From NCBI GenBank assembly GCA_023411795.1, contig JAEYOK010000027.1, positions 62,609 to 126,608 on the forward strand: a stretch of DNA of 64,000 bases. The letters run 5' to 3'. Shown in pieces: positions 1-64,000 of this stretch. The notes beneath the pieces were generated by a model, which made no database searches, was not told where the DNA came from, and saw nothing but the letters and a program-made list of their open reading frames with translations. Position numbers and translations under genes: made by a program. The first letter of the stretch is position 1. Each line of letters begins with the position of its first letter. Source of the stretch: Bacillota bacterium. Its GTDB lineage: Bacteria > Bacillota > Clostridia > DSM-8532.

Positions 1-1
1 A

Positions 2-286
2 TTGAAGGGAACAAACGGACAAGCCTATAACGTTGTCAATGAGGAATCGACTATGACAATATCACAAATGGCAGAGTTAGTCGCCACTAAAGTTGCAGAA
101 GGGGATATTTCGGTTAAGTATGAAGTGCCTGAAACCAACATCTATGGGTATGCCAGCCCTAGTAAAAATAGGCTTTCATCAGAGAAATTATGCTCACTTG
201 GCTGGAAGCCTATGTATGGCATGGAGGATATGTACCGAAGAATGATAGAGAGCATGAAAGCCCAGTCCTCTGATAGTAAAATATGA
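2..286 (+). CDS. C-terminal fragment of an NAD-dependent nucleotide-sugar epimerase/dehydratase family protein (5' end outside window)
   Basis: ORF is open to the window edge. The tail ...LGWKPMYGMEDMYRRMIES resembles the C-termini of SDR-type sugar epimerases/dehydratases, and it sits at the head of a glycan gene cluster. Confidence 0.45.
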   Translation: MKGTNGQAYNVVNEESTMTISQMAELVATKVAEGDISVKYEVPETNIYGYASPSKNRLSSEKLCSLGWKPMYGMEDMYRRMIESMKAQSSDSKI

Positions 287-304
287 AGTACATGGAGAGA
301 TTCA

Positions 305-1465
305 ATGGATTATATTGATGAAATAAAAAAAATTATAACCACACGACTGGGGAGCATCACGAAAAACAGAGAAGCTATACTAGATCATTTCAGGCAATTG
401 TCGACCTGCAAAGAAATATGCTTATTCGGGGCAGGTCAAGCGGGTAAATCGCTCTATTTTACTTTAAAAGAACAGAATATTAAAGTGGAATCGTTCTGCG
501 ACAATGACAGAAATAAGTGGGGAAAAATCGTTGTTGATTCTAAACCATGTATTTCATATAATGAGCTTTTAAAATACAAAGATAATGTAATTTGCGTTAT
601 TTCAACAGGACCCGGCTATGGCAGTGAAATATACAAGCAGTTATCAAAAAGCGGATTTAAAAATATATACGGAAGAGAGATATTTATTTCACAGACAGTT
701 CATCCTGACATTGTTCTTTATGATTCAGATGAAACATCTCAAAGGCTACTGCGAATAACACGTTTGCTCAATGATGAATACTCATTGAAAGTATTATTTT
801 ATAAGCTCAAATCTTTGACTGCCGAGTTGAACGAATGGATGAACTTCAGTTTTAATGATATCCTTGACAGGAACATCTATTTTATCGAGAATGGACGGTA
901 TCTGAAGGATAATTGTACAATAATCGATTGCGGTGCTTATAATGGAGATACTTTGTTGAATCTGATAGACACACTGAAATATGTGAACTTTCAGAATTAC
1001 ATTTGCTATGAGATGGATCCGGAGAATTTCGGACTGCTTCAGAATTTCATCGATAGACTACCTGACCCATTGCGGCAAAAAGTTACTGCATATAACCTAG
1101 GTATTGGTAAAAGCACAAGCAGTGTAAAGTATCGTGGTAATCTGCTCGATTGCTTCATTGATCCAAATGGGGAAAAAAATGCGGATGTCATTAAAATTGA
1201 TGATCATTTGAAAGGAATAGATGTCGATTTTATTAAAATGGATATTGAAGGCAGTGAGATGGATGCATTGATTGGAGCTGAGAAAACGCTGACAGAGTGC
1301 CGTCCTGTCTGCGCAATATCTATTTACCATAAGTTTGAAGATTTATGGGAAATCCCTTTATTTTTCGAAAAGGTTATTCCAGACTCCAGATTTATTCTTA
1401 GGCACCATAACAACTGCTATTATGATACGGTTTTTTATGCGATACCAGAAGAACGGATTTCGTAA
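305..1465 (+). CDS. FkbM-family SAM-dependent methyltransferase with N-terminal Rossmann-like (PglD_N/NeuD-like) module
   Basis: C-terminal half has IIDCGAYNGDT ... FIKMDIEGSEMDAL, typical of FkbM methyltransferases. N-terminus has CLFGAGQAGKSLY...FCDNDRNKWGK. RBS GGAGAG lies upstream. Confidence 0.8.
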   Translation: MDYIDEIKKIITTRLGSITKNREAILDHFRQLSTCKEICLFGAGQAGKSLYFTLKEQNIKVESFCDNDRNKWGKIVVDSKPCISYNELLKYKDNVICVISTGPGYGSEIYKQLSKSGFKNIYGREIFISQTVHPDIVLYDSDETSQRLLRITRLLNDEYSLKVLFYKLKSLTAELNEWMNFSFNDILDRNIYFIENGRYLKDNCTIIDCGAYNGDTLLNLIDTLKYVNFQNYICYEMDPENFGLLQNFIDRLPDPLRQKVTAYNLGIGKSTSSVKYRGNLLDCFIDPNGEKNADVIKIDDHLKGIDVDFIKMDIEGSEMDALIGAEKTLTECRPVCAISIYHKFEDLWEIPLFFEKVIPDSRFILRHHNNCYYDTVFYAIPEERIS

Positions 1466-1508
1466 AAGTCAAAATCTTTGTTTAATATTGTAAGGAACGG
1501 TAGCAGCA

Positions 1509-2333
1509 ATGGAAATTCCAAAGGCAGATTTCAGGAAAATTCAACTAATTATGTTGGAGATGCTGATTGAATTTGATCGGATATGCAATAAGAATAATAT
1601 TGTCTATTCTTTGGATGGTGGTACACTATTGGGAGCCATCCGCCATAAAGGCTTTATACCTTGGGATCCGGATATCGATGTCATCATGCATCGAAAGGAG
1701 TATGAAAAGTTCAGGGAAGCCTGTAAAGTTGATCTTGATACAAGGCGTTTCTTCCTACAGGACCACACTCTTGATCCCTATTACCGATGGGGTTATGCGC
1801 GCTTAAGGCGCAAAAGAACAGAATTTGTTCGAGCTGGACATGAACATATGAAATACAAAAGAGGAATTTTCATAGATATTATGCTTGTAGATAATGTGCC
1901 GGACAGCCGTTTTATGCGTCCTATACATAATTTTTTATGCTTCTGTATCAGAAAAATCCTATGGGCAGAAGCAGGTAAATTTTTGCATTCAAAATGGTAT
2001 GGTCGAATATGGTACCGGTTATTGTCACTGATACCTGCAGAATGGGTATTCAGTTTAAGAGATTGGATAGCAGGTATTAATAATGCCAGGAACACAGAAC
2101 TTATAAGGAGAATGACAGGCGAATACCCGAAAAGGTGCAAATACGGTACACCAAAATACTTTTATAATAATAGGGTTAAAGTTGAGTTTGAAGGACATAT
2201 GTTCTGGGCTTTTGAACAATATGATCAATATCTCAGGCTTGTTTACGGGGATTACATGCAATTACCGCCACCGGGAAAAAGGGTTCCTCATATTCCCTGT
2301 TCAAAATATAAGCTGATAGAGCCTGAATTATGA
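1509..2333 (+). CDS. licD: LicD-family phosphotransferase (phosphocholine/polyol-phosphate transferase family)
   Basis: Hallmark LDGGTLLGAIRHKGFIPWDPDIDV motif. Size of 274 aa is typical. Confidence 0.85.
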   Translation: MEIPKADFRKIQLIMLEMLIEFDRICNKNNIVYSLDGGTLLGAIRHKGFIPWDPDIDVIMHRKEYEKFREACKVDLDTRRFFLQDHTLDPYYRWGYARLRRKRTEFVRAGHEHMKYKRGIFIDIMLVDNVPDSRFMRPIHNFLCFCIRKILWAEAGKFLHSKWYGRIWYRLLSLIPAEWVFSLRDWIAGINNARNTELIRRMTGEYPKRCKYGTPKYFYNNRVKVEFEGHMFWAFEQYDQYLRLVYGDYMQLPPPGKRVPHIPCSKYKLIEPEL

Positions 2334-2436
2334 AATCACATATGTCATGCAGGACTTAGTGAGCAGAAAAACCGTAGCCAAAAATGAACCTATGCCCATC
2401 ATATAACGGTTAAGGATATGGAAGGAATAAACCTGT

Positions 2437-4008
2437 ATGGAGAAAGAAAGTCTTTATAATTTATTTGATAGTGGCTTTGCTCAGTATAAAGATATCCCTA
2501 TAGCTCTATATGGGTTGGGAATAAATACTAAATATCTTCTAGAGGAAGCAAAAACATATAATATTGTTGGAATTATTGCAAATGAAAGAATTGGCGAAAT
2601 TGTTTATGAAAAAGAAGTGATGGCAATCGAGTCAGTTCCGGGAAAAGTCAGAATAATTATTATTATTGCGCAGGCGAAATCAATCAAGACTATCTATGAA
2701 CGGATTAAGTACATTGAAGATACCGGGATTGATATTTATGACCTCTATGGGAAAAAACTGAAGGACTATTATGATGAAGAAACCCCAAATGCGGTAAAAC
2801 CTCTCACCTTTGAATCAGCCTCAGCGATGAGTTCTTATGACCGAATGCTATACTCTTCAGTGGCAAATGTAATTAAATATGCTGTAAATAAAAGTGATCA
2901 CAATGTTTTGTACCTATTTTCCCAGAAAGCCTTTCATGACCCCCTGTCATTTGTAAAAGCAAAAGGAAAATTAACAATAGATGATATGTACAAGCTGGGC
3001 TACTATTGCTTTGCACCCATAACCGCTAACTTTCTTGCATGGTTGGTTAAAGAGTTTGAGAATATCAATAAATCCATAATTCTTTTTTCATCAAGAGATG
3101 GATATTTACTATTCAAACTGTACAGGTACCTAACAATTATAAGGCCGGAGCTGGTGCTTCCGGAAGCAGAATATTTTTATATTTCAAGAAGAGCTGCAAC
3201 CGTTGCTTGCATTCGGAAAGAATCTGATATTGTTGATATTGTAGCTTCCGTTTTAAGGCTATCAATGGGAAACTTGCGGGAGACTTTGGAACAGCGTCTA
3301 GGAAAAGTATTTGATAAATGTGATCCCATCCTGAACCGTTCACTTACAGATGTTCTAGGAAATGATGAAATCGATAAGATCTCAGAGAGAGTTTTGAAAT
3401 ATAAAGCAGAAATACAGGAAAATGCGGCATTTGAACGAGAGAATTATTTTAAATATCTGAAAAAAATTAATCTTAGTTTATACAATAACATTTTTCTATT
3501 TGATTTATACTCAAGAGGAACAAATGTAACAAAGCTGGGTTCTCTGCTTGACAGAGAAGTGAAATTATTATGCTATGCCGTTAAGGATTATCCAAATGAA
3601 TATATCAACTCCGAAAATAAATTTAAAAGCATGTTTGATAGCTCCAAAATCATATCGGGAGAGTGGTTCAGAAGATGCTACCAGTTGTTTGAGATAGTAT
3701 ACGCATCATCTGAAGGACAACTTGAGTGTTTTAACAAGGATGGTCTCCCCCTATTCACTGAGAACAGTCAATATAACTATGGCTATATTCAGGAAGTGCA
3801 AAAAGGAATTACAGCTTTTATAAACGATTTGGACTCTTTTGACGATAATTGGTATAGGAACGAATTTAGCCTGGATATGGTGGATTTCATGTGCGGAATG
3901 CTGGCTCAAAGATATTCTGTTTTTTCCCCTGATATACGTAATGGTTTCTTATATCAGGACAGTTTCTCATCGGATGAAACTATAAATATTTGGGATAGTA
4001 TAATATGA
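2437..4008 (+). CDS. Uncharacterised two-module protein: N-terminal Rossmann-like module plus C-terminal 'RDG' module
   Basis: N-terminus IALYGLGINTKYLL...IIANERIG. The C-terminal ~370 aa are colinear with the C-terminal regions of the 7759..9921 and 11578..14796 products (ILFSSRDGYLLFKLY, FLFDLYSRGTN). Confidence 0.6.
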   Translation: MEKESLYNLFDSGFAQYKDIPIALYGLGINTKYLLEEAKTYNIVGIIANERIGEIVYEKEVMAIESVPGKVRIIIIIAQAKSIKTIYERIKYIEDTGIDIYDLYGKKLKDYYDEETPNAVKPLTFESASAMSSYDRMLYSSVANVIKYAVNKSDHNVLYLFSQKAFHDPLSFVKAKGKLTIDDMYKLGYYCFAPITANFLAWLVKEFENINKSIILFSSRDGYLLFKLYRYLTIIRPELVLPEAEYFYISRRAATVACIRKESDIVDIVASVLRLSMGNLRETLEQRLGKVFDKCDPILNRSLTDVLGNDEIDKISERVLKYKAEIQENAAFERENYFKYLKKINLSLYNNIFLFDLYSRGTNVTKLGSLLDREVKLLCYAVKDYPNEYINSENKFKSMFDSSKIISGEWFRRCYQLFEIVYASSEGQLECFNKDGLPLFTENSQYNYGYIQEVQKGITAFINDLDSFDDNWYRNEFSLDMVDFMCGMLAQRYSVFSPDIRNGFLYQDSFSSDETINIWDSII

Positions 4009-6533
4009 GGTTTAATATTATGAGGAAGTTTAAAAAGGATATTATTATAGACCTTACTAAGTCATTAAGAGAAGCATATGAAAAACTAATTCTACTAGTG
4101 GATGATGAAGATTATGAAGAGGTTTACAGTCTTTTGGAAATCTGCCAGCAGGGAGCTTTATCTATTGGCACATCTATTGAAGAGTCTGAAAGTAATTATG
4201 AAGAAATTATACCGGAGCTGGAGGCATACTGTGATGACCTTTATCTCATTGGCAATAAACTGGCAAATCATGATTATGATTTTGATTCAGTTTTTGCGTC
4301 CATAGACAGGCGGCTCATTTTAATTGATAACTTCATCATAAATAATGTAAGGGTTATATATGAAATTGCTTTTTTACCATACAACGCATCAATGTGGGAT
4401 TCAATGGAGAGTGTCTGGATGGCTGCTAATAAAGACTCAAGGTGCAACTGCTATGTAGTTCCCATACCCTATTACGAGATAACTGCAGATGGCTCGGTAA
4501 TGAAATATGAAGGTTCATCATTTCCAAAATATGTTCCGGTGGTTCATTATAACAGCTACAGTCTGCAAGACAGGAAACCTGATATTATATATATTCATAA
4601 TCCTTATGATCAGTATAACAGAGTAACCTCGGTTCATCCCTCCTTCTATTCTTCGGAATTGAAGAAGCATACAAATATGCTAGTATATATTCCATACTTT
4701 GTTACAGGAAGATTTGTACCTGAAACATTTTTAAGTCTTCCCTCCTATAATTATATTGATAAAATAGTGATACAATCTCATAATCAGCTCCGGTATTACA
4801 GGCAGCATATACCTGCTGGAAAGTTGATTGCCCTAGGTTCACCAAAAGTAGATAGGGTAATCTCTCTAAGCAAGCTACAGAAAAATTATCCTGAAGAATG
4901 GAAAAGCATAATTGGAAATAAAAAAGTTATTTTTTATAATACAAGCCTGTCGGGACTTCTTAAATACCGGGAAAAAGCCCTCGATAAAATGGAATACATA
5001 TTCTCAGTCTTTAGTAACAGGGATACGGAGGTCTTATTGTGGAGACCTCATCCTTTAAGCAAGGCCACCCTTCGTTCGATGGTACCTGAGCTGTATCAAA
5101 GATATTGCGAGCTAGAGCAGAAATTTATAAATGAAAATATTGGGATATATGACACCACCTCTGACGTTTCAAACTCAGTTGCACTATCAGATGCATATAT
5201 AGGAGAAGAAGGCTCATCTGTCGTCCACTTATTTGGGGTTACCGGTAAACCTATATTTTTGTTGGATATGGAGTTGCCGGAAGATATAATACATAAACAA
5301 GAAAATCTTGTGGGCTGCATGGATGCATATTTAGAAAATGATAATCTGTGGTTCATGCATTGCCACTATAATGCACTGTGCAAAATGGATATAAACACCG
5401 GAAAGGCAGAAATCGTAGATTTAGTTCCCTACGAACCTCTGAATAAGGACCGTTTGTTTTACGAAATAGTAAGAATAAATGAAAAACTGTATTTTGCTCC
5501 CCATAGGGCAAAAGAACTTGCTGTATATGATTTGTCAAAAAAACATTTTGTAGGGGTTGCCCATAAACGAGTTGTAAGAAATATAGCAACTCAGTTTTCA
5601 AGAATAGTCCATTATAAGGATTACCTGTTCATAATTCCCACCTATTACCCTGCACTGGTGAGATATGATATAAAAAATAATATATATAAATACTATCCCA
5701 ATTTTAATGATGCTCTGAAGATGGAAGGAAACAGAACTTATCAAAATGGTCCTCTATTTTTGAACGCAGTGTATGTTGAGGGAGATCTATTATTGGTTGC
5801 TTCAGCAATATCTAATACGGTCGTTGAGTTTAACATGGAAACTGAAAATATAAACATTCATAAAGTAGGAAGCGCTGGAAACAACTACTTTGGTATGGAA
5901 TACGATGGCAATGATTACTGGCTGATTCCCTACAAGAGCAAGGTAATCGTTAAGTGGAACAGAATAACGGGTCGGGCATTTGAGTATGCTCAATTCCCGG
6001 AGGGCTTTATTAGCGGAAACAATCCATTCTTTAGTATTATTAGTTGTAATGAATACATGCTGGCATTCCCTAAGCATGCAAATATGATAGTTAAAATAGA
6101 CAAGAATACAGGTCATATGAGTGAATATAAGCTACCCTTGCACTATAGAGAAGGTGACAGGAAGGAATCCTATTATAGTTGGGTCAACAACTACTATTTT
6201 GCTAAGAAATCCGATGATAGGCATGTACTGGCATTGACGGCTTACGATAGCAGTTTATTAATTATAGACGTCGAAGCCCAAACTTATGTCACTAAAAAAT
6301 GCATAATCGAGAAAAGAATCTTAGAGACTGAATTTGGACGCCTTGATGATAATTATCCATATGTACTTAAGGAGAGCTGTGACGTAAATCTGAAAGACTT
6401 TATTTATGAGCTGGAGGAAAAACGGGCTTTTGATCCTAATGTGCAATTAAAGGCATACTCATCAGTTTTTGATAATATGGATGGATCCTGCGGTGAAAAA
6501 ATACATAGCTTAATAATTAGTGATATCGTATAA
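4005..6533 (+). CDS. CDP-glycerol glycerophosphotransferase (TagB/TagF)-like protein with C-terminal six-fold repeat (beta-propeller-like) domain
   Basis: ATGA start/stop overlap with the upstream gene. Central region has FLPYNASMWDSMESVW...IYIHNPYDQYN...LVYIPYF...VLLWRPHP...SDAYIGEEGSS, the pattern of Glyphos_transf-type enzymes as I recall it. Aa ~440-765 contain six similar ~50-aa repeats. Confidence 0.6.
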   Translation: MRFNIMRKFKKDIIIDLTKSLREAYEKLILLVDDEDYEEVYSLLEICQQGALSIGTSIEESESNYEEIIPELEAYCDDLYLIGNKLANHDYDFDSVFASIDRRLILIDNFIINNVRVIYEIAFLPYNASMWDSMESVWMAANKDSRCNCYVVPIPYYEITADGSVMKYEGSSFPKYVPVVHYNSYSLQDRKPDIIYIHNPYDQYNRVTSVHPSFYSSELKKHTNMLVYIPYFVTGRFVPETFLSLPSYNYIDKIVIQSHNQLRYYRQHIPAGKLIALGSPKVDRVISLSKLQKNYPEEWKSIIGNKKVIFYNTSLSGLLKYREKALDKMEYIFSVFSNRDTEVLLWRPHPLSKATLRSMVPELYQRYCELEQKFINENIGIYDTTSDVSNSVALSDAYIGEEGSSVVHLFGVTGKPIFLLDMELPEDIIHKQENLVGCMDAYLENDNLWFMHCHYNALCKMDINTGKAEIVDLVPYEPLNKDRLFYEIVRINEKLYFAPHRAKELAVYDLSKKHFVGVAHKRVVRNIATQFSRIVHYKDYLFIIPTYYPALVRYDIKNNIYKYYPNFNDALKMEGNRTYQNGPLFLNAVYVEGDLLLVASAISNTVVEFNMETENINIHKVGSAGNNYFGMEYDGNDYWLIPYKSKVIVKWNRITGRAFEYAQFPEGFISGNNPFFSIISCNEYMLAFPKHANMIVKIDKNTGHMSEYKLPLHYREGDRKESYYSWVNNYYFAKKSDDRHVLALTAYDSSLLIIDVEAQTYVTKKCIIEKRILETEFGRLDDNYPYVLKESCDVNLKDFIYELEEKRAFDPNVQLKAYSSVFDNMDGSCGEKIHSLIISDIV

Positions 6534-6548
6534 GAGCAGGAGGAAATA

Positions 6549-7742
6549 ATGGATCAGAATTTTTTACAGGATGAAATGAGAAATGATTATAAGGTATTAA
6601 AAGAAATCAAGCAATTGTGGGCTGTTGAATTGGATCTGATTGAAATGCTTAAGGATGTGTGTGAGCGAAACCATTTAAAATATTTTATAGCCGGGGGAAC
6701 GCTTTTAGGTGCTGTCAGGCATAAAGGATTTATACCCTGGGACGATGATGTAGACTTTTTAATGCCAAGAGAGGATTTTGAAATACTAAAAAAAATTGCA
6801 CCTAGTGAATTTAAAGAACCATATTTCTTTCAAACCGAAGAAAGTGACCCTGATATTTTTCTGGGTGGTTATGCCAAGCTCCGAAATAGCAACACAACTA
6901 TGTTTGAAAATATACATTTTTATCATAATGCGAATTTTGGCATATGGATTGACATTTTTGTTCTCGATTACGTACATATGGATTTAAAAAAGAGAAAAAA
7001 GCAGATTAAGAGGATAAGAAATCTGCAAAAGCTGATCTATGCAATAAATTACAGAGAATATAAAAAGTTTCTGAAACTATCATGGATTTGTTGGACCATA
7101 TATAAAATAATAGCATTGTTCTGCAATAGAGCCCGGCTATGTAATCGGTTATTTAATGCCATGACATGCTGTAAAACATCAGACAGCCTTTCATGTTTAA
7201 ATTACAGCAGCAATAAATATTGGCCGATATGTTTCAATAAAGAGGATTTCAAAGGTTCAATAATGCTGGACTTTGAGCACTTGAAGTTGCCGGCTCCAAT
7301 TGGTTATGAAAATGTATTGAGATTGCTATATGGTAACGATTATATGGAATTTCCGCCTAAAGAACAACGAGAACCGCACCATAAAGTTATTCTTGAGCCG
7401 AGTATTTCATATAGAAGCTACCTCATAAAGTTTGAAAGAGTTTGTGAAGATTTTAAAGGAAAGACTATAGTCGTTTTTGGCGCGGGAAAGATGCTGGAGT
7501 ATTTTCTAGATCATGAAGGTAAAATTTATCCACCGGTATTTGTAGTCGATAATGACGGTAATAAATGGGGCACAAATGTGCATAACATACCCGTTAAACA
7601 GCCCCAATCAATCCTTATTATCCCAAATGAAAATTTGCGTCTTCTCATCTGCAGCATACATTATCGTGAAATTGCAAAACAACTCAGAGAAATGGGAATA
7701 GATAATTATTATATATACGTGCAGGAAAAAGACTGGCTTTAG
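6549..7742 (+). CDS. licD: LicD-family phosphotransferase with C-terminal Rossmann-like module
   Basis: FIAGGTLLGAVRHKGFIPWDDDVDF motif. C-terminus has TIVVFGAGKMLEYFL...VVDNDGNKWGT. Strong RBS AGGAGG. Confidence 0.85.
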   Translation: MDQNFLQDEMRNDYKVLKEIKQLWAVELDLIEMLKDVCERNHLKYFIAGGTLLGAVRHKGFIPWDDDVDFLMPREDFEILKKIAPSEFKEPYFFQTEESDPDIFLGGYAKLRNSNTTMFENIHFYHNANFGIWIDIFVLDYVHMDLKKRKKQIKRIRNLQKLIYAINYREYKKFLKLSWICWTIYKIIALFCNRARLCNRLFNAMTCCKTSDSLSCLNYSSNKYWPICFNKEDFKGSIMLDFEHLKLPAPIGYENVLRLLYGNDYMEFPPKEQREPHHKVILEPSISYRSYLIKFERVCEDFKGKTIVVFGAGKMLEYFLDHEGKIYPPVFVVDNDGNKWGTNVHNIPVKQPQSILIIPNENLRLLICSIHYREIAKQLREMGIDNYYIYVQEKDWL

Positions 7743-7758
7743 TAAATTGGAGGATATA

Positions 7759-9921
7759 ATGACTGACCTTTTTGAACTATACAGAATCGCAGTTGAGAGC
7801 TCCTTTAAAGAGAGTTTTGAAAAATATAAGGACAAAAGAATCATACTCTATGGGACCGGTGATATTGCCCGTTTTATTATGGACAAGTATTCGGACTACA
7901 ATATTATTGGTTTTTTGGATGGAAGCAGAAGCCACGGTGTAAAGCTGGGCAAGAGAATACTTTCTTATGAAGAAGCTGTACAGCAACATCCTGATATTAT
8001 TATTGTCGCAGCTAAAAAAGAGCATTTAAAAATGATTTACGACAGAATCTGTTATATGTGTTATACAAATAATATTCAGCTATATTCCATAGATGGAAGA
8101 AATCTCTTTACCGTTTTTGGATATGGCGGGCTGTCAGCCAAACAGGAATCGTTCGGTGAATTAAGTGAATCCATGCTTAAGGAGGAGATTCTTAAGCATG
8201 ATATTATATGCTTTGAGGTTTTTGATGTGCTCCTCATACGAAAAACGCTTATAAAGGCAGATTTATATAAGATAATAGAAGACAGGCTATGCAAGAAAGG
8301 AATAAACATCCCTGAATATAGCGATCTAAGGCATGGGCTTGAGAATGAGGTGATGTCAGCAGGCGGTAATATTTATGACATCTACGAAAAGTTGGCAGCC
8401 CGTGCAGGAATGAATCGGGAAACAGCCGAGACAGCGTTGGAGACTGAGCTTGCTGTCGAAAATGATTTATTGTGCTGCCGGGACAAAATGAAGGAATTGC
8501 TATTGTTTGCGGTTAACAGCGGAAAAAAAATATACCTTCTCTCCGACACATATTTCCCTTCCGATATTTTAAGGAGAATATTGAATAAGCATGGAGTCAC
8601 ACAATATGATGGCATGTTTCTATCATCCGAATATAAGACAGCAGAAACACAAGAATTATATGGCATTTTTAAATCCATAGTAAAAGGACATTCATACCTC
8701 AATATAATTGCAACCAAGGATAGCGATGATTATTACTCAGTCGAAGATATGGATATCTTTGAAATACCACGCCCCTACGACCTACTTCTTATGTCCTCAT
8801 ACAGGAATCTCAAATATAGTTTTAACTCTATAAATCATCGTTCCATGGTCGGTTTGCTTTCCTCAAGGCTGTTTTCCAATCCCTTTGCATTATACAGAAA
8901 GGCAGGACGTCCTGAGATAAATAGTATATATGATTTCGGTTATACATTTATTGCTCCGTCTTTAGCAAAATATGTACTTTGGATTATTGATACTGTTAAA
9001 GAAGGACAATATGATAATGTGCTTTTTGCTGCTCGTGACGGATTTATTACATATAAACTATATAACATAGCACAACAAGAGCTTGACATTAAGCTACCAG
9101 AAGGTATTTATTTTCAGACCTCTCGAAATTTATGTATTAATTCGGCTGTAGAAGATGAAAACGATATTCAATGGATTGCGGGTATACCCCATGCTTACTC
9201 TCCTGAGTTAATGTTAATGCAAAGATTCAGTCTTACTGAAAAGGATATCATTCAATATGATGAGAGCAGATTTACGGATGTAGTATCATATGCCTTACAT
9301 CACAAGGATAGTATTCTTGAAAATGCTAATATGGTACGGATGAACTATTTAAAATATATGGAATCGATCGGACTAAAAAAGAATAAAAACTATGCATTTG
9401 TTGATTTTGTATCGTCTGGTACCTGCCAGCAGATGCTTAACAGATTTGTACCCTTCAATATTGACGGCTTATATTTTTGCAGATATGTTATAAATAATGA
9501 TCTAAAGGAAGACCTGGTTATGAAAGCCATGTTCCAGAATCTATCGGAATCGAACATGTTTTGCAGCTATTCTTTTCACAATTATATGTTTTTGGAAACT
9601 ATGATGACTTCACTAGTGCCTTCAATAGTTAGTATGAATGAGAATGGATTACCGATATACGCCAAGGAAACCCGAAGTAACGAAGAACTTAATTATGTTA
9701 TTGATATTCATAAGGCAGTAGAGGATTATTTCAATGATTTTATTCAGAATCTTTACGCTAAAGATTCTGAAATTAATAAGCATTTTGTAGATTCTATACT
9801 AAGTTATAGGGAACATGAATTTACAAATGAACATTGTGATTTCTTTAATGATTTATACTTGTTTGAGGATCTGGGTAAAGGAAGAATTCCAGTATATAGA
9901 AAAACTATGGGTGGATCATAA
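7759..9921 (+). CDS. Rossmann-like module + degenerate HAD-like module + 'RDG' module protein
   Basis: ATG at 7759 follows GGAGG; the track ORF starts at a TTG at 7747. It contains RIILYGTGDIARF, then ICFEVFDVLLIRK and KIYLLSDTYF (HAD-like but lacking the key Asp), then VLFAARDGFITYKLY. Confidence 0.6.
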   Translation: MTDLFELYRIAVESSFKESFEKYKDKRIILYGTGDIARFIMDKYSDYNIIGFLDGSRSHGVKLGKRILSYEEAVQQHPDIIIVAAKKEHLKMIYDRICYMCYTNNIQLYSIDGRNLFTVFGYGGLSAKQESFGELSESMLKEEILKHDIICFEVFDVLLIRKTLIKADLYKIIEDRLCKKGINIPEYSDLRHGLENEVMSAGGNIYDIYEKLAARAGMNRETAETALETELAVENDLLCCRDKMKELLLFAVNSGKKIYLLSDTYFPSDILRRILNKHGVTQYDGMFLSSEYKTAETQELYGIFKSIVKGHSYLNIIATKDSDDYYSVEDMDIFEIPRPYDLLLMSSYRNLKYSFNSINHRSMVGLLSSRLFSNPFALYRKAGRPEINSIYDFGYTFIAPSLAKYVLWIIDTVKEGQYDNVLFAARDGFITYKLYNIAQQELDIKLPEGIYFQTSRNLCINSAVEDENDIQWIAGIPHAYSPELMLMQRFSLTEKDIIQYDESRFTDVVSYALHHKDSILENANMVRMNYLKYMESIGLKKNKNYAFVDFVSSGTCQQMLNRFVPFNIDGLYFCRYVINNDLKEDLVMKAMFQNLSESNMFCSYSFHNYMFLETMMTSLVPSIVSMNENGLPIYAKETRSNEELNYVIDIHKAVEDYFNDFIQNLYAKDSEINKHFVDSILSYREHEFTNEHCDFFNDLYLFEDLGKGRIPVYRKTMGGS

Positions 9922-11562
9922 ATGGCTATATTTAATTCTGAAAGAAATATCCATGAGGAAAACTTAAAAGAATTAACAGCAGTTGAAAAAGTCATATGTG
10001 ATTACATTGCTCAGAATGGCTCCGATAATTATGACACTTTGATTTCTGCAGATGATAGATGGAAAGTATTCTATCATTTATCGGGTATGAGAAAATCGCT
10101 GCTTAATTGGTATGAGTTTAAAAAAGATTCGTCATTGCTTGAGGTTGGCGGAAGTTTTGGCGCTCTGACAGGGCTATTCTGTGACAGATGCAGAGAAGTT
10201 ACATCTGTCGAACGCTTCCTGCACAAGGCTGAGCAGATATATGAACGGCACAAAAACAGAGATAACCTTACCGTATATGCTGGCAGGATTGAAGATGTTC
10301 AGTTCAAAGATAAGTTCGACTATATAACAGTTATAGGAACACTCGAATATATAGCTAAAGGAAAGCCTGACAGAAGCATATACTCTGATTATCTCAAGAA
10401 ACTTAAAGGATTGCTTAAGCCCGGAGGGAAAATTCTTCTCGCTGTTGAAAATAGATACGGATTAAGGTATTTTTGCGGCGCTCCCAATCCCCATACCGGA
10501 GTACCATTCTCGGGAATTAATGGATATCCCCACAGCAATGATGGATATTCATTCAGCAAAAAAGAAATAACCGATGTTATTGAAACCGCAGGTTTTAAGT
10601 ATATGAAATTTTACTATCCCCTGCCTGATTATAAGCTTCCCCAGTTAATATACTCACAGGATTATATACCTCAAGCTAGTATTCGGGAAAGAGTAATCCC
10701 TTATTATTTGAACCCCTCATCTTTATTGGCATATGAGAATGATTTATATGATGATGTCATTGAAAACAAGGTTTTGGACTTCTTTTCAAACTCGTTCTTA
10801 ATTGAATGCTCTGATTCTGAATATTTCTGTGATGTTGTTTATGCGGCACTTTCCACCGACAGAGGACGTGAAGATGGTTTTGCCACTACTATCCACAGTA
10901 CAGACATCGCAAAGAAAACGGCTCTTTACCCTGAGGGAATTAGACGGCTGGAAACTATTACAAGAAACCATAAAGAGCTTGAAGACCGGAACATAAAAGT
11001 TGTTGAATCTAAACTCTCTGATAACGCCCTCCTTATGCCGTATATTCATGATGATACTTTATCGGATTACTTGAAAAAAATTATTAAGGTGGATAAAGAT
11101 ACGTTTGTATACCTATTTGACAAGCTTTTTGAGTGTATCCTGAAATCGTCAGGACATGTTTCAAAAGAGCATATTAAACTAAATTGTAAAGATTATTCTA
11201 TAGATTTTGGCACTATATTGGAAAAAGCATACATTGATATGATTCCCATAAACTGCTTTTATCGCAAAGGAGATTTCATTTTCTTTGATCAGGAGTTCAC
11301 AAGAGAGTTTTATCCGGCAAAATATGTGCTTTTCAGAGCATTAAAATATACCTATCACTTTATAAAAGAGGCAGATAATTTAATCACGCTGGAGTCGATG
11401 AAAAATAGGTATGGACTGTCCGGTTTATGGGACCTATTTGAAGAAGAAGAATATAACTTTGTTTCACAGAACAGGAAGTATGATGTAAACAGAGGTTTTT
11501 TCTCCCGTGCATATGTAGACAAAGAAAAAATTTATAGAAATGCTTTGGATTTATTGAAGTAA
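9922..11562 (+). CDS. Class I SAM-dependent methyltransferase fused to a protein-kinase-like/aminoglycoside-phosphotransferase-like C-terminal domain
   Basis: Motif I LLEVGGSFGALTG and motif LLKPGGKILLAVEN. The C-terminal half has AYIDMIPINCFY and DFIFFDQEF, resembling APH/choline-kinase catalytic motifs. Confidence 0.7.
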   Translation: MAIFNSERNIHEENLKELTAVEKVICDYIAQNGSDNYDTLISADDRWKVFYHLSGMRKSLLNWYEFKKDSSLLEVGGSFGALTGLFCDRCREVTSVERFLHKAEQIYERHKNRDNLTVYAGRIEDVQFKDKFDYITVIGTLEYIAKGKPDRSIYSDYLKKLKGLLKPGGKILLAVENRYGLRYFCGAPNPHTGVPFSGINGYPHSNDGYSFSKKEITDVIETAGFKYMKFYYPLPDYKLPQLIYSQDYIPQASIRERVIPYYLNPSSLLAYENDLYDDVIENKVLDFFSNSFLIECSDSEYFCDVVYAALSTDRGREDGFATTIHSTDIAKKTALYPEGIRRLETITRNHKELEDRNIKVVESKLSDNALLMPYIHDDTLSDYLKKIIKVDKDTFVYLFDKLFECILKSSGHVSKEHIKLNCKDYSIDFGTILEKAYIDMIPINCFYRKGDFIFFDQEFTREFYPAKYVLFRALKYTYHFIKEADNLITLESMKNRYGLSGLWDLFEEEEYNFVSQNRKYDVNRGFFSRAYVDKEKIYRNALDLLK

Positions 11563-11577
11563 AAGAGGAGAAATGTC

Positions 11578-14500
11578 ATGAATACTAGCAAGCTCATATC
11601 AATTGTTATTCCTGTATATAATACTGAGATCTATCTGGAGAGGTGTTTGCAAAGTCTGATAAACCAGACTTACCGCAATCTCCAGATTATTGTAGTCAAT
11701 GATGCTTCACCGGGAAATGTTAATGAAATTATGGAGCATTATCAAACCATAGATAATCGTATCGTATATATAGAGCACAAAAAAAACATTGGAGTCTTTA
11801 AGGCCAGAATTTCGGGCTTGCAGGCGGCAAACGGAGAATATATCTCATTTGTCGACAGCGACGATTATATAGGAACTGATTATTACCGTTTATTAATTTC
11901 TGAAGCAGAAAAAAGTCAGGCTGACATGGTTTTTTCCAGAACCGTACTAGTAGGTCAGGAGAAAACCGTCTTTGGAATGCATGAAGTAGCATTCCCAAAT
12001 GAAATTATTGACGGTGAAAGTATCTTTTTAGATTTTTTTCTTGCTCAGGAAGGAAGATGCTACAATTGGCATACCTTATGGAACAAGCTATATAAAAAGA
12101 CCCTATGGGATAAATGCCTTATCTTTTTTGATCAATACAAAGAACATATTAATATGATGGAAGATATAGCCTGCTCCTTTCCCTTATTTTATTATGCCCG
12201 AAAAATAAGCAAGGTTGAAAATAGTGTTTATTATTATTGCCAGAATACCGGAAGTGCTACTGATGCTAAGACAGCATCATTTGAAAAGCTTAAGAAAAAT
12301 CTTGCTGACACATTCAGAATATTTGAAATAGTCGAAGAATTTTTAAAATCAATCAATGCTTCTGATAAGGTATTCAGCAAATATTATGATTTCAGGAACT
12401 ACTATATAAGAGATTGGAAGAATGGTATAGAGTTTTTCAACGACTCCGAAGAAAGAAAGGTACTTACCGGTATGATTACATCCACATATGGTGAAATAGG
12501 TAATTATATATTGGATGACAGGTTCTTCAGATCAGTGCGAACAATCTGGAATGATGATATAGAAGAGATAAAGAAGAAAATCTGTAATCCTGAATATGAA
12601 TATATAAGCTTTGATATTTTTGATACTTTAGTCACAAGACCATTTTACAGACCTAGTGACTTATTCCATCTACTAGACAAACTTTTCGAGAAGATTTACA
12701 AAGCAAAATTAAGTTTCCACCAAATCAGAATAGATGGAGAGATAAGTGCAAGAGTAAATCTGCAAAAAAGCAGCTTAGGTTTCCAAGATATTACTATAGA
12801 TGAGATATATGATAGTATCAGTGAAATATACGGAATACCAGCAAACATTTGTTCAGCTTTGAGAGAAGAAGAGAAAAGACTTGAAATCTTCTTTTGCACC
12901 ATCAGGAAAACTACAAAAGAGCTGTTTGACCTTGCTAAATATTCAGGTAAAAAAATAATTCTTGTATCGGATATGTACCTCGACAAGAGTACTATTGAAA
13001 GCATTCTTCATAAAAATGGGTATACAGGTTACGAACGAATATTCCTTTCATCAGAAGAGCGGCTTCTTAAGCATACGGGAGACCTTTTCAAAAAAGTTCT
13101 TGGCGTTCTGAAGGTTGATGGAAGCAAAATCCTCCATATAGGTGATAACCATTACTGCGATGTGACCAAAGCGAATGAAGCCGGCTTACACACAGTATAT
13201 CTACCACGGACGATCAACGTTTTTGAAAACAAAGTAAAAGAGCTTGATACCAGAGAATGCAGTACTCTTGCACAAAATGTCAGCGGTGTAATACTTGATG
13301 GAAGCAGGTTTCTTGAGTCAGTTGGGTACGGCTCAATGATAGCAATTGTAGCAAACCATTACTTCGATAATCCGTTCCGTCCTTTTAACAGTGAGAGCGA
13401 TTATAATGCTGATCCATACTTTATAGGGTATTATGCTTTGGGGATGCATTTGGCGGGTTTAATAAACTGGATATTACAGCAATCTTACGTTTATAAAAGA
13501 ATCCTGTTTATGGCGCGTGATGGTTTTCTTGTAAAGCAGGCATATGATATATGGACTGCGTCTATGGACAATACCCCTGTATCGGATTATGTCTATGCTT
13601 CGCGGAAAATGCTTCTCCCAGCATCTATTGAAAATACTGCTGATTTTTTTAATCTGCCTATTGTATATAGCAGTTACAATGCCATATCAATTCTTGAGTT
13701 ATTGGACTTCTGCACAAATGATACGTCTGAAGAAATACGCAGTGCTATTTTTGAAGAAAACAAGATTCAGGAAAACCTAAATTTCAAGACGAAGAATGAA
13801 TATTTTGAATTTATGAAATTCTATTTAAAATATTTCTATAATGAGGAAAAGCATAATGACTCAAAACAGTTATTAAAAGAATACTATGACGGGATCAGTA
13901 ACGCAGACATTATATTTGATATAGGCTACACAGGCAGTGTACCGTATGCATTTAAGCAGATTTCAGGTAAATCTATTGACGCTTTATTTGTATATAGCAG
14001 TATTGCGAAGACTTCACAAATGAGTCGCAAGGGCAATTTCAAAATCAAAACTTTCTATGATTTTACTCCTGAGGTCCCAATGTTGTTGAGAGAGCATGTC
14101 TTATCCGCTCCTCACCCTTCATGTATAGGATTAAATCAAAAAAGTGATAAGATTATACCCATCTTCGAGGATACAGAAAAATCCTATACCGATACTTTCG
14201 TCATAAACAGGCTACATGAGGGGGCATTACAGTTTATTAAGGATTTCTCAGGGTATTTCAGGGATTATCTTGATTATACCATGTTTAAAAGCTATGAGGT
14301 TTCCATGCCATTTGAAGCTTTCCTCAGAATTCCTACAGGCAAGGACTTACAAATATTTGAAAGCTCCTATTTTGAGGATAAGGTTTATGGACGGCAAAAT
14401 GCTATTAATATTGCAAGATATATAGAAAACTATTACAAGTCATTGCCTCAGTATACCAGTAATAATATGGTAGAATCCCTAAGAGATTCTTTGATTGATA

Positions 14501-14796
14501 ACATAAAATATAACCGCAAGCTAGTTTGCTTTGGTACAGGGAAAAAATGTAGAGAATTTTTATCCGAATATCCCGATATCCCTGTGAGCTTTTTCTTGGA
14601 TAATGATAGAAAATTAGCCGGTACTTATTTGAATAATAAAGAGATACGGCATCCTGAGCAAGTTGATAACTGGAACAGCATTTATATAATAATTACTACG
14701 TATTATAGTTCCGAGATTGAAAAGCAGCTAAGAAACCTTGGTCTGGAAAAATACAAAAACTTTATTAGTTTTCAGGAGTTATTTGGCATTGCATAA
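11578..14796 (+). CDS. Multidomain GT2 glycosyltransferase - HAD-like hydrolase/phosphatase - 'RDG' module - Rossmann-like module fusion (1072 aa)
   Basis: N-terminus ISIVIPVYNTEIYLERCLQSLINQTYRNLQIIVVNDAS and FVDSDD are GT2 (GT-A) motifs. ISFDIFDTLVTRP, ILVSDMY and IGDNHYCD are HAD motifs I, II and IV. ILFMARDGFLVKQAY follows, and the C-terminus has KLVCFGTGKK...LDNDRKLAG. RBS GAGGAG. Confidence 0.8.
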   Translation: MNTSKLISIVIPVYNTEIYLERCLQSLINQTYRNLQIIVVNDASPGNVNEIMEHYQTIDNRIVYIEHKKNIGVFKARISGLQAANGEYISFVDSDDYIGTDYYRLLISEAEKSQADMVFSRTVLVGQEKTVFGMHEVAFPNEIIDGESIFLDFFLAQEGRCYNWHTLWNKLYKKTLWDKCLIFFDQYKEHINMMEDIACSFPLFYYARKISKVENSVYYYCQNTGSATDAKTASFEKLKKNLADTFRIFEIVEEFLKSINASDKVFSKYYDFRNYYIRDWKNGIEFFNDSEERKVLTGMITSTYGEIGNYILDDRFFRSVRTIWNDDIEEIKKKICNPEYEYISFDIFDTLVTRPFYRPSDLFHLLDKLFEKIYKAKLSFHQIRIDGEISARVNLQKSSLGFQDITIDEIYDSISEIYGIPANICSALREEEKRLEIFFCTIRKTTKELFDLAKYSGKKIILVSDMYLDKSTIESILHKNGYTGYERIFLSSEERLLKHTGDLFKKVLGVLKVDGSKILHIGDNHYCDVTKANEAGLHTVYLPRTINVFENKVKELDTRECSTLAQNVSGVILDGSRFLESVGYGSMIAIVANHYFDNPFRPFNSESDYNADPYFIGYYALGMHLAGLINWILQQSYVYKRILFMARDGFLVKQAYDIWTASMDNTPVSDYVYASRKMLLPASIENTADFFNLPIVYSSYNAISILELLDFCTNDTSEEIRSAIFEENKIQENLNFKTKNEYFEFMKFYLKYFYNEEKHNDSKQLLKEYYDGISNADIIFDIGYTGSVPYAFKQISGKSIDALFVYSSIAKTSQMSRKGNFKIKTFYDFTPEVPMLLREHVLSAPHPSCIGLNQKSDKIIPIFEDTEKSYTDTFVINRLHEGALQFIKDFSGYFRDYLDYTMFKSYEVSMPFEAFLRIPTGKDLQIFESSYFEDKVYGRQNAINIARYIENYYKSLPQYTSNNMVESLRDSLIDNIKYNRKLVCFGTGKKCREFLSEYPDIPVSFFLDNDRKLAGTYLNNKEIRHPEQVDNWNSIYIIITTYYSSEIEKQLRNLGLEKYKNFISFQELFGIA

Positions 14797-14825
14797 ATGA
14801 AAACATTAAAAAAGGAGAAATAATT

Positions 14826-15257
14826 ATGAAACCTTATAAAACTGGTTATATTGCGGGTGTTTTTGATTTATTTCACATAGGACACCTGAACCTTCTCCGA
14901 AAGGCAAAGGATAAATGTGAATACTTAATAGTGGGCATATTAACAGATGAACTGGTTCATCATTTTAAGAACAAGCTGCCTTTTATTAACCAGGATGACC
15001 GAAAAGAGATTGTACAGGCTATTAAATATGTTGATCAGACAGTTTTGGTTTCTTTTGATAATATCGATAAAATGAAAGCATGGGAATTATATCATTTTGA
15101 CTGCTTATTTTCCGGTGATGACTGGAGGAACGAGCCAAGCTGGGCTGCGGACAAAAAGAGACTGAATGAGGTTGGCTCAAACATCGAATTTTTCACATAT
15201 ACTCAAGGTATCAGCTCCACGCAAATTAGGAGCCAGATTCAAAATGAAAACAAATAG
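14826..15257 (+). CDS. tagD: Glycerol-3-phosphate cytidylyltransferase (TagD/TarD family)
   Basis: GVFDLFHIGHLNLLRKAK (HxGH motif) and YTQGISSTQIR match the TagD family, and the 143-aa size fits. RBS AGGAGA. Confidence 0.85.
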   Translation: MKPYKTGYIAGVFDLFHIGHLNLLRKAKDKCEYLIVGILTDELVHHFKNKLPFINQDDRKEIVQAIKYVDQTVLVSFDNIDKMKAWELYHFDCLFSGDDWRNEPSWAADKKRLNEVGSNIEFFTYTQGISSTQIRSQIQNENK

Positions 15258-15282
15258 AAAGATATGAATATTTTCTTCACTC

Positions 15283-16014
15283 TTATCCAAAGATCTGAGA
15301 GGTTTCTCTGGCATCAAGCATTGCCTTGAACATATAAAAATCTATCGCGGTCGTTACCTTTAGATTATCAGCAGAGCCTAATACCTGACGAAGTTTATGA
15401 CCGTAATAACTCATAAGTGACGCTGTATCAATAAAGTTCATTTTATTTTCTGAATTTGCTTTTTTATGAACGGCTAATACATCCTTAATATAAAAGCTCT
15501 GGGGTGCCTTTGCTACTCTTGCAGTATTACGATCAATAACCTGATCTATAAAACCTTCACTATTAACAGTGACAACCGTTTCATACTGATATGCGACAGT
15601 AACTCCGCTGCCATATTTTTTGACTGACTCGATATTTTGGGAAATCAGCTGTTGGTTTATCAAAGGCCTGACACCATCATGAAGCAGAACAATATCATCA
15701 TCCGAAAGGTCTACATTCTCTTCTATTTTTTTTAGTGCATTATAAATTGAACTCTGTACTGTTTCTCCGCCTTTAACAATCCACCTTACCTTTTTTATTC
15801 CAAAACGACATAATTCATTTTTAAGTGTTTCAATCCAGCTTTCAAGACATGCGACAACAATGAAATCAATATCTGGATGAAACTCAAAATGCTCTATCGT
15901 GTGTAATAAAATCGATTTGCCATGTAGCTCCAAAAATTGCTTCGGTTTGGTTTGACTATTCATGCGTACTCCGGTACCGCCTGCAAAAATAACTGCTATA
16001 TTCAATAGTGACAC
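15283..16014 (-). CDS. IspD/TarI-family cytidylyltransferase (CDP-ribitol / CDP-polyol synthase-like)
   Basis: N-terminal AVIFAGGTGVRM...KPKQFLELHGKSIL is typical of the IspD/TarI nucleotidyltransferase fold. GTG start. Convergent with tagD. Confidence 0.75.
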   Translation of the reverse strand: MSLLNIAVIFAGGTGVRMNSQTKPKQFLELHGKSILLHTIEHFEFHPDIDFIVVACLESWIETLKNELCRFGIKKVRWIVKGGETVQSSIYNALKKIEENVDLSDDDIVLLHDGVRPLINQQLISQNIESVKKYGSGVTVAYQYETVVTVNSEGFIDQVIDRNTARVAKAPQSFYIKDVLAVHKKANSENKMNFIDTASLMSYYGHKLRQVLGSADNLKVTTAIDFYMFKAMLDARETSQIFG

Positions 16015-16103
16015 AACCTCTCATTTTATTTAAGCAATTTCTCTATAATACTTATCGGTAAATTCATTAAAAAACTTATCCGGAACCATTTACGTAACCC
16101 GCT

Positions 16104-16135
16104 AAAAAGGCCCCGGATTTCATCTCCGGAGCCTT
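16104..16135 (-). terminator. Rho-independent terminator downstream of the MCP gene
   Basis: The minus strand reads AAGGCTCCGGAGATGAAATCCGGGGCCTTTTT, a GC-rich stem followed by a T-run. Confidence 0.7.
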
Positions 16136-16175
16136 ACATCTTTCTCGGTTAACAATACCATCCTAATCACAAAGT

Positions 16176-17903
16176 CTACATTTTAAACTTCGCAACAGTG
16201 CTTTGCATATCTTGAGCTAGTTGAGATAAATTTTCACTGGCTAATGTGAGCTCTTTTATTGATGCAACCTGCTGCACGGTCGATGAAGTCACTTCTTCGG
16301 TGGACGCAGAATTTTCCTCAGCAATTGCAGACAAGCTATCCAAAGTATTTAGAATAACATTTTTCATTTCAACCATTTCCTGTCCAGCTAAATTTAATTC
16401 TGAAATAGCTCGTTGAGATCCTTTCATTGCTTCATCAATCAATTTGTATTTTTCACTATTCTTTATGACACTTTCAGTCTGTTCCACTGTGATCTGGGAT
16501 ATCCTTTCCATAGTATTTACTGCATCTTGCGAATTCATTTGCAGTTCTTCAACTATTTGATCGATTGTTTTAATAGAATCGGTTGATTGTTCAGCCAACT
16601 TCTTAATTTGATCTGCCACGACTGCAAAGCCTCTTCCTGATTCTCCCGCTCTAGCAGCTTCTATAGCGGCATTTAAAGATAACATATTAGTCTGTTCTGC
16701 AATAGAAGCAATGATACTACTTGCCTGATTTATTTTTTGTGCGCTCTCGTATGTCTTTATTATGATATCATTAATAGTTTTGTTTGCTATATTGTTCTCG
16801 TCATTGATCTTAGTCAGTCTTTCGATTTCAGCAAGGCCTTCCCGGACAAATTCAGTAACATTAACAACGGCTTGGTTAATATTATTGGTCTGTTCGATAT
16901 CCTTATCGATAATATTCCCTAATAAGACCGCTTTTGAAGCCCCTGTTTCAGTATTTTGGGCTTGTTCTGACGCACCTTTTGCAATTTCGTCAACGGCTCT
17001 TGAAACTTCCTCTATGGCACTTGATGATTCCTGTGATGATGCAGTCATTTCCTGTGAGGTCGCGGCCAGCTGCTCAAATGATTCTTTAATCTGCGTGATA
17101 ACCCTTCGGAGGCTTTCTTTAATACTATTTAGCGATTGGGCTAAATCTCCGAGTTCGTCTTTTCTCGTTAGATCTTTTTCAGAAACTTCGATCCCGAGAT
17201 TTAGGCTTGCCAGTTGTTTGGAAAAATCCGCTGCATTTTTTATCGGTTTCGTAATACTACTTGACAATAATAACCCACTTACAAAAATAATCACAACTAA
17301 TAAGCCTATAATAATATTGCATGTTCTTTGGAACGTGGTAAGTCCTTCCTGTGCCAATTCAACACTGTAATCAACACCTACAAATCCGACAACAGCCCCT
17401 GCATCATTTTTGATAGGAAAATAAGTGCTTATAAGAGATCCCCACTTTTCATCTTCGAAGATTTCACTGTCTGTAAAAGCTTCACCGCTCCATGTCTGCT
17501 CATATTCCGGTATGGACTCTTCAGTGTCACCTATATGCGAAAAATCTTCATCAGTAGAGCCGTCTATCACATACATAAAGTCACCCTGATCGGTTTTTCT
17601 CATAGTATAAACATACTTTGCACCGCTTAATTCTCGAATCTTAATGAGATCATCTCTCATTTTGGTGTATGAAGGTGTATTCTCGTCTTCCATAGTTTCA
17701 AGCTTAACGAATTCATTTACATCTATTAGTTTACTTGCCTGCTCTGCTGTACTATAAGCTCTTATGGCAGTTTCCCTTAATAGCATTGATGAGGTTTGGT
17801 TGTATAATATTGCGATAAGCAAGAGGGTAAGAACTAATACAATAATTAGAAATAGCACTGTTATTCGCAATTTAATGCTTTTTTTCATAGATAAGTTTAT
17901 CAT
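16176..17903 (-). CDS. Methyl-accepting chemotaxis protein with N-terminal TM, Cache-like sensor, HAMP and MA signalling domain
   Basis: TM helix at aa 12-34 and a periplasmic-type sensor ending in [10 protein letters not shown] second TM follows, then a HAMP-like segment. The signalling hairpin [38 protein letters not shown] is conserved. Confidence 0.9.
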
Positions 17904-17992
17904 GAATAGTACCTCTTAAATTTGTATTTTTTTATCTATTTTATCATATTATAATAATCTACAATATAATATTTTTTCTGGCATTTATCTAC

Positions 17993-18020
17993 AAAAAAAG
18001 GCCCGATTTCCCGGAGCCTT
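17993..18020 (-). terminator. Rho-independent terminator downstream of csrA
   Basis: The minus strand reads AAGGCTCCGGGAAATCGGGCCTTTTTTT. Confidence 0.65.
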
Positions 18021-18052
18021 ATTACTCAATTATTACAGTATAACTTCAGTTC

Positions 18053-18307
18053 TTATCCTTGCGAAGGTGTATTTTTATCCTTCTTTTTGAACTTATCATT
18101 AAGAATTTGAATATTGGTTTGTTTTCCTGCAACCGCAGTAATATTCTCTTTTTTGATTTCTTCAAAAATCTCCTTACGATGGATAGTAACACTTTTAGGG
18201 GCATTGATGCCAATTCGCACCTGATCCCCTTGTATATCAATTATTGATAATTCAATATCATGGCCAATCATGAGAGATTGCCCTTTTTTTCTTGTCAGTA
18301 CGAGCAT
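18053..18307 (-). CDS. csrA: Carbon storage regulator CsrA (flagellar-type)
   Basis: MLVLTRKKGQSLMIGHDIELSIIDIQGDQVRIGINAPKSVTIHRKEI is the canonical CsrA sequence. RBS GAGGAGTG. Confidence 0.95.
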   Translation of the reverse strand: MLVLTRKKGQSLMIGHDIELSIIDIQGDQVRIGINAPKSVTIHRKEIFEEIKKENITAVAGKQTNIQILNDKFKKKDKNTPSQG

Positions 18308-18344
18308 TGTATCACTCCTCAGAAGCCCGTCAGAGCTTCAATTT

Positions 18345-18776
18345 TTAGTTTGCTTTTCCAAGATAGTACCGTATTGGAAGGCTGTCATTCTTTTGAATTA
18401 CCTGTTTACCAAGCTTTTTATCCATGTTTATCAGTATCGGTGCCTTTAGATTAACCCTTATTTCATTTATCTCTTCCGGAATAACTACAATAGTCAAACT
18501 TAAAACCCGGTTGGTGTCAGTAATTCCCAGTAGTTCTACATCCTCGTCGTCCACATCCACTCCATATCCATCATAAACCATAAACGGGTCTGTGACAACA
18601 AAACATAATTCCGGCATATCTATACTCTGTAGCCAGAAGAATGTAGCCTCACCATCATCATTCCCTATTAGCATGTATTTTTTACTGTTTTCGAATCCAG
18701 GTATACCTTCTGGGAAATATATAAAATCCTCTTCATTAAAATCAATAACTCCAAAATGTCCTGTTTCCAACTGCAT
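18345..18776 (-). CDS. fliW: Flagellar assembly factor FliW
   Basis: 143 aa with FPEGIPGFE...FFWLQS...FVVTDPF motifs. Sits in the conserved position between flgL and csrA. Confidence 0.9.
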   Translation of the reverse strand: MQLETGHFGVIDFNEEDFIYFPEGIPGFENSKKYMLIGNDDGEATFFWLQSIDMPELCFVVTDPFMVYDGYGVDVDDEDVELLGITDTNRVLSLTIVVIPEEINEIRVNLKAPILINMDKKLGKQVIQKNDSLPIRYYLGKAN

Positions 18777-18800
18777 ATTAAAACCTCCGTTTTATTTATC

Positions 18801-19709
18801 TTAACTTAAAAAATCCACCAAAGAGGGTTGGATAACCTTTGCGCCTGTTGCAAGAGAGGCCTGATAGACATTACTTTCATTCTGCAGGTTTATAATTGCT
18901 TCTGCGATATCAACATCTTCATTTTTACTCATTAACTTAGTGAAATTTACATTATCTTCATCAAGCCTGTCCGCAGTTAAATCGACCCGATTCATTCGAG
19001 CACCCAGACCTGCCCTTACGCGTAAAACATTACCCAGTTCATCATCCAAATCACCTAAAAGACTTGAAAGCTCACTTTTATCATCCGACTCCATTGCATT
19101 TATTACATCATCAAAGGTTTGTACAAACGAGCTTTTTGCTCCCGCTGTACCGGTGATTCCTTCATTAAAAAGGTCACTTCCCGGTACATTTATATTAATC
19201 TTGTCCCCAATGCCAATCTCAAACTTTATTTGCTCACCATTGGCGATATCAACATTAAAGGTACCATCATCATTCAGCAAAGGTTTATCGGTTTTAAAGC
19301 CCGAGAAAATGTATCGTCCTGCATATGTGGCATTGCCCAGACTGATTAACTGGGTTTTGAGCTGGGCTGCCTCCTCTTTGATCTTTAATAGGTCATCGGA
19401 GGTATTTGTTCCGTTAGCAGCCTGATTGGCAATTTCCTTCATTCTTTGAACCACATCGGTCATTTGACCCATGGTGGCTTCAGTAATATCCATCCAGGCC
19501 GTCGCATCATCTGTGTTGCGTTTATATTGAGATATTTCAGCCACATCAGTACGGAGCTTCAAAGCCTTGGATGCAACTATAGGATCATCTGACGGAAGGC
19601 TTATTTTCTTTCCTGATGCTAACTGATTCATGTATTTCTGGGTTTGGTTTAAATTGCCCGAAAGGCTTAGCATCATATTATTCATTAGCATATTGTTTGT
19701 GATTCGCAT
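18801..19709 (-). CDS. flgL: Flagellar hook-associated protein 3 FlgL
   Basis: MRITNNMLMNNMM... N-terminus and a flagellin-family C-terminus. The start at 19709 follows GGGGG; the longer track ORF to 19763 overlaps the flgK end. Confidence 0.85.
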   Translation of the reverse strand: MRITNNMLMNNMMLSLSGNLNQTQKYMNQLASGKKISLPSDDPIVASKALKLRTDVAEISQYKRNTDDATAWMDITEATMGQMTDVVQRMKEIANQAANGTNTSDDLLKIKEEAAQLKTQLISLGNATYAGRYIFSGFKTDKPLLNDDGTFNVDIANGEQIKFEIGIGDKININVPGSDLFNEGITGTAGAKSSFVQTFDDVINAMESDDKSELSSLLGDLDDELGNVLRVRAGLGARMNRVDLTADRLDEDNVNFTKLMSKNEDVDIAEAIINLQNESNVYQASLATGAKVIQPSLVDFLS

Positions 19710-19722
19710 AAGTTTACCCCCT

Positions 19723-21387
19723 TTATATTCCGAGCCTGTTAACCAATATGTCCAAGACCTCACTGAAGGTTTGAATCATTGTGGCCGATGCTCCGTATAT
19801 TTGTTGATATTTAACAAGGTTTGTCATTTCCTCATTTAATGAAACACCTGAGATAGACTGCCGTCTATTTTCAATTTGGTATGTTATTCCCTCCTGAACA
19901 TCCAAATATTGATTATACTGCTGACCATCTACACCCATAGAAGAAATAACGGTCTTAATGAAGTCCTCCGGAGCACCTTCCATAAACATGTATGTGTTGT
20001 GCCTCATTTGTAGTAATTTATTGACGTTTTCATTATTACCCGCTTCACCGGGTGCTGAAGATGCTGATATGTTTTCACTTGGATCGTCTTCTATATCAAA
20101 GCTGATTGAAAAATTACGAGCCGTAATTTTCTGATACCCTGCTACAAGTCTTTCATCCCAAGCTGTCGTTGGGTCATCGGATATGCCCTTAGAAGCTGCG
20201 TAAGATAAAGCCTGAGCCTCAAAATCAGCGCTTGACATATACTCCCCATATTCATTAACCATAGAGAAGAAACGGATTCCTGATGGGGTTGTGCCTGTTA
20301 ATGTATAGCCGTCTACATGGCCTTCCGATTTATTTAGCATACCATCGCCATCGGTATCCATGATGCCCTCGTTGAATGACATGGCAAAGGTTCTGACGAA
20401 CTCATTCATTTTCCTCTGGTAATAGGGTATACCCTTGCAGTTTGGAGTACTCTTTCCATCCGAACCCGGTTCTCCGTCATTGCCGTCACGCATATCAAGA
20501 TAAGCTTTCAACTCTCCGGATTTTAACTGCAACTTATTACCATCGGCCCAGGACACTTCATATAGGTTTTCAATATCCTCTTCATTGAGCTTCGTCTCCC
20601 TGCTTTCACACTTTAAGTGTACTGACTGCTCATGATCTACCAAAGCCTTGCCACTGATGGTTACAACGAAACGGGTTTCTTTTTCACCATTGGGAAGTTT
20701 CAGCCCTGTTTCAGTTTCATAGGCACTCACGTTTACAATCTTAGATAGCTTGTCTACGAGATAGCCTCTTCTGTCTCTTAAATCATTAGCTTTGTTTCCC
20801 ATAACTTCAAAATGATATATCTGAAGATTTAAGTCCCTGATTTGGTCGGCTAGATTGTTTACTTCTTCCACCTTGGCATTGACCATGTTATTATAATCCT
20901 CTTGGAGATAATCGAAATGTGTGGCAACATTGTTAAAATAATTTGCCACTGCAACACCCTTTTCTTTTACCATGGCACGGGTGGAAAGACTTGATGGATC
21001 AGTGGTCAAGGTCTGCAACGCACTATAAAAATCATTTATTATTTTTGTATATCCATTATTACTTGGCTCATTATAAATTGTCTGCATATCCTCAATAATT
21101 GTTGACTTAACGCTCCATTCACCCAGATACTGAGCTTCGCTCCAATACTTTTCATCTAAATATATATCTCTGACCCTGTCTACGCTAACCACATCGGAGC
21201 CCATACCCAACATACCTGCGCTGTTAGCAACGAGTAATGGACGGGCAGAGGTTTGATTAATAACCTGTCTTGAATATCCCGGTGTATTGGTATTATCAAT
21301 ATTATGAGCAACATTAGCCATTCCTCTTTGAGATGAATAAAGGCCTCTCATTGCTATTTCCAAACCCATATATGTAGTATTATTCAT
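19723..21387 (-). CDS. flgK: Flagellar hook-associated protein 1 FlgK (paralogue 1, 554 aa)
   Basis: N-terminus has ...RGMANVAHNIDNTNTPGYSRQ. C-terminus has SLNEEMTNLVKYQQIYGASATMIQ. The variable middle contains DTDGDGMLNKSE. Confidence 0.85.
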   Translation of the reverse strand: MNNTTYMGLEIAMRGLYSSQRGMANVAHNIDNTNTPGYSRQVINQTSARPLLVANSAGMLGMGSDVVSVDRVRDIYLDEKYWSEAQYLGEWSVKSTIIEDMQTIYNEPSNNGYTKIINDFYSALQTLTTDPSSLSTRAMVKEKGVAVANYFNNVATHFDYLQEDYNNMVNAKVEEVNNLADQIRDLNLQIYHFEVMGNKANDLRDRRGYLVDKLSKIVNVSAYETETGLKLPNGEKETRFVVTISGKALVDHEQSVHLKCESRETKLNEEDIENLYEVSWADGNKLQLKSGELKAYLDMRDGNDGEPGSDGKSTPNCKGIPYYQRKMNEFVRTFAMSFNEGIMDTDGDGMLNKSEGHVDGYTLTGTTPSGIRFFSMVNEYGEYMSSADFEAQALSYAASKGISDDPTTAWDERLVAGYQKITARNFSISFDIEDDPSENISASSAPGEAGNNENVNKLLQMRHNTYMFMEGAPEDFIKTVISSMGVDGQQYNQYLDVQEGITYQIENRRQSISGVSLNEEMTNLVKYQQIYGASATMIQTFSEVLDILVNRLGI

Positions 21388-21416
21388 TTAATCACTCCCA
21401 TCCTTCGAATTAAAAA

Positions 21417-23489
21417 TTACGATGCTCCCATTCTGAACATAATTGTCTCCAGCATCTGATTTATTACGTCAATTACTTTGGAGTTGGCATTATATGCAAA
21501 TTTATATTTAATCATATTTGTCATTTCCTCATCCAACGACACACCCATTATTGACTGTCTGTTAGAGTCGGCCTGAGTTACAAGGCTCTGGTAGCTCGAT
21601 ACCATGTTGGAAGCTTCGTAACCCTTATTACCAATATCAAGAATTATATTTTGGTAGTATGTATCAAGACTCAGTACCTTTTTATTGCCCGTCATAAGAT
21701 TCTGATTTCGTATCCCGGCTATAGCAAGGGCTATTTGATTGTCTCCGTTGGCATCTGTTGCAGATGCTGCGATATTATTCACATCTTTCAAATTATCGCT
21801 TACTTTAATGTTACCTAGTCCAATGGGTAGAGATGGCTCAATAGCTTCAAAAAACAGTCCCCCGGCGGCGCCCTTCAGAGTTGTTCCCGATAGATGAAGC
21901 CTGTTTACTTCCCGAGCCATTATATTAATCAATGCATTCAATTGCTTACTTACAGATGAAATAATATTCAGGTCGTCTGAAACGGTAGACATCTTCATAT
22001 TTACGTCCGAATTTATATCAGACGATGCCTTTTTCATGAGTGCGTCAATATCGGTAGTTGCCTCTATGCCATAAGTCTTTCCACCGGTTTGTTCTGTAAT
22101 GAAGCTCCATCCTCTTTCTCCGGTATCACCTTCAGAGTGATTAATAGGGTCAGTCGCAACCGAAACAGTTATACCCATTTTTTTCAATCTGTTTACATAC
22201 CCTACCACAGTTGCATCACCGGTAACAGTACCCTCTCCGTCTATATCACCGTCCCCGTTAATACTTTCATCAGTAAAAACAAAAAGATATTTGTTTACAT
22301 CTTCAAGGTAAGAATTACCCCCTACGGCATCGATAACATCCTCAAAATTATTTTCTGTTCCGGTGTCTGTTGTTAGAGCGGAGACAGCATTGACAAAAGC
22401 GTCGGTATCCTTGCCAAAAAGAGTATTAGTGACGGCTGCCGAGCCTCCGAAGGTGACCAGTCTAAAGTTATAATCCAATCCCCTACTCTTGATATCCCCA
22501 ACAAAGGCTTCAATATTAGCCTTAATTTTTGCAAGGTTGTCGGCACCAGTACTGGAAATATCCACAGCAATGGTTATATCACTGGTTGTGTTAGGTGTTC
22601 CGTTCTCATAGCCGTTCTTTGCACCGCTTACTTCACCTCTGGCTTCAAGTAAACCCTTTATTATGCCCTGACCGACATTAATTGGAATATCTCCACCACT
22701 AGCTTGTAGCATGGGTGTATAAAAATGCGATAAATCACTATTTGGGGCAGCTACAAGTTTTGTCTGCTCACCCTTGCTAACAAGGAAATACCCACCTACC
22801 AGAATATCCATGCTGCCATCCCGAGTCTCCCAGGTTTCAACATCTATAAGTTTAGAAAGTCTATCGCATAATAAATTTCTCTGGTCATAATAGTCATTGG
22901 GTAAATTTCCTGCGGCTTCCGCACTCATTATTTTTACATTTAAAGCAGCAATATCCTCAGTTATATCATTGACCTCATCAATACGAGATTTTATCTCTGT
23001 GTTCAGGTCTGTTTGAAGCTTGGTAATCTGACTACCTACCTGATTCAAGTAATTTGTCAGCGAATCGGCTCTTTGCTTAACCAAAGCGCGGATTGTGAGA
23101 CTCTCCGGAGCTTTGCTCAACTCCTGAAAGGAGTCCCAGAAATTATTTAAAGCTACCTGGAAACCCTTCTGAATAGGTTCTCCTAATATAGACTCCAGAT
23201 CGGTAATTGCTTTGCTTCTGCTTTCCCAATACCCCAGATTATTACTTTCAGTTCGATAAATATTATCACTAAAGGTATGACGTATCTGGCGAATCTGTTG
23301 TATATCCGTACCCATCTCAAGATACCAGTTACCATATCTTTTTACCGCAGCCGACGCCATAACAGCACTCTGTCTTGAATATCCGATCGTGCCAAGATTA
23401 GCCACGTTATGGCCGGTTACTTCAAGTGCTTTTTGATTTGCAGTTAGTCCTGAAACGGCTGTATCCATTCCAAAAAAACTAATGGACAT
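21417..23489 (-). CDS. flgK: FlgK-family hook-associated protein (paralogue 2, 690 aa) with inserted vWA-like domain
   Basis: N-terminus has FGMDTAVSGLTANQKALEVTGHNVANLGTIGYSRQ. C-terminus has SLDEEMTNMIKYKFAYNANSKVI. Aa ~304-495 show a vWA pattern (ITIAVDISSTG ... TGTEN ... LFVFTDES ... EQTGGKTY). Confidence 0.8.
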   Translation of the reverse strand: MSISFFGMDTAVSGLTANQKALEVTGHNVANLGTIGYSRQSAVMASAAVKRYGNWYLEMGTDIQQIRQIRHTFSDNIYRTESNNLGYWESRSKAITDLESILGEPIQKGFQVALNNFWDSFQELSKAPESLTIRALVKQRADSLTNYLNQVGSQITKLQTDLNTEIKSRIDEVNDITEDIAALNVKIMSAEAAGNLPNDYYDQRNLLCDRLSKLIDVETWETRDGSMDILVGGYFLVSKGEQTKLVAAPNSDLSHFYTPMLQASGGDIPINVGQGIIKGLLEARGEVSGAKNGYENGTPNTTSDITIAVDISSTGADNLAKIKANIEAFVGDIKSRGLDYNFRLVTFGGSAAVTNTLFGKDTDAFVNAVSALTTDTGTENNFEDVIDAVGGNSYLEDVNKYLFVFTDESINGDGDIDGEGTVTGDATVVGYVNRLKKMGITVSVATDPINHSEGDTGERGWSFITEQTGGKTYGIEATTDIDALMKKASSDINSDVNMKMSTVSDDLNIISSVSKQLNALINIMAREVNRLHLSGTTLKGAAGGLFFEAIEPSLPIGLGNIKVSDNLKDVNNIAASATDANGDNQIALAIAGIRNQNLMTGNKKVLSLDTYYQNIILDIGNKGYEASNMVSSYQSLVTQADSNRQSIMGVSLDEEMTNMIKYKFAYNANSKVIDVINQMLETIMFRMGAS

Positions 23490-23504
23490 CTTCTACTCCT
23501 TTTC

Positions 23505-24011
23505 TTAATACCTAATATCCAGTACACTTCTTTTTTCGCCACCCGAGATCTCTGTTCCACTCCTGCCATAAGTAGGTACTGCAGGTTCGGGAGCGGCAAT
23601 AAGCTGAATGTTAAAATCTAAATACTTTATGGCATTTTCGATTAATCTCTTGTTTATATTATTTTTTGCAGTTAATTTTCCTAGTAACTCGGTCATTCTA
23701 CTCTGAATCTCATCAAGCTGCTTTTTATATGGTTCATTGACAAGCTTTTTCAGCTTATCAAGAGTCAATAACTTAAACTCCTGATTATAGTCTTCGGCCA
23801 AAGAGCTTAAAATCTGTTCCCTAACCTTATTAAGCTTAAGGGTTTGATCAGCCATTGCCCTTTCTTTTTCTGTAATTACAGCTATTTCAGATGCATCGTT
23901 CTTAACAAGTGCATCAGTTTTAGCCTCGGCAATTTTATAAATTTCCAGATATGTTCTATATTCATACTGCAGTGCTGTTATCAGCTTCTCTATAAGTTTA
24001 TTATCGGGCAA
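23505..24011 (-). CDS. flgN: Flagellar chaperone FlgN family (YvyG-like)
   Basis: Helical 168-aa protein between flgM and flgK, as in B. subtilis. The TTG at 24011 lies 8 nt after GGGAGG, with an alternative ATG at 24050. The rest of the track ORF (to 24176) is a translated duplicated non-coding box. Confidence 0.7.
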   Translation of the reverse strand: MPDNKLIEKLITALQYEYRTYLEIYKIAEAKTDALVKNDASEIAVITEKERAMADQTLKLNKVREQILSSLAEDYNQEFKLLTLDKLKKLVNEPYKKQLDEIQSRMTELLGKLTAKNNINKRLIENAIKYLDFNIQLIAAPEPAVPTYGRSGTEISGGEKRSVLDIRY

Positions 24012-24060
24012 TTTAATTACCTCCCAGGCTATTATCAATAATTTGTTCATATACTTAGAG

Positions 24061-24088
24061 TATCGGAACTGTTTTAATAATTCCTTTA
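24061..24088 (-). promoter_or_regulatory. Candidate sigma-28 (SigD/FliA)-type promoter for flgN
   Basis: The minus strand reads TAAAggaattattaaaacagtTCCGATAC about 45 nt upstream of the flgN RBS. The -10 CCGATA is good, but the spacer is 17 nt rather than the consensus 15. Confidence 0.35.
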
Positions 24089-24204
24089 CTATACGAAGAA
24101 TCCGCAGGATTTCTTCAAATGTATATGAAATACGGTAGTAATTCATATACTTAGAGTATAGGAACTGTTTTAACAATTCCTATACTTTTATATCGGCATA
24201 AATT

Positions 24205-24239
24205 AAAAACGGAATAACCTTTCAGTTATTCCGTTTTTT
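24205..24239 (-). terminator. Rho-independent terminator after flgM
   Basis: The minus strand reads AAAAACGGAATAACTGAAAGGTTATTCCGTTTTT, a perfect 9-bp stem plus a T-run. Confidence 0.8.
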
Positions 24240-24244
24240 ATTAA

Positions 24245-24532
24245 TTATATCTTTTTTGTTTCCAGAGACTCTACAATTTTTCCCGCCACATCAGTTGCCT
24301 TAACAGAATATTGTCCACGTTCTATTTTTTGTGTAATCTCATCTACCTTGTCCTGCCGAATATCAGGAATCTGTCTTAATGCCTTCATAATACTGGTAAA
24401 GTCTTTAGCTGTCCCGGATATTGAGAACTCATCCTTTTTAGATGCTACCTCACCAACCTTGGCTTGCTTGTCAATCTTACCGGTATTTCCATAGACACCC
24501 GTTACCTTGGGAATATTTCCCCAAATTTTCAT
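24245..24532 (-). CDS. flgM: Anti-sigma-28 factor FlgM
   Basis: 95 aa. The C-terminal IRQDKVDEITQKIERGQYSVKATDVAGKIVE is typical of FlgM. RBS GGAGAGG. Confidence 0.85.
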   Translation of the reverse strand: MKIWGNIPKVTGVYGNTGKIDKQAKVGEVASKKDEFSISGTAKDFTSIMKALRQIPDIRQDKVDEITQKIERGQYSVKATDVAGKIVESLETKKI

Positions 24533-24620
24533 GGTTTACCTCTCCTATTATTAACGCATTTGCTGGAACTTTCAGCACATTAATCTTTTGTGAAATGATT
24601 ATGACACCCTAACATGATGT

Positions 24621-24647
24621 ATATCGTCAGTAATCAATTGCTTCTTA
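24621..24647 (-). promoter_or_regulatory. Sigma-28 (SigD/FliA)-type promoter upstream of flgM
   Basis: The minus strand reads TAAG-N15-GACGATAT (consensus TAAA-N15-GCCGATAT) in the yvyF-flgM intergenic region. Confidence 0.5.
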
Positions 24648-24680
24648 ATAGAATTTTTTATTTCCCCAAATAATTTTATT

Positions 24681-25112
24681 CTAATCTTTACGCTCACCAT
24701 GAAGATAGCGTAATCCGGCTTTGTCTTTCGCGGACATATCGGAGTATTTATCAACTACATCCCTTAATGATCTCCCTGCCGAAATCATATCATTTGCCAG
24801 CTTTTTAGAACATGTTATACAAAAGCGCCCGCTTTTAATTCTTGATCCGCAATTTTCACATTGCAACGCAATAGGGCTTTCCTCGGACACCTCCAATTTT
24901 CCTTCCTTTAAAAACCGATAGATTAGCTGAGTGGGCACTAAGGTCTCCTTCGCGACCTCCTGAACGGTAGCTCCGGGAAATTCCCTTACAAAAGTACGTA
25001 CTTTTTCAAATTCCTCTTCTTCAAGTTTCTTGCATTCATTACAAAGTTGAGGTCCCGTGCCTCCAAACATGAATATTCTTCTACACCTTTTACAATTCTT
25101 AACCTCAGGCAT
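24681..25112 (-). CDS. Flagellar operon zinc-ribbon protein, YvyF family
   Basis: CKRC...CNEC and CENC...CITC zinc-ribbon pairs flank a winged-helix-like middle, colinear with B. subtilis YvyF. Strong RBS GGGGGAGGG. Confidence 0.75.
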   Translation of the reverse strand: MPEVKNCKRCRRIFMFGGTGPQLCNECKKLEEEEFEKVRTFVREFPGATVQEVAKETLVPTQLIYRFLKEGKLEVSEESPIALQCENCGSRIKSGRFCITCSKKLANDMISAGRSLRDVVDKYSDMSAKDKAGLRYLHGERKD

Positions 25113-25154
25113 AAAAACCCTCCCCCGAAAAAATGCGTGTTAATAATACTATCG

Positions 25155-25847
25155 TCATTTTTCAGCAATTGCAATAACCATTGAATGAATAAAAGAGACA
25201 CCTTTTTCTTTTAATATTTTAGCACAAGTATTAATCGTTGTTCCAGTTGTTAATACATCATCTACCAATAAAATGCTTTTTCCCTGGATAGAAGACCCTG
25301 AACGTACAGAAAAAGCTCCTTCAAGATTTTTTATTCTGTCCTCTCTTTTTAGCAAACTTTGGGCGCGGGTATATTGTGTTTTAATAAGAATGTCGGTTCT
25401 TATCTCTCTATTAAAGTATTTAGCTAAATGTACCGCAATCAACTCCGATTGATTGTATCCTCTATGTCTCTTTTTTCTGGGGTGCATAGGGACAGGTACT
25501 ATATAATCAAATGTCGGTATCTGTCCATACTTATTGAGTTCTTCATATATAAGGTAACTCATAGTTTCAGAAAGTTTCGGCTGATTTTTGAACTTGAATG
25601 TATGAATTGCAGTCTCAACCCCATCCAGATAGTAAAATGCAGCGAAAAAGCTATCAACATCGGGAAGGATACCGCTTTCTCCGAAACCTCTTCCGTAGCT
25701 TTTAAGGCCTTTTCTGCATTGTTCGCATAGACATACTAAAGAATCCTCCCTTAAGATTGCTTCACAAACCATGCATTTTACAGGGAAGATCAACCGTATA
25801 ATTCTCTCAATCAGTGAGACTGGCTTCAAGTTAGTTACTGATTCCAC
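25155..25847 (-). CDS. comFC: ComF family protein (ComFC-like, phosphoribosyltransferase fold)
   Basis: N-terminal CxxC...CxxC and C-terminal ILLVDDVLTTGTT PRTase motif. Overlaps the recD2 end by 17 nt. Confidence 0.85.
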   Translation of the reverse strand: MESVTNLKPVSLIERIIRLIFPVKCMVCEAILREDSLVCLCEQCRKGLKSYGRGFGESGILPDVDSFFAAFYYLDGVETAIHTFKFKNQPKLSETMSYLIYEELNKYGQIPTFDYIVPVPMHPRKKRHRGYNQSELIAVHLAKYFNREIRTDILIKTQYTRAQSLLKREDRIKNLEGAFSVRSGSSIQGKSILLVDDVLTTGTTINTCAKILKEKGVSFIHSMVIAIAEK

Positions 25848-28053
25848 CGATTCTCTCCTTCAAGCCCGAATATCGTTCCTTTTCGTTAACGTTCCTAATC
25901 ATTTCTTCCATGATTGTTGGACTTCCAACCAGTACCACAAGCTTTCTGGCTCTTGTTACAGCTGTGTATAGAAGGTTCTTACACACAAGACCTCTGGGCA
26001 CACCAAGAAGCGGTATTACAACAGCCGGAAACTCCGTTCCCTGACTTTTATGAACTGTAATAGCATAGGCGTGTTCAAGATTGTCCAAGATATCGAACCT
26101 GTATTCGCAAACTCTGTTGTCATCAAACCTTACCGTTACAAGCTCTGCCTTTACATCAATATCCATTATAATCCCTAAATCACCGTTATACACCCCTAAT
26201 CCTTCAGAAAAGCATCCGTTCTCATCTGTTAGGGTCCATGGCATTGAATAGTCGTTTCGAATTTGCATAACCCGGTCACCGAGTCGGAATATCGCACCAC
26301 CATATACTTTTTGGGGCTTGTCCTCGTTTTCGGGATTAAGTACCTGCTGAAGAATCACATTTAGATTTCGAACCCCGGTTTCGCCTTTTTTCATGGGTGA
26401 GAGGATTTGTATGTCTTTTATAGGATCGAATCCGAATTGCTCTGGTATTTTATCTGTGCAAAGGTTTATTAAGCTTTCGATAACTCCATTATTGCTTAAT
26501 TTCGGGACAAAAAAGAAATCTCCCTCTTCGTAGTTCAAGGTCGGCATAAGGCCCTGGTTTATAAGATGGGCATTGGATATGATACGACTTTGCTCGGTTT
26601 GTCTGAATATGGTTTCCAGCTTCACCACAGGGAAAGCCTCACTCTCAATTATATCGGACAGAACCTTTCCAGGCCCCACTGATGGCAGTTGATCCGAGTC
26701 ACCTACCAAAACCAGACTTGCATCCTTTGGCAAGGCTTTTAGTAATGCTCTCATCATAATAATGTCTATCATGGAGGCCTCATCAATAATCAGCACTCGC
26801 GTATCTAGGGGGTTGTCCTCATCACGCATAAAATAGGGTTTCTCATCGTTCTCTATACTATAGCCAACCTCCAGCAGCCTATGTATGGTCTTGGCTTCAT
26901 AGCCCGAGGTTTCGCTTATTCGTTTTGCTGCTCTCCCCGTAGGTGCAGCTAAAATTGAGTTAAGTCCCTTTTCTTCGAATATTTTAATCAAGGTTTTAAT
27001 TATAGTCGTTTTTCCTGTACCCGGTCCACCGGTTATGATTGATAAACCGTTTGACAACGCACATTTTACAGCATCTTTTTGAATACTATCCAGAAATATG
27101 TTCTGTTCTTTCTCGTATTTTGCAATAAGTGAATCGCTTTCCTCAATCCAACCCTCACCCATACTTCTATTTAGTGAGGATAATCTTCTGGCGCAATACC
27201 TTTCAGCGTCTATAAAATCCTGCGTATAAACTCTCTCCGGATACTGTCTTTCGGTTACAATAAGACCCTCCAGGCGAAGTGAATCAAAAGCGTTCAATAA
27301 AAACTCTTCCTGGACCTTGGTTAACTTAGTCCCCAGCTTTAAAAGCTCTTCTTTCGGAACATAAGTGTGTCCGTTTGATATTGAAACAGACAATAAATAC
27401 ATAATAGCGCTTTTTAACCTCTCCATGGAGTAAGGCTCAAAACCGGCTGAGATGGCAATCCTGTCGCATACTGAAAAACTTAAGGCAATATCGTTTTCTG
27501 CTAATCTGTAAGGGTTTTTACGAATCTCTTCTTCTGCCATAGTGCCGAACTTATTCCAAATTTTTACCGCAAAATTTGATGTCACACCAAACCTTTGCAT
27601 AAGCATAACTAAATTACGCATTTTTTCGTGTTCAAGGAAAGCTTGTCCATAAAAAAGAGCTCGCTCGGAAGAAATTCCTTTTATTTCTGTTAACCGATAG
27701 GGTTCAAATTGAAGAACCTCGAAGGTCTTTTCTTTTAAATACTCAACTATTTTTTTTGCTGTTGCCGGCCCCAAACCCTTTATAAACCCGCTTGAAAGAT
27801 ATCTTAATATTTCTTCTTCCCGAGTGGGATTTTTTCTTTCACATTGGTCAACCACAAACTGACGTCCGTAATCTGCGTGAATAACAAAATCGCCCGAAGC
27901 AATTACACTTTCACCTTCGACTAATAGGGGCATAATCCCGACTAAAGTGATATGTGTATTATCATCGGACTTTAATTCACATACAGTATATCCGGTCTTT
28001 TCACTGGTATAACGGATTGAGACTATGGTTCCTCTTATTTGTTCCACTATCAC
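25831..28053 (-). CDS. recD2: SF1B ATP-dependent RecD-like DNA helicase (RecD2)
   Basis: 740 aa with Walker A ITGGPGTGKTT, LIIDEASMID, LVGDSDQLPSVGPG and C-terminal AITVHKSQGTEF...YTAVTRAR. Confidence 0.9.
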   Translation of the reverse strand: MIVEQIRGTIVSIRYTSEKTGYTVCELKSDDNTHITLVGIMPLLVEGESVIASGDFVIHADYGRQFVVDQCERKNPTREEEILRYLSSGFIKGLGPATAKKIVEYLKEKTFEVLQFEPYRLTEIKGISSERALFYGQAFLEHEKMRNLVMLMQRFGVTSNFAVKIWNKFGTMAEEEIRKNPYRLAENDIALSFSVCDRIAISAGFEPYSMERLKSAIMYLLSVSISNGHTYVPKEELLKLGTKLTKVQEEFLLNAFDSLRLEGLIVTERQYPERVYTQDFIDAERYCARRLSSLNRSMGEGWIEESDSLIAKYEKEQNIFLDSIQKDAVKCALSNGLSIITGGPGTGKTTIIKTLIKIFEEKGLNSILAAPTGRAAKRISETSGYEAKTIHRLLEVGYSIENDEKPYFMRDEDNPLDTRVLIIDEASMIDIIMMRALLKALPKDASLVLVGDSDQLPSVGPGKVLSDIIESEAFPVVKLETIFRQTEQSRIISNAHLINQGLMPTLNYEEGDFFFVPKLSNNGVIESLINLCTDKIPEQFGFDPIKDIQILSPMKKGETGVRNLNVILQQVLNPENEDKPQKVYGGAIFRLGDRVMQIRNDYSMPWTLTDENGCFSEGLGVYNGDLGIIMDIDVKAELVTVRFDDNRVCEYRFDILDNLEHAYAITVHKSQGTEFPAVVIPLLGVPRGLVCKNLLYTAVTRARKLVVLVGSPTIMEEMIRNVNEKERYSGLKERIGGISN

Positions 28054-28065
28054 ACCTGTTATTCA

Positions 28066-28413
28066 TTAACAACTTTCTCTCTTTGTTATCATACAATAGG
28101 ACACCTGTTCAGGCAACACCTCAAGGGGATACATTCTTTTTAGCTTCTCAATAATCTTTATAGCCTCATCATCCTGGGGTGAAACCATAAGATATATCTT
28201 ACCGTCGGTCATTAACTTTTCAGGTATTGCTTCATTATAAATCTGCCTGATTAATCCCTCAAGTTTTGAACCGGAGTTATGTGGTAAGTATACAATGAGC
28301 TTAATTCCATTGTCTGCAAATCTAGACTTACATAAACTATTCAGATATAATATTGTATACATAATTCCGACTAAGGCAAAGACAGATAATACTACTAATA
28401 CGAATACTTCCAT
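28066..28413 (-). CDS. Small hypothetical membrane-anchored protein
   Basis: 115-aa ORF with one N-terminal hydrophobic helix (VFVLVVLSVFALVGIMYTILYL). No recognisable motif. Confidence 0.45.
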   Translation of the reverse strand: MEVFVLVVLSVFALVGIMYTILYLNSLCKSRFADNGIKLIVYLPHNSGSKLEGLIRQIYNEAIPEKLMTDGKIYLMVSPQDDEAIKIIEKLKRMYPLEVLPEQVSYCMITKRESC

Positions 28414-28534
28414 TTAGACGCTCCATTGTGTGAGGTTATCCGGTAAGGCAATTATATAAATCCTGCGGGTATCCTTATATTGCTTAATTTATATTATGAA
28501 ATACTACTACAGTGTGTTAATCTGGGGGACTTTC

Positions 28535-29587
28535 ATGCAGAAACTTACGTTAAATGAATTGGAAGCCGGAATGAAGCTTGCCAAGGATGTAATACTTGAT
28601 GATGGCCGTATTCTCCTACTCAAAGGCTTCACTATTAAGACCCGGCATTTAAAAAAACTTATGGCCTATAATGTTCCTTTTGTCACGGTTGAAGACACCC
28701 TGGCTAAACTGGAAGAAATCAGTGAAGAACGTGTATACGAGGATGCCTTTACAAACATAAAGGACATCATGGAATGTATTCGGTATGATGATCAGGTTGA
28801 TATTGCCACCCTCAAAGAAACCGTAAACGAAATGGTTGAGCATATTCTTAATGACGATATGGTTTTCATGACTCTTACCGGAATAAGAGATATTGATAAT
28901 TACACATTCCTTCATTGCGTTGATGTTTGCATATATGCTGTAGTCACAGCAAAAGCTCTCGGGATGAGTAGTGATGAAATTCAAGAGTTAGCGTTGGCCG
29001 CAATTCTCCATGATGTGGGTAAATGTAAGGTCCCTCTTGAGATATTAAATAAGCCCGGAAAGCTTACATATGAAGAATTCGAAATAATGAAACGTCATGC
29101 TATTAACGGCTTAGAGATTACCACCCATCTTCCCGGATTGAATGATAAGATAGCACGGATTATTTGCCAGCATCATGAGAAGTGGGATGGCAGCGGTTAT
29201 CCCCTTGGTTTAAAATCATACGACATCGAGTTGGGTGCTAGGATTATCAGCATAGCTGATGTATATGATGCCCTTACGGCAAATCGGGTATATAGAAAAC
29301 GATTCATGCCCCATGAAGCAGCTGAGTACTTAATGGCGCAAAATGAGAGCCAGTTTGACCCCAGAATAATAAAAATCTTCATAGATAATATTGCCGTATA
29401 TCCTCAGGATATAATAGTCCTTTTAAATACCGGGGAGGTTGCCAAGGTATTACCTTCCAGAGGGATTCCCTCAATGCGTCCTAAAGTTTCGGTCATCACA
29501 AAAAAGGATGGTCCCCCGGTTTTTGACCCATATGAAATTGATTTACGCAATACTCCCACAGTATTCGTAGTTGATATTATAAGCTAA
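28535..29587 (+). CDS. HD-GYP domain protein (cyclic-di-GMP phosphodiesterase family)
   Basis: Contains LHDVGK, HHEKWDGSGYP and DVYDALT motifs. The ATG at 28535 follows GGGGGA; the track ORF begins at 28496. Confidence 0.85.
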   Translation: MQKLTLNELEAGMKLAKDVILDDGRILLLKGFTIKTRHLKKLMAYNVPFVTVEDTLAKLEEISEERVYEDAFTNIKDIMECIRYDDQVDIATLKETVNEMVEHILNDDMVFMTLTGIRDIDNYTFLHCVDVCIYAVVTAKALGMSSDEIQELALAAILHDVGKCKVPLEILNKPGKLTYEEFEIMKRHAINGLEITTHLPGLNDKIARIICQHHEKWDGSGYPLGLKSYDIELGARIISIADVYDALTANRVYRKRFMPHEAAEYLMAQNESQFDPRIIKIFIDNIAVYPQDIIVLLNTGEVAKVLPSRGIPSMRPKVSVITKKDGPPVFDPYEIDLRNTPTVFVVDIIS

Positions 29588-29595
29588 TAAAGAAT

Positions 29596-29888
29596 AGAGT
29601 TCCAAAGAATAAATTTCCTTCCGGAAATTTATTCTCTAAGGGAACTTATTCTTTGTTTCGGTTAGATTGAACCGGAAAATTCCGTTGTTGCGAAGCAACA
29701 GCCGTTGCCCGATTATGCATCGGAAGGAATTTTCTCACAGAGAAAAAGTTCCCTGAGGGGAACTTTTTCTTTGTTTCGGTTAGATTGAAACGGAAAATTC
29801 CGTTGTTGCGAAGCAACAGCCGTTGCCCGATTATGCAACGGAAGGAATTTTCCCACAGAGAATAAGTTCCCCGAAGGGAACTTATTCT
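29596..29888. repeat. Structured intergenic repeat: nested hairpin (29596-29652) followed by two tandem 118-bp units (29653-29770, 29771-29888)
   Basis: The units are nearly identical by direct reading. Each ends in a 13-bp-stem hairpin (AGAAAAAGTTCCC-tgag-GGGAACTTTTTCT and AGAATAAGTTCCC-cgaa-GGGAACTTATTCT). Each also contains GGAAAATTCC...GGAATTTTCC enclosing two small hairpins. Confidence 0.85.
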
Positions 29889-31070
29889 TTATGATTGATT
29901 TCTCAAAATCTCAACCATGTCCAATCTCTCCCAGGTAAAGTCCGGGTCATTTCTTCCAAAGTGCCCGTATGCTGCTGTTTTCCTATAAATAGGTCTTCTC
30001 AGATCCAGCTTCTTAATTATTGCTGCAGGTCTTAAATCGAAGTTCTTTAAAACAAGCTCAGAAATCTTTTCGTCCGATATTTTTCCTGTTCCGAATGTAT
30101 CAATGAGTACCGAAACCGGATGGGCAATTCCAATGGCGTAAGCAATCTGAACTTCAACCCTGTTAGCCAATCCTGCTGCAACTATGTTCTTAGCAACGTA
30201 TCTGGCAGCATAAGCAGCCGAACGATCAACCTTGGTAGGATCCTTTCCTGAAAAAGCACCACCGCCATGTCTTCCCATTCCGCCATAGGTATCTACAATA
30301 ATCTTCCTCCCTGTTAGCCCGGAATCTCCTTTAGGACCTCCTACCACAAAGCGTCCCGTCGGATTTATATAATACTTGGTATCTTTATCAAGGAACTGAG
30401 CCGGTATAACCGGTTTAATAACATGTTCAATAATATCCTTTTCTATTTGGTCATGGTCAACATTATCACCGTGTTGCGTTGATATTACAACGGTATCAAT
30501 GCGAACAGGCTTGTCCCCATCATATTCAACTGTAACCTGACTCTTGCCATCGGGCCTCAGATATTCAAGCTCCCCCTTTTTTCTTACCTCTGCCAGTCTG
30601 GCAGTAAGCTTATGAGCGAGAGATATTGGCATAGGCATTAATTCTGGAGTTTCATCACAGGCATATCCGAACATCATCCCTTGATCTCCGGCACCTATAG
30701 CCTCGATATTGTCATCCATTAAGCTCTTTTTCTTTTCAAGAGCTTCATTAACTCCCATAGCAATATCAGCTGATTGCTCATCTATGGAGGTGAGTACGGC
30801 ACATGTATCGTAGTCAAACCCATATTTCGCCCTATCATATCCGATATCCTTTATTGTCTCCCTTACGACCTTTGGTATATCAACATAACACTCCGTTGTT
30901 ATTTCACCCATGACTAAAACCATTCCTGTTGTTACCGCTGTCTCGCAAGCAACACGGGCATTGGGATCTTTTTCAATAATTGCATCCAAAACCGCATCGG
31001 AAATATTATCACAAATTTTATCAGGATGCCCCTCCGTAACTGATTCTGAAGTAAATAACCTTCTTGACAT
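29889..31070 (-). CDS. metK: S-adenosylmethionine synthase
   Basis: [21 protein letters not shown]..., [12 protein letters not shown] and DTYGG motifs. The start at 31070 gives 393 aa; the longer track ORF runs through the riboswitch. Confidence 0.95.
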
Positions 31071-31149
31071 AGTAAAATCCTCTCTTTCTGTATAAATGGA
31101 GATGCTAGAGGGCGATGCTACTTTTTCTACTCTAAATATCCTGTAGATA

Positions 31150-31296
31150 TAAAAAATCCCTTCCAATGAAGAGATTACACAATACAAATACTCCTCATCT
31201 GTCAGGATTATCATCCTGCGGGAATTGGCACCATTGCTTTTTACAGCCGGTTGCCGGGTTTCATCGGGCCCAGTCCCTCTACCTCTCTTGATAAGG
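31150..31296 (-). promoter_or_regulatory. SAM-I (S-box) riboswitch with terminator, leader of metK
   Basis: The minus strand reads CTTATCAAGAGAGGTAGAGGGACTGGGCCCGATGAAACCCGGCAACCGGCTGTAAAAAGCAATGGTGCCAATTCCCGCAGGATGATAATCCTGACAGATGAG, matching the S-box core. It is followed by the hairpin TCTCTTCATTGGAAGGGATTTTTT. Confidence 0.9.
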
Positions 31297-31416
31297 TTCC
31301 TTATTCAACTCAAAAAAATGATAACATACAAATTTTTAGCCGTCAAGGACGTTGACAAACTTACAATTATGTAAATATAATTGATATAAGTAAATAACAG
31401 CAAGGGAGTTAATTGA

Positions 31417-31821
31417 ATGAGTAAAATGAAAGATACGGCATTAGACAGCTTCCAATACGCTGTGCAAGAGTTATTGGTTCGAAATAAAAGCATTTTGGAT
31501 GAAATGTCCAAGCTGGAGGACTCCAATGCCCGTATAAACAGAACAATTTCCAAGGCCGTCACTCAATGTGGTTGTATAAAAATTAATGCCTGTAAGCAGG
31601 AATATCCTGAGAACATGGATTTAGAAAGAATTAAAGAATCTTTAAATTCACACTTGGAAGGAAAACTCTGCCCCAATTGCCGTGACATAATTGAAAAGGA
31701 CATCGGGCGTCACTTGTTTTATCTTACGACTCTTTGCAATAATCTTGATTTGAATTTGTATGATATGATTCTAAAAGAATATGATAGACTACAGCTTCTG
31801 GGGAAGTATAGCTTAAGATAG
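31417..31821 (+). CDS. Hypothetical Cys-containing protein (134 aa)
   Basis: Good RBS AAGGGAG. Contains CGC and CPNC motifs. Its 3' end overlaps the radA 3' end by 9 nt (convergent). Family not recognised. Confidence 0.5.
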   Translation: MSKMKDTALDSFQYAVQELLVRNKSILDEMSKLEDSNARINRTISKAVTQCGCIKINACKQEYPENMDLERIKESLNSHLEGKLCPNCRDIIEKDIGRHLFYLTTLCNNLDLNLYDMILKEYDRLQLLGKYSLR

Positions 31822-33177
31822 TGTTTCAGAAAGGGCTTGATTGACGGTGGAAACCATCACAATATCAATGCCCTTTTCAATTCCTGATAAAATATTCTTT
31901 CCCAGTTTAGGTACTATACATCTTTTAAAACCAAGACGTAAGCACTCTGTTATCCTTTTTTCCATTTGGTTTACAGCTCTGACCTCACCTGTTAGGCCAA
32001 CTTCTCCGAAAAATACTGTGGTAGGGTCTATTGCCTTATTTCTAAAGCTTGAAGCAATAGCCGCAATCACACCTAAATCTGCTGCGGGCTCATCCAGCTT
32101 AAATCCGCCCACCACATTAAGATATGCATCAAAGGCATTCAGTTGCATTCCTACCTTTTTTTCCAGAACCGCCATTAGCATTGTCATACGGTTATAATCC
32201 ATTCCGGTGGCCTGTCTGCGCGCCATACCAAAGCTTGTGGCGCTGACAAGAGCTTGTACCTCAACCAATAGAGGACGCGTTCCTTCAATAAGCCCTACGA
32301 CGGCTGATCCCGCTTGATCAGTAGCTCTACCTTCAAGCATAAGCGTAGAGGGGTTTACAACATCTTTAAGGCCTACCGAACTCATCTCAAAAATTCCTAT
32401 TTCATTGGTAGAACCAAAGCGGTTTTTGACTGCTCGTATTATCCTGAAATCCTGGTGGCGCTCTCCCTCAAAATACAAAACCGTATCCACCATGTGCTCC
32501 AACACTCTGGGGCCCGCAATAGCGCCCTCTTTTGTAACATGTCCTACTACAAAAACGGTGATGCCATTTTTCTTTGAAATTCGCAAAAGCTTAGCTGTAA
32601 CATCACGAACCTGGCTCACACTTCCGGGAGCTGACGTTAGTGCTTCCGAATATATGGTCTGAATTGAATCAATAACAATAAAATCAGGCTTCTCTTTTTC
32701 AATCAGCCCTTCTATTCTTTCAAAGGAAGTCTCTGAAACCATAAAAACAGATTTGCTTACAGCATTTAATCTGTCAGCTCTGAGCTTAATCTGCCCTACT
32801 GATTCCTCCCCGGAGACATAGAGCACTCTGCTGGATTTGGCTATTTGAGCGCACACCTGCAAAATGAGGGTTGATTTACCTATTCCGGGCTCTCCCCCAA
32901 TTAAAATAAGAGACGCAGGAACCAGACCACCGCCCAGAACCCGGTCCAATTCAATACTTCCTGTTTTAATTCTGGATGTTTCGAGAATTTCAATTTCTGA
33001 AAGAGACATAAGCTTAGGCAAGGATTGGTCCATGACTTTTAAGGTGTGCTGTGGAGACTCTTCATAGACCTCTTCTATAAGAGTATTCCATTTGGTACAG
33101 GATGGGCATTTACCCATCCAACCGCTACTTTCATATCCACATTCGCTGCAAACATATTTACTGCGAAGTTTTGCCAT
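31813..33177 (-). CDS. radA: DNA repair protein RadA/Sms
   Basis: N-terminal zinc finger CSECGYESSGWMGKCPSC, Walker A GGEPGIGKST, KNRFG motif and a Lon-like C-terminal domain. Confidence 0.95.
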   Translation of the reverse strand: MAKLRSKYVCSECGYESSGWMGKCPSCTKWNTLIEEVYEESPQHTLKVMDQSLPKLMSLSEIEILETSRIKTGSIELDRVLGGGLVPASLILIGGEPGIGKSTLILQVCAQIAKSSRVLYVSGEESVGQIKLRADRLNAVSKSVFMVSETSFERIEGLIEKEKPDFIVIDSIQTIYSEALTSAPGSVSQVRDVTAKLLRISKKNGITVFVVGHVTKEGAIAGPRVLEHMVDTVLYFEGERHQDFRIIRAVKNRFGSTNEIGIFEMSSVGLKDVVNPSTLMLEGRATDQAGSAVVGLIEGTRPLLVEVQALVSATSFGMARRQATGMDYNRMTMLMAVLEKKVGMQLNAFDAYLNVVGGFKLDEPAADLGVIAAIASSFRNKAIDPTTVFFGEVGLTGEVRAVNQMEKRITECLRLGFKRCIVPKLGKNILSGIEKGIDIVMVSTVNQALSETLS

Positions 33178-33200
33178 TGTATTGCCTCTTTCTTATTATA

Positions 33201-34589
33201 CTAGTGCCTTTTCCACTTAACACCCTGAGGTGTATCCATTAGCTCTATACCCATATCTTTAAGCTTATCCCTGATTTCGTCTGAAAGCTTCCAGTTCTTG
33301 TCCTTCCTGGCCTGTTGTCTTGCTTCAATAAGGTGTTCTACCTCGGCATCCAACTCAGGTTCTTCTTGAGCTTTATGCACTGAGTCTTTTACACCCAGGC
33401 CAAAAATGGTATCCATCCTCAAGATTAAATCATAGATATCCTTTGACTTTTCGGGGTATCTGACCATGTTCCATGCTATACCTAACGCTTTAGGGATATT
33501 TAAGTCGTCGTTTACGGCACCCTCGAAATCATTCATAAAGGAATTTAGAACATCCTTTGAAATCTCTGAAGTGCCTTCCTTATGCTGTAGAGCTCCTTCA
33601 ATAAATCTATCATAGGAGACCTGGGATGCCTGCATAACATCCCATGTAAAATTAAGCTTATTTCTATAATGGGCATTTAAGCACATATATCTGAATGCCA
33701 GAGGATTAAAGCCTTTTTCCCGTAAATTGTCTATTGTATAGGCGTTACCCAGGCTTTTAGACATTTTACCGTTATTAACCATCATAAACTCGCCGTGCAT
33801 CCAGTAGTTTACCGCTGTATGTCCTAAGAGCGCTTCAGATTGGGCAATCTCATTTTCATGATGAACCGGAATGTGGTCTACACCCCCGGTATGAATATCG
33901 AATCTATCACCCAGGTACTTTCTTCCCATAGCCGAGCACTCTATATGCCATCCCGGATAACCCATTCCCCAGGGGCTTTCCCATTGCATAATATGTTCTT
34001 TGGGAGCTTTCTTCCATAGGGCAAAGTCAGCCGGATGTCGTTTCTCGTCATTTACCTCTACTCGTGCTCCGGCCATCTGGTCATCCAGATTCAAGCGTGA
34101 TAGTTTTCCATATTCTTCAAACTTCGAAATATCAAAATATATACCATCACTTGTCTCATAAGCGTAACCATTATCCAAAAGCCCCTTAACAAAGGCAATC
34201 ATCTCCTGAATATGGTCTGTCGCCCTTGGAACAATTTCAGGCTTATCAATGTTCAAAGCTACAATATCCCTCATGAACACTTCAGTGTAGTATTCAGCTA
34301 TTTCCCAGGGGGTCTTCTGCTGCTCCCTAGCCCCTTTTACCATCTTGTCCTCGCCATCATCTTCGTCAGACACAAGATGTCCCACGTCAGTTATATTCAT
34401 TACATTTAGAAGATTATAGCCATTATATTTTAGTGTCCTGCGAAGAATATCCATAAAGATATAGGTTCGGAGGTTGCCTATATGGGCATAGTTATATACC
34501 GTAGGCCCGCAGGAATATATGGTCACTTTATCGGGCTTTATTGGGATAAATTCTTCCTTTTGTCGGGTAAGTGTATTATAAATTTTCAT
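33201..34589 (-). CDS. cysS: Cysteine--tRNA ligase
   Basis: HIGNLRTY (HIGH) and KMSKSLGN (KMSKS) motifs. 462 aa. Confidence 0.95.
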   Translation of the reverse strand: MKIYNTLTRQKEEFIPIKPDKVTIYSCGPTVYNYAHIGNLRTYIFMDILRRTLKYNGYNLLNVMNITDVGHLVSDEDDGEDKMVKGAREQQKTPWEIAEYYTEVFMRDIVALNIDKPEIVPRATDHIQEMIAFVKGLLDNGYAYETSDGIYFDISKFEEYGKLSRLNLDDQMAGARVEVNDEKRHPADFALWKKAPKEHIMQWESPWGMGYPGWHIECSAMGRKYLGDRFDIHTGGVDHIPVHHENEIAQSEALLGHTAVNYWMHGEFMMVNNGKMSKSLGNAYTIDNLREKGFNPLAFRYMCLNAHYRNKLNFTWDVMQASQVSYDRFIEGALQHKEGTSEISKDVLNSFMNDFEGAVNDDLNIPKALGIAWNMVRYPEKSKDIYDLILRMDTIFGLGVKDSVHKAQEEPELDAEVEHLIEARQQARKDKNWKLSDEIRDKLKDMGIELMDTPQGVKWKRH

Positions 34590-34604
34590 ATTTTTCTCCT
34601 TATT

Positions 34605-35324
34605 TTAAGCTTCGTGTGACTCTTTTTCTTCATCAATCTCCATATCAGGACACAGCCTTATTTTCATCTTCTTAAAGGCTTCTTCATAAACTGAAAGCTC
34701 TTTTTTTAATCTATCTACCTCACCCCGGATTCTACAGAACTCTTGAGATACCGGATCCGGTGTGTGAATCTGATCCAACTCGAAGCTTTGTCTAATCTTC
34801 TCTCCGGCACGCTTAACGGCTCTTCCGGGAACACCTACCACAGTGGTATCGGACTCTACTTCACTCAAAACAACCGCATTGGCACCTATTTTAGCGTTAT
34901 CCCCTATTTTCATAGGTCCGAGAATTTTAGCTCCACTACTTATAAGTACATTATTGCCAACTGTGGGATGTCGTTTCCCCTTGTCCTTACCTGTTCCTCC
35001 AAGGGTTACACCATGATATATCGTGCAATAGTCACCTATTTCAGCAGTTTCTCCTATCACGACCCCCATACCGTGGTCTATAAACAAGCCCTTTCCTATT
35101 TTAGCACCCGGATGTATTTCTATTCCGGTTCTGTGACGAGCTAACTGAGAGATGGCGCGAGCAATAAAATAAAACCTGTGCTTATGAAACCAATGTGCTC
35201 TTCTATATGCTCTTACTGCTTTATACCCCGGGTACTGAAGAATAACCTGCCAAACACCTCTGGCGGCAGGATCTCTATCAGCTATTGTTTTTGCTTCCTC
35301 ATACCACTTAAACATATCTTCCAC
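34605..35324 (-). CDS. cysE: Serine O-acetyltransferase
   Basis: Hexapeptide repeats with [32 protein letters not shown]. Sits upstream of cysS as in many Firmicutes. Confidence 0.9.
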
Positions 35325-35463
35325 CTAATATGCATTTATGTTCTATCTTATTATGCATCCTTGATAGCAATGCTCAGGCCTTTTTGCTATATCCTATGGA
35401 TATTATATTATAACATCCGGCATTCAGACACAAGAACAAACTACTTTCAAATATATAGTATAA

Positions 35464-35490
35464 GGCAGCGAAAATTGATTCTTCGCTGCC
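35464..35490 (-). terminator. Hairpin terminator downstream of coaW-like gene
   Basis: GGCAGCGAA-aattgatt-CTTCGCTGCC, with a 9-bp stem. The T-tract is only moderate. Confidence 0.5.
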
Positions 35491-35537
35491 TGAATTATAT
35501 ATTACTTACTAAATAATAAACTTAATAGAACCCTTAC

Positions 35538-36359
35538 TTATTTCAAGGGGGTAACAAGAGCCGCTCCGGCTGCAGTGGCATATTCGGCGTGATCTGGAAT
35601 ATGAAAATTAATATTAAATAAATCGGTCAGACCGTCGAATATAGCCTTTGACTGGGGTACATTGGTCAGATTACCTGTGAGTACAACATCGTTTACATTT
35701 TCTTTTCTCGATGCGAACACAGCCATCATACCTATAGTCTGGAACACAAGGTTAATAATACCGAGGGCAACATCGGCTTTTGAGGCAAGGTCACTTATCT
35801 TGCCAAAGTTAGATGCGGTGGTTTCCTTTGTTAAGCCCACAACTTCATCATGAGAGATATCGGCTATTGATAGATCAATATGCTTCAAATCGCCGGTTTT
35901 TGCCATTTCTACAATATCATTAAAATTTCTTATATTGAGCATACGGTTGGAAAGCCCCAATAGGGTTCCGCCTCCTACTCCCGTTCCGCCGATATGTCGA
36001 GCCTTTTCACCATCTGCCATAACGTATGCGGTTCCGGTACCCATACTTACTATTACCGCCCTTTTCAGCTTGCTCAATGACAGGCCGCCCAAACCTATGG
36101 CAAGAAACTCGTCCACCTTGTAGGTAGGAATATTGTATATTTTATCGTCTATGAATGTAGAGCCGACACCTGTCACCATAATATTGTCTATATCGGACAA
36201 CTGTAATTTATTTTCATTTAGGAATCGACCAAAAGCTCCGTAAACAGAGGACAGCGGATCGGTAGCCTTCACCAGTATAGGACTAAATAATTCTCCGTTA
36301 TTTAGCCCCACTATTTTTGTGGTACTACCCCCAATATCAATGCCTATAATCTTCCCCAT
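35538..36359 (-). CDS. coaW: Type II pantothenate kinase (CoaW-like, ASKHA fold)
   Basis: IGIDIGGSTTKIV, SMGTGTA, IGGTGVGGGTLLGL and TASNFG are colinear with my recollection of S. aureus CoaW. Confidence 0.7.
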   Translation of the reverse strand: MGKIIGIDIGGSTTKIVGLNNGELFSPILVKATDPLSSVYGAFGRFLNENKLQLSDIDNIMVTGVGSTFIDDKIYNIPTYKVDEFLAIGLGGLSLSKLKRAVIVSMGTGTAYVMADGEKARHIGGTGVGGGTLLGLSNRMLNIRNFNDIVEMAKTGDLKHIDLSIADISHDEVVGLTKETTASNFGKISDLASKADVALGIINLVFQTIGMMAVFASRKENVNDVVLTGNLTNVPQSKAIFDGLTDLFNINFHIPDHAEYATAAGAALVTPLK

Positions 36360-36406
36360 AAGCTTACTACCTCACTTAGAATTCTTGTGTTTCGTTCTTC
36401 CTTCTG

Positions 36407-37009
36407 TTATCCTTTCGATTTATCTATTTTTTTATATCGAAAATACGCCAGAGATATGGGCATGGTTATTAGCCCACTGATAATTGCTTCAGCAATAGCG
36501 TTTGTTGCAACTACCGACACCAAAATAACCCCAAAGGGCACTCCTGCCTTTTCCACCAATTCCTTTGCATAAACCAGATATAACATTAGGAAAACCAAAA
36601 CAGTATTAGTTATACTTCCTGCCATACCCCCGATAAAGGTACTAATGGTGTTTTTTATGGATGGCTTTCTAATAAGCTTTGATATCCCGAAGTAAACCAA
36701 ATATGCAATCAAACCTATAAAAATTCTGGGGAGAACTGAAATAAGCGGGTTCATAAAGAACGGGTCTAAAATTGTAACAGGTCGTGTAAGGGCATGTATC
36801 CAACCGACAACACCCAATGCGGTTCCCATAATCAACCCTGCAATGGGTCCAAGAACAATTCCTGTAATTATGGTCGGAATATGAATAATGGTTGCGCTGA
36901 TCGCTCCTAACGGAATTGCACCTAAGGGAGTCATGTCCAGAATGATGGTAATGGCCAACATGAGGCCGAGAAAAGTTAAGCTTCTCGGGCTTTTAAAAAG
37001 ATTTTTCAT
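36407..37009 (-). CDS. ECF transporter S component (possibly pantothenate-specific, PanT-like)
   Basis: Polytopic ~200-aa membrane protein. The ATG at 37009 follows GGAGGA. Adjacent to coaW. Confidence 0.6.
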   Translation of the reverse strand: MKNLFKSPRSLTFLGLMLAITIILDMTPLGAIPLGAISATIIHIPTIITGIVLGPIAGLIMGTALGVVGWIHALTRPVTILDPFFMNPLISVLPRIFIGLIAYLVYFGISKLIRKPSIKNTISTFIGGMAGSITNTVLVFLMLYLVYAKELVEKAGVPFGVILVSVVATNAIAEAIISGLITMPISLAYFRYKKIDKSKG

Positions 37010-37278
37010 TTTTTCCTCCGTTCTCATTCCCTAGAAGGGATATGATTCGAATTTGCTTACTGGTAATATGTCCGGCTTTTAAGTTTAAAATGCCGACTGC
37101 AGATATTCTAGCATAATAAATCGATTTGATACAAGAACATATGATACCATAATCAATACCATTGTCTGCATTATTTTTGGTAACTTTTTATATATTAGCA
37201 ATTATGTTTTCTCCATATTTTTTTGTTGTCGAACTATGCTGTTATCTGTGATAAAATGTAATCATAAATTTTAAATGG

Positions 37279-38172
37279 GTGATTATTTTGCATCATGTGT
37301 TTATTGTTAATCCTATAGCTGGCAAAGGCAGAGCTTTACAGATGAAGCCAGAAATTGAGTCCCGATTTAGTAACTTTGCTCATACTTATGAGATTTTCGT
37401 TACAAAAACTCCGGGCCATGCACAAGAAATAGCAAAGGAAGCTGCATACAGTAATGATAATGTGCGGATTTACGCCGTCGGCGGAGATGGAACTCTAAAC
37501 GAGGTTGTCAACGGTATGGCAGGTTCTAAATCAGAGCTTGGTATAATACCTTGTGGCTCAGGTAATGATGCGGCTCGTCTCCTCTATCCGGTGACGGATC
37601 CCATTAAACTTATTAAGGTTCTTCCCGCATCGGATTCGATACCTGTTGATTTAGGTAAGCTTAATGAAAAATACTTTATTAACATTGCTTCCATAGGCTT
37701 TGACGCTGAAGTGGTCATAAACACTAACTATTTTAAAAAAATGCCTTTAGTTTCGGGCTCTACAGCATATATTTTAGGGGTTTTAACCACCCTAATTAAG
37801 TGTAAAAAGCACAAACTTAAAATTACCCTTGATGATAATTCACCTGTTGAAAAAGAGTTTTTACTTTCCATGTTTGCAAACGGTACTTTTTATGGTGGCG
37901 GTATGAAAGCCGCTCCCAGTGCTAAAATCGATGACGGAATATTGGACTTCTATTTAGTAGATTCTCTTCCTCGCTTAAAAATCCTAAAATTCTTCCCCCT
38001 GTTCCAAAAAGGACAACACGAGACTATGAAGGAAGTCGCCCATATCCGGGGAATGAAAGCCCTTGTTGAAAGCGACATTCCCTTTCCTGTAAACGTTGAT
38101 GGTGAGGTCCATATGGAAACCCGCGTTACTATTGAAATTTTGCCCCAGAACATAAACGTAATTATTCCTTAG
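37279..38172 (+). CDS. Diacylglycerol kinase-family lipid kinase (YegS/DagK-like)
   Basis: FIVNPIAGKG, VGGDGTLNEV and GSGNDAAR motifs. GTG start. Confidence 0.85.
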   Translation: MIILHHVFIVNPIAGKGRALQMKPEIESRFSNFAHTYEIFVTKTPGHAQEIAKEAAYSNDNVRIYAVGGDGTLNEVVNGMAGSKSELGIIPCGSGNDAARLLYPVTDPIKLIKVLPASDSIPVDLGKLNEKYFINIASIGFDAEVVINTNYFKKMPLVSGSTAYILGVLTTLIKCKKHKLKITLDDNSPVEKEFLLSMFANGTFYGGGMKAAPSAKIDDGILDFYLVDSLPRLKILKFFPLFQKGQHETMKEVAHIRGMKALVESDIPFPVNVDGEVHMETRVTIEILPQNINVIIP

Positions 38173-38947
38173 TAAAAAGCAGAGCGTTTTCTTCTTTATT
38201 TATTGCGTAGAACCCTGTTGGATTTTCAGGGTTTTCCTTGTTATACAAAAACGTATTCCCTTCCATTCCCATGAATAGCCCGCCTGCCTCTGTGACTATA
38301 ATTTCCATAGCAGCAGTATCCCACTCCATAATCCTGCCAAAACGGTAATAAACCTCTACGTCGCCTCTTGCCAAAAGGCATCCCTTATATGCACTTCCGG
38401 CGGGTATAACATTTTTTATACTATTATCTTCGATAAGTTTTTCCAGCTCGGGATTGTGGTGAGTACGGCTCTTTGTAAGCCTTATATCCTCCGTTCTCTG
38501 AGATACAAAAAGACGTTCTTCTTTTCCATTTATCAGTGAATAAGTTCCCATACCTTTTATAGCATAATACAACTGATCATAAACCGGGACATAGATGACT
38601 CCCAAGACAGGCCTTCCCCATTCAGTCAGAGCAATATTAACAGTGAACTCATCACTTCTATTAATGAATTCTTTTGTGCCGTCAAGAGGGTCCACAACAA
38701 AGCAGTATCTTGCTCCCAGTCTTGAAGAGTCATCCTCTGATTCCTCGGATAAAACTGGAATGTCAGGATAAACTTCCTTTAGACCACTAACTATAAGACT
38801 ATCCGCCTTTTTATCAGCATCAGTTACGGGCGATTTATCTTTTTTTAACACTATATGAAACTCCTTTTTATAAAACTTTAGTATCTCTTTCCCGGCAACA
38901 ATTGAAAGTTTCTTCATGGTATCGAGAGTATCTTTTGAATTTATCAA
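38162..38947 (-). CDS. Inositol monophosphatase family / 3'(2'),5'-bisphosphate nucleotidase (CysQ-like)
   Basis: Contains LSEES..., VVDPLDGTKEF and WDTAA motifs. Confidence 0.75.
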   Translation of the reverse strand: MINSKDTLDTMKKLSIVAGKEILKFYKKEFHIVLKKDKSPVTDADKKADSLIVSGLKEVYPDIPVLSEESEDDSSRLGARYCFVVDPLDGTKEFINRSDEFTVNIALTEWGRPVLGVIYVPVYDQLYYAIKGMGTYSLINGKEERLFVSQRTEDIRLTKSRTHHNPELEKLIEDNSIKNVIPAGSAYKGCLLARGDVEVYYRFGRIMEWDTAAMEIIVTEAGGLFMGMEGNTFLYNKENPENPTGFYAINKEENALLFTKE

Positions 38948-38963
38948 ATCTTCATCTCCAAAA

Positions 38964-39230
38964 TCAAATTATTTTAATGTATTTCTTACGGTCTTGGACA
39001 AACTCTATTCTATAGGCCTCCCTCACAGGACAGCCAAAGGCTACGCTCGTACTTATAACCTGGTTTAAATACTGCTCAGGAAACAGGAGACAATAGCCAC
39101 ATCCTGTTTTGGTAACTTTACATGGTGTTGATATAACTTGAAAAACAATCCCCCTCTGTTCAAAAACCCGACAGATTCTATATGCATAATTCCCCGAATC
39201 ATAAAGGGCAATACAATCCATAGCATGCAC
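38964..39230 (-). CDS. DUF3343-like small protein (putative S/Se carrier-like fold)
   Basis: 88 aa; the pattern ...RGIVFQVISTPCKVTKTGCGYCLLF resembles the DUF3343 family. Confidence 0.5.
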   Translation of the reverse strand: MHAMDCIALYDSGNYAYRICRVFEQRGIVFQVISTPCKVTKTGCGYCLLFPEQYLNQVISTSVAFGCPVREAYRIEFVQDRKKYIKII

Positions 39231-39355
39231 CTATTATATCATAATCATAATATATGCTATTCCTTTTTAGATAAAGATGATACTAACTTGATTTCCCTGA
39301 GATTAGTAGCCCAGCACTAATGGTGCGCCTACGTATACGTATCATGCTTATCTCC

Positions 39356-39385
39356 TTGACATGAAGAATCGGGGTGAAGTATAAT
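39356..39385 (+). promoter_or_regulatory. SigA-type promoter for tRNA-Arg
   Basis: TTGACA-N18-TATAAT, about 38 nt upstream of the tRNA 5' end. Confidence 0.6.
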
Positions 39386-39423
39386 GTTTAATGCGCTTGT
39401 GAATTTGTTACTCGCGTTGCTAT

Positions 39424-39500
39424 GCGCCCGTAGCTCAGTCGGATAGAGCACAAGTTTCCTAAACTTGGTGTCGCACGTTCAATTCGTGTCGGGCGTACCA
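39424..39500 (+). tRNA. tRNA-Arg (anticodon CCT), CCA encoded
   Basis: GCGCCCGTAGCTCAGTCGGATAGAGCACAAGTTTCCTAAACTTGGTGTCGCACGTTCAATTCGTGTCGGGCGTACCA folds as a cloverleaf. The anticodon loop TTCCTAA gives CCT. The T-loop is GTTCAATTC, and G1-U72 is a wobble pair. Confidence 0.9.
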
Positions 39501-39545
39501 AAAGAGCCGATAATTTTTCATTGAAATTTATCGGCTCTTTTCTAT
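39501..39545 (+). terminator. Rho-independent terminator after tRNA-Arg
   Basis: AAAGAGCCGATAA-(14-nt loop)-TTATCGGCTCTTT followed by TCT. Confidence 0.8.
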
Positions 39546-39628
39546 ATGTAGTGTAACTACAATTAATTTTTTCTTACAGCTCTTTGATTACTTCCTGATC
39601 TTTGGCATTGGCAAGCTACCTGTCTACT

Positions 39629-40030
39629 TCAATCCATATAGATTGCAAATCCGCTCTTGGCGTCATTACTGAAACCTAGGCTTTTGTAAAATTCATGGGC
39701 TTCCTTACGTTTATTGGAGCTTAATAGCATTACTTTATAGCAATTGTGTTCCCGTGCGAATTCCAAGAGCAGTTGAAATGTAGTGCGACCAAAGCCCCGT
39801 CTTCGGAAATCGGGGTGGGTTATGACATTCTCTATTACTGCGTAAGGTCTTCCGGTACGGGTGAGGTTAGGAATAATAGTTATATTGCTAGTGGCAATAA
39901 TTTTTTCCTCTTCCTCTACCACCACATAGCGATACCTTTCCTGATTATTCATAATCTCATCCCATACAGTTTTCAAATGAGCTAAAGACCCTATGGCATC
40001 TTCCGGATGAAGGATTTCATATAAATCCAT
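39629..40030 (-). CDS. GNAT-family N-acetyltransferase
   Basis: 133 aa. HPDFRRRGFGRTTFQ is the acetyl-CoA-binding R/Q-x-x-G-x-G/A motif. Confidence 0.8.
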   Translation of the reverse strand: MDLYEILHPEDAIGSLAHLKTVWDEIMNNQERYRYVVVEEEEKIIATSNITIIPNLTRTGRPYAVIENVITHPDFRRRGFGRTTFQLLLEFAREHNCYKVMLLSSNKRKEAHEFYKSLGFSNDAKSGFAIYMD

Positions 40031-40086
40031 TATCCCTTCAAAATCATTATATCCGGCAAATCTGGCTCCCTTAGATAAACCTTCTC

Positions 40087-41655
40087 TCAGCTAACAGTTT
40101 CAAGGTTATTAAGTATACCTGCTGAAAAAACAAACATAGTAACTGCAAGAATAAAGCTCCAGCCGCCAAAGATGCAAAGCATTAAGAATTCACTACCTGT
40201 TATGCCGAAAACTATACCTCCGCCAACGAGACCAGGTACGAGTATTAAAAGATTAACAATAGCCTTTATAAATACCAGAAGGCCCTTGCTGTGAACACGT
40301 CCAAAAATTCTCCGGGTAAGAACATCACAGTATGTATATACAGCCCCGAAAAAAACATAAGTAATCATACATATTACTACTAAAGTTATCGGAGCTTTTA
40401 ATAGAATACCTGATATTGTAAATAATGCAAATCCGTCAAAAAGATTCTTCACGTGTTCTCCCAATGTTACGAAAAACAGCTTTTCGTATGGTGAAGCCGG
40501 AATGATAAAAATATAATGCTTTTCTAATTCAATACCAAGTCTGCCCTGCATTTGGAACAAAAGCAGCATGTATAAGGCAAAGAAAAGGATAAGCGACAAA
40601 GAAAAAGTCCCCACCTCATCAGGCATAATAAAGTTAAAAGCTATAGCTGCAATTATGACTGAAATTGAAGTTCTATCAAAGAAGAGAAAATATGCAGTCT
40701 TCCTAAGCTCCAGCAAGTGCTTGAAGAAAATTGAGCTGGCTCCTGTTCCGGATAATCTTTGTTTGACCTTATTTTTTACTTTCAAATTGAAGCTCATATT
40801 ATTGCCTTCACGCTTTGCTTTCACAGCCGCTTCAACATATTCGGCACCTTCAAGTACATCCTCGTAATAATCGAGATTCATACGATATAGTACAACAGAT
40901 GAGCCTAAGATCAAAACGAACATTCCGATAACCCCAACCCAGAATTCAGTGGTTATACCATTAATGGCAGCTGTTGCGATGGAAGCGGTCCAACCTACCA
41001 CAGGAAAGTACTTGGCAACCGGATTATTAAAAACTTCATCAAAGGAACCTATAAGATTACGCGTTTTTGCAAGACTTATAAGGAATAAAACAGCAACTGC
41101 AAGTGCAAATACATCAAATATTCTTTTTAGAAGCTGTTTTCTTCCGGATTTTTTTGTAGCCCATGAATAAAGAATCATGCTTATCAGCGGGTAAGAAAGA
41201 GCATAAACTACTACTGATAACAAAATCATCCAAGTACCATACGGTTTCATTTCAAAATTATTTTTTAAGTTGGGAATCTGGCAAATAGCTATAAACAAAA
41301 ATAAAAAGGTTCCGCCCACCTGCTTAATAAAAGCATATAGCAGGATTTGGTTAGGCACTATCGGTGCGGTAAAAGCCAGATTAACATCGGCCATTCGAAA
41401 ATAGGTGCTTCCTTTTTCAATCCCCACTTTAAGAGTTGTATAATACATAAATATAAATACCAGTGCCATTATGCCCGCAAAGAGGCTCGGCGAACCGCTT
41501 CTGACAAGACCTGCCGGCATGGCAAATGAAACATACAGCATGCCAACAACAAAAACTAATATAAATATGTAACCTATAAGTATAACAGGCTTTTTAAATA
41601 CACCTTTTATTAAGTTCTTAAGGGTTCCCCTTATGATAAAGAGTAATGATTTCAT
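40087..41655 (-). CDS. Putative ABC exporter permease (multi-TM, 522 aa)
   Basis: About 12 hydrophobic segments. ATGA-type overlap with the upstream ABC ATPase gene. Confidence 0.65.
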   Translation of the reverse strand: MKSLLFIIRGTLKNLIKGVFKKPVILIGYIFILVFVVGMLYVSFAMPAGLVRSGSPSLFAGIMALVFIFMYYTTLKVGIEKGSTYFRMADVNLAFTAPIVPNQILLYAFIKQVGGTFLFLFIAICQIPNLKNNFEMKPYGTWMILLSVVVYALSYPLISMILYSWATKKSGRKQLLKRIFDVFALAVAVLFLISLAKTRNLIGSFDEVFNNPVAKYFPVVGWTASIATAAINGITTEFWVGVIGMFVLILGSSVVLYRMNLDYYEDVLEGAEYVEAAVKAKREGNNMSFNLKVKNKVKQRLSGTGASSIFFKHLLELRKTAYFLFFDRTSISVIIAAIAFNFIMPDEVGTFSLSLILFFALYMLLLFQMQGRLGIELEKHYIFIIPASPYEKLFFVTLGEHVKNLFDGFALFTISGILLKAPITLVVICMITYVFFGAVYTYCDVLTRRIFGRVHSKGLLVFIKAIVNLLILVPGLVGGGIVFGITGSEFLMLCIFGGWSFILAVTMFVFSAGILNNLETVS

Positions 41656-42365
41656 GCGGACTGTCCCTCCTCCTCCTCAGTTAAGGAAAAGAAGATATGT
41701 TCCAAAGATTCACCGCTGGCGACCATTGCTTCCCTATTATTGTTATATACAATTTCACCCTTATTCATAATTAACGCTTTATCCCAGATTTCAGCTATAG
41801 AATCAAGGATATGAGTGCTAATAAGTATGGCACATCCGGAATTTCGTAGTTCAACAAAAACTTCTTTAAGCTCTTTTATTGCCTTAGGATCAAGGCCTAT
41901 CATAGGCTCGTCAAACATGACCATGTGGGGATTAATCAGAAGTGCACAGCAAATACTAACCTTTTGTTGCATTCCTTTTGAAAGCTCCTTACCCACCTTC
42001 TTTTTCTTATCATCCATATCAAAACGGGTTAAGAGCTTTTCTGCGTTTTCTTCCCAGTCCTTTAGACCATACGCTCTAGCTATAAACTCGAGATGCTCCC
42101 ATACACTAAGGGATTCATAGAGAGATGGAGACTCCGGCACGTAACCAAAGATTTTTTTCGCATCAATGCTCTTATTTGGCTTGCCATCGATTGTGATCTC
42201 TCCATCAAAACGCAAAAGCCCGGCAATAGATTTTATTGTCGTGCTTTTCCCCGCTCCGTTGGGCCCGATAAGTACACCAATCTCACCGCTATTAATTTCA
42301 AATGAAACCTTGTTTACAGCCAAAACCTTTTCATACTTCTTTGACAAATTTTTAACCTTTAACAT
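41652..42365 (-). CDS. ABC transporter ATP-binding protein
   Basis: Walker A GPNGAGKST, signature LSKGMQQK and Walker B MVMFDEP. Confidence 0.9.
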   Translation of the reverse strand: MLKVKNLSKKYEKVLAVNKVSFEINSGEIGVLIGPNGAGKSTTIKSIAGLLRFDGEITIDGKPNKSIDAKKIFGYVPESPSLYESLSVWEHLEFIARAYGLKDWEENAEKLLTRFDMDDKKKKVGKELSKGMQQKVSICCALLINPHMVMFDEPMIGLDPKAIKELKEVFVELRNSGCAILISTHILDSIAEIWDKALIMNKGEIVYNNNREAMVASGESLEHIFFSLTEEEEGQSA

Positions 42366-42444
42366 AACGGCCTCCTATAGGCTAAATAATCATTATAGCC
42401 CTCATTTTTATTCTTTTCCATTATGCGGTGCATGGTGCTTTTTA

Positions 42445-42492
42445 CTGTGCAGTATGCTGTGCATTGTGCTGTGCATTGTGACGTGCACTATG
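42445..42492. repeat. 12-bp tandem array x4 (CTGTGCAnTnTG), plus a degenerate fifth copy at 42426-42437
   Basis: Read directly as ctgtgcagtatg / ctgtgcattgtg / ctgtgcattgtg / acgtgcactatg. Lies between the SEC-C gene stop and the ABC ATPase gene start. Confidence 0.85.
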
Positions 42493-42495
42493 CAT

Positions 42496-43005
42496 TTATG
42501 CACCACAGCATTTCTTGTATTTCTTTCCGCTACCGCATGGACATGGATCATTTCTTCCCACCTTGTTGCTAACAGCCCTGTGGTCTTCATTATACTGTTT
42601 TCTTATTTGCAGTCTTTCGTCGGTAGATAATAAAGCATCCCATTCTTTTAGTTCATAAAGCCAATTTGCCTTTGCATTAAGCATATTGTAATAAAGTTTA
42701 TAATGCAGAATCGCTTTGTCAATTTGACTTTCTTCAGTAAGAGATTCCAAGTCAAGCTTACTGTCCAAGCTGGTATTAATACCATCTAAAAAACCCATAA
42801 AAGTTAGGTTGTCCATGTCATAAGTTTTCGCCAACTCATCCAGCCGACCTGTAAGGCTTGCTGTACCTGATGCCAAAATAGTTTTGTATGCCTCAGTTTC
42901 TTTCTGAATATAATTTTCAAAAAACTTTTGATTCTCTGGGTCTCTGTTCTGATCTTCCAGCCTTTTCTGCCAATCTCCAAATAAACTCATAGCACTTTCC
43001 TCCAA
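42496..43005 (-). CDS. SEC-C motif domain protein
   Basis: The C-terminal [19 protein letters not shown] is the SEC-C metal-binding motif. Confidence 0.8.
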
Positions 43006-43034
43006 TAATACATAAAAGTTTCGTAAATGTCTGA

Positions 43035-44729
43035 TTACATTTTTTCTGGAGCATCAATTCTTATCAACTCCAAAATATTTCTTATTACAATTCTGGTACA
43101 GTCAACCAGTAATATACGTGCCATCATCAATTCCTTTTCCTCACCTTTAACCCTGCAGGCATTATAGAAGCTGTGGAAGCTTGCTGCAACTTCCATTACA
43201 TAGCGGGTCAAACGGCTTGGTTCAAGAGTTTTTGCCGAAAGAGCCACTTCCTCAGGATACTCAGAAAGCTTTCTCATTAGCTCTTCCTCTTCCTTTTCCT
43301 TTAAGAGGGTAAGGTCAACCTCACTTATAGGTCTGCCCACAATTCCTTCCTCACCCAGTTTTCTGATGAGGCTGCAAATACGCGCATGAGCATACTGGAC
43401 ATAAAAAACAGGATTCTCATTAGATTGCTTAACTGCTAGATCCAAATCAAAATCAAGATGGCTTCCAGAACTTTTAAGGTTAAAGAAGAAACGGGCCGCA
43501 TCCTTTCCAACTTCCTCTAAAAGGTCCCCGAGCGCAATGGCTTTACCGGTTCTCTTTGACATACGGGCAAGCTCGCCGTTTCTGAAAAGCCTTACGAGCT
43601 GGAATAGTACAACCTCCAATTGTTCTTTTTTAAGTCCAAAGGGAGTAATTGCAGCCTTCATCCTTGCTACATGGCCATGATGGTCGGCACCCCAAAGATC
43701 AATAGCCCAATCAAAGCCTCTGGTTATAAGCTTATTATAGTGATATGCTATATCGGCTGCCATATAAGTTGGAATGCCATTATTCCTGATGAGAACCTCG
43801 TCCTTCTCAAGACCGAGCTTCTCACCGTTTAGCCAGATTGCATCATCTCTTGTAACCGTATAGCCATTTTCTACAAGAAAATCTATGGTCTTCTTAACAG
43901 CTCCGCTTTCATGGAGTGATTTTTCAGAAAACCATACATCATAGTGAATGCCGTACGCCGAAAGTATGTCCTGAATTTTCTGAATGTTGATGGGAAGTGC
44001 ATAATCTACTAGGGCACGACGCCTTTCTTCAGCAGGCTTGTCAGCTAGAGAAGCTCCATTCTGGCTGAAATAAGCCTTGGCGTGATCCATTATGTCCTCC
44101 CCGTGATAACCATCCTCGGGGAAGCTTACTTTATCTTCACCCAGAACGAGCTGGAGATAACGAGCTTCCAGTGATAACCCAAACTTTTCTATCTGATTTC
44201 CGGCATCATTTATATAAAATTCTCTGGTCACATCATATCCTGCTTTTTTAAGTACGCTGGCTAAGCAATCTCCCAATGCTCCACCGCGGGCATTTCCCAT
44301 ATGAAGCGGGCCGGTGGGGTTGGCGCTTACAAACTCTACATTAACCTTTATCCCCTTACCCAGGTCAACCTCTCCGTAGTTTTCTTTCTTTTCCTGGATT
44401 ATCTTAAGGCAATCATAAAGCCAGTCCTTTTTCAGGTAGAAATTTATGAAACCGGGGCCAGCTATTTCAGTTCTGTCAATATAAGTTCCGGTAAAATCAA
44501 ATTCGCCCAATAATAGCTCGGCTGTTTTTCTAGGGGGAAGCTTGGTTTGCTTTGATACCTGCATGGCAACATTAGTGGAAAAATCCCCGAATCCCCGTTC
44601 CCGAGGTACCTCTACAGTCATTTCACCGATTTGAACATTTGGAAGGCTTCCTTTTTGTTCGCATGCCTCAAAGGCTTTCTTTATAACGCTGTAAACTTGT
44701 TCCCTGATTTTATCAAAAATATTGTTCAT
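43035..44729 (-). CDS. argS: Arginine--tRNA ligase
   Basis: [15 protein letters not shown] (HIGH region), MSKRTG (KMSKS-like) and an anticodon-binding C-terminus. 564 aa. Confidence 0.95.
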
Positions 44730-44760
44730 TAATTACATCCATCCTTATTTACTTCAGTTA

Positions 44761-45189
44761 TCAGTTTTTTCTTTCGCTGACACTTACATTAAGACTGTTT
44801 CTACCACCATAAGAGCGATTATACTCAAGTATATAATCCACTTTGATATTACCGCCTGTTTCACAGAAGTCAACGTCAACATTTCTGGCTGTTATTCCCA
44901 GTATAACACTTCCGTACTGAGTATCATAGTCTGTAAGGTGGGTTTTCCCCACCTCAAACAGCATCATGGCATCCACATTTCCATGCCTTGTTAAGGTTAC
45001 AGAATCCTTACCTACTTTTAAAGTTGTTGTAGTACCGCTTAATCCGGTTATTTCACTTTCCTCATACTTTATGATGTAGCCATCGTTTTCCTTTGTGAGT
45101 GTCCCTTCTGTAACAAAGCTCATGTGATCCTTTTCACCTGTCGGTTCGTCAATAACGCTATTCACCGTAATTAAAACTTGCTTTTCCAC
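44761..45189 (-). CDS. DUF1934 (YwiB-like) beta-barrel protein
   Basis: 142 aa immediately upstream of argS, the conserved position for this family in Firmicutes. GTG start. Confidence 0.65.
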   Translation of the reverse strand: MEKQVLITVNSVIDEPTGEKDHMSFVTEGTLTKENDGYIIKYEESEITGLSGTTTTLKVGKDSVTLTRHGNVDAMMLFEVGKTHLTDYDTQYGSVILGITARNVDVDFCETGGNIKVDYILEYNRSYGGRNSLNVSVSERKN

Positions 45190-45191
45190 AA

Positions 45192-46310
45192 TTAGTCCCT
45201 TTCATAAGATCGTGCATTTTGTTCATGTTTCTCAAATGCCAGCTCGATTAGTCTCGTAATAAGCTCCCGGTATGAAATTCCGCTTGCTTCCCAAAGCTTT
45301 GAATACATGCTTATGTTAGTAAAGCCCGGCATAGTATTTATCTCATTTAATATAACCTTACCTTCCACGTCTACAAAAAAATCCACTCTGGAGAGCCCTG
45401 AACAGCCTAATGCTTTAAAAGCTCTAACAGCGTATTCCTGTACCTGTTCAGCAACATGAGATGGGATGTTGGCAGGAATTATTGTATCCGATTTTCCGTC
45501 TATATATTTTGCGTTATAGTCATAGAAATCGTTGCAGGGCACAATTTCTCCCACTGTGGAAGCAATAGGGTTCTCATTACCTAAAACTGCGCACTCTATT
45601 TCTTTACCTTGTATAAATTCTTCAATGAGGATTTTAGCATCATATTTTGCCGCAAATAAAAGAGCGTCTTCCAGTTCCTCTGGTTTTTTAACCTTGCTTA
45701 CACCTACTGATGACCCGGCATTTGCAGGTTTAACAAAACAAGGCCAACCCAACTTTTCTGAAACCCTGTTAATCAAATAGGGTATGGACCCTTCAATTTC
45801 ATTCCTCATAACCTTTATATAGTTTGCTTGAGGGATGCCGGCATTCTGGAATACCAGCTTTGAAAATTCTTTATCCATACCTGCTGCCGAAGATAAAATA
45901 TTACATCCCACATAAGGAACGTCGGCCAATTGCAAAAGTCCTTGAACTGAACCATCTTCGCCGTTAGGGCCGTGTAAAACCGGGAATACAACATCTACGC
46001 CTGTATTTAGATCATCCTTGTTCTTAAAACTAACTAAATCCACACAGCTTGGAGCTACTTTTGTGAGGCTTTTATCAGAACCCTTCTCTAAAAGAAGCTG
46101 GTTTCTTGCGGTCTTCTCCCATTCACCGGTACCAATAAGCTTAATATCCCCTTCAAACTTGAGCCATTCACCTGTTTTAGTTATTCCGACAGTCTGTATA
46201 TCAAAACGCTCTTTATCAATGTTTTCAAGAACACATTGAGCTGATATTCTGGAAACCTCATGCTCTGATGATTGGCCTCCAAATAATACTGTAACCTTTA
46301 TTTTTTTCAC
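45192..46310 (-). CDS. ddl: D-alanine--D-alanine ligase
   Basis: VLFGGQSSEHEVS, FPVLHGPNGEDGSVQG and NEINTMPGFT motifs (ATP-grasp). Confidence 0.95.
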   Translation of the reverse strand: MKKIKVTVLFGGQSSEHEVSRISAQCVLENIDKERFDIQTVGITKTGEWLKFEGDIKLIGTGEWEKTARNQLLLEKGSDKSLTKVAPSCVDLVSFKNKDDLNTGVDVVFPVLHGPNGEDGSVQGLLQLADVPYVGCNILSSAAGMDKEFSKLVFQNAGIPQANYIKVMRNEIEGSIPYLINRVSEKLGWPCFVKPANAGSSVGVSKVKKPEELEDALLFAAKYDAKILIEEFIQGKEIECAVLGNENPIASTVGEIVPCNDFYDYNAKYIDGKSDTIIPANIPSHVAEQVQEYAVRAFKALGCSGLSRVDFFVDVEGKVILNEINTMPGFTNISMYSKLWEASGISYRELITRLIELAFEKHEQNARSYERD

Positions 46311-46412
46311 TCTAAAAGCCTCCTAAACGGTTACAAGGGGAGCTTTTATGCTCCCCTTAATAAGGCGATATTTATTTAATTCTTTTCATAAATTATACTT
46401 AACAATTATACA

Positions 46413-47108
46413 TTATTCAAGCGGATCTTCGTCTTCCTCATTTGAAATCTCTATGCTTCCGGCATCTTCAACTACATCAACAGGTTCAAGGCCCCCATCT
46501 TCAGGGCGTGCAAGCCCCACTTCCTTATTTACGACAGCATCATTTCTTGGAAAATCATTGTTTAAAGTAACACTGTCCTTAAAGTTTTTAGTTTCCTTAC
46601 CGTTAATTGTTATCTTGACCCGTTCAATTTCTTTCATTTCTGTAAGTGAATTAACTATAGAGTATACCGTAAGCTCGGCAAGCTCTTTACCACCTGGGTG
46701 ATTATCAACAAATTCTTTGGTAAAATCAACTTTGGCTACCCTATCTTCAATAGTAACCGGTGACCTTAAGGTAGTACCTTCTGCAATAAGCGAAGTAAGG
46801 CTATCTGCCTTAGGTCCTTTTAATAGTTCTTTAACCATAGCCGAGGCAAGGGTCTCCGCTCCTTTTTTTGCTTCTTTGATATCCACATATCGGATCTCCT
46901 TGACCAGTTTGTTTTGCTGCTCGTTACCGAAATACAAAACTACAGGCACTTTCTCGTTGAGCACAGCCGCTTCTTCTTCATCAATGGTCAGGCTGCTTAT
47001 AGGTGTAAGCTCATCTCCCATGGCATCCTCATTATTTTTATCAGTGCCGCAGGAACACATAATTAGCGCCAGAATCATTATAACAGCTATTACTCTAAAC
47101 TTTTTCAT
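46413..47108 (-). CDS. GerMN-domain lipoprotein
   Basis: Signal peptide ending in LIMCSCG (probable lipobox). VPVVLYFGNEQQNKLVKEIRYVD is typical of GerMN domains. The ATG at 47108 follows GAGGTG. Confidence 0.7.
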   Translation of the reverse strand: MKKFRVIAVIMILALIMCSCGTDKNNEDAMGDELTPISSLTIDEEEAAVLNEKVPVVLYFGNEQQNKLVKEIRYVDIKEAKKGAETLASAMVKELLKGPKADSLTSLIAEGTTLRSPVTIEDRVAKVDFTKEFVDNHPGGKELAELTVYSIVNSLTEMKEIERVKITINGKETKNFKDSVTLNNDFPRNDAVVNKEVGLARPEDGGLEPVDVVEDAGSIEISNEEDEDPLE

Positions 47109-47269
47109 AATGCACACCTCTTGTCTGAATCCATTTTAATGTGTATGTCATGAGAACCCTATTTATTCTAATTTTACGTTTCACTTTACAAACTTAAAGT
47201 CAAGGAGTAGAATTATACAGAAATTAACATTAAAGAGATTTTTCTTTTAATAGATTGGGGGGAACTACT

Positions 47270-47485
47270 ATGAAAAATAGATTGAATCGCGAAAAAATCA
47301 GGGAATTAATGGACAACAGGTGTATGGGCAACTATAATTTGTTTAGCAGAGAGCTTGGTGTTGACCCTGCCCATTTATACAGATTTTTGAACACAGGAGT
47401 CGGTGGAGGAAAGAAAATTATATTCTCTTTAATGACTTACTGTGAAAAAAATAAATTGGATTACAAAAAATACATCGAATTCTAG
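47270..47485 (+). CDS. Small HTH-like hypothetical protein (71 aa)
   Basis: The ATG follows a GGGGGG RBS. ...NYNLFSRELGVDPAHLYRFL resembles a helix-turn-helix. Confidence 0.4.
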   Translation: MKNRLNREKIRELMDNRCMGNYNLFSRELGVDPAHLYRFLNTGVGGGKKIIFSLMTYCEKNKLDYKKYIEF

Positions 47486-47795
47486 TGGTTTTTATGCAGT
47501 TTGACCACAACATGTTGCACGAAATATGAAAATAAAACTTATTAATATTTTGTTGTTTTAGTGCTTATAAACAAACGCTGAATTACTTTATACTGTATAT
47601 GTAAGCAGTAGATGATGCAGTTTTTAATATAATAATATTTGAAGATTAAATGTATAACGAATCGCAGAACTAAACGTAGCAGGTTTTACCCCCTTTTGAC
47701 CAAACCATATGCCCTTATACCCTTATACCCCCTTTTTTTCGCTCCTAATGGAGCGGTACATTTTTAAAATTTTATATAGATTCCTCCTTTATTGT

Positions 47796-47822
47796 AAAAG
47801 ATCGGGCGAACCCGATCTTTTT
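47796..47822. terminator. Bidirectional Rho-independent terminator
   Basis: AAAAGATCGGGcgaaCCCGATCTTTTT, a symmetric stem with A/T runs on both sides, immediately downstream of the TrxR-like gene. Confidence 0.8.
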
Positions 47823-47840
47823 GCTGTCAATTGTATGTGT

Positions 47841-48734
47841 TTAAGATGAAGCACCTCGGCGCATCTTCCGTACCCATTCTATCATTTGTCTTGAGGCTAG
47901 AGCTCCTTGCCCTACAGCCACTGCTATCTGTTTAAAAACTCCTGTGCAATCACCTGCGGCATAGAGCCCCGGAATATTCGTTTCCATTTTATCGTTGACC
48001 TTTATTGATTTCCCTTCAGTCGCAATCCCCATTTTGAGGGCAAAGCTGGTTGATGATGCACTTCCGTAGGCCACAAAAAGCCCCTGAAGACCATCACGAC
48101 TTCCATCTTCAAAGATAATTCCTTCTATGGTTTCCTGTCCGTCTAGTTCTTTGATTTTAGCATCATTAATTTTTACCTTTGACAAGGAATCCTTGAGACT
48201 ATCTGAAATATTTAGTGGCATCCCATTTGTATAAAGTGTTATATCATTTGTAAAAGCCAACAGCTCTAAGGCTTCGTGAATTGCATAATCAGTGTAACCT
48301 AATACCCCAACCTTCTTGTTGCGGTAGAAAAAGCCGTCACATGTGGTACAGTAGCTTACTCCGCTACCCTCAAAGCGGTCCAGTTTCTTTACAGGAGCCT
48401 TAACAACAGGCGCTCCTGTTGATAAAAGCACTGTTTTGGCCTCATATTCTCCGTTTACACAAATAACCTTAAAGTTATCGTTTTTCTCTATGCCGACCAC
48501 TTCATCTTCAACTATCTCTGCGCCCAGCCTAAGAGCTTGTTTTTCTCCTAGTTCAAGAAGCTCTTTCCCGCCTACCGGGTTCTCAAATCCATAATAGTTA
48601 TCTATTTTATCTGCCTTTAAAAGCATGCTGTCTTTTTTCCCGATTACCAGGGTCTTTAAGTTCCCCCTAATGGTGTAGATGGCACAGGATATTCCCGCAG
48701 GCCCTCTACCAATAATAATTGCATCGTATACCAT
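47841..48734 (-). CDS. Thioredoxin-reductase-like flavoprotein lacking canonical NADPH-binding motifs
   Basis: FAD motif IIIGRGPAGISCA, redox CTTCDG and GLYAAGDC. The expected GGGxSA and HRRxxxR are replaced by VLGYTDYA and ...ITLYTNGMPL. Confidence 0.75.
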   Translation of the reverse strand: MVYDAIIIGRGPAGISCAIYTIRGNLKTLVIGKKDSMLLKADKIDNYYGFENPVGGKELLELGEKQALRLGAEIVEDEVVGIEKNDNFKVICVNGEYEAKTVLLSTGAPVVKAPVKKLDRFEGSGVSYCTTCDGFFYRNKKVGVLGYTDYAIHEALELLAFTNDITLYTNGMPLNISDSLKDSLSKVKINDAKIKELDGQETIEGIIFEDGSRDGLQGLFVAYGSASSTSFALKMGIATEGKSIKVNDKMETNIPGLYAAGDCTGVFKQIAVAVGQGALASRQMIEWVRKMRRGASS

Positions 48735-48933
48735 TGCAAGTCTCCTTTGAAAATCATATTAACTTAGCTTGTATTGATTATCTTGATGCTATATATTTTA
48801 CCCATATTGCTACAGGTTCAATTTAAAATATTTTATCACTTTTATTTGTAAATTGGATAGTTACAGTACCCCAGATATTGATATCCTATAGAGGTGCCAA
48901 TTCAACATACTAAGCGATATGGATTAAGGTAAC

Positions 48934-50721
48934 TCATTCAAACTGGGCGTTATAGAGCTGATTGTAAAATCCTCGCTTTTTCATTAATGATTCATGATTG
49001 CCCTGTTCCACAACATCCCCGTCCTTGATGACAAGAATATGATCAGCATTTTGTATGGTGGAGAGCCTATGCGCAATGACAAAGCACGTTTTATTCTTCA
49101 TGAGATTTCTCATGGCCTGTTGTATCTGCATTTCTGTTCTGGTATCCACATTTGAGGTTGCTTCATCAAGAATAAGCATCTTGGCATCGGTTAGCATAGC
49201 CCTTGCTATTGTAAGAAGCTGCTTCTGGCCTTTTGAAATATTTATCCCATCCTCACGCAGTATAGTATTATAGCCATCGGGCAGACGCCTTATATATGAA
49301 TGTATTTTTGCTGATTTAGCAGCCTCAATAACTTCCTCCATAGTCGCATCTTTTTTACCATAGGCAATATTCTCAAAAAAGGTTCCTTCAAAAAGCCATG
49401 TATCCTGAAGAACCATAGCATAAGATTTTCTTAGGCTCTCTCGTGTGACCTCTTCAATATTGTGATTGTCTACAGTTATTTCTCCCTTATCAGGGTCGTA
49501 GAAACGCATCAGTAGATTAATCAGGGTTGTTTTTCCCGCTCCGGTCGGTCCGACAATAGCGGTGAGGGAACCGGGCTTTGCATGAATACTTAAATGATGT
49601 ATGATTTCTTTGTCTTTGGTATATCCGAAGCTGACGTCCTTCATTCTTACATCGCCGGAAGTTACATTAAGGTTAGTGGCATTAGGTATATCAGCTTTTT
49701 CTTCCGGCTCATCCAATAGTTGAAATACTCTGTCAGCAGCGGCTAAAGCGGATTGTAGTTCTGTCATTATATTTGCCGCCTCATTAATAGGCCCTGAAAA
49801 TTTTCTTGAATAAAGCACAAAGGATGAAATGTTCCCGAGGCTCATCTTGCCTTTAATAAACAAAATTGCACCTATGGCACTAATCAGGGAAAGGGATACA
49901 TTATTGATGAAATTTATAGACGGTCCATTAAAGCCTCCCAAAAAATCAGCATTGTAGTAAGCATCAACGGCTTCTTTGTTTTTCTCGTCAAACTTATTGA
50001 TAGTGAACTCTTCTCTGTTATATGCCTTTATAGTCTTTTGTCCTGTTATCATTTCCTCAACAAAGCCATTCATTTCTCCAAGCTTCGCTGACCTTTTATG
50101 AAAAAGTGGCCTTGTCTTCTTTATCATCCATCTTGATAGAAAAATAGAGAGAGGTATTGTAATTGTAAATATCAAACACAGTACCGGAGATATGGTAAGC
50201 ATCATAAGAAACGAGCCAATAACAGTTATTGTGCTAGCAAATACCTGAATTAAGTCATTGGAAAGTGAAGTGTTAATAGTATCAATATCGTATGAAATTT
50301 TGCTTATAATATCACCTGTTTGATGGGTGTCAAAATACCAAACCGGTACTCTCATAAGCTTTTTGAAAACATCCTGTCTCATTTGGAATACAACCTTGCG
50401 GCTGATATGAATCATTAATCTGGCAAGTCCGTAAGACATCAAAAAAGATATAACATAAAAAAACAACATCAATAAGACATAGTAGAAGACTGAATTAAAA
50501 TCTACTTTCCCCGTACCCAGCTTCATGCTATCCACTGCAAGGCCTGAAAGCTTAGGGCCTACCAGAGAAAACATATTTCCTCCAATGGTGAGTATCAGTG
50601 CAAATAGCAATAGAAACTTATACTTTGCAAGATAGGCACCAAGGCGAATAATTACCTGCTTCTTTGTATTTTTCATTTTTGATAAATCATATATTGAGGA
50701 CCCTCGTGGCCTAGCTGACAT
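48934..50721 (-). CDS. ABC transporter permease/ATP-binding protein (type I exporter half-transporter)
   Basis: Six-TM N-terminal domain. Walker A GPTGAGKTT, signature ISKGQKQ and Walker B LILDEATS. Confidence 0.9.
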   Translation of the reverse strand: MSARPRGSSIYDLSKMKNTKKQVIIRLGAYLAKYKFLLLFALILTIGGNMFSLVGPKLSGLAVDSMKLGTGKVDFNSVFYYVLLMLFFYVISFLMSYGLARLMIHISRKVVFQMRQDVFKKLMRVPVWYFDTHQTGDIISKISYDIDTINTSLSNDLIQVFASTITVIGSFLMMLTISPVLCLIFTITIPLSIFLSRWMIKKTRPLFHKRSAKLGEMNGFVEEMITGQKTIKAYNREEFTINKFDEKNKEAVDAYYNADFLGGFNGPSINFINNVSLSLISAIGAILFIKGKMSLGNISSFVLYSRKFSGPINEAANIMTELQSALAAADRVFQLLDEPEEKADIPNATNLNVTSGDVRMKDVSFGYTKDKEIIHHLSIHAKPGSLTAIVGPTGAGKTTLINLLMRFYDPDKGEITVDNHNIEEVTRESLRKSYAMVLQDTWLFEGTFFENIAYGKKDATMEEVIEAAKSAKIHSYIRRLPDGYNTILREDGINISKGQKQLLTIARAMLTDAKMLILDEATSNVDTRTEMQIQQAMRNLMKNKTCFVIAHRLSTIQNADHILVIKDGDVVEQGNHESLMKKRGFYNQLYNAQFE

Positions 50722-52474
50722 AATTCCTGTCCCCCATCTGCATCCTGCTTATTTCTTCGTAAACCTCACAGTTTACTAATAGTTCCTCGTGAGTACCATA
50801 GCCGATTTGTTCGCCATCCTCCAAAACCAGAATATGATCCAGAGACATAACTGAACTGACCCTCTGAGCGATAATAATCTTAGTGGTTATATCAAAATTT
50901 TCGTTAAGTGTTTTTCTTATCATTGCATCGGTTTTATAGTCCAAGGCACTTGAGGAATCATCTAAAATAAGAATCTCAGGTCTTCCGGCTAATGCCCGTG
51001 AAATCAACAGACGCTGTTTCTGTCCTCCGCTTAGATTAGCTCCTTTTATCGACAGGTCAGAATGATAGGATTCAGGCCGGATAGTTATAAATTCTTTCGC
51101 CATAGCATATTCTGAAGCTTCTATGATCTCTTCCTCTGACAGCTCCCGACCGAAACGAATGTTTTCAAAAATCGTATCTTCAAATAAAATATCATTTTGA
51201 AGTGCAACTCCGAACATCCTGCGAAGTTCACCTTTATCTATCGTTTTTATTGGCCTTGTGTTAATTCTGATTTCTCCTTTTTGTGTATCATAAAAACGCA
51301 TTAAAAGATTAATTATCGTTGTTTTACCCGAACCTGTCGAACCTATTATTCCCAGTGATTCCCCTCGCTTGAGCTTAAAATTTATATTGCTTATATTATC
51401 TTCCTTATCCTCATCCGTATCTTTATTGTATCTAAATGATACATTATCAAATTCTATATGATATTCCGGATTTTTTTCGCTCTTTTGCCTTACCTCTGAC
51501 TCAGTATATGGCTCTTCGATAACCACAAGGTCCTCCTCAGCATTTAAGATCTCTTCTATTCGATTGGCTGATGCCATAGCTTTCGAATAAGCAGTAAAAA
51601 TTCTGGTTACAGCCAGCATAGCATTTAAGATTATTATGAAGTAACTTAAAAAAGCGATAATTTTTCCGACCTCAGTTAGACCGGAATTTACCCGATAGCC
51701 GCCTATTATAATTATTACTACCAGACCGATGTTCAAAAGCAGCGTTATCGTTGGGTTTGCTGCTGCCATAGTAGTGCCTGCTTTCAGCTCTGTCTTTGTT
51801 GCATCTTTATTTATTCTTGTAAAGCCTTCAGCTTCGAAAGATTCCTGTGACAGAGCTTTGATTACCCGAATGCCACTGATATCCTCTCTTAGTTTCCTAA
51901 CCATGTTGTCAATTTTTGTTTGAAGTTGAGTAAAAAGAGGAATCCCTTTTTTAGATACAAAATAGACTACTGCTGTGATAAATGGCATTATACCAACCAT
52001 TACCAATGTGAGTACCGGATCAAGGGTAAGGGTTACAATGATTCCACCAAGTAATAAAATAGGGGCACGTACACCCATACGCTGCATCATACCAAGCATA
52101 TGGTGAACATTATAAGTGTCGGAAGTCATCCGTGAAATCAGGGTAGGCACAGAATAGTTATCTACCTGCTTGCTCGATAGATAACATATTTTTTTAAACA
52201 GGTCATGCCTTATAACTTTTGTAATATCCCTCGCAACACTTGCAGCTAACGCATTCGCAACTATGTTTCCTGTAACTGCAAGTACGGAAAAAAGTAGCAT
52301 CAAGGCACCCCAAAGCAGCACTTTTTCAATATCCTTAAGTGGGATAATCTCGTCAATAATATGGGCGAGAACCCACGGAATCAATAAATCCATTATTGTT
52401 CCGAGAAATTTGATTATAAACCCATAGGACATTCTTAAAATATATGGTTTTAAATACTTTAAAATCGTTTTCAT
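50711..52474 (-). CDS. ABC transporter permease/ATP-binding protein (partner half-transporter)
   Basis: TM domain plus GSTGSGKTT, LSGGQKQR and LILDDSSS. Overlaps the downstream partner by 11 nt. Confidence 0.9.
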   Translation of the reverse strand: MKTILKYLKPYILRMSYGFIIKFLGTIMDLLIPWVLAHIIDEIIPLKDIEKVLLWGALMLLFSVLAVTGNIVANALAASVARDITKVIRHDLFKKICYLSSKQVDNYSVPTLISRMTSDTYNVHHMLGMMQRMGVRAPILLLGGIIVTLTLDPVLTLVMVGIMPFITAVVYFVSKKGIPLFTQLQTKIDNMVRKLREDISGIRVIKALSQESFEAEGFTRINKDATKTELKAGTTMAAANPTITLLLNIGLVVIIIIGGYRVNSGLTEVGKIIAFLSYFIIILNAMLAVTRIFTAYSKAMASANRIEEILNAEEDLVVIEEPYTESEVRQKSEKNPEYHIEFDNVSFRYNKDTDEDKEDNISNINFKLKRGESLGIIGSTGSGKTTIINLLMRFYDTQKGEIRINTRPIKTIDKGELRRMFGVALQNDILFEDTIFENIRFGRELSEEEIIEASEYAMAKEFITIRPESYHSDLSIKGANLSGGQKQRLLISRALAGRPEILILDDSSSALDYKTDAMIRKTLNENFDITTKIIIAQRVSSVMSLDHILVLEDGEQIGYGTHEELLVNCEVYEEISRMQMGDRNYVS

Positions 52475-52660
52475 TGCTGCCTTCTCTTTTTTTTACTATT
52501 GTTTCTGCCCTATAAATTATACCAGAACTTTTTAATTGTTTATATCGAACTGATTAGTTCCTGATTAAAAAGTATCATATATTGCTGATCTTGACTTATT
52601 GTTTGAGATTGTTTGGAATATTTCTATATTTTATTGCAAATCTATAATAATCAGTATATA

Positions 52661-52683
52661 CTTATTAATATCATATTAATAAG
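52661..52683. promoter_or_regulatory. Perfect 11-1-11 palindrome just upstream of xylB start (candidate operator)
   Basis: CTTATTAATAT-c-ATATTAATAAG, 14 nt upstream of the xylB ATG. A possible TTGCAA-N17-TATACT promoter (52634-52662) overlaps it. Confidence 0.4.
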
Positions 52684-52696
52684 TTGGTGTTGGATT

Positions 52697-54229
52697 ATGG
52701 CTTTTCTACTTGGAATTGATATTGGTACATCTGGTACCAAAACTGTTCTTTTTGATGAATCCGGACATGTAATTGCTTCTGACACTCAGGAATACCCCCT
52801 TTACCAGCCTAAAAACGGATGGGCGGAGCAAAGCCCTGAAGACTGGTTTGATGCGACACAAAAATCAATAAAAAATGTACTGGGAAAAAGCCAAGTTGAC
52901 CCCAAGGCCATAAAAGGCGTCGGGCTATCAGGTCAAATGCATGGACTTGTGCTTTTAGATGCCGAGGATAAAGTTCTCAGAAAGTCTATAATATGGTGTG
53001 ACCAGCGCAGTACCCTTGAATGTGGCCAGATAACCTCTCTTGTCGGCTCAGAACGACTTATTGAAATAACAGCAAACCCTGCTTTACCCGCTTTTACAGC
53101 CTCAAAAGTAAAGTGGGTCATGAACAACGAGCCTGAGATTTACCAAAAAGCAAAAAGAATTTTACTTCCTAAAGATTACATAAGATTTTGTCTCACCGGT
53201 GAATATGCCACAGAGGTTTCTGATGCAAGCGGTATGCAGCTTCTTGATATATCAAAGAGACAGTGGAGCGATGAGGTTCTTACTAAATTAAGCATAGATA
53301 AATCCATGCTCGGAAAAGTCTATGAATCACAGGAAGTGACCGGTGTAATCAGTAAAAAAGCATCTCAATTAACCGGTCTTGCGCAAGGAACACCGGTTGT
53401 GGGAGGCGGCGGCGACCAAGCAGCAGGTGCAATTGGCAATGGCATTGTCAGACCAGGTATTATCTCATCAGTTATCGGTACATCAGGTGTTGTCTTTGCC
53501 TATACAGATAAAGTCCATATCGATCCAATGGGTCGAGTCCAAACATTCTGCCATGCTATTCCGAACACCTGGCATATCATGGGGGTTACACAGGCTGCAG
53601 GTTTATCTCTTCAATGGTTCAGAAACAACTTCTGTCATGATGAAATGTCAACAGCTGATTTAACCGGGAGAGATGTCTATGCACTGATGGATGAAGCGGC
53701 TGAAAAATCGGGTTTGGGTGCCGGTGGTTTAATATATCTTCCATATCTTATGGGTGAAAGAACTCCTCATCTTGATCCTGATTGCAGAGGTGTTTTCTTC
53801 GGTGTGTCTGCTAAGCATAGTAAACGTGACTTCATTCGTGCTGTGATGGAAGGTGTGGCCTTCAGCCTTAAAAATTGCCTCGACATCATTGATAAACTGG
53901 GCATCCCTATTAATGAAGTACGTGCTTCCGGAGGTGGCGGTCGAAGTCCTCTTTGGAGACAAATTCAGGCTGATCTTTTCGGAACACCCATAGCTACTGT
54001 CAATTCCAGTGAAGGACCGGCCCTTGGTGTTGCTTTACTGGCCGGAGTCGGTGCCGGTATATATAGCAGCGTACCTGAGGCCTGTGATCAAGCAGTCTGC
54101 ACAACAATGAAACTAGATTATGATACTGCTAACCATGAGTTATATAAGAATTCCTACAAGCTATATAACAGCATTTACCAGTCACTTAAAAAGGACTTTT
54201 CCTCCTTAGCAGTATTACAAAATCGTTAA
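52697..54229 (+). CDS. xylB: Xylulokinase
   Basis: MAFLLGIDIGTSGTKTVLF, GLSGQMHG and GGGDQAAGAIG are FGGY-kinase motifs. The start at 52697 is used; the track ORF extension is an AT-rich leader. Confidence 0.9.
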   Translation: MAFLLGIDIGTSGTKTVLFDESGHVIASDTQEYPLYQPKNGWAEQSPEDWFDATQKSIKNVLGKSQVDPKAIKGVGLSGQMHGLVLLDAEDKVLRKSIIWCDQRSTLECGQITSLVGSERLIEITANPALPAFTASKVKWVMNNEPEIYQKAKRILLPKDYIRFCLTGEYATEVSDASGMQLLDISKRQWSDEVLTKLSIDKSMLGKVYESQEVTGVISKKASQLTGLAQGTPVVGGGGDQAAGAIGNGIVRPGIISSVIGTSGVVFAYTDKVHIDPMGRVQTFCHAIPNTWHIMGVTQAAGLSLQWFRNNFCHDEMSTADLTGRDVYALMDEAAEKSGLGAGGLIYLPYLMGERTPHLDPDCRGVFFGVSAKHSKRDFIRAVMEGVAFSLKNCLDIIDKLGIPINEVRASGGGGRSPLWRQIQADLFGTPIATVNSSEGPALGVALLAGVGAGIYSSVPEACDQAVCTTMKLDYDTANHELYKNSYKLYNSIYQSLKKDFSSLAVLQNR

Positions 54230-54239
54230 GAGGTAAGCA

Positions 54240-55424
54240 ATGACAACAGGCCGAATCGGAAACAATAAATACTTAAAAAAATTAAACAAAACAATTATCC
54301 TTGACCTGATCAGAACAAATAAAGGCATTTCGCGAAAAGCACTGGCTGATATGACCGGGCTTTCCCCGACAGCAACAGGCCAAATAGTACGTGCACTATT
54401 AGAAGAAGAGTATATATGCGAAGTCGGAGAAGATGATTCGTCAGGTGGAAGAAGGCCTATGATGCTTGAGCTTAATCCCGCTTCGTACTATGCATTTGGG
54501 TTTGATATCGATTCAAAATATGTCTATACAGTACTTTTGGATATTACGGGGAAAACTTGCTACGAAAAAAAAGAAGAATTTGAAAACAACTTAACCCCGG
54601 AAGAGTTTATCACTGTTGTTTCAAAAACATATGAACAGATTACTAAGAAACTTAAACTGAGGAATGATCGTATTATTGGCGCAGGCATATCCATACCGGG
54701 AATGCTTGAACTCCCTACACAAAAAATATTACTCGCACCTAACCTAGGTTGGTCCCAGGTTGATATTAAAAGCAGATTGACTGACCTTCTGAATATTCCG
54801 GTCCTTATAGATAACGAAGCTATCTGTTCATCAAATTGTGAGGATTGGCTGGGAACCTACAGGGATAGAGAAAATTTTATATGTATTAATATTGATTCAG
54901 GTATTGGTGCCGGTCTATTTGTTAGAGGTGCAATATACAAAGGTCACTCCGGGAGTGCCGGTGAAATAGGACACATCCCAATGGAAGGAAATAGCATCAG
55001 GTGTAAATGCGGAAAAATCGGGTGTCTAGAAACCATTTCATCGGTTAATGCAATGGTTTCTAGGTATAAGCAAATCAAAGACATAGATCACGATACAAAA
55101 GGTTATGAAGCCACTTTGGATTGTTTGATTAATGGTGCTGAGGCAGGTGACACAGCATGTATGAGTATTTTTAAAGATGCTGCAGTGAGTCTTGGGAAGG
55201 TTATCAGTTACTTAATCAATATATTTAACCCCCAGGAGATTATTCTGGGTAAGAAGTTTTCCCAATACTCTGGTTTTATGCTTGATGAAATCAGACAGAC
55301 AGTTAAAAAGACAGCCTTGGCCTACCCACTTTGCAATTGCCAAGTCCTTGCATCTACTTTCGGAGAGGATTCATCAGCTTTAGGAGCTGCCACTTTACCC
55401 ATTAGAAAACTCTTCGGACATTGA
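54240..55424 (+). CDS. xylR: ROK-family transcriptional regulator (XylR-like)
   Basis: N-terminal wHTH (ISRKALADMTGLSPTATGQIVRAL). ROK zinc motif GHIPMEGNSIRCKCGKIGCLE. Sits between xylB and xylA. Confidence 0.8.
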   Translation: MTTGRIGNNKYLKKLNKTIILDLIRTNKGISRKALADMTGLSPTATGQIVRALLEEEYICEVGEDDSSGGRRPMMLELNPASYYAFGFDIDSKYVYTVLLDITGKTCYEKKEEFENNLTPEEFITVVSKTYEQITKKLKLRNDRIIGAGISIPGMLELPTQKILLAPNLGWSQVDIKSRLTDLLNIPVLIDNEAICSSNCEDWLGTYRDRENFICINIDSGIGAGLFVRGAIYKGHSGSAGEIGHIPMEGNSIRCKCGKIGCLETISSVNAMVSRYKQIKDIDHDTKGYEATLDCLINGAEAGDTACMSIFKDAAVSLGKVISYLINIFNPQEIILGKKFSQYSGFMLDEIRQTVKKTALAYPLCNCQVLASTFGEDSSALGAATLPIRKLFGH

Positions 55425-55469
55425 CCCAGAAATATAAAATAAAATCTCATAACAGAGGAGGTTTTTGAT

Positions 55470-56795
55470 ATGTCTGAATTTTTTAAAGGAATCGGGAAGA
55501 TTCCTTACGAAGGAGCAGAGACCGATAATCCGCTTGCTTTCAGGTACTACAACCCCGATGAATTGATTGATGGTAAGCCGCTCAAGGATCATTTACGGTA
55601 TGCCGTTTCTTACTGGCATACCTTTCAGGGGCGTGGCGGCGATCTCTTCGGGCTTTCAGGAGCAGCAGAAAGATCCTGGGATACTATAAAAGATCCTATG
55701 GATTTAGCCTATGCAAAAATCGAAGCTAACTTTGAATTCTGCGAAAAGCTTGGCGTTCCATTCTTTTGTTTCCATGACAGGGATATAGCACCTGAGGCAG
55801 ATACCTTGGCTGAGACTAATAAGCGGTTGGATGAAATCGTTTCAAGAATCAAAGCACGTATGGAAAATAGTCCTGTAAAGCTACTATGGGGCACTACTAA
55901 CGCTTTCGGTCACAGGAGATTTACCCATGGTGCTGCCACCTCTAATCATGCCGATGTTTTTGCCTACGCAGCTTCCCAGGTAAAAAAGGCAATGGAAATA
56001 ACGCTAGAATTAGGCGGGCAAAACTACGTATTCTGGGGTGGTCGAGAAGGTTATGAAACACTCCTTAATACTGATATGCAGCTGGAACTTGATAATCTGG
56101 CACGCTTTTTATCAATGGCTGTGGATTATGCAAAGGAAATCGGATTTACCGGCCAGTTCCTCATTGAACCAAAGCCCAAGGAACCCACCAAGCACCAATA
56201 TGATTTTGATGCGGCAACTGTTTTGGGCTTCTTAAAGCAAAATAATTTGGATCCCTATTTCAAGCTGAATATCGAAGCTAATCATGCTACTCTGGCACAG
56301 CATACTTTCCAGCACGACCTTAACGTAGCCCGCATAAATAATGCACTTGGCAGTATAGATGCAAATCAGGGTGATCCACTCCTTGGATGGGATACAGACC
56401 AGTTCCCTACAAACCTATATGACACAACTCTGGCTATGTTTGAAGTAATCAAGATGGGCGGCTTTAACAAAGGCGGACTCAATTTTGACGCAAAGACAAG
56501 AAGAGCTTCCTTTGAGCCTGTTGATCTTTTCTATGGACATATAGCAGGCATGGATGCCTTTGCCAAAGGCTTCAAGATTGCCTACAAACTAGTCCAGGAC
56601 GGTGTTTTCGATAAGTTTGTTAAGGAACGTTATAGCAGCTATACACAAGGTATTGGAAAGGATATCGTTGATGGAGAAGTTGGATTCAAACAACTTGAGG
56701 CATATACTTTGAAAAACGGTGAGCCAAAGCTTTCATCAGGTCGCCAAGAATTACTGGAATCAATCCTTAACAAATACATATTAGAAACTAAGTGA
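55470..56795 (+). CDS. xylA: Xylose isomerase (class II)
   Basis: 441 aa with [32 protein letters not shown] and [11 protein letters not shown] motifs. Confidence 0.95.
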
Positions 56796-57040
56796 TTTGT
56801 ATGTTTTGCAAGACCCTTTACGTCACACCGTGCAAAAACTAATCACTTTAATAAATTAATGCAGTTATAGCGGCTGTTGCCTGCAACGATTTAGCGCTCC
56901 GGGTCAACATCCTGTTTCTAGTCGCGCTCGCTCCGCATCCATGCTTCGCTTTAAATCGTACGCAAGCAAACCGCTTAATAAGAATAAATATTATATGGTA
57001 AAAGAGTTTTTGCGCAGTCTGACGTAGTAAGTTCTTTCTT

Positions 57041-58018
57041 TCAATCGCAGCGAAGGCATGGAAAATACCCATTTTCGGCTGCTTCAAAGGCATCGGAAAA
57101 GTGCATTATGCTATCCTTGTTAAAGCTGGGGTCTGATGAGACTGTATTTAAAAGATAATCACAATCAGTACGACAATAGGATAAGAGCCCCTGATAGGTA
57201 TAACCTATTATTGGGGCTTTTCTTATTACCCGGGCTCCTCCAAGGGCATAGTGTTGATAGCTTTTACCTGATAAAACAGGAAAGCCTTGAGCAATGACTA
57301 GTATACCCTCGTCAGTCGGTGCTCTCTTCCAGTCCGAGTCCTCAATTGACGGAAATTCGAGCCTTACATATAGACTTTTCCCTGATGCCCATTGATTATA
57401 TTGATTCATATATAAAGTGATTTCTTCCTGGATAGAATTCTTTATAGCTGCAATCCTCAAGTTTTCAAAGGTTTGATCGTTATTAAAGAATGAAATTCTG
57501 TCTTTATATTCTTTATATTCGCCTTGAGAAGCAATTTTATCAACTATGTCATAAACATAGACTTTGTTTTCAAGGGTATATCTGATACAGTACCTGTCTG
57601 ATAAAAGCTCGCCGGCATAATACTGTATAGGGAACCAGATATGCTTAACCTCAGTCTGCCCGGTAGTGTTTTTGTATGGATTTAATGCATATAGAGAAAA
57701 CCCCTCCCTCTCTAAAAAGATCAATACAGGAACACATGCGTCTATCCTGGCTTTTCTTGAGGAACTGGTATAGGAATTAAATGAGTAATAAAGGGTATCA
57801 AAGAAGGCTTCCGTTGCAGTTTCCTTAGCCTTCGACATTTCACTGAATCCTTTTTGGGAAAGAATCAAAGCCGCATCCTGAATTGCGTTATCTATAATAT
57901 TGTCATAATAAGTTCGCAGCCTTTGATCTTCTATAGCCGTTTTTGAGGATTGTGAGCTTAAAAAAAGGAAGGGGGAAATAATTATGGTAAAAATAATGGC
58001 TAGACTAGTAAGCTTCAT
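57041..58018 (-). CDS. Hypothetical bitopic protein, last gene of Tad-like operon (325 aa)
   Basis: Single N-terminal hydrophobic helix LAIIFTIIISPFLFL. RBS GGGGGA. 14-nt overlap with the upstream gene. C-terminal CLRC. Confidence 0.55.
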   Translation of the reverse strand: MKLTSLAIIFTIIISPFLFLSSQSSKTAIEDQRLRTYYDNIIDNAIQDAALILSQKGFSEMSKAKETATEAFFDTLYYSFNSYTSSSRKARIDACVPVLIFLEREGFSLYALNPYKNTTGQTEVKHIWFPIQYYAGELLSDRYCIRYTLENKVYVYDIVDKIASQGEYKEYKDRISFFNNDQTFENLRIAAIKNSIQEEITLYMNQYNQWASGKSLYVRLEFPSIEDSDWKRAPTDEGILVIAQGFPVLSGKSYQHYALGGARVIRKAPIIGYTYQGLLSYCRTDCDYLLNTVSSDPSFNKDSIMHFSDAFEAAENGYFPCLRCD

Positions 58019-58556
58019 TCCGCACCATTCCCCCTGACCTTACAAATATGCTTGGCGCACTCGTATTTGTAAACAGTATCATATCCCGAATAGCAACGGC
58101 CATGGTCTTCCCTTTGTTCTTAACTTCGACAAAAAAAAGATCACCCATACCCATTTTGTAACGCCGTGATTTATCAAGCGGCGATGCTGTATTTATTGGA
58201 AAAAGCACCCCCATTATCTCTTCTTCGCCTATGTTTACATGGATAATTTCATGCTCTCCGGTAAAAGCCAACGTACCACCTGTTTGCTTGTATATCGGGG
58301 AAACAGATCTCTTTACGTGGGATAATCTAATTTGGTATAAGTTTCCCGTCGAATTTATTCGGTTTATAAAATCAGAATACTGGTTGGGTGTGATAAAACC
58401 CGTATCCCTGCAAATATCAGCGAACCGATTACACTCAGTGAGTACAACATTGTATGCGATATCATCCTGTCTTTCCAGCATGTTCAATAAAGGCACAAGA
58501 AACAATAATATTGCGCATAGCAAAAAGGCAAGGACCTTCCAAAGGGTCTTTTCCAT
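58005..58556 (-). CDS. Hypothetical bitopic protein of Tad-like operon (183 aa)
   Basis: N-terminal helix VLAFLLCAILLFLVPLL. Strong RBS AGGAGGGG. Confidence 0.55.
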   Translation of the reverse strand: MEKTLWKVLAFLLCAILLFLVPLLNMLERQDDIAYNVVLTECNRFADICRDTGFITPNQYSDFINRINSTGNLYQIRLSHVKRSVSPIYKQTGGTLAFTGEHEIIHVNIGEEEIMGVLFPINTASPLDKSRRYKMGMGDLFFVEVKNKGKTMAVAIRDMILFTNTSAPSIFVRSGGMVRNEAY

Positions 58557-58570
58557 AACCCCTCCTGATT

Positions 58571-58990
58571 TTATCTTGCTGAATAAATGACTTTGACTAT
58601 ATTACCTTGAGAATCAGTCTCGTATTTCACATCGTAATAGTCTTGTGGATCTATGTCGTTTAATTCCACAAGCTCGGCTTTTTTGCCATCAATCCATATT
58701 TCAAGCTCTTTTGCAGAAATTACATCACCGGCTCCATAAAGGGCTGAAAGTTCTGTGGCCTCCTGAATACCTTTTGCCTCTATCACCCTATGTATAACTT
58801 CGTTTCCTGTTAAACGAGACTGAACTTTTCCCTCAAAGATACCCACCATCGCATCTTTATCGTTAATATCCATGCTCTGATTTAAATAATCCATGTGCCG
58901 GTTATAGCTTGAGAAGAATACAGTAAATGCTGATGCAATTAATAGAACACCTATTGATATAGATAGAATCTTTTCAATATTACTATTCAT
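58571..58990 (-). CDS. Hypothetical bitopic protein of Tad-like operon (139 aa)
   Basis: N-terminal helix ILSISIGVLLIASAFTVFF. Tightly packed behind the upstream gene. Confidence 0.5.
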   Translation of the reverse strand: MNSNIEKILSISIGVLLIASAFTVFFSSYNRHMDYLNQSMDINDKDAMVGIFEGKVQSRLTGNEVIHRVIEAKGIQEATELSALYGAGDVISAKELEIWIDGKKAELVELNDIDPQDYYDVKYETDSQGNIVKVIYSAR

Positions 58991-58992
58991 AG

Positions 58993-59580
58993 CTATTCCA
59001 GTTGGGCAAAAATGACACCCCTGATTTTTAGGTTATCATCATAAATCAGATGAGAAATAAACTTCCCAGACGGATTTATATATTTTGAAGTAAGATTCGG
59101 GTTTTCCGCATCCCTTCTTGCCGCATCCATGACTGTTTTACTTTGGCTTGTAAGAAGGTTATTGCTTCCTGATGCCAGTGACATTATAATGCATCGGTTA
59201 TCCACCTTCAATGTACCATTTTTACCGGATATGTAATCAGTGTAACTTGCTTGCAAGCCCGTATTTGTATTACTAGACGGATCAAGATTAACCTGATTTC
59301 CTCCATTATTGCCTAAGGTGGCTACCATTATTATTACTTCACCGCTTCTTCCGGAAAAGGTTCCCAGGGCAGACAATACATCGTCTCCCTTAACCTCTTT
59401 TCCGTCGAACATTCTAAATTCCTCTTCGGTCAAATTCTGGGCTATGGACCCGACTTTGTCATTTGCGACACTGCTAACATCTTTCATTCCTCCAAAAATA
59501 CTTAGGCCTATTGTCACCACTGCTATAAAAAGCAGTATTGAAACGCCTAACCAGAGCGCCTTAGATAGATTACCTTCCAT
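58993..59580 (-). CDS. Hypothetical bitopic, pilin-sized protein of Tad-like operon (195 aa)
   Basis: N-terminal helix ALWLGVSILLFIAVVTIGLSIF, followed by a Gly/Asn/Ser/Thr-rich soluble domain. Strong RBS GGGAGG. Confidence 0.55.
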   Translation of the reverse strand: MEGNLSKALWLGVSILLFIAVVTIGLSIFGGMKDVSSVANDKVGSIAQNLTEEEFRMFDGKEVKGDDVLSALGTFSGRSGEVIIMVATLGNNGGNQVNLDPSSNTNTGLQASYTDYISGKNGTLKVDNRCIIMSLASGSNNLLTSQSKTVMDAARRDAENPNLTSKYINPSGKFISHLIYDDNLKIRGVIFAQLE

Positions 59581-59610
59581 AATCTCTACCTCCCAGTGGT
59601 TAATATATTT

Positions 59611-61644
59611 TCAAATCTGCATCAATTGCTTATAAAACGCCGAAATACTCTCCATCCCCGATACTATCATCGGTATTATCAGATATAGTACAATTAGCGC
59701 ATAAACAGGCATAAAGCCTATCATGTTGCCAAGATTCTTCTTTCTTTCTACTATTCTCTCATTGCTTTCTTTGCGACTTTCATGGTTAAAGCTCATCTCA
59801 TTTTCCAACTCTTCAAAAGCTCTTGCTACATCCAAATCCTCACTGGCGAGCTGAAGGTTATCTATTATTGATAAAAAAGGTCCAAATCCAACTTCAGATT
59901 TAAGCTGTTCCAATGCCTCGTACGAACCCGAGCTGAAGTTTTGTATACATTTTTGTAAAGGGACTTTAAAATGTAACGAAAAGGTTTCCATCCATTCCAG
60001 AATTTCTTGAACATGAACTCGGCTCATATGCATGAGCATTAAAATAATAGTTTGAAATTGAGAAACCTCATCCTCCATATCTATTTTTCTCGCATTGGCC
60101 ATGAAGCGGAGGCCCATGATAGGAGCATTATAACCAAGGACAGATAACAGGAAGCACACAAGCAGCTGCCACCACCAGAATATGTTATCTGAAAGCTTTT
60201 GCATCTTTAAACTAATTCTTTCAGCGACAATATTCATTTCCTGCTGGTAAATTGAACCCTCTTTTTTAATCTCTTCAAGGATTTTATCTTTGTCACTATT
60301 CTTGTCAAGTCTTAGGATAATCGTTCGGTCCATATCAGTTATGGTTTGCAGTTTTTTATATTCTTCCTCTGAGAGCTTTCCACCCAGATATCCCTCCGGT
60401 GTCTGCGGTTGATAAAGAATGACATACCTCGTATAACACATAAGGCCAATAAACAAGCAAATACCAAATATGAAAGACAGTGTTGCCATAATAAGCCTGC
60501 GGGTATAAAGAGTTTTTAAATTAAGCGGTGCCATAGCATTCTTAATTAATTGAGTCAAAGAATTCTTCTTTGACGTGTATCCTTTTGGAATCAACCTGTC
60601 CACCAACTTATGAAGAAACTTATCATATATCTGTTGCTCAAAGGATTTTTTTATAAAACCGGTATTAAAAGGCCTGTCAAACCGTTGAAGCCGACGTAGT
60701 GTTATATAGGATATAATTGATACTATAATTGTAGCTATACCAAGAATTATCCCTATCTTACTGGTATAAAAACTTTCCAGAGGTGTAAAGCTGTTTGCAG
60801 CCCAGTTTCTTAGCGGTTTGAGGAAAAACATCGGTAAGAGGGAGATCGTATTAAGGCTTTTCAATGCGTATTTTAACTTTTCACGTTTATAAATCTCTGC
60901 CTTGATTTCACTGCCAAGATAGGTAATACAACGTATAAAAACCGAGCTTTCCTTTACTTGAGTGTCACCATATTCCTTTGTTATATAGATGACCCCGGCA
61001 AGCATCTTAAAGTACTTATTTGGAGCAGTTTCATAGTATTTTTCCAGCTCTTCATCAGCATCTTTCGATGTTAGGATATCGTTAATTCTTTCAGCATGTA
61101 TATAAACCTCATAGGTTTCGCGCTTGTTAAGCAGGCTACAAGCTTCCAGATTGGCATCCTCCACAGATTTTTGTTCATAGTATTTATGTCTAAGTAACTC
61201 AAGATAACTTATTTGCTGTCTCAATAGCTTATTTTGAAGGTTGTTTATAAAAAGTTCTATTACTGTATCCCCAATAAAAAAGAGCAGAACAGTAAGCAAA
61301 ACCAGCATCAGTAAATCCTTTGTTATTACCCAAAAGGCTACAACTACGGTCAAATATAAAACTACTGTCGTGAGAAGCAAAACAACAGCTCGTTTTTGTA
61401 TAGTTTTCACATCTGATACAGTATGTATCTCCAGCCTTTTTCTTATGCTTATAAGCAGATTGTTTAATAAAGGAATAGATGATATTTTACTGTATAACGT
61501 AAGAATGAATGTAAAGTTTTTGGATTTGCTTTCACTTAGCTGCTTTCCACTTCTTTTTTGTCTTTTTGCCAACCCTATATTAGCAATTATCATCAGAACG
61601 GCAAGAACAAGACATATTAAACCGATAATTGTGTATTTATTCAT
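59611..61644 (-). CDS. Polytopic membrane protein with C-terminal T2SS-F (TadB/TadC)-like domain (677 aa)
   Basis: Multiple TM segments. The C-terminal ~180 aa (…GSYEALEQL…FLSIIDNLQLASE…KNLGNMIGFMPVYALIVLYLIIP) fit the GspF/TadC platform pattern. ATGA overlap with the ATPase gene. Confidence 0.6.
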   Translation of the reverse strand: MNKYTIIGLICLVLAVLMIIANIGLAKRQKRSGKQLSESKSKNFTFILTLYSKISSIPLLNNLLISIRKRLEIHTVSDVKTIQKRAVVLLLTTVVLYLTVVVAFWVITKDLLMLVLLTVLLFFIGDTVIELFINNLQNKLLRQQISYLELLRHKYYEQKSVEDANLEACSLLNKRETYEVYIHAERINDILTSKDADEELEKYYETAPNKYFKMLAGVIYITKEYGDTQVKESSVFIRCITYLGSEIKAEIYKREKLKYALKSLNTISLLPMFFLKPLRNWAANSFTPLESFYTSKIGIILGIATIIVSIISYITLRRLQRFDRPFNTGFIKKSFEQQIYDKFLHKLVDRLIPKGYTSKKNSLTQLIKNAMAPLNLKTLYTRRLIMATLSFIFGICLFIGLMCYTRYVILYQPQTPEGYLGGKLSEEEYKKLQTITDMDRTIILRLDKNSDKDKILEEIKKEGSIYQQEMNIVAERISLKMQKLSDNIFWWWQLLVCFLLSVLGYNAPIMGLRFMANARKIDMEDEVSQFQTIILMLMHMSRVHVQEILEWMETFSLHFKVPLQKCIQNFSSGSYEALEQLKSEVGFGPFLSIIDNLQLASEDLDVARAFEELENEMSFNHESRKESNERIVERKKNLGNMIGFMPVYALIVLYLIIPMIVSGMESISAFYKQLMQI

Positions 61645-63548
61645 ATCGCGACCTCTTTCTGCGTGTTAAAGAATTTGTCACAATAAGCATCAAAATCCTG
61701 AACATCCTTTTCAGTCATAGCTTTCTTCATCTTATCGGTTCTATCTGATGTTATGGTATTCACAACAACATAGCGGCCATCCTTGAATTCAATTATATTC
61801 CGGGGTTCAAAAATCCTATTGTCGCTCATCTTCTTAAAATATTCAGCCGAGGTATTCATGAACGACTTAGCTTTATCAGCCAGGTCCTCCTTTTCCCTAA
61901 ATTCCTGCGGCAGGGGATAATCAGGCAGCTCAACTATTTCAGTAATCCTTTCTATATACCGTCTTCCCTGATAATCCCTCACTAAATGAATATCAAAATC
62001 CAAAACTGAGACAACCTGCTGCTCAGCTATTTTTTCATTATTGAACATCTCACACTTAAGCAGAGAATTTCTGAGGGAATAGACCAAATCCCGCGTAGTT
62101 TTTGCGTGGTGCGTGAACAAGGTAAAAAGAGAGGCAACCTGAGACATCTGTATCATCCATGCAGCAACCGGATCGGTTGCCACCTCCCCCAATATGTTCA
62201 CACTACCGTCGGTCTTTTTTTGGATATCCAGACCTTGCTGACCCGATATGTTCTCTGTCTCCCTGAATGATAAAATGTTTCTACCCGGATACAGCCTTCT
62301 TAAATTAAGTTCAAAAGCCATCTCCTGAATACGAAGAGTCAATGACGCATAGATATGCTTTATCATTGCCATAAGCAAAGTTGTTTTGCCAGAACCCTGC
62401 TGGCCTGTAACAGATGTTATCATGCCACCTTTTACTATGTATTTTATTAATTCTATTGGCAAATGAGCATTCTCATCCTGTATGAGCATTTCGAGTGTTA
62501 CATTTTTAATGAAAAACTTACGTACAAAGAAAGCCCATGACTCGGAAAAGGGCGGCCTTACCACTAAAATACGGCTCCCATCCTTCATTTCGTTGACCCG
62601 GTAACCTGTTGATTCTGAGAGTTGTCCTCCGCGATTATATCTATATATTATCTGACAAACCCTTTTTAGCTCACTTTCGGACTCAAAGCCGAGAAAATCT
62701 AATTTAATAGACTTCCCCTTATAAAATATCCAGATGCTCTCATAGTTTCTTTTAATCCTTCCATTCGCTTTTGTGTTATCTGAAAAGCTATCGATTGTAT
62801 CCAATGACTCCCTAAAATCTAGCGGATTTATCGGTAAATCCTTTGTGGCTCCCGACACCCCACCGGATACTCCGTCAATATTCATATCCCTTATTTCATC
62901 AATAACACCTAGACCTTTGTACCGCTCGTAAACAGCCTGGGTAATTATTTCAAGGCGATCATCGTTGCTAAGTACAAGACCCATTCGATCAAAGATTTCA
63001 TCAATATCCTTCTTAGTAATAGTAAAAGCTAATTCTCCGTCTTCAGTTTCCATTAGCTTGTCCAACCCATTAGTATCAATAAAATGTGTCAGGGCATCAA
63101 AACCATATTCTTTTTTTAGCATATGAAGAATAATTGCAAATTTATCTCTTACCGGCAGAAGATAGGTATTGTTAAATGGAATAATTGTGTTAATTTTGTC
63201 CTGTGGTATATAGGAAAATAAAATGTCATAGATAAATGACTTTACAAACTGTTTATCCTCAACCGAGCCATGCATGCATACCTTAAGTGCCTTTTTAAGT
63301 TCTGCTCTTTTGTTAGCCTGCTTCCTAAACTCGACTTCATTAAGTCCCAGCTCAAATAAATTAGTTCTGGTAATCTCGTCTATGGAATCCTTCACATAAT
63401 CAATAAGAGAAGGTATTGAAAACAAAAGTGGATCAGAACCTTCATCAACCTCTCTCTGGTGCCTGGATGAAATAAAGAAAAAATAAACAGCAATGCCCAG
63501 CCCAAAAATAATCAATATAATAAAGACTTGGTTCATAAGTTCAGGCAA
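61641..63548 (-). CDS. Divergent CpaF/TadA (VirB11-family) secretion ATPase with N-terminal TM helix
   Basis: Walker A TGQQGSGKTT, then RIQEMAFEL (Asp-box position), NILGEVAT (Walker B position) and LFTHHAKT (His-box position). The N-terminal helix is VFIILIIFGLGIAVYFFFI. The start is uncertain: TTG at 63548 after GGGGAG, ATG at 63536, or GTG at 63578. Confidence 0.7.
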   Translation of the reverse strand: MPELMNQVFIILIIFGLGIAVYFFFISSRHQREVDEGSDPLLFSIPSLIDYVKDSIDEITRTNLFELGLNEVEFRKQANKRAELKKALKVCMHGSVEDKQFVKSFIYDILFSYIPQDKINTIIPFNNTYLLPVRDKFAIILHMLKKEYGFDALTHFIDTNGLDKLMETEDGELAFTITKKDIDEIFDRMGLVLSNDDRLEIITQAVYERYKGLGVIDEIRDMNIDGVSGGVSGATKDLPINPLDFRESLDTIDSFSDNTKANGRIKRNYESIWIFYKGKSIKLDFLGFESESELKRVCQIIYRYNRGGQLSESTGYRVNEMKDGSRILVVRPPFSESWAFFVRKFFIKNVTLEMLIQDENAHLPIELIKYIVKGGMITSVTGQQGSGKTTLLMAMIKHIYASLTLRIQEMAFELNLRRLYPGRNILSFRETENISGQQGLDIQKKTDGSVNILGEVATDPVAAWMIQMSQVASLFTLFTHHAKTTRDLVYSLRNSLLKCEMFNNEKIAEQQVVSVLDFDIHLVRDYQGRRYIERITEIVELPDYPLPQEFREKEDLADKAKSFMNTSAEYFKKMSDNRIFEPRNIIEFKDGRYVVVNTITSDRTDKMKKAMTEKDVQDFDAYCDKFFNTQKEVAI

Positions 63549-63999
63549 GCTTATTACTCCCCTCAACAATATATTCACACAACCGGTTAAATGAGTTTAT
63601 CAATATTTTTTCCTCAGAATCTTTTGCATTCTGATTAAAAGCTATATACTCAAATACCCTGCCAGTATTTAGGGCATCCATGAAGTGTACGCTATTCGGA
63701 ATCTCAAAGATTGAAGCCTTGTCGATTCCATATCTTCTGGCTATATTTCCAGAAGTCATATTCCCCCCTTTTTCGAATCGCGATAAGACATATGCTGACC
63801 GCTTCTGTTTCAGAAAAGGATATTCTCTTTGATATACTGCTAAATCCTCTAAAAGAAAAGAATTCTGGTTTATACAAAAAATAATGATATCCGAGCTCTC
63901 TAAAATTTTAAGGTTATTGTTTTCCTTTAACCCGCTGTGAACATCCATCAAAACCAAATCATAAAATTCTTTTGAGCAGTTAATTATACTTAATATCAC
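63541..63999 (-). CDS. C-terminal part of a ParA/MinD-like (CpaE/TadZ-like) ATPase; N-terminus outside window
   Basis: ORF is open to the window edge. DLVLMDVHSG resembles the Walker B region of the MinD/ParA class. Its position directly upstream of the CpaF-like ATPase is typical of Tad loci. Confidence 0.5.
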   Translation of the reverse strand: MILSIINCSKEFYDLVLMDVHSGLKENNNLKILESSDIIIFCINQNSFLLEDLAVYQREYPFLKQKRSAYVLSRFEKGGNMTSGNIARRYGIDKASIFEIPNSVHFMDALNTGRVFEYIAFNQNAKDSEEKILINSFNRLCEYIVEGSNKLA

Positions 64000-64000
64000 A

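Follow-up and report, generated by a model that had tools for sequence, protein, structure and literature searches.

Gene content of the island

In C. difficile, GlcNAc-FliC is the substrate of the FtaABCD pathway, in which the donor is CDP-activated and a methyltransferase and TagF-like transferase take part. The locus described here occupies positions 1–16,014 of the window (the whole 64,000-nucleotide stretch of DNA that was analysed), which comes from an uncultured, Acetivibrionales-like MAG. Given the genes present, their domain homologies, the conserved catalytic motifs, the adjacency to fliC and the recurrence beside flagellin genes, the locus is probably a flagellin O-glycosylation island, in which a ribosyl/alditol-phosphate glycan is built on flagellin. 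The ORF list comprises ten plus-strand genes and one convergent minus-strand gene, in agreement with the initial annotation, which had also placed csrA-fliW-flgL-flgK near the island end:

2..286, +: SDR, extended, 3′ end (94 aa of 349), identical to contig L001 8671–9720 and cut by the window start
305..1465, +: o2, small Rossmann-like R domain and FkbM-family SAM methyltransferase (PF05050, E = 3e-13; TIGR01444)
1509..2333, +: o3, stand-alone LicD-family phosphotransferase (PF04991, E = 2e-37; full-length profile)
2437..4008, +: o4, R domain and CriT-like glycan phosphoribosyltransferase (gPRT), without phosphatase domain (BLASTP, motifs)
4005..6533, +: o5, helical bundle (1–114), divergent TagB/TagF-like GT-B (~117–430) and beta-propeller (~440–790) (AF2, Foldseek)
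6549..7742, +: o6, LicD phosphotransferase and C-terminal R domain (PF04991, E = 1e-43)
7747..9921, +: o7, R domain, degenerate HAD (pseudo-phosphatase) and CriT-like gPRT (AF2, Foldseek, profile)
9922..11562, +: o8, class I SAM methyltransferase (~residues 55–230; Methyltransf_11/23/12/25 and NodS matches) and conserved ~310 aa C-terminal domain
11578..14796, +: o9, GT2, intact HAD phosphatase (CrpP-like), CriT-like gPRT and R domain (profiles, motifs)
14826..15257, +: o10, small cytidylyltransferase of the TagD/ECT/CCT family (PF01467, E = 3e-19)
15283..16014, −: o11, IspD/TarI-type cytidylyltransferase (PF01128, E = 3e-40)
16176..17903, −: MCP between island and csrA (context; MCPsignal and HAMP, strong TM segments)
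18053..24176, −: late flagellar operon (context; Pfam matches), transcribed from flgN to csrA
18053–18307, −: csrA (Pfam)
18345–18776, −: fliW (Pfam)
18801–19763, −: flgL (Pfam)
19723–21387, −: flgK (Pfam)
21417–23489, −: second flgK, with VWA insert (Pfam)
23505–24176, −: flgN (Pfam)

Domain profile matches agreed with the two LicD proteins, the FkbM and class I methyltransferases, the GT2 fusion and the IspD-like protein proposed from inspection of the sequence. The genes are tightly packed, as had been noted (intergenic spacing in gene order: 18, 43, 103, −4, 15, 4, 0, 15, 29 and 25 nt), and direct reading showed the TAA stop of o7 and the ATG start of o8 abutting at 9919–9924 (9921/9922). 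The reported ATGA overlap at 4005–4008 can also be read in the sequence, but it hinges on the chosen start; database gene calls start o5 five codons later (837 aa) and o7 four codons later (720 aa).

The island begins beside the flagellin gene

Contig L001, which matches window positions 1–2634 with zero mismatches, contains flgN-fliS-fliD-flaG on the minus strand, followed by fliC (274 aa), a GT2-TPR gene (417 aa), the SDR gene (349 aa), o2 and o3. The flagellin gene, whose location the initial annotation had asked for, is thus found 2.2 kb before window position 1, in the same orientation as the island. Behind it come the GT2-TPR gene, for a protein glycosyltransferase that best matches the SunS family of peptide glycosyltransferases (E = 7e-33), and then the SDR gene, whose 3′ end is at window positions 2–286. 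Most likely, the full unit consists of fliC, GT2-TPR, SDR and the genes of window positions 305–16,014, the present block being its larger part, and it is flanked by the flaG-fliD-fliS and csrA-fliW-flgL-flgK operons. The fliC gene has a SigD-type −10 box (GCCGATAT) and is followed by a strong terminator; this terminator and the convergent o11 count against the flagellin reading with respect to co-regulation with fliC.

Three proteins resemble Bcs3-type ribofuranosyltransferases

By sequence and model comparison, o4, o7 and o9 are predicted to be ribofuranosyltransferases that depend on PRPP, of the CriT/CrpP type represented by H. influenzae b Bcs3. The AF2 model of o7 (pLDDT 88) matched Bcs3 (8A0M, E = 2.6e-19) and the T. 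composti ribofuranosyltransferase (7SHG, E = 2.8e-16) in Foldseek searches, the o7 family profile matched Bcs3 with E = 1.4e-31, and residues R430-D431, S459-R460 and D553 are conserved. Both other proteins matched o7 by BLASTP (o4 versus o7 residues 344–665, E = 2e-25; o9 versus o7 residues 150–539, E = 2e-20). The o4 motifs SRDG, ISRR and FDLYSRGT are counterparts of the Bcs3 CriT catalytic residues. The o9 translation contains FDIFDTL, HIGDN..D, ARDG, ASRK and FDIGYTGS, along with a PF00535 match (E = 8e-32) and HAD matches at residues 406–546, and its P. typhae orthologue (1070 aa) is 60% identical. All three proteins retain the gPRT catalytic motifs, and among them only o9 has an intact phosphatase; the o7 HAD domain has E157 in place of the nucleophile Asp, and NIIAT as motif IV versus HIGDN. 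The HAD-like modules of the initial annotation are the phosphatase halves of ribofuranosyltransferases, as indicated by the o7 Foldseek and profile matches to Bcs3, and they do not resemble FtaA.

Predicted supply, transfer and methylation of phospho-alcohols

LicD-family phosphotransferases use CDP-alcohols as donors of the phospho-alcohol that they transfer. The acidic motif DPDID occurs in o3, and the R domain of o6 matches that of o2, for which PF22674 (C2185-like_N) is on record in the identical protein; o2 homologues are present in Paraclostridium flagellar islands. The genes of o8, o6 and o10 form a conserved triad, adjacent to each other in loci L085, L089, L090 and L019/L021, and the LicD, methyltransferase and o10-type cytidylyltransferase are sometimes fused (among o8 relatives, to a CTP_transf_like domain in 3/18 and to LicD in 1/18). 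The nearest solved relatives of o8 are N-methyltransferases; its C-terminal domain had no Pfam or PDB match, a point that we count against the explanation. The earlier assignment of o10 as TagD, a glycerol-3-phosphate enzyme, is probably incorrect: o10 scored 79 bits against the TagD equivalog TIGR01518, below the cut-off of 165, and its best PDB match was human ethanolamine-phosphate cytidylyltransferase (3ELB, E = 7e-26), compared to E = 6e-15 for TagD. From these comparisons, a phospho-amino-alcohol is the more likely substrate, rather than glycerol-3-phosphate.

A different CDP-alcohol may be supplied by o11 and the SDR. The best solved relative of the SDR is the C. jejuni HS:5 CDP-6-D-glucitol synthase (8V4G, E = 1.6e-45), and the SDR gene adjoins an IspD gene in loci L003, L085 and L089; it is a predicted CDP-ketose reductase (CDP-alditol synthase) and partner of o11. 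The latter passes the cut-off of NCBIfam NF001183 (ribitol-5-phosphate cytidylyltransferase; 185.9 bits, cut-off 166), and a CDP-pentitol or CDP-hexitol precursor is its predicted product.

For o5, the AF2 model (pLDDT 89.9) retrieved propellers and the GT-B enzyme UDP-GlcNAc 2-epimerase in Foldseek. The proposed TagB/F likeness held for 10 of 30 o5 relatives, which match PF04464 (best E = 2.2e-9), but o5 itself had no Pfam match; hhalign aligned the SPKxD, YNTS, RPHP and SDAYIGE motifs with a probability of only 22%. The TagF assignment of o5 has a transitive and motif-level basis only, and we count this against the explanation. Full-length o5 homologues were enriched at flagellar loci (8/12 versus 3/67, p = 2.7e-6); the family is large and includes flagellar-locus examples beyond the 8/12. 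We predict that o5 is a CDP-alcohol:flagellin-glycan phosphotransferase.

Recurrence beside flagellin genes

As the initial annotation had suggested checking, co-occurrence with flagellar loci was found in several Bacillota genera. In P. bifermentans (L090) the order is fliC, GT2/TPR, IspD, RHX, o5, FkbM, RHX, MT, LicD/R, cytidylyltransferase, SDR, flgB, and in B. centrosporus (L085) the gene set lies between hag and flaG. It also stands beside flagellin in Paenibacillus, Cohnella, Sporomusaceae, Sporomusa and Clostridium sp. BL-8; with Paraclostridium and Brevibacillus included, the fliC-flaG or fliC-flgB gap is occupied in at least six genera. Late flagellar genes were within 10 kb in 11 of 79 o7-relative loci, versus ~1% expected. 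The remaining ~68 of 79, without a flagellar neighbour, count against the flagellin reading, as do the o6-o7-o8-o9-o10 blocks of P. typhae and P. arenosi, which have no flagellar gene within 10 kb, and an o7 relative in Clostridium sp. chh4-2 whose neighbours are a Wzt-type ABC transporter and numerous GTs.

Alternative explanations

The block might instead make a cell-wall glycopolymer (wall teichoic acid or secondary polysaccharide of ribosyl-alditol-phosphate type), with primer and ABC exporter encoded elsewhere and the flagellar adjacency incidental. The orphan cassettes in the two Paenibacillus species, syntenic with the island, and the relatives at the ABC-transporter locus of chh4-2, where o7, o8 and LicD relatives accompany an ABC_tran/Wzt_C gene and multiple GTs, leave room for such a role. 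Bcs3, the Klebsiella O4/O7 ribofuranosyltransferases, TagF and bacterial LicD all build polysaccharides or teichoic acids; to our knowledge, all characterised gPRT, Bcs3, TagF and bacterial LicD enzymes have polysaccharide or lipid-linked acceptors, none of them protein-linked glycans, which also counts against the flagellin reading. As first noted, the island proteins lack obvious TM helices: no 19-residue hydrophobic stretch was found in any of them, while the positive controls, the MCP and an ABC permease, both scored strongly. This is not decisive, since polymerases of the Bcs3 type are soluble or peripheral too. Nevertheless, we regard a cell-wall product as unlikely. The first island gene, right after fliC, encodes a protein-type GT2-TPR, and a late flagellar operon flanks the island on either side; the same set fills the fliC-flaG or fliC-flgB gap elsewhere, and o5 homologues are strongly enriched at flagellar loci. 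Annotation of 58 kb (window 1–48.7 kb and 9.4 kb upstream) revealed no Wzx, Wzy, TagGH, other exporter, priming GT or ligase; the window ORFs beyond this range, at 48.9–64 kb, include two 590-aa proteins resembling ABC exporters, which counts against the flagellin reading. The absence of exporter and priming transferase initially reported agrees with this for 1–48.7 kb, and none lies directly upstream.

Another surface or secreted protein (S-layer, pilin, or a hook-associated protein such as the VWA-containing FlgK paralogue) is a very improbable target. The enzymes are cytoplasmic with no lipid carrier involved, a second FlgK, unusual in having a VWA domain, is encoded nearby, and the orphan Paenibacillus cassettes indicate that the toolkit does not require an adjacent flagellin gene; however, the gene directly before GT2-TPR is a filament flagellin in every flagellar locus examined, and no S-layer or pilin gene was found in the window (1–48.7 kb annotated). 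We give equally little credence to a decaying or mosaic cluster with several inactive enzymes making only a simple glycan. Such decay might be read from the altered nucleophile position and motif IV of the o7 HAD, and from the loss in o4 of the HAD domain still present in the P. typhae orthologue (726 aa). Every ORF is intact, though, packing is tight and the gPRT motifs are conserved in three copies; the degenerate o7 HAD is conserved even in orthologues only 47% identical, as would be expected of a non-catalytic role under maintenance and not of recent decay.

Proposed pathway and comparison with known systems

The cytoplasmic flagellin-glycan island originally envisaged, adding phosphodiester/polyol-phosphate and methyl groups, has strong support from its context (the upstream fliC and GT2-TPR, recurrence beside flagellin and lack of an exporter or priming transferase immediately upstream); flagellin as acceptor, all substrates and the order of steps are as we infer them. 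All enzymes would be soluble and would act on flagellin in the cytoplasm before flagellar type III export. The SunS-like GT2-TPR, just outside the window, would place the first sugar onto flagellin Ser/Thr, and o11 and the SDR would make a CDP-alditol (e.g. ribitol, arabinitol or glucitol), from which o5, possibly also the LicD protein o3, could transfer alditol-phosphate onto the glycan. The CriT-like domains of o4, o7 and o9 would transfer ribofuranose-5-phosphate from PRPP; since an intact phosphatase is found only in o9, some ribose may retain its 5-phosphate if o9 does not act in trans. A further sugar could be added by the o9 GT2 domain, the o8, o10 and o6 triad could make and transfer a methylated phospho-alcohol (e.g. 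phospho-(N-methyl)ethanolamine or phosphocholine), and the FkbM protein o2 could add methyl groups. The product would be either one unit or a short ribosyl-alditol-phosphate chain resembling that of Hib. If this is true, flagellin would carry an unusual, phosphate-rich glycan of ribose, sugar-alcohol phosphate and methyl groups, a chemistry so far described for capsules and teichoic acids but not for flagella.

The IspD-type o11 and the SDR resemble the C. jejuni CDP-glucitol synthase pair, and the role proposed for o5, and possibly o3, matches that of C. difficile FtaD. The P. bifermentans island sits where C. difficile has its F2 locus, and the island described here is analogous to C. difficile CD0240-0244, but larger.

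A flagellin gene and a predicted initiating glycosyltransferase lie directly upstream of the island

Exact-protein look-up of o2, the first complete island protein, retrieved L001, a 12-kb metagenome contig that overlaps window 1-2634 with zero mismatches and whose position 9435 corresponds to window position 1. The genes of this contig and of the island are listed below.

Genes of contig L001 and of the island (window coordinates unless L001 is stated)
L001, - strand: flgN-fliS-fliD-flaG, on the 5' side of the flagellin gene
L001, + strand: flagellin (fliC), 274 aa, NCBIfam 'flagellin Hag' 367 bits against a cut-off of 352
L001, + strand: GT2-TPR protein, 417 aa, directly after fliC
L001, + strand: extended SDR, 349 aa, last 94 residues at window 2-286, followed by o2 and o3
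305-1465, + strand: o2, FkbM
1509-2333, + strand: o3, LicD
2437-4008, + strand: o4
4005-6533, + strand: o5
6549-7742, + strand: o6, LicD with a C-terminal R domain
7747-9921, + strand: o7
9922-11562, + strand: o8, methyltransferase
11578-14796, + strand: o9, GT2-HAD fusion
14826-15257, + strand: o10, cytidylyltransferase
15283-16014, - strand: o11, IspD-type cytidylyltransferase

The initial annotation had proposed a flagellin-glycan island, for which the location of the flagellin gene relative to the window mattered. The 3' end of fliC lies 2.2 kb upstream of window position 1 and the gene is co-directional with the island; the unit from fliC to o11 is flanked by flaG-fliD-fliS and by csrA-fliW-flgL-flgK. 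The GT2-TPR protein matched best the SunS peptide glycosyltransferase family (E = 7e-33, below the equivalog cut-off), and on this similarity is predicted to be a protein-directed, not a lipid-directed, GT2. The fliC leader (L001 6236-6405) contains a perfect SigD-type -10 element, GCCGATAT, at 6263-6270, and fliC has a strong intrinsic terminator, a hairpin with an 11-bp stem (L001 7264-7289), ~48 nt before the GT2-TPR start. The leader also has GGA-containing stretches in the Shine-Dalgarno region, which could be CsrA sites.

No Wzx/Wzy-, TagGH- or Wzm-Wzt-type exporter, flippase or TagO/WecA-type priming transferase was found in window 1-48.7 kb and the 9.4 kb upstream. The sequence immediately upstream had been the place where such genes might have spoken against flagellin; L001 carries fliC, GT2-TPR and the SDR there, and therefore neither an exporter nor a priming transferase. 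A hydropathy scan detected no membrane-helix-like segment in any island protein, as first reported for the large ones, with the neighbouring methyl-accepting chemotaxis protein (MCP) and an ABC permease scoring strongly in the same scan.

Layout and surroundings of the island

The island at 1-16014 was confirmed: on the + strand nine genes are complete and one lacks its 5' end, and a single convergent gene lies at 15283-16014. Gaps along the + strand genes are 18, 43, 103, -4, 15, 4, 0, 15 and 29 nt. The sequence shows the ATGA overlap at 4005-4008 and, at 9919-9924, the abutting TAA|ATG; database gene calls place the starts of o5 and o7 five and four codons further in, respectively. Promoter and terminator scans inside the island stayed at chance level, so the operon structure was deduced from gene spacing only. 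Pfam and NCBIfam agreed with the FkbM (o2), LicD (o3, o6), class I methyltransferase (o8) and GT2-HAD fusion (o9) assignments, and identified o10 as a PF01467 cytidylyltransferase and o11 as an IspD-type cytidylyltransferase. o4 (523 aa), o5 (842 aa) and o7 (724 aa) had zero family matches in these scans.

On the 3' side of the island follow genes for an MCP, csrA, fliW, flgL, two flgK paralogues and flgN. The MCP gene (16176-17903) sits between csrA and the island, at the position where Bacillus has hag, and a terminator-like hairpin lies 3' of csrA at 18015-18002. The tandem paralogues of FlgK, hook-associated protein 1, are encoded at 19723-21387 and 21417-23489, the second (690 aa) with a von Willebrand factor A domain inserted at residues 304-441. 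Window 24-48.7 kb is occupied by housekeeping genes (ComFC-like, RecD2, MetK, RadA, CysS, ArgS, Ddl and others). Among them, 24 kb from the island, is an ABC exporter pair at 40087-42365 (PF16962 'putative ABC exporter' permease plus ABC ATPase), which is not of the TagGH/Wzm-Wzt type and was judged unrelated to the island; two proteins of ~590 aa encoded at 48934-52474 resemble a heterodimeric ABC exporter. The organism is uncultured and related to Acetivibrionales/Ruminiclostridium MAGs, the nearest named of which have an ArgRS 80-82% identical to its own.

Three island proteins are predicted PRPP-dependent ribofuranosyltransferases

All-against-all BLASTP of the island proteins revealed a modular design of shared domains: a HAD domain (H) common to o7 and o9, a domain without assignment at this stage (X) common to o4, o7 and o9, and a small Rossmann-like domain of ~90 aa (R) found in five proteins, N-terminal in o2, o4 and o7 and C-terminal in o6 and o9. 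The R domain has weak similarity to PF22674 C2185-like_N and PglD_N, and may serve these proteins as a common module for nucleotide binding or docking. Related flagellar islands (L085, from Brevibacillus centrosporus, and L086) also have it on glycosyltransferases, methyltransferases, radical-SAM and acetyltransferase proteins.

Single-sequence searches of o5, o7 and o8 against the PDB returned nothing useful, and only a family profile and an AF2 model revealed the relation of o7 to Bcs3. The AlphaFold model (pLDDT 88, built on 27 homologues) matched in Foldseek the Haemophilus influenzae type b (Hib) capsule polymerase Bcs3 (8A0M, E = 2.6e-19; 8A0M/8A0C together, E of about 1e-19) and the polysaccharide ribofuranosyltransferase of Thermobacillus composti (7SHG, E = 2.8e-16). 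By hmmsearch the o7 family profile matched Bcs3 with E = 1.4e-31 over residues 370-838, spanning the CrpP phosphatase and the CriT ribofuranosyltransferase. The PRPP-site residues of Bcs3 are S678/R679/D680, S707/R708 and E818 (PMC10299916). They align to (A/S)-R-D-G, S-R and D553 of the o7 family, in which R430, D431, S459 and R460 are invariant and D553 near-invariant among 27 sequences. The CriT active-site residues are all present in o4, o7 and o9, which on these sequence matches are predicted PRPP-dependent ribofuranosyltransferases of the CriT/gPRT type.

The accompanying phosphatase domains differ. The motifs of o9 are intact (FDIFDTL, HIGDN..D). The HAD domain of o7 (residues 150-340) is degenerate: the nucleophile Asp (D386 of Bcs3) is replaced by E157, the motif I Thr by Val, and HIGDN of motif IV by NIIAT. 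Motif IV is lost in o7 and in its orthologues with identities as low as 47%, and the nucleophile is Glu in o7 and four orthologues (P0002-P0004, P0012); conservation of the degeneracy over this range suggests a maintained pseudo-phosphatase. o4 has no phosphatase domain, and its Paenibacillus typhae orthologue keeps one. The degenerate domain of o7 together with the HAD-less o4 predicts that ribose-5-phosphate is retained.

Donor enzymes point to a CDP-alditol and a methylated phospho-alcohol

Among solved structures, the SDR is closest to the Campylobacter jejuni HS:5 CDP-6-D-glucitol synthase (8V4G, E = 1.6e-45), an enzyme that together with an IspD-family cytidylyltransferase converts a ketose phosphate to a CDP-alditol (PMC10918830). 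o11 scored above the curated cut-off of the TarI-type ribitol-5-phosphate cytidylyltransferase model NF001183 (185.9 versus 166 bits), a subfamily model for which a passing score does not prove substrate specificity, and related loci have the IspD gene next to the SDR gene. The polyol-phosphate idea of the initial annotation is therefore supported, and from the ribitol-5-phosphate-type score of o11 the alditol could be a pentitol. The assignment of o10 as TagD did not hold: it reached 79.2 bits with TIGR01518 against an equivalog cut-off of 165.4, and its nearest solved relative is human ethanolamine-phosphate cytidylyltransferase (E = 7e-26, compared with 6e-15 for TagD).

Both LicD proteins matched the full-length PF04991 profile above the gathering cut-off of 22.6 (o3, 129.9 bits; o6, 150.4 bits). 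For the methyltransferase domain of o8 the closest relatives are N-methyltransferases, and the matches include phosphoethanolamine N-methyltransferases. Relatives of o8 are fused to a cytidylyltransferase (3/18) or to LicD (1/18), and in several loci the o8, o6 and o10 genes are neighbours. Adjacency and fusions link the three enzymes into one sub-pathway, which probably delivers a methylated phospho-alcohol.

o8 ends in a conserved domain of ~310 aa (window 10624-11559), which had no match in Pfam scans of 18 relatives or in a search of the PDB with a C-terminal profile. D439-x4-N444 is invariant, followed by a nearly invariant D456 and invariant Q457 and E458. Because this D-x4-N ... D-Q-E spacing resembles kinase catalytic and Mg loops, a kinase could be guessed at the level of the motif; identification as a WbdD, choline-kinase or APH-like kinase received no support from Pfam (18 relatives) or the PDB profile search.

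A second recurring donor module was observed beside o5 or LicD genes at L086 8630-15838, L087 12549-16930, L088 12538-14596 and L004 4656-9600. In it, a fusion of a cytidylyltransferase with a GFO_IDH_MocA oxidoreductase is accompanied by a GDPD glycerophosphodiesterase, a Metallophos phosphoesterase and LicD; the module appears to be an alternative phospho-alcohol pathway of flagellar islands and one cell-wall locus.

o5 represents a large, possibly TagF-like family

In the model of o5 (pLDDT 89.9), a helical bundle is followed by a GT-B-like domain and a beta-propeller. The model has alternating beta/alpha segments at residues 117-430 and matched the GT-B enzyme UDP-GlcNAc 2-epimerase (E = 1e-9); the top Foldseek matches were propellers, and TagF structures were absent among the 50 matches listed. 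o5 itself did not match PF04464 even at E = 10, and 10 of 30 relatives did (best E = 2.2e-9). hhalign against a bona fide PF04464 Glyphos_transf protein aligned the SPKxD, YNTS, RPHP and SDAYIGE motifs at a low probability (22%, E = 9e-4). Searched against the PDB, the full profile found only designed helical bundles, via the N-terminal bundle, and a profile of the GT-B region alone found no sequence. The name 'TagF-like' for o5 is reasonable but not proven. The family is uniform in length (~830-870 aa) and almost wholly without annotation. Among the candidates scored, 3,730 database clusters matched it at E ≤ 0.001; the DUF6923 propeller repeat was matched by 12 of 30 sampled members. A P. 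typhae protein (L003 6560-8740) suspected to be an o5 orthologue was rejected: it is an R-HAD-gPRT protein orthologous to o4.

Related islands recur at flagellar loci, and their modules also occur elsewhere

Among 79 loci collected by an o7-family genome scan, late flagellar genes were present within 10 kb in 11, against ~1% expected by chance, and nine of these 11 fall among the 20 closest relatives. Of 12 loci with full-length o5 homologues eight were flagellar, compared with 3/67 of the remaining loci (Fisher p = 2.7e-6).

Gene content of related flagellar loci, from independent look-ups of o5 relatives (RHX, R-HAD-gPRT protein; MT, methyltransferase; LicD/R, LicD with R domain)
Brevibacillus centrosporus: csrA, flagellin, GT2/TPR, o5, IspD, SDR, RHX, MT, LicD/R, cytidylyltransferase ... 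flaG
Paraclostridium bifermentans: fliC, GT2/TPR, IspD, RHX, o5, FkbM, RHX, MT, LicD/R, cytidylyltransferase, SDR ... flgB
Clostridium sp. BL-8: o5 relative downstream of flagellin, in an island also with Maf, NeuB and GT2-TPR genes
Sporomusa sp. GT1: flagellin, GT2, o5
Mouse-gut MAG: o5 relative among chemotaxis and flagellar export genes

In P. bifermentans the island is found at the site that the F2 modification locus has in the C. difficile chromosome. GT2-TPR, o5, IspD, SDR and RHX form the recurrent core, which in enzyme terms equals Bcs1 plus Bcs3 plus a protein glycosyltransferase.

The same enzymes might instead serve a cell-wall polymer. Cassettes syntenic with that of the island (IspD, SDR, TagF or o5, RHX, LicD/R, RHX, MT, GT2-H-X-R, cytidylyltransferase) occur as orphans in P. 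typhae (L003 3418-17561) and P. arenosi (L089 8930-20153), with no flagellar gene, GT2-TPR or exporter within 10 kb. In Clostridium sp. chh4-2, relatives of o7, o8 and LicD adjoin a Wzt-type ABC transporter and many glycosyltransferases, and flagellar neighbours are lacking for most of the distant relatives of o7. The gPRT, LicD and MT modules are therefore portable and used for cell-wall polymers as well. We assign the present island to flagellin because of its position, the initiating glycosyltransferase and the o5 association, not because of the enzyme families themselves. The earlier reading as a flagellin-glycan island is supported, with corrections, and we consider it likely.

Proposed pathway and its significance

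We propose a cytoplasmic flagellin O-glycosylation pathway in which an initiating sugar would be placed on flagellin and then extended. Alditol-phosphate from a CDP-alditol would be added via o5 and/or o3, ribofuranose or ribose-5-phosphate from PRPP by o4, o7 and o9, and a further sugar by the GT2 domain of o9; o8, o10 and o6 would add a methylated phospho-alcohol and o2 methyl groups. For this specific chemistry we would put the chances at even, at best. A broader generalization is tentative and, in our estimate, rather improbable: that flagellin here and in the many Bacillota with the GT2-TPR, o5, IspD/SDR and gPRT core might carry a short ribofuranose/alditol-phosphate chain, like those of teichoic acids or the Hib capsule, capped with methylated phospho-alcohols, built on the protein by soluble cytoplasmic enzymes and leaving via the flagellar type III channel. 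If this short-chain reading were true, PRPP-dependent glycosylation and the o5 TagF-like/beta-propeller family would be dedicated protein-glycan tools.

Flagellin glycans influence motility, filament assembly, aggregation and immune recognition. To our knowledge, the C. difficile type A and P. aeruginosa b-type flagellins are the only ones whose phosphodiester-linked 'post-glycosylation modifications' are understood in detail, and PRPP-dependent ribofuranosylation, CDP-alditol transfer and LicD-type phospho-alcohol transfer have so far been known from capsules, O-antigens and teichoic acids; the island would bring all three into protein glycosylation. In the open-access literature no paper was found that ties LicD, ribitol or ribofuranose to flagellin; searches that also covered glycerophosphotransferase led only to the C. 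difficile work. A 2026 preprint states that some species have larger fta-like clusters, with nothing further on them. The analysis provides a functional lead for the ~840-aa unannotated o5-type proteins (>3,700 database clusters), and makes many 'hypothetical' proteins of 500-1,100 aa in Bacillota flagellar loci recognisable as predicted glycan phosphoribosyltransferases. Culturable organisms with an orthologous island are P. bifermentans and B. centrosporus.

Comparison with known systems

The island shares with the Lic (LicA kinase, LicC cytidylyltransferase, LicD transferase; phosphocholine decoration) and Kennedy pathways the pairing of LicD with a small cytidylyltransferase, and o10 and o8 recall them through their ethanolamine-phosphate cytidylyltransferase and phosphoethanolamine N-methyltransferase relatives. 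However, it contains no recognisable LicA or LicB, its cytidylyltransferase is of the TagD/ECT family rather than LicC, and the o8 methyltransferase bears the extra C-terminal domain without family match. The CDP-6-D-glucitol pathway of C. jejuni HS:5 (cytidylyltransferase HS5.18, reductase HS5.17) likewise combines a PF01128 cytidylyltransferase with a PF01370 SDR; here the pair is split between opposite island ends and strands, and the predicted destination is a flagellin glycan rather than a capsule.

Dual-domain enzymes (gPRT + PRP) of Klebsiella O4/O7 and T. composti (7SHG) have the same HAD phosphatase plus gPRT architecture. These enzymes are described as transferring Ribf-5-P from PRPP and then dephosphorylating it, and serve undecaprenol-linked O-antigens exported by ABC transporters, whereas the context here is flagellar and there are extra R domains, a fused GT2 and a degenerate or missing phosphatase. 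By analogy, the predicted chemistry of the island resembles the Hib capsule machinery, Bcs3 (CroT-CrpP-CriT) and the CDP-ribitol synthase Bcs1, with which it shares the logic of a TagF-like alditol-phosphate transferase, a HAD phosphatase, a PRPP-dependent ribofuranosyltransferase and CDP-alditol synthesis. In contrast to Bcs3, these functions reside on separate proteins or in reordered fusions (R-X, R-H*-X with a degenerate HAD, GT2-H-X-R), there is no SH3b domain, and two of the three gPRT domains have no working phosphatase; CDP-alditol synthesis would fall to the IspD and extended-SDR pair instead of Bcs1, and the genes stand in a flagellar, not a capsular, context, with no group 2 capsule export machinery.

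The C. difficile type A locus (CD0240 and ftaABCD/CD0241-0244) likewise follows fliC immediately, with late flagellar genes on one side and early ones on the other, and has an initiating glycosyltransferase acting on flagellin (predicted in the present case) and soluble enzymes throughout. The logic of FtaABCD is also shared: a CDP-activated donor, SAM-dependent methylation of the donor and TagF-like transfer of a phosphodiester-linked group onto GlcNAc-FliC. FtaA and FtaB of C. difficile make CDP-threonine. The island has no FtaA-type phosphoserine-phosphatase/ThrH-like HAD and no FtaB-type NTP-transferase; its HAD domains are of the CrpP type, align to CrpP of Bcs3 and are fused to gPRT domains, and its cytidylyltransferases belong to PF01467 and PF01128. 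Because the FtaA and FtaB types are absent, the island is not a member of the FtaABCD pathway, though it would work alike. Its transferases include two LicD proteins and a TagF-like enzyme fused to a beta-propeller, and with ~13 genes, compared with five in C. difficile, it has both a CDP-alditol pathway and three predicted PRPP-dependent gPRT domains, neither of which is found in the C. difficile locus.

Follow-up and report, generated by a model that had tools for sequence, protein, structure and literature searches.

A module shared by three multidomain proteins of a Bacillota glycan island is, by homology, a glycan phosphoribosyltransferase (gPRT/CriT) domain

Three multidomain proteins of a Bacillota bacterium, encoded on the plus strand at 2437..4008 (A), 7759..9921 (B) and 11578..14796 (C) of the 64,000-nt stretch of DNA analysed here (the window), share a module that we identified by homology as a catalytic glycan phosphoribosyltransferase domain, named gPRT by the Whitfield laboratory (PMC11127046, PMC11294581, PMC11231755, PMC12096443) and CriT in the work on Bcs3 (PMC10299916). 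The three modules are additional members of an already known enzyme family, which is PRPP-dependent and was characterised in 2022-2023. Taken jointly, a gPRT/CriT module, a PRPP mechanism by analogy with the characterised enzymes and, from synteny, a role in a flagellin O-glycan made in the cytoplasm form the best explanation of the data, and we consider this combination highly probable. The features of the island are listed in Table 1.

Table 1. Domains of A, B and C and neighbouring genes, in window coordinates
Feature	Position (nt)	Strand	Basis and residues
FkbM-family methyltransferase, N-terminal Rossmann-like domain	305..1465	+	PF05050, E=3e-13
LicD-family phosphotransferase	1509..2333	+	PF04991, E=2e-37
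A: N-terminal ~100-aa Rossmann-like domain, C2185-like_N type	2464..2760	+	BLASTP to B N-terminus, E=1e-11, and to ORF 6549 C-terminus, E=0.006
A: gPRT/CriT-like module (aa 134-523)	2836..4005	+	AF2, Foldseek; R220, D221, S250, R251, D356, G361, T362, E419
842-aa protein: helical bundle, divergent TagF-like CDP-alcohol phosphotransferase domain, beta-propeller	4005..6533	+	AF2, homologue scans
LicD-family phosphotransferase, C-terminal Rossmann-like domain	6549..7742	+	PF04991, E=1e-43; BLASTP
B: N-terminal Rossmann-like domain	7804..8106	+	BLASTP; weak PglD_N, E=0.016; weak PF22674 on the L061 orthologue
B: degenerate HAD/PRP-like domain (aa ~140-339)	8176..8775	+	MAFFT alignment with C, Bcs3 CrpP and 7SHG PRP
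B: gPRT/CriT-like module (aa 340-720)	8776..9918	+	BLASTP, profiles; R426, D427, S455, R456, D549, G554, T555, E613
Class I SAM methyltransferase, 546 aa	9922..11562	+	PF08241, PF13489
C: N-terminal GT2 (GT-A) glycosyltransferase	11578..12567	+	PF00535, E=7.9e-32, aa 8-138
C: intact HAD-type PRP/CrpP-like domain (aa 335-564)	12580..13269	+	Pfam Hydrolase, NCBIfam HAD-IA; alignment with CrpP and 7SHG PRP
C: gPRT/CriT-like module (aa 565-960)	13270..14457	+	BLASTP, phmmer; R647, D648, S675, R676, D781, G786, S787, E839
C: C-terminal Rossmann-like domain, C2185-like_N type	14515..14778	+	BLASTP to ORF 6549 C-terminus, E=5e-9; PF22674, E=0.0063
TagD-like cytidylyltransferase	14826..15257	+	PF01467, E=3e-19; TIGR01518, E=2.6e-22, under the model cut-off
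TarI/IspD-like cytidylyltransferase	15283..16014	-	NF001183 (D-ribitol-5-phosphate cytidylyltransferase), 185.9 bits against a cut-off of 166

An earlier note on this DNA had described a colinear region of ~330 aa common to the three paralogues and had named the absence of significant similarity between them as a possible objection. In pairwise BLASTP, A and B were 27% identical over 344 aa (E=2.9e-26), B and C were 25% identical over 428 aa (E=6.1e-21) and A matched C at E=7.2e-8, so that at the sequence level the similarity is far beyond chance. The common module was borne out, with an extent of ~380-390 aa in place of the proposed length (its end in C lies near residue ~960), and the similarity of B and C reached N-terminally beyond it across the HAD-like domain. 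For B, the ORF listing begins at a TTG at 7747, while the product from the ATG at 7759 has 720 aa and is the form found in the public protein collection.

All of the motifs listed in that note were found in the same order in A, B and C: AFHDPL/LFSNPF/YFDNPF (A165/B371/C595), LGYY/FGYT/IGYY (A187/B393/C616), RDG (A220-222, nt 3094-3102; B426-428, nt 9034-9042; C647-649, nt 13516-13524), Y..SR (A248-251/B453-456/C673-676), NYFKYL/NYLKYM/EYFEFM, FD..G(T/S) (A353-362/B547-555/C779-787), the G(L)P(L/I) segment and a final helix (VQKG.../IHKA.../LHEG...). In an alignment of 148 family members, complete or nearly complete conservation was seen at all three RDG residues, at Y..SR, at the D...G of FD..GT and at one Glu (E419 of A). 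These results support one autonomous homologous module fused to glycan-enzyme modules, namely a small Rossmann-like domain, HAD and GT2; for the Rossmann-like type, PF22674 was also precomputed on orthologues of proteins neighbouring A.

The view that the region belonged to no named catalytic family was overturned by fold and profile comparisons, which gave the kind of confident match to a characterised family that the note itself had named as decisive. An AlphaFold2 model of the A module (pLDDT 96, pTM 0.93) gave just eight matches at E<=1e-3 in a Foldseek search of the PDB, all of which were 7SHG, a polysaccharide ribofuranosyltransferase of Thermobacillus composti (Tc), or the Bcs3 entries 8A0C/8A0M (E=2.7e-8 to 2.4e-6, prob 1.0, TM(query) 0.43-0.55 over 335-384 columns), and the next match followed at E=0.08. 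The TM-scores were moderate (about 0.5) with an rmsd of 5-7 A, and the literature too describes the Tc enzyme and Bcs3 as differing considerably in structure. HGPRT structures appeared in the weak tail alone (prob 0.2-0.3), as expected from a PRTase-like core. In the model, the core strands lie at 80-85, 110-114, 218-222, 243-246 and 263-265/296-299, with helices 129-211 inserted between strands 2 and 3, which agrees with the layout of CriT-CAT (655-715 and 796-903) and HB-2 (716-795) (PMC10299916). As modelled on A, and assigned to B and C by homology, the fold has a five-stranded, PRTase-like alpha/beta core that is broken by an inserted helical bundle and bordered by others.

The family profile A3 matched Bcs3 at E=5.6e-41, continuously from FDIFDTL of CrpP via F-I-S-R-D-G and Y-G-S-R-K to F-V-E-F-W-G-R-G-Y-T, and matched 7SHG at E=4.2e-31, where the alignment fell into two parts (PRP 26-255 and gPRT 298-626); the module-only profile A2 matched Bcs3 at E=5.6e-7, and protein B was included in both profiles. 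In phmmer, C alone (aa 335-960) matched 7SHG at E=5.4e-15, with the gPRT part in two stretches. Single-sequence phmmer searches of the PDB with the A module or full-length B gave no match, so the link of A and B to the gPRT family rests on the profiles and the fold. No Pfam-A or NCBIfam model matched the module in A, B or C, which explains why it could not be named earlier; the solved gPRT domains have no Pfam model either, and the absence is therefore an annotation gap, not novelty. The note had left transferase, hydrolase and acceptor-recognition functions side by side, of which the evidence favours the transferase. From characterised homologues with 14-25% identity, we infer the PRPP donor, anomeric outcome, acceptor and linkage of A, B and C.

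We then mapped residues against the published PRPP site of Bcs3 CriT, in which the Asp of loop 1 (S678/R679/D680) binds the ribose and the Arg binds the beta-phosphate (PMC10299916). The loop 1 counterparts are S219-R220-D221 in A, A425-R426-D427 in B and A646-R647-D648 in C, aligned to F-I-S-R-D-G of Bcs3 and L-S-R-E-G of 7SHG; in the 148 sequences the Arg is invariant and the Asp near-invariant, and the Ser is replaced by Ala in B and C. Loop 2 (CriT S707/R708) corresponds to S250-R251, S455-R456 and S675-R676, both residues being family-invariant, while CriT R712 is not conserved. Loop 3, comprising CriT E818 and the 5-phosphate loop 821-825 with T825, corresponds to D356...G361-T362, D549...G554-T555 and D781...G786-S787 and aligns with FVEFWGRGYT of Bcs3 and IVDVGWKGT of 7SHG, with Asp for Glu as in the latter. 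The family-invariant Glu (A E419, B E613, C E839) aligns with the E of YEVLL in 7SHG, and the alignments to Bcs3 end by residue ~855, short of CriT E874, the proposed general base. The CriT-aligned residues are the family-invariant columns, and the two Asp residues that the note had singled out, in RDG and FD..G(T/S), are the counterparts of CriT D680 and E818, where Ala lowers Bcs3 activity (PMC10299916).

Given that the module is a gPRT, the HAD domain beside it is no incidental fusion partner: by sequence, it is the phosphoribose phosphatase (PRP/CrpP), the second catalytic half of a two-step enzyme, and HAD co-occurs in 56 of the 57 related loci. The sole intact PRP among the three proteins is that of C, with motif I FDIFDTL (D346, aligned with the CrpP nucleophile D386), motif II SD (VSDMY), the motif III Lys and motif IV GDNHYCD, and C would accordingly read as a complete GT2 + PRP + gPRT enzyme. 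In B, motif I is FEVFDVL with E153 in place of the nucleophile Asp, Glu takes the position of the motif III Lys and ATK that of the motif IV GDN; the orthologue of B in a related locus (L061) has the same degeneration, and the HAD-shaped domain of B has probably become a pseudo-phosphatase with a structural role. No PRP domain occurs in A, and the HAD remaining in two A-orthologues (P0007 and P0010) is degenerate. A and B are gPRT-family members, not complete bipartite Ribf-transferases.

The characterised gPRT members used for the mechanism are the K. pneumoniae O4/O7 enzymes, Bcs3, Salmonella STM0726 and C. jejuni Cj1432 (PMC11231755, PMC11127046, PMC10299916, PMC11294581, PMC12096443). By analogy, the gPRT domain would bind Mg-PRPP, with the phosphates held by the RDG Arg and the Ser-Arg pair in Y..SR, the ribose hydroxyls by the Asp residues of RDG and FD..G(T/S) as a split PRTase 'DD' motif, and the 5-phosphate by the G-T/S loop. 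The beta-D-ribofuranose-5-phosphate would then be moved from PRPP to a hydroxyl of the growing glycan with release of PPi, and the N-terminally adjacent HAD would strip the 5-phosphate, permitting chain extension. With PRP absent from A and degenerate in B, these two may either leave Ribf-5-phosphate in the product or rely on the PRP of C in trans. A model for what A and B might do is the PRP-dead D14A variant of STM0726, which gives a Ribf-5-P product and limits extension (PMC11294581); split CriT and CroT-CrpP constructs function in trans (PMC10299916).

Partner enzymes would include a GT2-TPR initiating transferase upstream, outside the window, the GT2 of C, the TagF-like and two LicD transferases fed by the TarI-like and TagD-like cytidylyltransferases, and two methyltransferases; a homologue of the one at 9922..11562 lies within 10 kb in 36 of the 57 related loci. 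The 842-aa protein had no Pfam match itself, and Foldseek matched only the propeller of its model (pLDDT 92.6), but eight of its ten scanned homologues passed the PF04464 gathering score at aa ~240-420 (a ninth at the C-terminus only), and it is a candidate functional counterpart of the CroT step of Bcs3. The TarI/IspD-like protein is a probable CDP-ribitol synthase and the TagD-like cytidylyltransferase is predicted to supply a CDP-alcohol donor, which together suggests CDP-ribitol or CDP-glycerol as donor here.

The pathway target was read from gene order. The orthologous loci L061 and L062 run flagellin, GT2-TPR, epimerase, LicD, A, an 841-aa protein, LicD, B, methyltransferase and C, and the window starts inside the epimerase gene. 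No flagellin gene was found within the 64,000 nt, so the flagellin target is drawn from these orthologous loci; the window itself carries flgN-flgK-flgK-flgL-fliW at 18.3-24.2 kb, late flagellar genes on the flank of the locus. The 10 locus proteins all lack TM-like segments (KD19 stays at <= 1.65, compared with 3.42 in the neighbouring MCP), and nt 1-16,000 contain no gene for an initiating phosphoglycosyltransferase, a flippase, a polymerase, an ABC exporter or an LCP ligase. The apparent solubility of all locus proteins is indicative of glycosylation in the cytoplasm, and the acceptor would be an O-glycan made in the cytoplasm on flagellin. The flagellin and GT2-TPR genes upstream in L061 and L062 may be read as the fliC-fgtA arrangement of C. 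difficile, whose FgtA is presumably a GT2-TPR protein itself. FgtA (cd0240) is the flagellin glycosyltransferase of that arrangement (bioRxiv 10.64898/2026.02.12.704994).

It is improbable, in our estimate, that the gPRT enzymes instead build a secreted or cell-wall polymer, such as a teichoic-acid-like or capsule-like ribosyl/polyol-phosphate glycan, and that flagellar proximity is coincidental. The characterised gPRT enzymes do all act on O-antigens or capsules (PMC10299916, PMC11294581), the island holds a teichoic-acid-type toolkit (TarI-like, TagD-like, TagF-like and LicD), at least one relative (P0018) adjoins a Wzm/Wzt ABC transporter instead and filament genes lie within 10 kb in just 9 of the 57 related loci. 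However, a polymer of this kind would leave the lack of export, lipid-carrier and membrane-anchored components in nt 1-16,000 unaccounted for, L061 and L062 open with flagellin directly followed by the GT2-TPR gene, and TagF-like, CDP-dependent enzymes are established in a flagellin glycan pathway (FtaD; bioRxiv 10.64898/2026.02.12.704994).

Still less credible is that at least one of the three modules is a non-catalytic pseudo-gPRT, a scaffold or acceptor-recognition domain that only organises a multienzyme complex. Pseudo-domains are tolerated in the island, as the PRP of B shows, the loop 1 Ser is lost from two paralogues, and in Salmonella T1 synthesis the Ribf-transferase depends on a partner, the GT-A protein STM0725, whose GT activity is not required (PMC11294581); yet R-D-G, S-R, D...G-T/S and the invariant Glu are kept in all three paralogues, and for each of these both the orthologue group and its synteny are conserved. 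The reading implied by the earlier note, a new catalytic family unrelated to known enzymes, could draw on the missing Pfam-A/NCBIfam models and the empty PDB searches with A or B, but is refuted by the Foldseek, A3 and phmmer matches to 7SHG and Bcs3, two solved and characterised relatives with which the catalytic residues and the PRP-gPRT order are conserved, and is almost certainly wrong.

Loss of phosphatase function in two of the three paralogues, with A PRP-less and B retaining a conserved pseudo-PRP, leads us to a tentative and rather unlikely proposal, in which the flagellin O-glycan keeps ribofuranose-5-phosphate together with polyol-phosphate units, the 5-phosphate being a deliberate charged or capping group, possibly methylated by the methyltransferases of the island, and the dead PRP no more than a structural partner of the gPRT. 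If true, chemistry like that of the Hib capsule and teichoic acids would be assembled in the cytoplasm on a protein, and PRP-less gPRTs would have escaped the published surveys in which PRP served as the search marker.

Among known systems, the C. difficile fliC-fgtA-ftaABCD locus shares with L061/L062 a flagellin gene followed by an initiating glycosyltransferase gene, and with the island a soluble CDP-dependent TagF-like phosphotransferase and a methyltransferase; its paper lists no gPRT or PRP, so no ribose is expected there, and its CDP donor is CDP-(N-methyl)threonine (bioRxiv 10.64898/2026.02.12.704994). Type I PRTases (HGPRT, OPRT, UPRT; PF00156) share the PRPP donor, the five-stranded parallel sheet and a phosphate loop after an acidic residue, but the module has its 'DD' residues on two separate loops and would yield a glycan-borne O-glycoside in place of an N-riboside. 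Membership of PF00156 was rejected, since A, B and C had no match to it while the ComF-like ORF 25155..25847 of the same window did.

The dual-domain Ribf-transferases (7SHG, K. pneumoniae O4 ORF5 and O7 ORF7; PMC11231755, PMC11127046) share the PRP-gPRT order and the motifs, which in the Tc enzyme read SREG, VSRK, VDVGWKGT and YEVLL. These prototypes are stand-alone two-domain proteins of O-antigen loci, whereas the three island proteins have additional domains, GT2 and/or Rossmann-like ones of the C2185-like_N type, with A PRP-less and B PRP-degenerate. The Salmonella T1-antigen pair STM0726 (PRP-gPRT) and STM0725 likewise combines a gPRT with a GT-A-fold protein, but STM0725 is separate and apparently non-catalytic while the GT2 is fused in C, and STM0726 polymerises Ribf (PMC11294581).

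In Bcs3, the Hib capsule polymerase (PMC10299916), a HAD phosphatase also directly precedes a PRTase-like transferase that has helical bundles, with S/A-R-D, S-R and an acidic residue plus phosphate loop in common, and CDP-ribitol-type chemistry is shared between its TagF-like CroT and the TarI-like and TagF-like genes of the island. Unlike the island proteins, Bcs3 fuses CroT, CrpP, CriT and SH3b in one polymerase of an ABC-transporter-exported capsule and has Glu in loop 3, where the island has Asp; identity is just ~15%. The island has a separate TagF-like enzyme fused to a beta-propeller, three gPRT paralogues of which two have no working PRP, and a substrate that is likely a protein-linked glycan. 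C. jejuni Cj1432 shares with C a conventional glycosyltransferase, a phosphatase and a ribosyltransferase in the same order (GT4 + HAD phosphatase + gPRT; PMC12096443). It builds capsule, its glycosyltransferase is GT4 where that of C is GT2 (GT-A), and it ends in a four-helix bundle where C ends in a Rossmann-like domain.

The modules shared by the paralogous ORF products A, B and C are further members of the already described gPRT/CriT family, that is, glycan phosphoribosyltransferase domains using PRPP. An earlier note had reported in these products a region of ~330 aa built around an 'RDG' motif, and all of the motifs that it quoted were found in the order and places claimed. The shared module proved to be real but was ~385 aa in length. 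In pairwise BLASTP, A and B were similar with E=2.9e-26 (27% identity over 344 aa), B and C with E=6.1e-21 (25% identity over 428 aa) and A and C with E=7.2e-8, so that, as judged from these alignments, the similarity of the modules is not a chance one. The likeness of B and C continued N-terminally into the HAD-like region that precedes the module. An in-frame TTG lies at 7747, four codons upstream of the ATG of B at 7759, and is the mechanical start; in public protein collections B is the 720-aa ATG form.

Scans of A, B and C against Pfam-A and NCBIfam left the module unmatched in all three proteins, the matches obtained being GT2 and HAD, both in C only, and phmmer searches with full-length B or the module of A retrieved zero matches from all PDB sequences. 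The AF2 model of the A module (pLDDT 96.0, pTM 0.93) was then compared with the PDB by Foldseek, which gave eight matches at E<=1e-3 from three entries representing two proteins: 7SHG, 'Polysaccharide ribofuranosyl transferase from Thermobacillus composti', and Bcs3, the capsule multienzyme of Haemophilus influenzae type b (8A0C and 8A0M). Their E-values lay between 2.7e-8 and 2.4e-6, with a probability of 1.0 and a TM(query) of 0.43-0.55 over 335-384 columns, while the next-best match had E=0.08 and HGPRT structures were confined to the weak tail. A profile of 148 family members (A3), which reaches into the phosphatase region, matched Bcs3 with E=5.6e-41 and 7SHG with E=4.2e-31, the latter in two stretches corresponding to the phosphatase and transferase domains of 7SHG. 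A module-only profile of six sequences (A2) matched Bcs3 with E=5.6e-7, and residues 335-960 of C alone matched 7SHG with E=5.4e-15; the links to PDB relatives came only from the profiles, the fold search and protein C. Readings of the module as an ASKHA domain ('DxGxT'), a SAM-methyltransferase with motif I 'hhDhGxGxG', a second HAD domain or a TagF-like GT-B fold were dropped, since the AF2/Foldseek and profile results pointed only to gPRT. The module, which the earlier note could not assign, is thus not a new family but the gPRT/CriT domain described in 2022-2023.

Bcs3 has three catalytic domains, the TagF-like ribitol-phosphate transferase CroT, the HAD phosphatase CrpP and the ribofuranosyltransferase CriT, the last with 'a yet undescribed GT fold' similar to that of PRTases; CriT moves Ribf-5-P from PRPP onto the growing chain, CrpP then strips the 5-phosphate, and CriT and CroT-CrpP function in trans as separated fragments (PMC10299916). 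The Whitfield laboratory, which calls the CriT and CrpP domains gPRT and PRP (phosphoribose phosphatase), demonstrated PRPP-dependent activity for the Klebsiella pneumoniae O4 and O7 enzymes and Salmonella STM0726 (PMC11127046, PMC11231755, PMC11294581). Campylobacter jejuni Cj1432, a fusion of GT4, HAD and gPRT, performs the same chemistry (PMC12096443).

The module residues were mapped to CriT by HMMER alignments to Bcs3 (native number equal to chain index minus 1) and a MAFFT alignment. F-x-(S/A)-R-D-G corresponded to S678-R679-D680, with a published role in beta-phosphate and ribose binding, Y-x-x-S-R to S707-R708 (phosphate binding), and F-D-x-x-x-x-G-(T/S) to E818 and the loop 821-825/T825, which bind ribose and the 5-phosphate. 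D680 and E818 jointly stand in for the 'DD' motif of PRTases, and their substitution by Ala lowers activity (PMC10299916); the Asp residues proposed for mutation in the earlier note align with these two and were well chosen. The invariant or near-invariant columns among the 148 sequences were R, D, G, Y, S, R, D, G and one Glu, every one of which was kept in all three paralogues. The invariant Glu is a candidate counterpart of the proposed base E874 of Bcs3; the alignment of profile A2 to Bcs3 ended at 855, short of that residue, and a 7SHG C-terminal query for aligning Bcs3 ~856-960 matched only itself. On this mapping, the motifs represent the predicted PRPP site of gPRT/CriT, and by homology each of the three modules is a gPRT that would bind PRPP via the RDG, SR and D...G(T/S) loops.

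Only 11 close relatives of A were found by a word-indexed protein search. When profile A2 was searched against 1.84 billion cluster representatives, at least 6,602 were matched at E<=1e-3, of which 887 also passed E<=1e-30. A B-like architecture of ~710 aa (module at ~335-715) was the dominant one, and HAD plus module in ~580-600 aa was another common form. The gPRT domains of the solved 7SHG and Bcs3 CriT were also without a Pfam-A match, and a literature search on COG5610 found no papers. The family is large and widespread and has no model in Pfam-A or NCBIfam, an annotation gap because of which its members are annotated as hypothetical proteins and which is the only reason why the module had been left unnamed.

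The adjoining HAD domain constitutes the other half of the same enzyme, and its state differs between the paralogues. When the HAD regions were aligned with CrpP and the PRP domain of 7SHG, all four motifs were present in C (F-D346-IFDTL, SD, Lys and GDNxxxD), with D346, the first Asp of motif I, aligned with the CrpP nucleophile D386. In B, the nucleophile was replaced by E153, the motif III Lys by Glu and the motif IV GDN by ATK, yet the same degeneration was found in the B-orthologue of the orthologous locus L061 (FEIFDVL, ...ITANT...), suggesting a conserved but probably inactive domain that looks like a retained pseudo-phosphatase. The HAD domain was absent entirely from A, and the A-orthologues P0007 and P0010 still carry one with degenerate motifs. 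Of the 113 rows of A3 that are occupied at the nucleophile column, 97 have Asp and 8 have Glu. In a rough regex survey, canonical PRP was found in about 100 of 206 family proteins, the others being degenerate, without PRP or too short upstream to judge, some of them as fragments. The PRP-dead D14A variant of STM0726 yields a product retaining Ribf-5-P (PMC11294581); given this result and the trans activity of Bcs3, A and B would either leave a lasting Ribf-5-phosphate or depend on the PRP of C.

Features of the window and of the orthologous loci L061 and L062
Feature	Position	Strand	Remarks
Sugar epimerase/dehydratase C-terminus	2-~286	+ (frame 2)	window begins inside gene
Rossmann-like domain, FkbM methyltransferase	368-670		
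A	2437..4008	+	523 aa (ORF listing); module aa 134-523; R220, D221, S250, R251, D356, G361, T362, E419
Rossmann-like domain, A	2464-2760		
RDG, A	3094-3102		
842-aa protein	4005-6533	+	no own Pfam or PDB-sequence match
Rossmann-like domain, second LicD	7431-7736		
B	7759..9921	+	720 aa counted from ATG (ORF listing); module aa 340-720; R426, D427, S455, R456, D549, G554, T555, E613
Rossmann-like domain, B	7804-8106		
HAD-like domain, B	8176-8775	+	aa 140-339
RDG, B	9034-9042		
C	11578..14796	+	1072 aa (ORF listing); module aa 565-~960; R647, D648, S675, R676, D781, G786, S787, E839
RDG, C	13516-13524		
Rossmann-like domain, C	14515-14778		
TarI-like ribitol-5-P cytidylyltransferase	end of locus	opposite	185.9 bits (model cut-off 166)
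MCP-like gene	16176-17903	-	N-terminal TM segment; family by sequence reading and hydropathy scan
FlgK paralogue	21417-23489	-	carries at aa 304-441, between FlgK_D1 and C-terminal rod domain, an inserted von Willebrand factor A domain (PF00092, E=2.5e-7); other flgK adjacent
Four consecutive ORFs	57041-63578	-	325, 195, 677 and 645 aa; no Pfam-A match at E<=1e-5
Epimerase, GT2-TPR, flagellin	L061 5615-8953; L062 884-4228		
B orthologue, split	L062 10599-12745		metagenomic contig; two ORFs, 315 + 375 aa

The locus runs from the epimerase C-terminus through an FkbM methyltransferase, LicD, A, the 842-aa protein, a LicD with a Rossmann-like domain, B, a class I methyltransferase and C to a TagD-like cytidylyltransferase. 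No TM-like segments were found in the ten locus proteins by a hydropathy scan with the neighbouring chemoreceptor as a positive control. In a BLAST matrix, the ~100-aa Rossmann-like domain recurred N-terminally in A, B and the FkbM methyltransferase, ORF 305, and C-terminally in C and the second LicD, ORF 6549; relaxed-threshold scans gave weak hints of the Pfam PF22674 C2185-like_N type and a weak PglD_N resemblance, and nucleotide binding, acceptor binding and complex assembly are possible roles. The 842-aa protein has >3,700 homologues, and its AF2 model (pLDDT 92.6) begins with a helical bundle at the N-terminus and further contains an alpha/beta domain and a beta-propeller. Among ten homologues with 36-48% identity, eight passed the gathering score of PF04464 (TagF-type CDP-glycerol glycerophosphotransferase) at aa ~240-420, in the alpha/beta region, and a ninth (P0295) passed it only at the C-terminus. 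Foldseek of the whole model was swamped by beta-propeller matches and a profile of the protein (A4) gave nothing useful against PDB sequences, so the TagF-like call rests on PF04464 in the homologues, and a divergent, soluble CDP-alcohol phosphotransferase carrying a fused propeller is the probable identity of the protein.

The locus is directly followed by the MCP gene and then by fliW, flgL, two flgK and flgN, the MCP-like gene standing between the glycosylation genes and fliW at the spot that csrA and flagellin occupy in many Bacillota, as in the Bacillus subtilis order. No flagellin gene was found within the 64-kb window. L061 and L062 were located via P0002, an A-orthologue at 72% identity, and both have the order FlgN-FliS-FliD-FlaG, flagellin, GT2-TPR, epimerase, LicD, A, 841-aa protein, LicD, B, methyltransferase and C, an arrangement that we read as a flagellin glycosylation island. 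Since GT2-TPR and flagellin precede the epimerase there, the island and flagellin probably reach ~3-4 kb upstream of the window. The splitting of the B orthologue of L062 into two ORFs may reflect a frameshift, pseudogene formation or a fault of assembly.

The relatives in GTDB species genomes were almost all from Bacillota (Paraclostridium, Clostridium, Paenibacillus, Lachnospiraceae and Selenomonadales). Within 10 kb on either side of a gPRT homologue in 57 loci, we counted HAD in 56, GT2 in 38, the 546-aa methyltransferase in 36, LicD in 33, TagD-like cytidylyltransferase in 32 and GT2-TPR in 13. Flagellar filament genes (flagellin/FliD/FliS/FlaG, tblastn) were found in at least 9 of the 57 and FlgK/FlgL/FliW/FlgN neighbours in at least 3 (first tblastn screen), both being lower bounds because the flanks are shorter than the island. 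At least one relative (P0018) adjoins a Wzm/Wzt ABC transporter instead, indicating that the family serves more than one glycan type.

Judging from the characterised homologues, the module would transfer beta-Ribf-5-P to a glycan hydroxyl, and the PRP of C would take off the 5-phosphate. The context suggests as the acceptor a flagellin O-glycan built in the cytoplasm, which may also gain hexose or HexNAc through GT2, CDP-derived phospho-alcohol units through the TagF-like protein and the two LicD proteins, and methyl groups. Three 'hypothetical' multidomain proteins can thereby be tested as enzymes, with PRPP as the predicted donor and with catalytic residues and a two-step mechanism specified. 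The probable flagellin-glycan setting is a modest novelty, as is the occurrence in a single locus of an intact, a probably dead and an absent PRP partner, which offers a built-in test of whether the 5-phosphate is removed in every case. PRPP-dependent ribofuranosylation has so far been documented in O-antigens and capsules, and our results suggest that it is also used by Bacillota flagellin glycosylation islands (Clostridia, Paenibacillus and Selenomonadales). A precedent for the island arrangement seen in L061 and L062 is provided by fliC-fgtA-ftaABCD of Clostridioides difficile, the soluble TagF-like enzyme of which takes a CDP-activated donor.

Follow-up and report, generated by a model that had tools for sequence, protein, structure and literature searches.

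The window analysed here, a 64,000-nucleotide stretch of DNA from a Bacillota bacterium of the class Clostridia (contig JAEYOK010000027.1), encodes a hook-associated protein FlgK (FlgK1) that carries a von Willebrand factor A (VWA) fold within a loop of the FlgK_D1 region, in the variable middle of the protein (Table 1). The VWA-bearing FlgK is a lineage-wide variant and is not unique to the window genome. It is apparently undescribed; text searches of the literature gave no description linking FlgK to a VWA domain, and the one paper in which both occur mentions them for unrelated organisms.

Table 1. Features of the flagellar gene cluster and of FlgK1 (positions within the window; residue numbers are those of FlgK1).
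Feature	Position	Strand	Evidence
flgK1, hook-associated protein FlgK with nested VWA, 690 aa	21417..23489	-	ORF, HMMs, PDB sequence and fold matches
VWA-fold domain, aa 302-501 (beta1 302-310 to last helix 481-501)	21987..22586	-	Pfam, AF2, Foldseek, excision
Linker N296-G-x-P299-N300, just before VWA	22590..22604	-	G297, P299 and N300 in 120/120; N296 in 117/120
MIDAS loop 1, D310-I-S312-S-T314 (DxSxT)	22548..22562	-	Sequence; aligned to alpha-M D140/S142/S144
MIDAS Thr candidate T378 (G-T-E-N-N-F)	22356..22358	-	Aligned to alpha-M T209
MIDAS Asp candidate D407, end of beta4, 'VFTDES'	22269..22271	-	Aligned to alpha-M D242
C-terminal motif G-W461-x-x-I-T-x-x-T468-G-G470-K-x-Y473	22071..22112	-	W461 and G470 in 120/120; T468 in 118/120; Y473 in 117/120
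flgK2, second FlgK paralogue, 554 aa, without VWA	19723..21387	-	TIGR02492 286.5 bits; FlgK_D1 7e-42
flgL (hook-associated protein 3), 320 aa	18801..19763	-	Flagellin_N and Flagellin_C; directly after flgK genes
fliW	18345..18776	-	PF02623 8e-40
flgN, export chaperone for FlgK/FlgL	23505..24176	-	PF05130 4.9e-17
flgM, anti-sigma-28	24245..24532	-	PF04316 4e-18

The 690-aa ORF is a bona fide FlgK. It scored 312 bits against the TIGR02492 equivalog model (cutoff 170.75) and matched FlgK_D1 (PF22638; 5.8e-48, 163.9 bits) as well as, at its two ends, Flg_bb_rod (PF00460; 27.7 bits) and Flg_bbr_C (PF06429; 38.8 bits), and its C-terminus is the FlgK D0 helix. No Pfam domain besides the FlgK and VWA models was found in FlgK1 at E ≤ 0.1. 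The best PDB matches, by sequence as well as by fold, were the FlgK proteins of Salmonella, Campylobacter, and Burkholderia; FlgK structures occupied Foldseek ranks 1-11 (E 1e-13 to 3e-8), and the segments flanking the insert aligned to residues 7-287 and 447-549 of Salmonella FlgK. Two small ORFs at 22089-22376 (+) and 22373-22570 (-) were discarded as shadows of the FlgK1 frame. FlgK1 thus shares with the solved FlgK/HAP1 proteins of Salmonella enterica (2D4Y, 9GO6), Campylobacter jejuni (5XBJ, 9GSX), and Burkholderia pseudomallei (4UT1) the D0/D1 helices, the FlgK_D1 domain, the TIGR02492 score, the best fold matches, and a gene located between flgN and flgL. In contrast to these proteins, the middle of FlgK1 holds a nested alpha/beta domain of the VWA type and its gene is part of a tandem duplicate. 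None of the solved FlgKs occurred among the VWA matches of the insert profile or of the Foldseek search with the insert model, and the view that a VWA domain is foreign to textbook FlgK was borne out.

The initial annotation had placed a vWA domain at 22005-22580 (-), which corresponds exactly to aa 304-495 of the ORF and contains all of the peptides quoted, between the conserved N- and C-terminal parts of FlgK, and had called for a check by Pfam and a structure model; both agreed with the VWA assignment. These coordinates fall within the VWA-fold domain as delimited in Table 1. PF00092 (VWA) matched aa 304-441 of the full protein (E 2.5e-7, 31.5 bits; gathering score 23.8) and the insert alone somewhat better (E 4.2e-8, 34.0 bits), and it was matched individually by 19 of 29 orthologous inserts (best 2.9e-13). 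Run by phmmer as a single sequence against the PDB sequences, the insert returned nothing meaningful; integrin I-domains were reached only with a profile built from the 29 orthologous inserts, the top match of which was the integrin alpha-M I-domain (E 0.007). Modelled with AF2 (pLDDT 86, pTM 0.86), the insert displayed the alternating beta/alpha pattern of the VWA fold, namely beta 7-15, alpha 21-41, beta 44-52, beta 59-64, alpha 67-75, alpha 87-95, beta 104-110, alpha 130-142, beta 145-151, alpha 166-173, beta 177-179, and alpha 186-203 (model numbering). When this model was searched against the PDB with Foldseek, the top 50 matches were all VWA-fold proteins, and the 466 matches at E ≤ 1e-3 included LapA vWFA (E 6e-9, TMt 0.69), TFIIH p44, BatB, integrin beta-I, and SpaC. 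Furthermore, the in-silico excision of aa 296-503 produced a contiguous FlgK_D1 match (profile 2-233/233, 178 bits), whereas the match was split in two and scored 164 bits with the insert left in. Because FlgK_D1 is uninterrupted after this removal, the VWA domain represents a clean nested insertion. The insert occupies the part of the protein in which other FlgKs have exposed beta-domains on their outside. This region would include the counterpart of D2, by analogy with the native Salmonella junction, in which cryo-EM found FlgK D2 exposed to the extracellular environment on an assembly of 11 FlgK and 11 FlgL (PMC12221982).

FlgK1 has at least 611 homologues. A homologous insert was present in FlgK1 at all 81 related loci, which comprised Acetivibrionales MAGs, Thermoclostridium caenicola, Herbivorax, and four Ruminiclostridium species and included isolate genomes, and the same architecture was found in more than 100 independent protein clusters. 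An artefact, in which chimeric assembly or wrong ORF calling would have joined a VWA gene to flgK, is refuted and practically impossible, considering that the gene is one uninterrupted ORF, that it recurs in independent clusters and in isolates, and that its flanks rejoin as FlgK_D1. A homologue search with the insert alignment had yielded two fragments only and was replaced by an exhaustive search of representatives. No other FlgK lineages or flagellar proteins sharing this VWA domain were seen among the matches of 600-800 aa beyond approximately E 1e-11, which were lectin, T9SS, and generic VWA proteins. The nearest non-FlgK sequence relatives of the insert were giant multi-VWA proteins of the cell exterior, which keep a DxTGS...TD motif and in some cases also have cohesin, dockerin, or T9SS-tail domains. 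A specific donor could not be named among these surface proteins, each domain of which scored only approximately 40-46 bits. The initial annotation missed two features, the lineage-wide occurrence and the accompanying duplication of flgK.

The annotation had further read a near-canonical MIDAS (DxSxT...T...D) in the insert, and all five positions are indeed present in FlgK1 when it is aligned to integrin alpha-M (1IDO/1JLM; PF00092), D310, S312, T314, T378, and D407 being equivalent to D140, S142, S144, T209, and D242, respectively. T376 was ruled out as the MIDAS threonine, since the alpha-M alignment gives T378. FlgK1 and the integrin I-domain share the fold and the order of the MIDAS elements. 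On the other hand, FlgK1 has DxSxT rather than DxSxS, the MIDAS is not conserved among its orthologues, metal binding and an open/closed switch are putative, and the host is a self-assembling axial subunit of the flagellum that is exported unfolded by a type III route. Judging from the residues present, the metal site of the window organism's own sub-clade may be working.

Full MIDAS, scored as D-[ST]-[ST]-[ST]-D at the five positions, was kept in 18 of 120 family representatives and was incomplete in the remaining 85%. D310 was found in 119 of these representatives, S312 in 96 (Ala in 21), and T314 in 74, whereas position 378 was Thr in only 45, and position 407 was Asp in 30 and Gly in 37. 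The sub-clade of the window (P0001-P0012) uniformly carried DSTTD, and relatives at least 80% identical to the window protein kept all five positions. Canonical MIDAS was absent from Ruminiclostridium spp., Thermoclostridium caenicola, and Herbivorax, that is, from every cultured species recovered. The strongest conservation lay elsewhere, with invariant residues in the NGxPN linker, which is conserved far above the VWA domain itself, and at G337, N399, S443, W461, and G470. The insert was the most variable region of FlgK1, with a mean pairwise identity of 46% as compared with 64-72% in the core; such low identity is typical of the exposed outer domains of axial proteins.

These patterns bear on the proposal that the domain serves metal-dependent adhesion or recruitment, roles that the initial annotation had put forward as possible. 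As an adhesin or receptor, FlgK1 would use the MIDAS cation to bind an acidic group on an external ligand, and the base of the filament would become an attachment point; plant cell-wall material, another cell, the cell's own surface layer, or a sheath have been considered as ligands. The complete MIDAS of the window protein and its closest relatives is consistent with this role, as are the true adhesins among the structural neighbours (LapA vWFA, the pilus tip protein SpaC, and integrin I-domains) and the DxTGS...TD motif of the nearest surface-protein relatives. LapA vWFA (9NO5) and SpaC (6M3Y) were the closest or near-closest structural neighbours, and each presents its VWA domain outside the cell, on an appendage or a surface protein. 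However, their identity to the insert was only approximately 18%, the VWA domain of FlgK1 lies at the junction rather than at a tip, and FlgK1 is without other adhesin modules; no SpaC/RrgA-type extra modules (pilin-type stalk domains) were detected in it by Pfam at E ≤ 0.1. The domain has nonetheless been kept where the MIDAS is incomplete, including in all of the cultured species, and D407 is already replaced by Gly, Ala, or Asn in relatives 74-80% identical to the window protein. MIDAS adhesion therefore cannot be the conserved function of the family. Moreover, approximately 11 copies at the cell-proximal end of a rotating filament would offer a poor geometry for attachment compared with the filament or the cap, and the operon contained no sheath genes or dedicated partner genes. 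The adhesin explanation, together with its proposed ligands, is accordingly unlikely. The suggested recruitment of a sheath or a glycan enzyme fared no better, as nothing in the window points to either.

The gene order in the window (comF-like, Zn-ribbon protein, flgM, flgN, flgK1, flgK2, flgL, fliW, csrA) resembles that of the late flagellar operon of Bacillus subtilis (yvyF-flgM-yvyG(flgN)-flgK-flgL-fliW-csrA), and the resemblance extends to the comF-like gene and the Zn-ribbon protein upstream. In contrast to B. subtilis, flgK occurs twice in the window, the first copy with a VWA domain, and csrA is followed by an MCP gene instead of a flagellin gene. The flgM-flgN-flgK-flgL context was common to the 81 related loci, where the gene for VWA-FlgK was followed by flgK2 (without VWA) and then by flgL wherever the contig was long enough. 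FlgK2 shared 34% identity with FlgK1 in the N-terminal alignment, which covers aa 4-225 (D0/D1 region), and 28% in the C-terminal part. The true start of flgL is probably an internal ATG giving MRITNNML. This gene set suggests that FlgK1, FlgK2, and FlgL form a three-protein junction. An EF-hand-like loop in FlgK2 was considered as a conserved partner of the MIDAS and was rejected, as its strict pattern occurred in only 13 of 67 FlgK2 orthologues; it was also absent from two loci with a full MIDAS (L002 and L003), and co-variation was unsupported.

The retention of full MIDAS in so few representatives, together with the high variability of the insert, suggests that the shared role of the domain is likely that of an outer-domain collar rather than metal-dependent adhesion. 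We lean towards this reading, in which the VWA domains would form a structural outer collar on the junction independently of any metal. FlgK passes through the flagellar type III channel in an unfolded state and polymerises as a short zone atop the hook, and by homology with the 11 subunits of Salmonella, approximately 11 VWA domains would decorate the outer surface of the hook-filament junction. The two termini of a VWA fold are close to each other on the side that faces away from the MIDAS; the MIDAS face should therefore point away from the axis. Lateral contacts of the collar with the outer domains of neighbouring FlgK1, FlgK2, or FlgL subunits would stiffen or shield the junction, and this role would not depend on metal binding. 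The five MIDAS residues survive in the window organism and those closest to it, so that Mg2+, Mn2+, or Ca2+ may still be bound by the domain there and used to grip an acidic side chain on a partner. Low sequence conservation is also compatible with a domain of little functional importance, and the retention of DSTTD in P0001-P0012 could mean real ligand binding in that sub-clade.

A more elaborate version of the three-protein junction would have a first-zone ring of approximately 11 outward-facing VWA domains in which the intact MIDAS acts as a metal-dependent clamp. It would grip either an acidic loop in the zone that follows (one example being the EF-hand-like DTDGDGMLNKSE loop in FlgK2) or an external ligand, for instance plant fibre or the surface of the cell itself. 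We regard such a clamp as very unlikely. A neutral passenger is also improbable, though less so. According to this explanation, FlgK1 acquired a VWA domain once, in its variable outer loop, where the domain provides bulk, a spacer, or antigenic or phage-receptor variation at most, and the domain persists because nearly every compact fold is tolerated in the outer domains of axial proteins if its termini are adjacent. The insert is the least conserved region of FlgK1, and its functional site has decayed. The domain is partly eroded at nine loci (L066-L069, L074, L076, and L079-L081) and duplicated in P0120, which is typical of hypervariable outer regions; its erosion in certain lineages indicates that it is not indispensable. 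However, an intact fold signature was retained in 81 of 81 loci while the FlgK1 cores diverged across the clade to approximately 42% identity, and the invariance of several non-MIDAS residues and the NGxPN linker points to a constraint acting on both folding and docking. A precedent for the insertion itself is flagellinolysin, a group of flagellins with a proteolytic domain inserted in the hypervariable region (PMC5595980). Both cases involve a foreign globular domain in a variable outer region that is flanked by conserved D0/D1 segments. They differ in that the host of the VWA domain is FlgK (approximately 11 copies) and not flagellin (thousands), and in the type of insert, which is not an enzyme but a binding or scaffold fold.

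If the VWA domain is merely a tolerated passenger, these results amount to a modest annotation note. To our knowledge, the hook-filament junction is usually viewed as a minimal adaptor of two proteins (11 FlgK and 11 FlgL) with outer domains that have no assigned function. A whole clade of anaerobes, by contrast, carries FlgK in duplicate, and one of the two copies bears a protein-interaction fold. The clade is environmentally important; among its members are cellulolytic Ruminiclostridium, Thermoclostridium, and Acetivibrionales of anaerobic digesters. Should the collar of VWA domains stabilise the junction or bind a metal or ligand, the principle of outer-domain capture, as in the proteolytic flagellins, would extend to the junction. 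It would then also represent a natural permissive site for the display of foreign domains on the flagellum at a defined copy number. We know of no flagellum with a mechanical or adhesive function at its junction, and such a function would be new for flagella if the ring of metal clamps proved to be true. The pair of FlgK1 and FlgK2 furthermore raises the testable question of how three adaptor layers instead of two bridge the mismatch in mechanics between hook and filament.

The 690-aa protein FlgK1 is a genuine member of the FlgK family. It scored 312 bits against the NCBIfam equivalog TIGR02492 (cutoff 170.75), contained the Pfam domains Flg_bb_rod (N-terminal), FlgK_D1 (5.8e-48), and Flg_bbr_C (C-terminal), and its best matches among PDB sequences were FlgK of Salmonella, Burkholderia, and Campylobacter. 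All peptides quoted in the initial annotation, which had proposed a von Willebrand A (VWA) domain within FlgK, were found in its translation; small other-frame ORFs overlapping this region were shadows of the FlgK1 reading frame. Several independent lines of evidence identify the insert as a VWA domain of the VWA superfamily. Pfam PF00092 matched FlgK1 at aa 304-441 (E 2.5e-7, 31.5 bits; gathering score 23.8), matched the insert by itself at 34 bits, and was matched individually by 19 of 29 orthologous inserts (best 2.9e-13), so that profile searches upheld the proposed domain. As a single-sequence query, the insert had no match among PDB sequences, and the best match of a profile built from the 29 inserts was the integrin alpha-M I-domain (E 0.007). 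AlphaFold2 modeled the whole of FlgK1 with a pLDDT of 77.8, in which the insert was of high confidence with an alternating beta/alpha pattern, and the insert only with a pLDDT of 86 and a pTM of 0.86. With the whole model as query, FlgK structures headed the Foldseek matches, followed by VWA-fold proteins. The insert model yielded 466 matches at E<=1e-3, including LapA vWFA (E 6e-9, TMt 0.69), TFIIH p44, BatB, integrin beta-I domains, the pilus adhesin SpaC, Rpn10, and Ku; its top 50 matches were all VWA folds, which sets the insert apart from the ordinary D2/D3 beta-domains of FlgK. A pilus-type adhesin was rejected, as only FlgK and VWA domain models were detected in FlgK1.

Features of the window and metal-site residues of FlgK1, the latter with their integrin alpha-M I-domain counterparts (by alignment) and their occurrence in 120 family representatives
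Feature	Window position	Strand	Residues	Description
GT2 and cytidylyltransferase-like genes	11578-16014	opposite to flagellar operon		1072-aa GT2 glycosyltransferase with HAD-like segment, and cytidylyltransferase-like gene; then an IspD-like cytidylyltransferase on the minus strand
Chemotaxis gene	16176-17903	-		Methyl-accepting chemotaxis protein, after the CsrA-like ORF
CsrA-like ORF	18053-18307	-	84 aa	After fliW; starts MLVLTRKKGQSLMIGHDIELSIIDI
FlgK2 (flgK2)	19723-21387	-	554 aa	VWA-less paralogue
EF-hand/dockerin-like loop	20323-20358	-	FlgK2 344-355	DTDGDGMLNKSE, in the variable middle
FlgK1 (flgK1)	21417-23489	-	690 aa	Single long ORF
VWA region	22005-22580	-	FlgK1 304-495	Exact by translation
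DIDGEG	22230-22247	-	FlgK1 415-420	6-residue acidic insertion, window-specific
Linker N-G-x-P-N	22590-22604	-	FlgK1 296-300	Directly before the VWA domain
Zn-ribbon protein	24681-25112	-	143 aa	CxxC motifs; between comF-like gene and flgM
MIDAS Asp			D310	alpha-M D140; Asp 119/120
MIDAS first Ser			S312	alpha-M S142; Ser 96, Ala 21 /120
MIDAS second Ser			T314	alpha-M S144; Thr 74/120
MIDAS Thr			T378	alpha-M T209; Thr 45/120
MIDAS second Asp			D407	alpha-M D242; Asp 30, Gly 37 /120

In native FlgK1, the FlgK_D1 match was divided into two parts: aa 96-287 covered profile positions 2-195, and the rest lay beyond the insert. In silico removal of aa 296-503 rendered the match contiguous and raised its score (profile 2-233 of 233, 178 bits); the VWA domain is therefore cleanly nested within a loop of the FlgK core. 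Alignment with Salmonella FlgK paired aa 10-284 with residues 7-287 and aa 578-683 with residues 447-549, and therefore placed the insert in the variable middle of FlgK1. The Salmonella junction contains 11 FlgK and 11 FlgL, and cryo-EM of the native junction showed that the D1 helices are buried and that FlgK D2 is exposed to the extracellular environment (PMC12221982). By homology, approximately 11 VWA domains should occupy the outside of the junction. The N- and C-termini of VWA/I-domains are adjacent and lie on the face opposite the MIDAS, the five-residue metal site of these folds; the MIDAS face of the FlgK1 domain would thus point outward. The linker preceding the domain was conserved in 117-120 of the 120 family representatives, far more than the domain behind it, and could serve for docking or as a hinge.

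The search with full-length FlgK1 retrieved 611 homologues at E<=1e-5; the best 120 were nearly all 640-715 aa, many of them with a precomputed VWA call, and such proteins are already annotated as "FlgK" in public databases. In addition, 81 related loci (80 from a genome scan and one from a contig look-up) were collected from Acetivibrionales and "Clostridiaceae" MAGs, many of them from anaerobic digesters, Hungateiclostridiaceae UBA genomes, Thermoclostridium caenicola DSM 19027, Herbivorax sp., and four Ruminiclostridium species, and the insert HMM matched the FlgK1 ORF in all 81. An artefact is a negligible prospect and is refuted by the recurrence of this architecture in homologues and genome loci and by the FlgK_D1 match restored on excision. 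In loci L066-L069, L074, L076, and L079-L081 (Hungateiclostridiaceae UBA and related MAGs), FlgK1 was shorter (~650-660 aa) and its VWA match consisted of two weak pieces without approximately profile positions 57-85; the domain appears to be partly eroded in this sub-lineage. The 883-aa homologue P0120, from outside the window, contained two tandem VWA inserts (aa ~298-490 and ~496-690), and therefore the insertion site tolerates domain duplication. An exhaustive insert-profile search of 1.84 billion representatives retrieved 857 proteins at E<=1e-3, among which about a dozen 50%-identity clusters appeared to be of FlgK type, judging from their length and the position of the match, three of these being Pfam-confirmed. 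The next best matches were very large extracellular proteins with multiple VWA domains, some of which also had cohesin, dockerin, or T9SS-tail domains; the lower-ranked matches that were tested were non-flagellar, being lectin-type or other generic VWA proteins. The non-FlgK relatives retain a DxTGS...TD motif, and no specific donor of the domain could be named among them because each domain scored only ~40-46 bits.

The near-complete MIDAS described in the initial annotation was correct for FlgK1 (D310-I-S312-S-T314, T378, and D407), in which the second Ser is Thr; T376 was replaced as the MIDAS Thr by T378, which aligns to alpha-M T209. The full site, D-[ST]-[ST]-[ST]-D, was present in only 18 of the 120 representatives, namely the close relatives P0001-P0012 (>=81% identity to FlgK1) and a few scattered others, and position 407 was already Gly, Ala, or Asn in relatives 74-80% identical to FlgK1. 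Among the genome loci, the canonical MIDAS was absent from Ruminiclostridium cellobioparum, R. sufflavum, R. papyrosolvens, R. hungatei, T. caenicola, and Herbivorax. Strictly conserved residues were located outside the site (linker N296-G-x-P299-N300, G337, N399, S443, W461, T468, G470, and Y473), and the insert was the most variable region, with a mean pairwise identity of 46% vs. 64-72% in the core segments. These alignments indicate that the VWA fold is retained across the family and the metal site is not; therefore, MIDAS-dependent ligand binding cannot, as judged from sequence, be the conserved function. Poor conservation of the site among orthologues also led us to reject an I-domain of the integrin type that depends functionally on its MIDAS. 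Metal-dependent adhesion, which had been suggested earlier, is unsupported as a family function. In the window organism, the intact MIDAS next to the DIDGEG loop may permit a metal-bridged contact. The DIDGEG stretch follows the MIDAS Asp strand directly in a Gly/Asp-rich loop (INGDG-DIDGEG-TVTGD), had an AlphaFold2 confidence of <50, and was not found in the aligned relatives shown, with the exception of P0047, whose extension at this point is different. Adhesion of the MIDAS to an external ligand is unlikely, considering its poor conservation across the family and the unfavorable geometry of a rotating filament with ~11 copies at its base.

The gene order around FlgK1 was flgM, flgN, flgK (690 aa), flgK (554 aa), flgL, fliW, and a putative csrA, with a Zn-ribbon protein, a comF-like gene, and recD2 upstream; this is the Bacillus subtilis late-operon order, but with flgK duplicated in tandem. 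The Zn-ribbon protein had only weak Pfam zinc-ribbon matches and lies where B. subtilis has YvyF. Several related loci harbored a flagellin gene after csrA, whereas the window harbored the chemotaxis gene instead. The GT2 and cytidylyltransferase-like genes adjoining the operon are followed by an IspD-like cytidylyltransferase on the minus strand and may represent a teichoic-acid-type or glycan-modification cluster. In every locus that was long enough (L001-L081), FlgK1 (VWA, ~650-740 aa) was followed by the VWA-less FlgK2 (~545 aa, range ~530-575 aa) and FlgL. Identity between the two window paralogues was only 34% for the N-terminal alignment (aa 4-225) and 28% for the C-terminal part, and both exceeded the TIGR02492 cutoff. 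This arrangement, together with the scores of both paralogues, suggests that the Acetivibrionales/Ruminiclostridium clade has a hook-filament junction of three proteins. The FlgK2 loop resembles a canonical calcium-binding loop (key positions D1, D3, D5, G6, L8, and E12). The strict pattern occurred at the equivalent position in only 13 of 67 FlgK2 orthologues, among which it did not track FlgK1 MIDAS completeness.

On the best-supported reading, favored with moderate confidence, FlgK1 is a subunit of the junction and carries a captured VWA fold as its exposed outer domain. The persistence of the domain across deep divergence, the invariance of linker and core residues, and the decay of the MIDAS together speak for a role in structure or protein contact, in which the VWA domains would form an outer collar stabilizing a junction built from three proteins, not two. 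A largely neutral passenger domain is improbable, given its universal retention and invariant residues. The nearest conceptual precedent is proteolytic flagellins, in which a foreign domain was captured in the flagellin hypervariable region (PMC5595980). Literature text searches found no paper linking FlgK to a VWA domain and none on tandem FlgK paralogues in Acetivibrionales/Ruminiclostridium-group bacteria; the single paper containing both terms uses them in connection with unrelated organisms. The VWA-bearing FlgK1 is real, occurs throughout the lineage, and is apparently new to the literature, and it hints at an unusual junction module of three genes.
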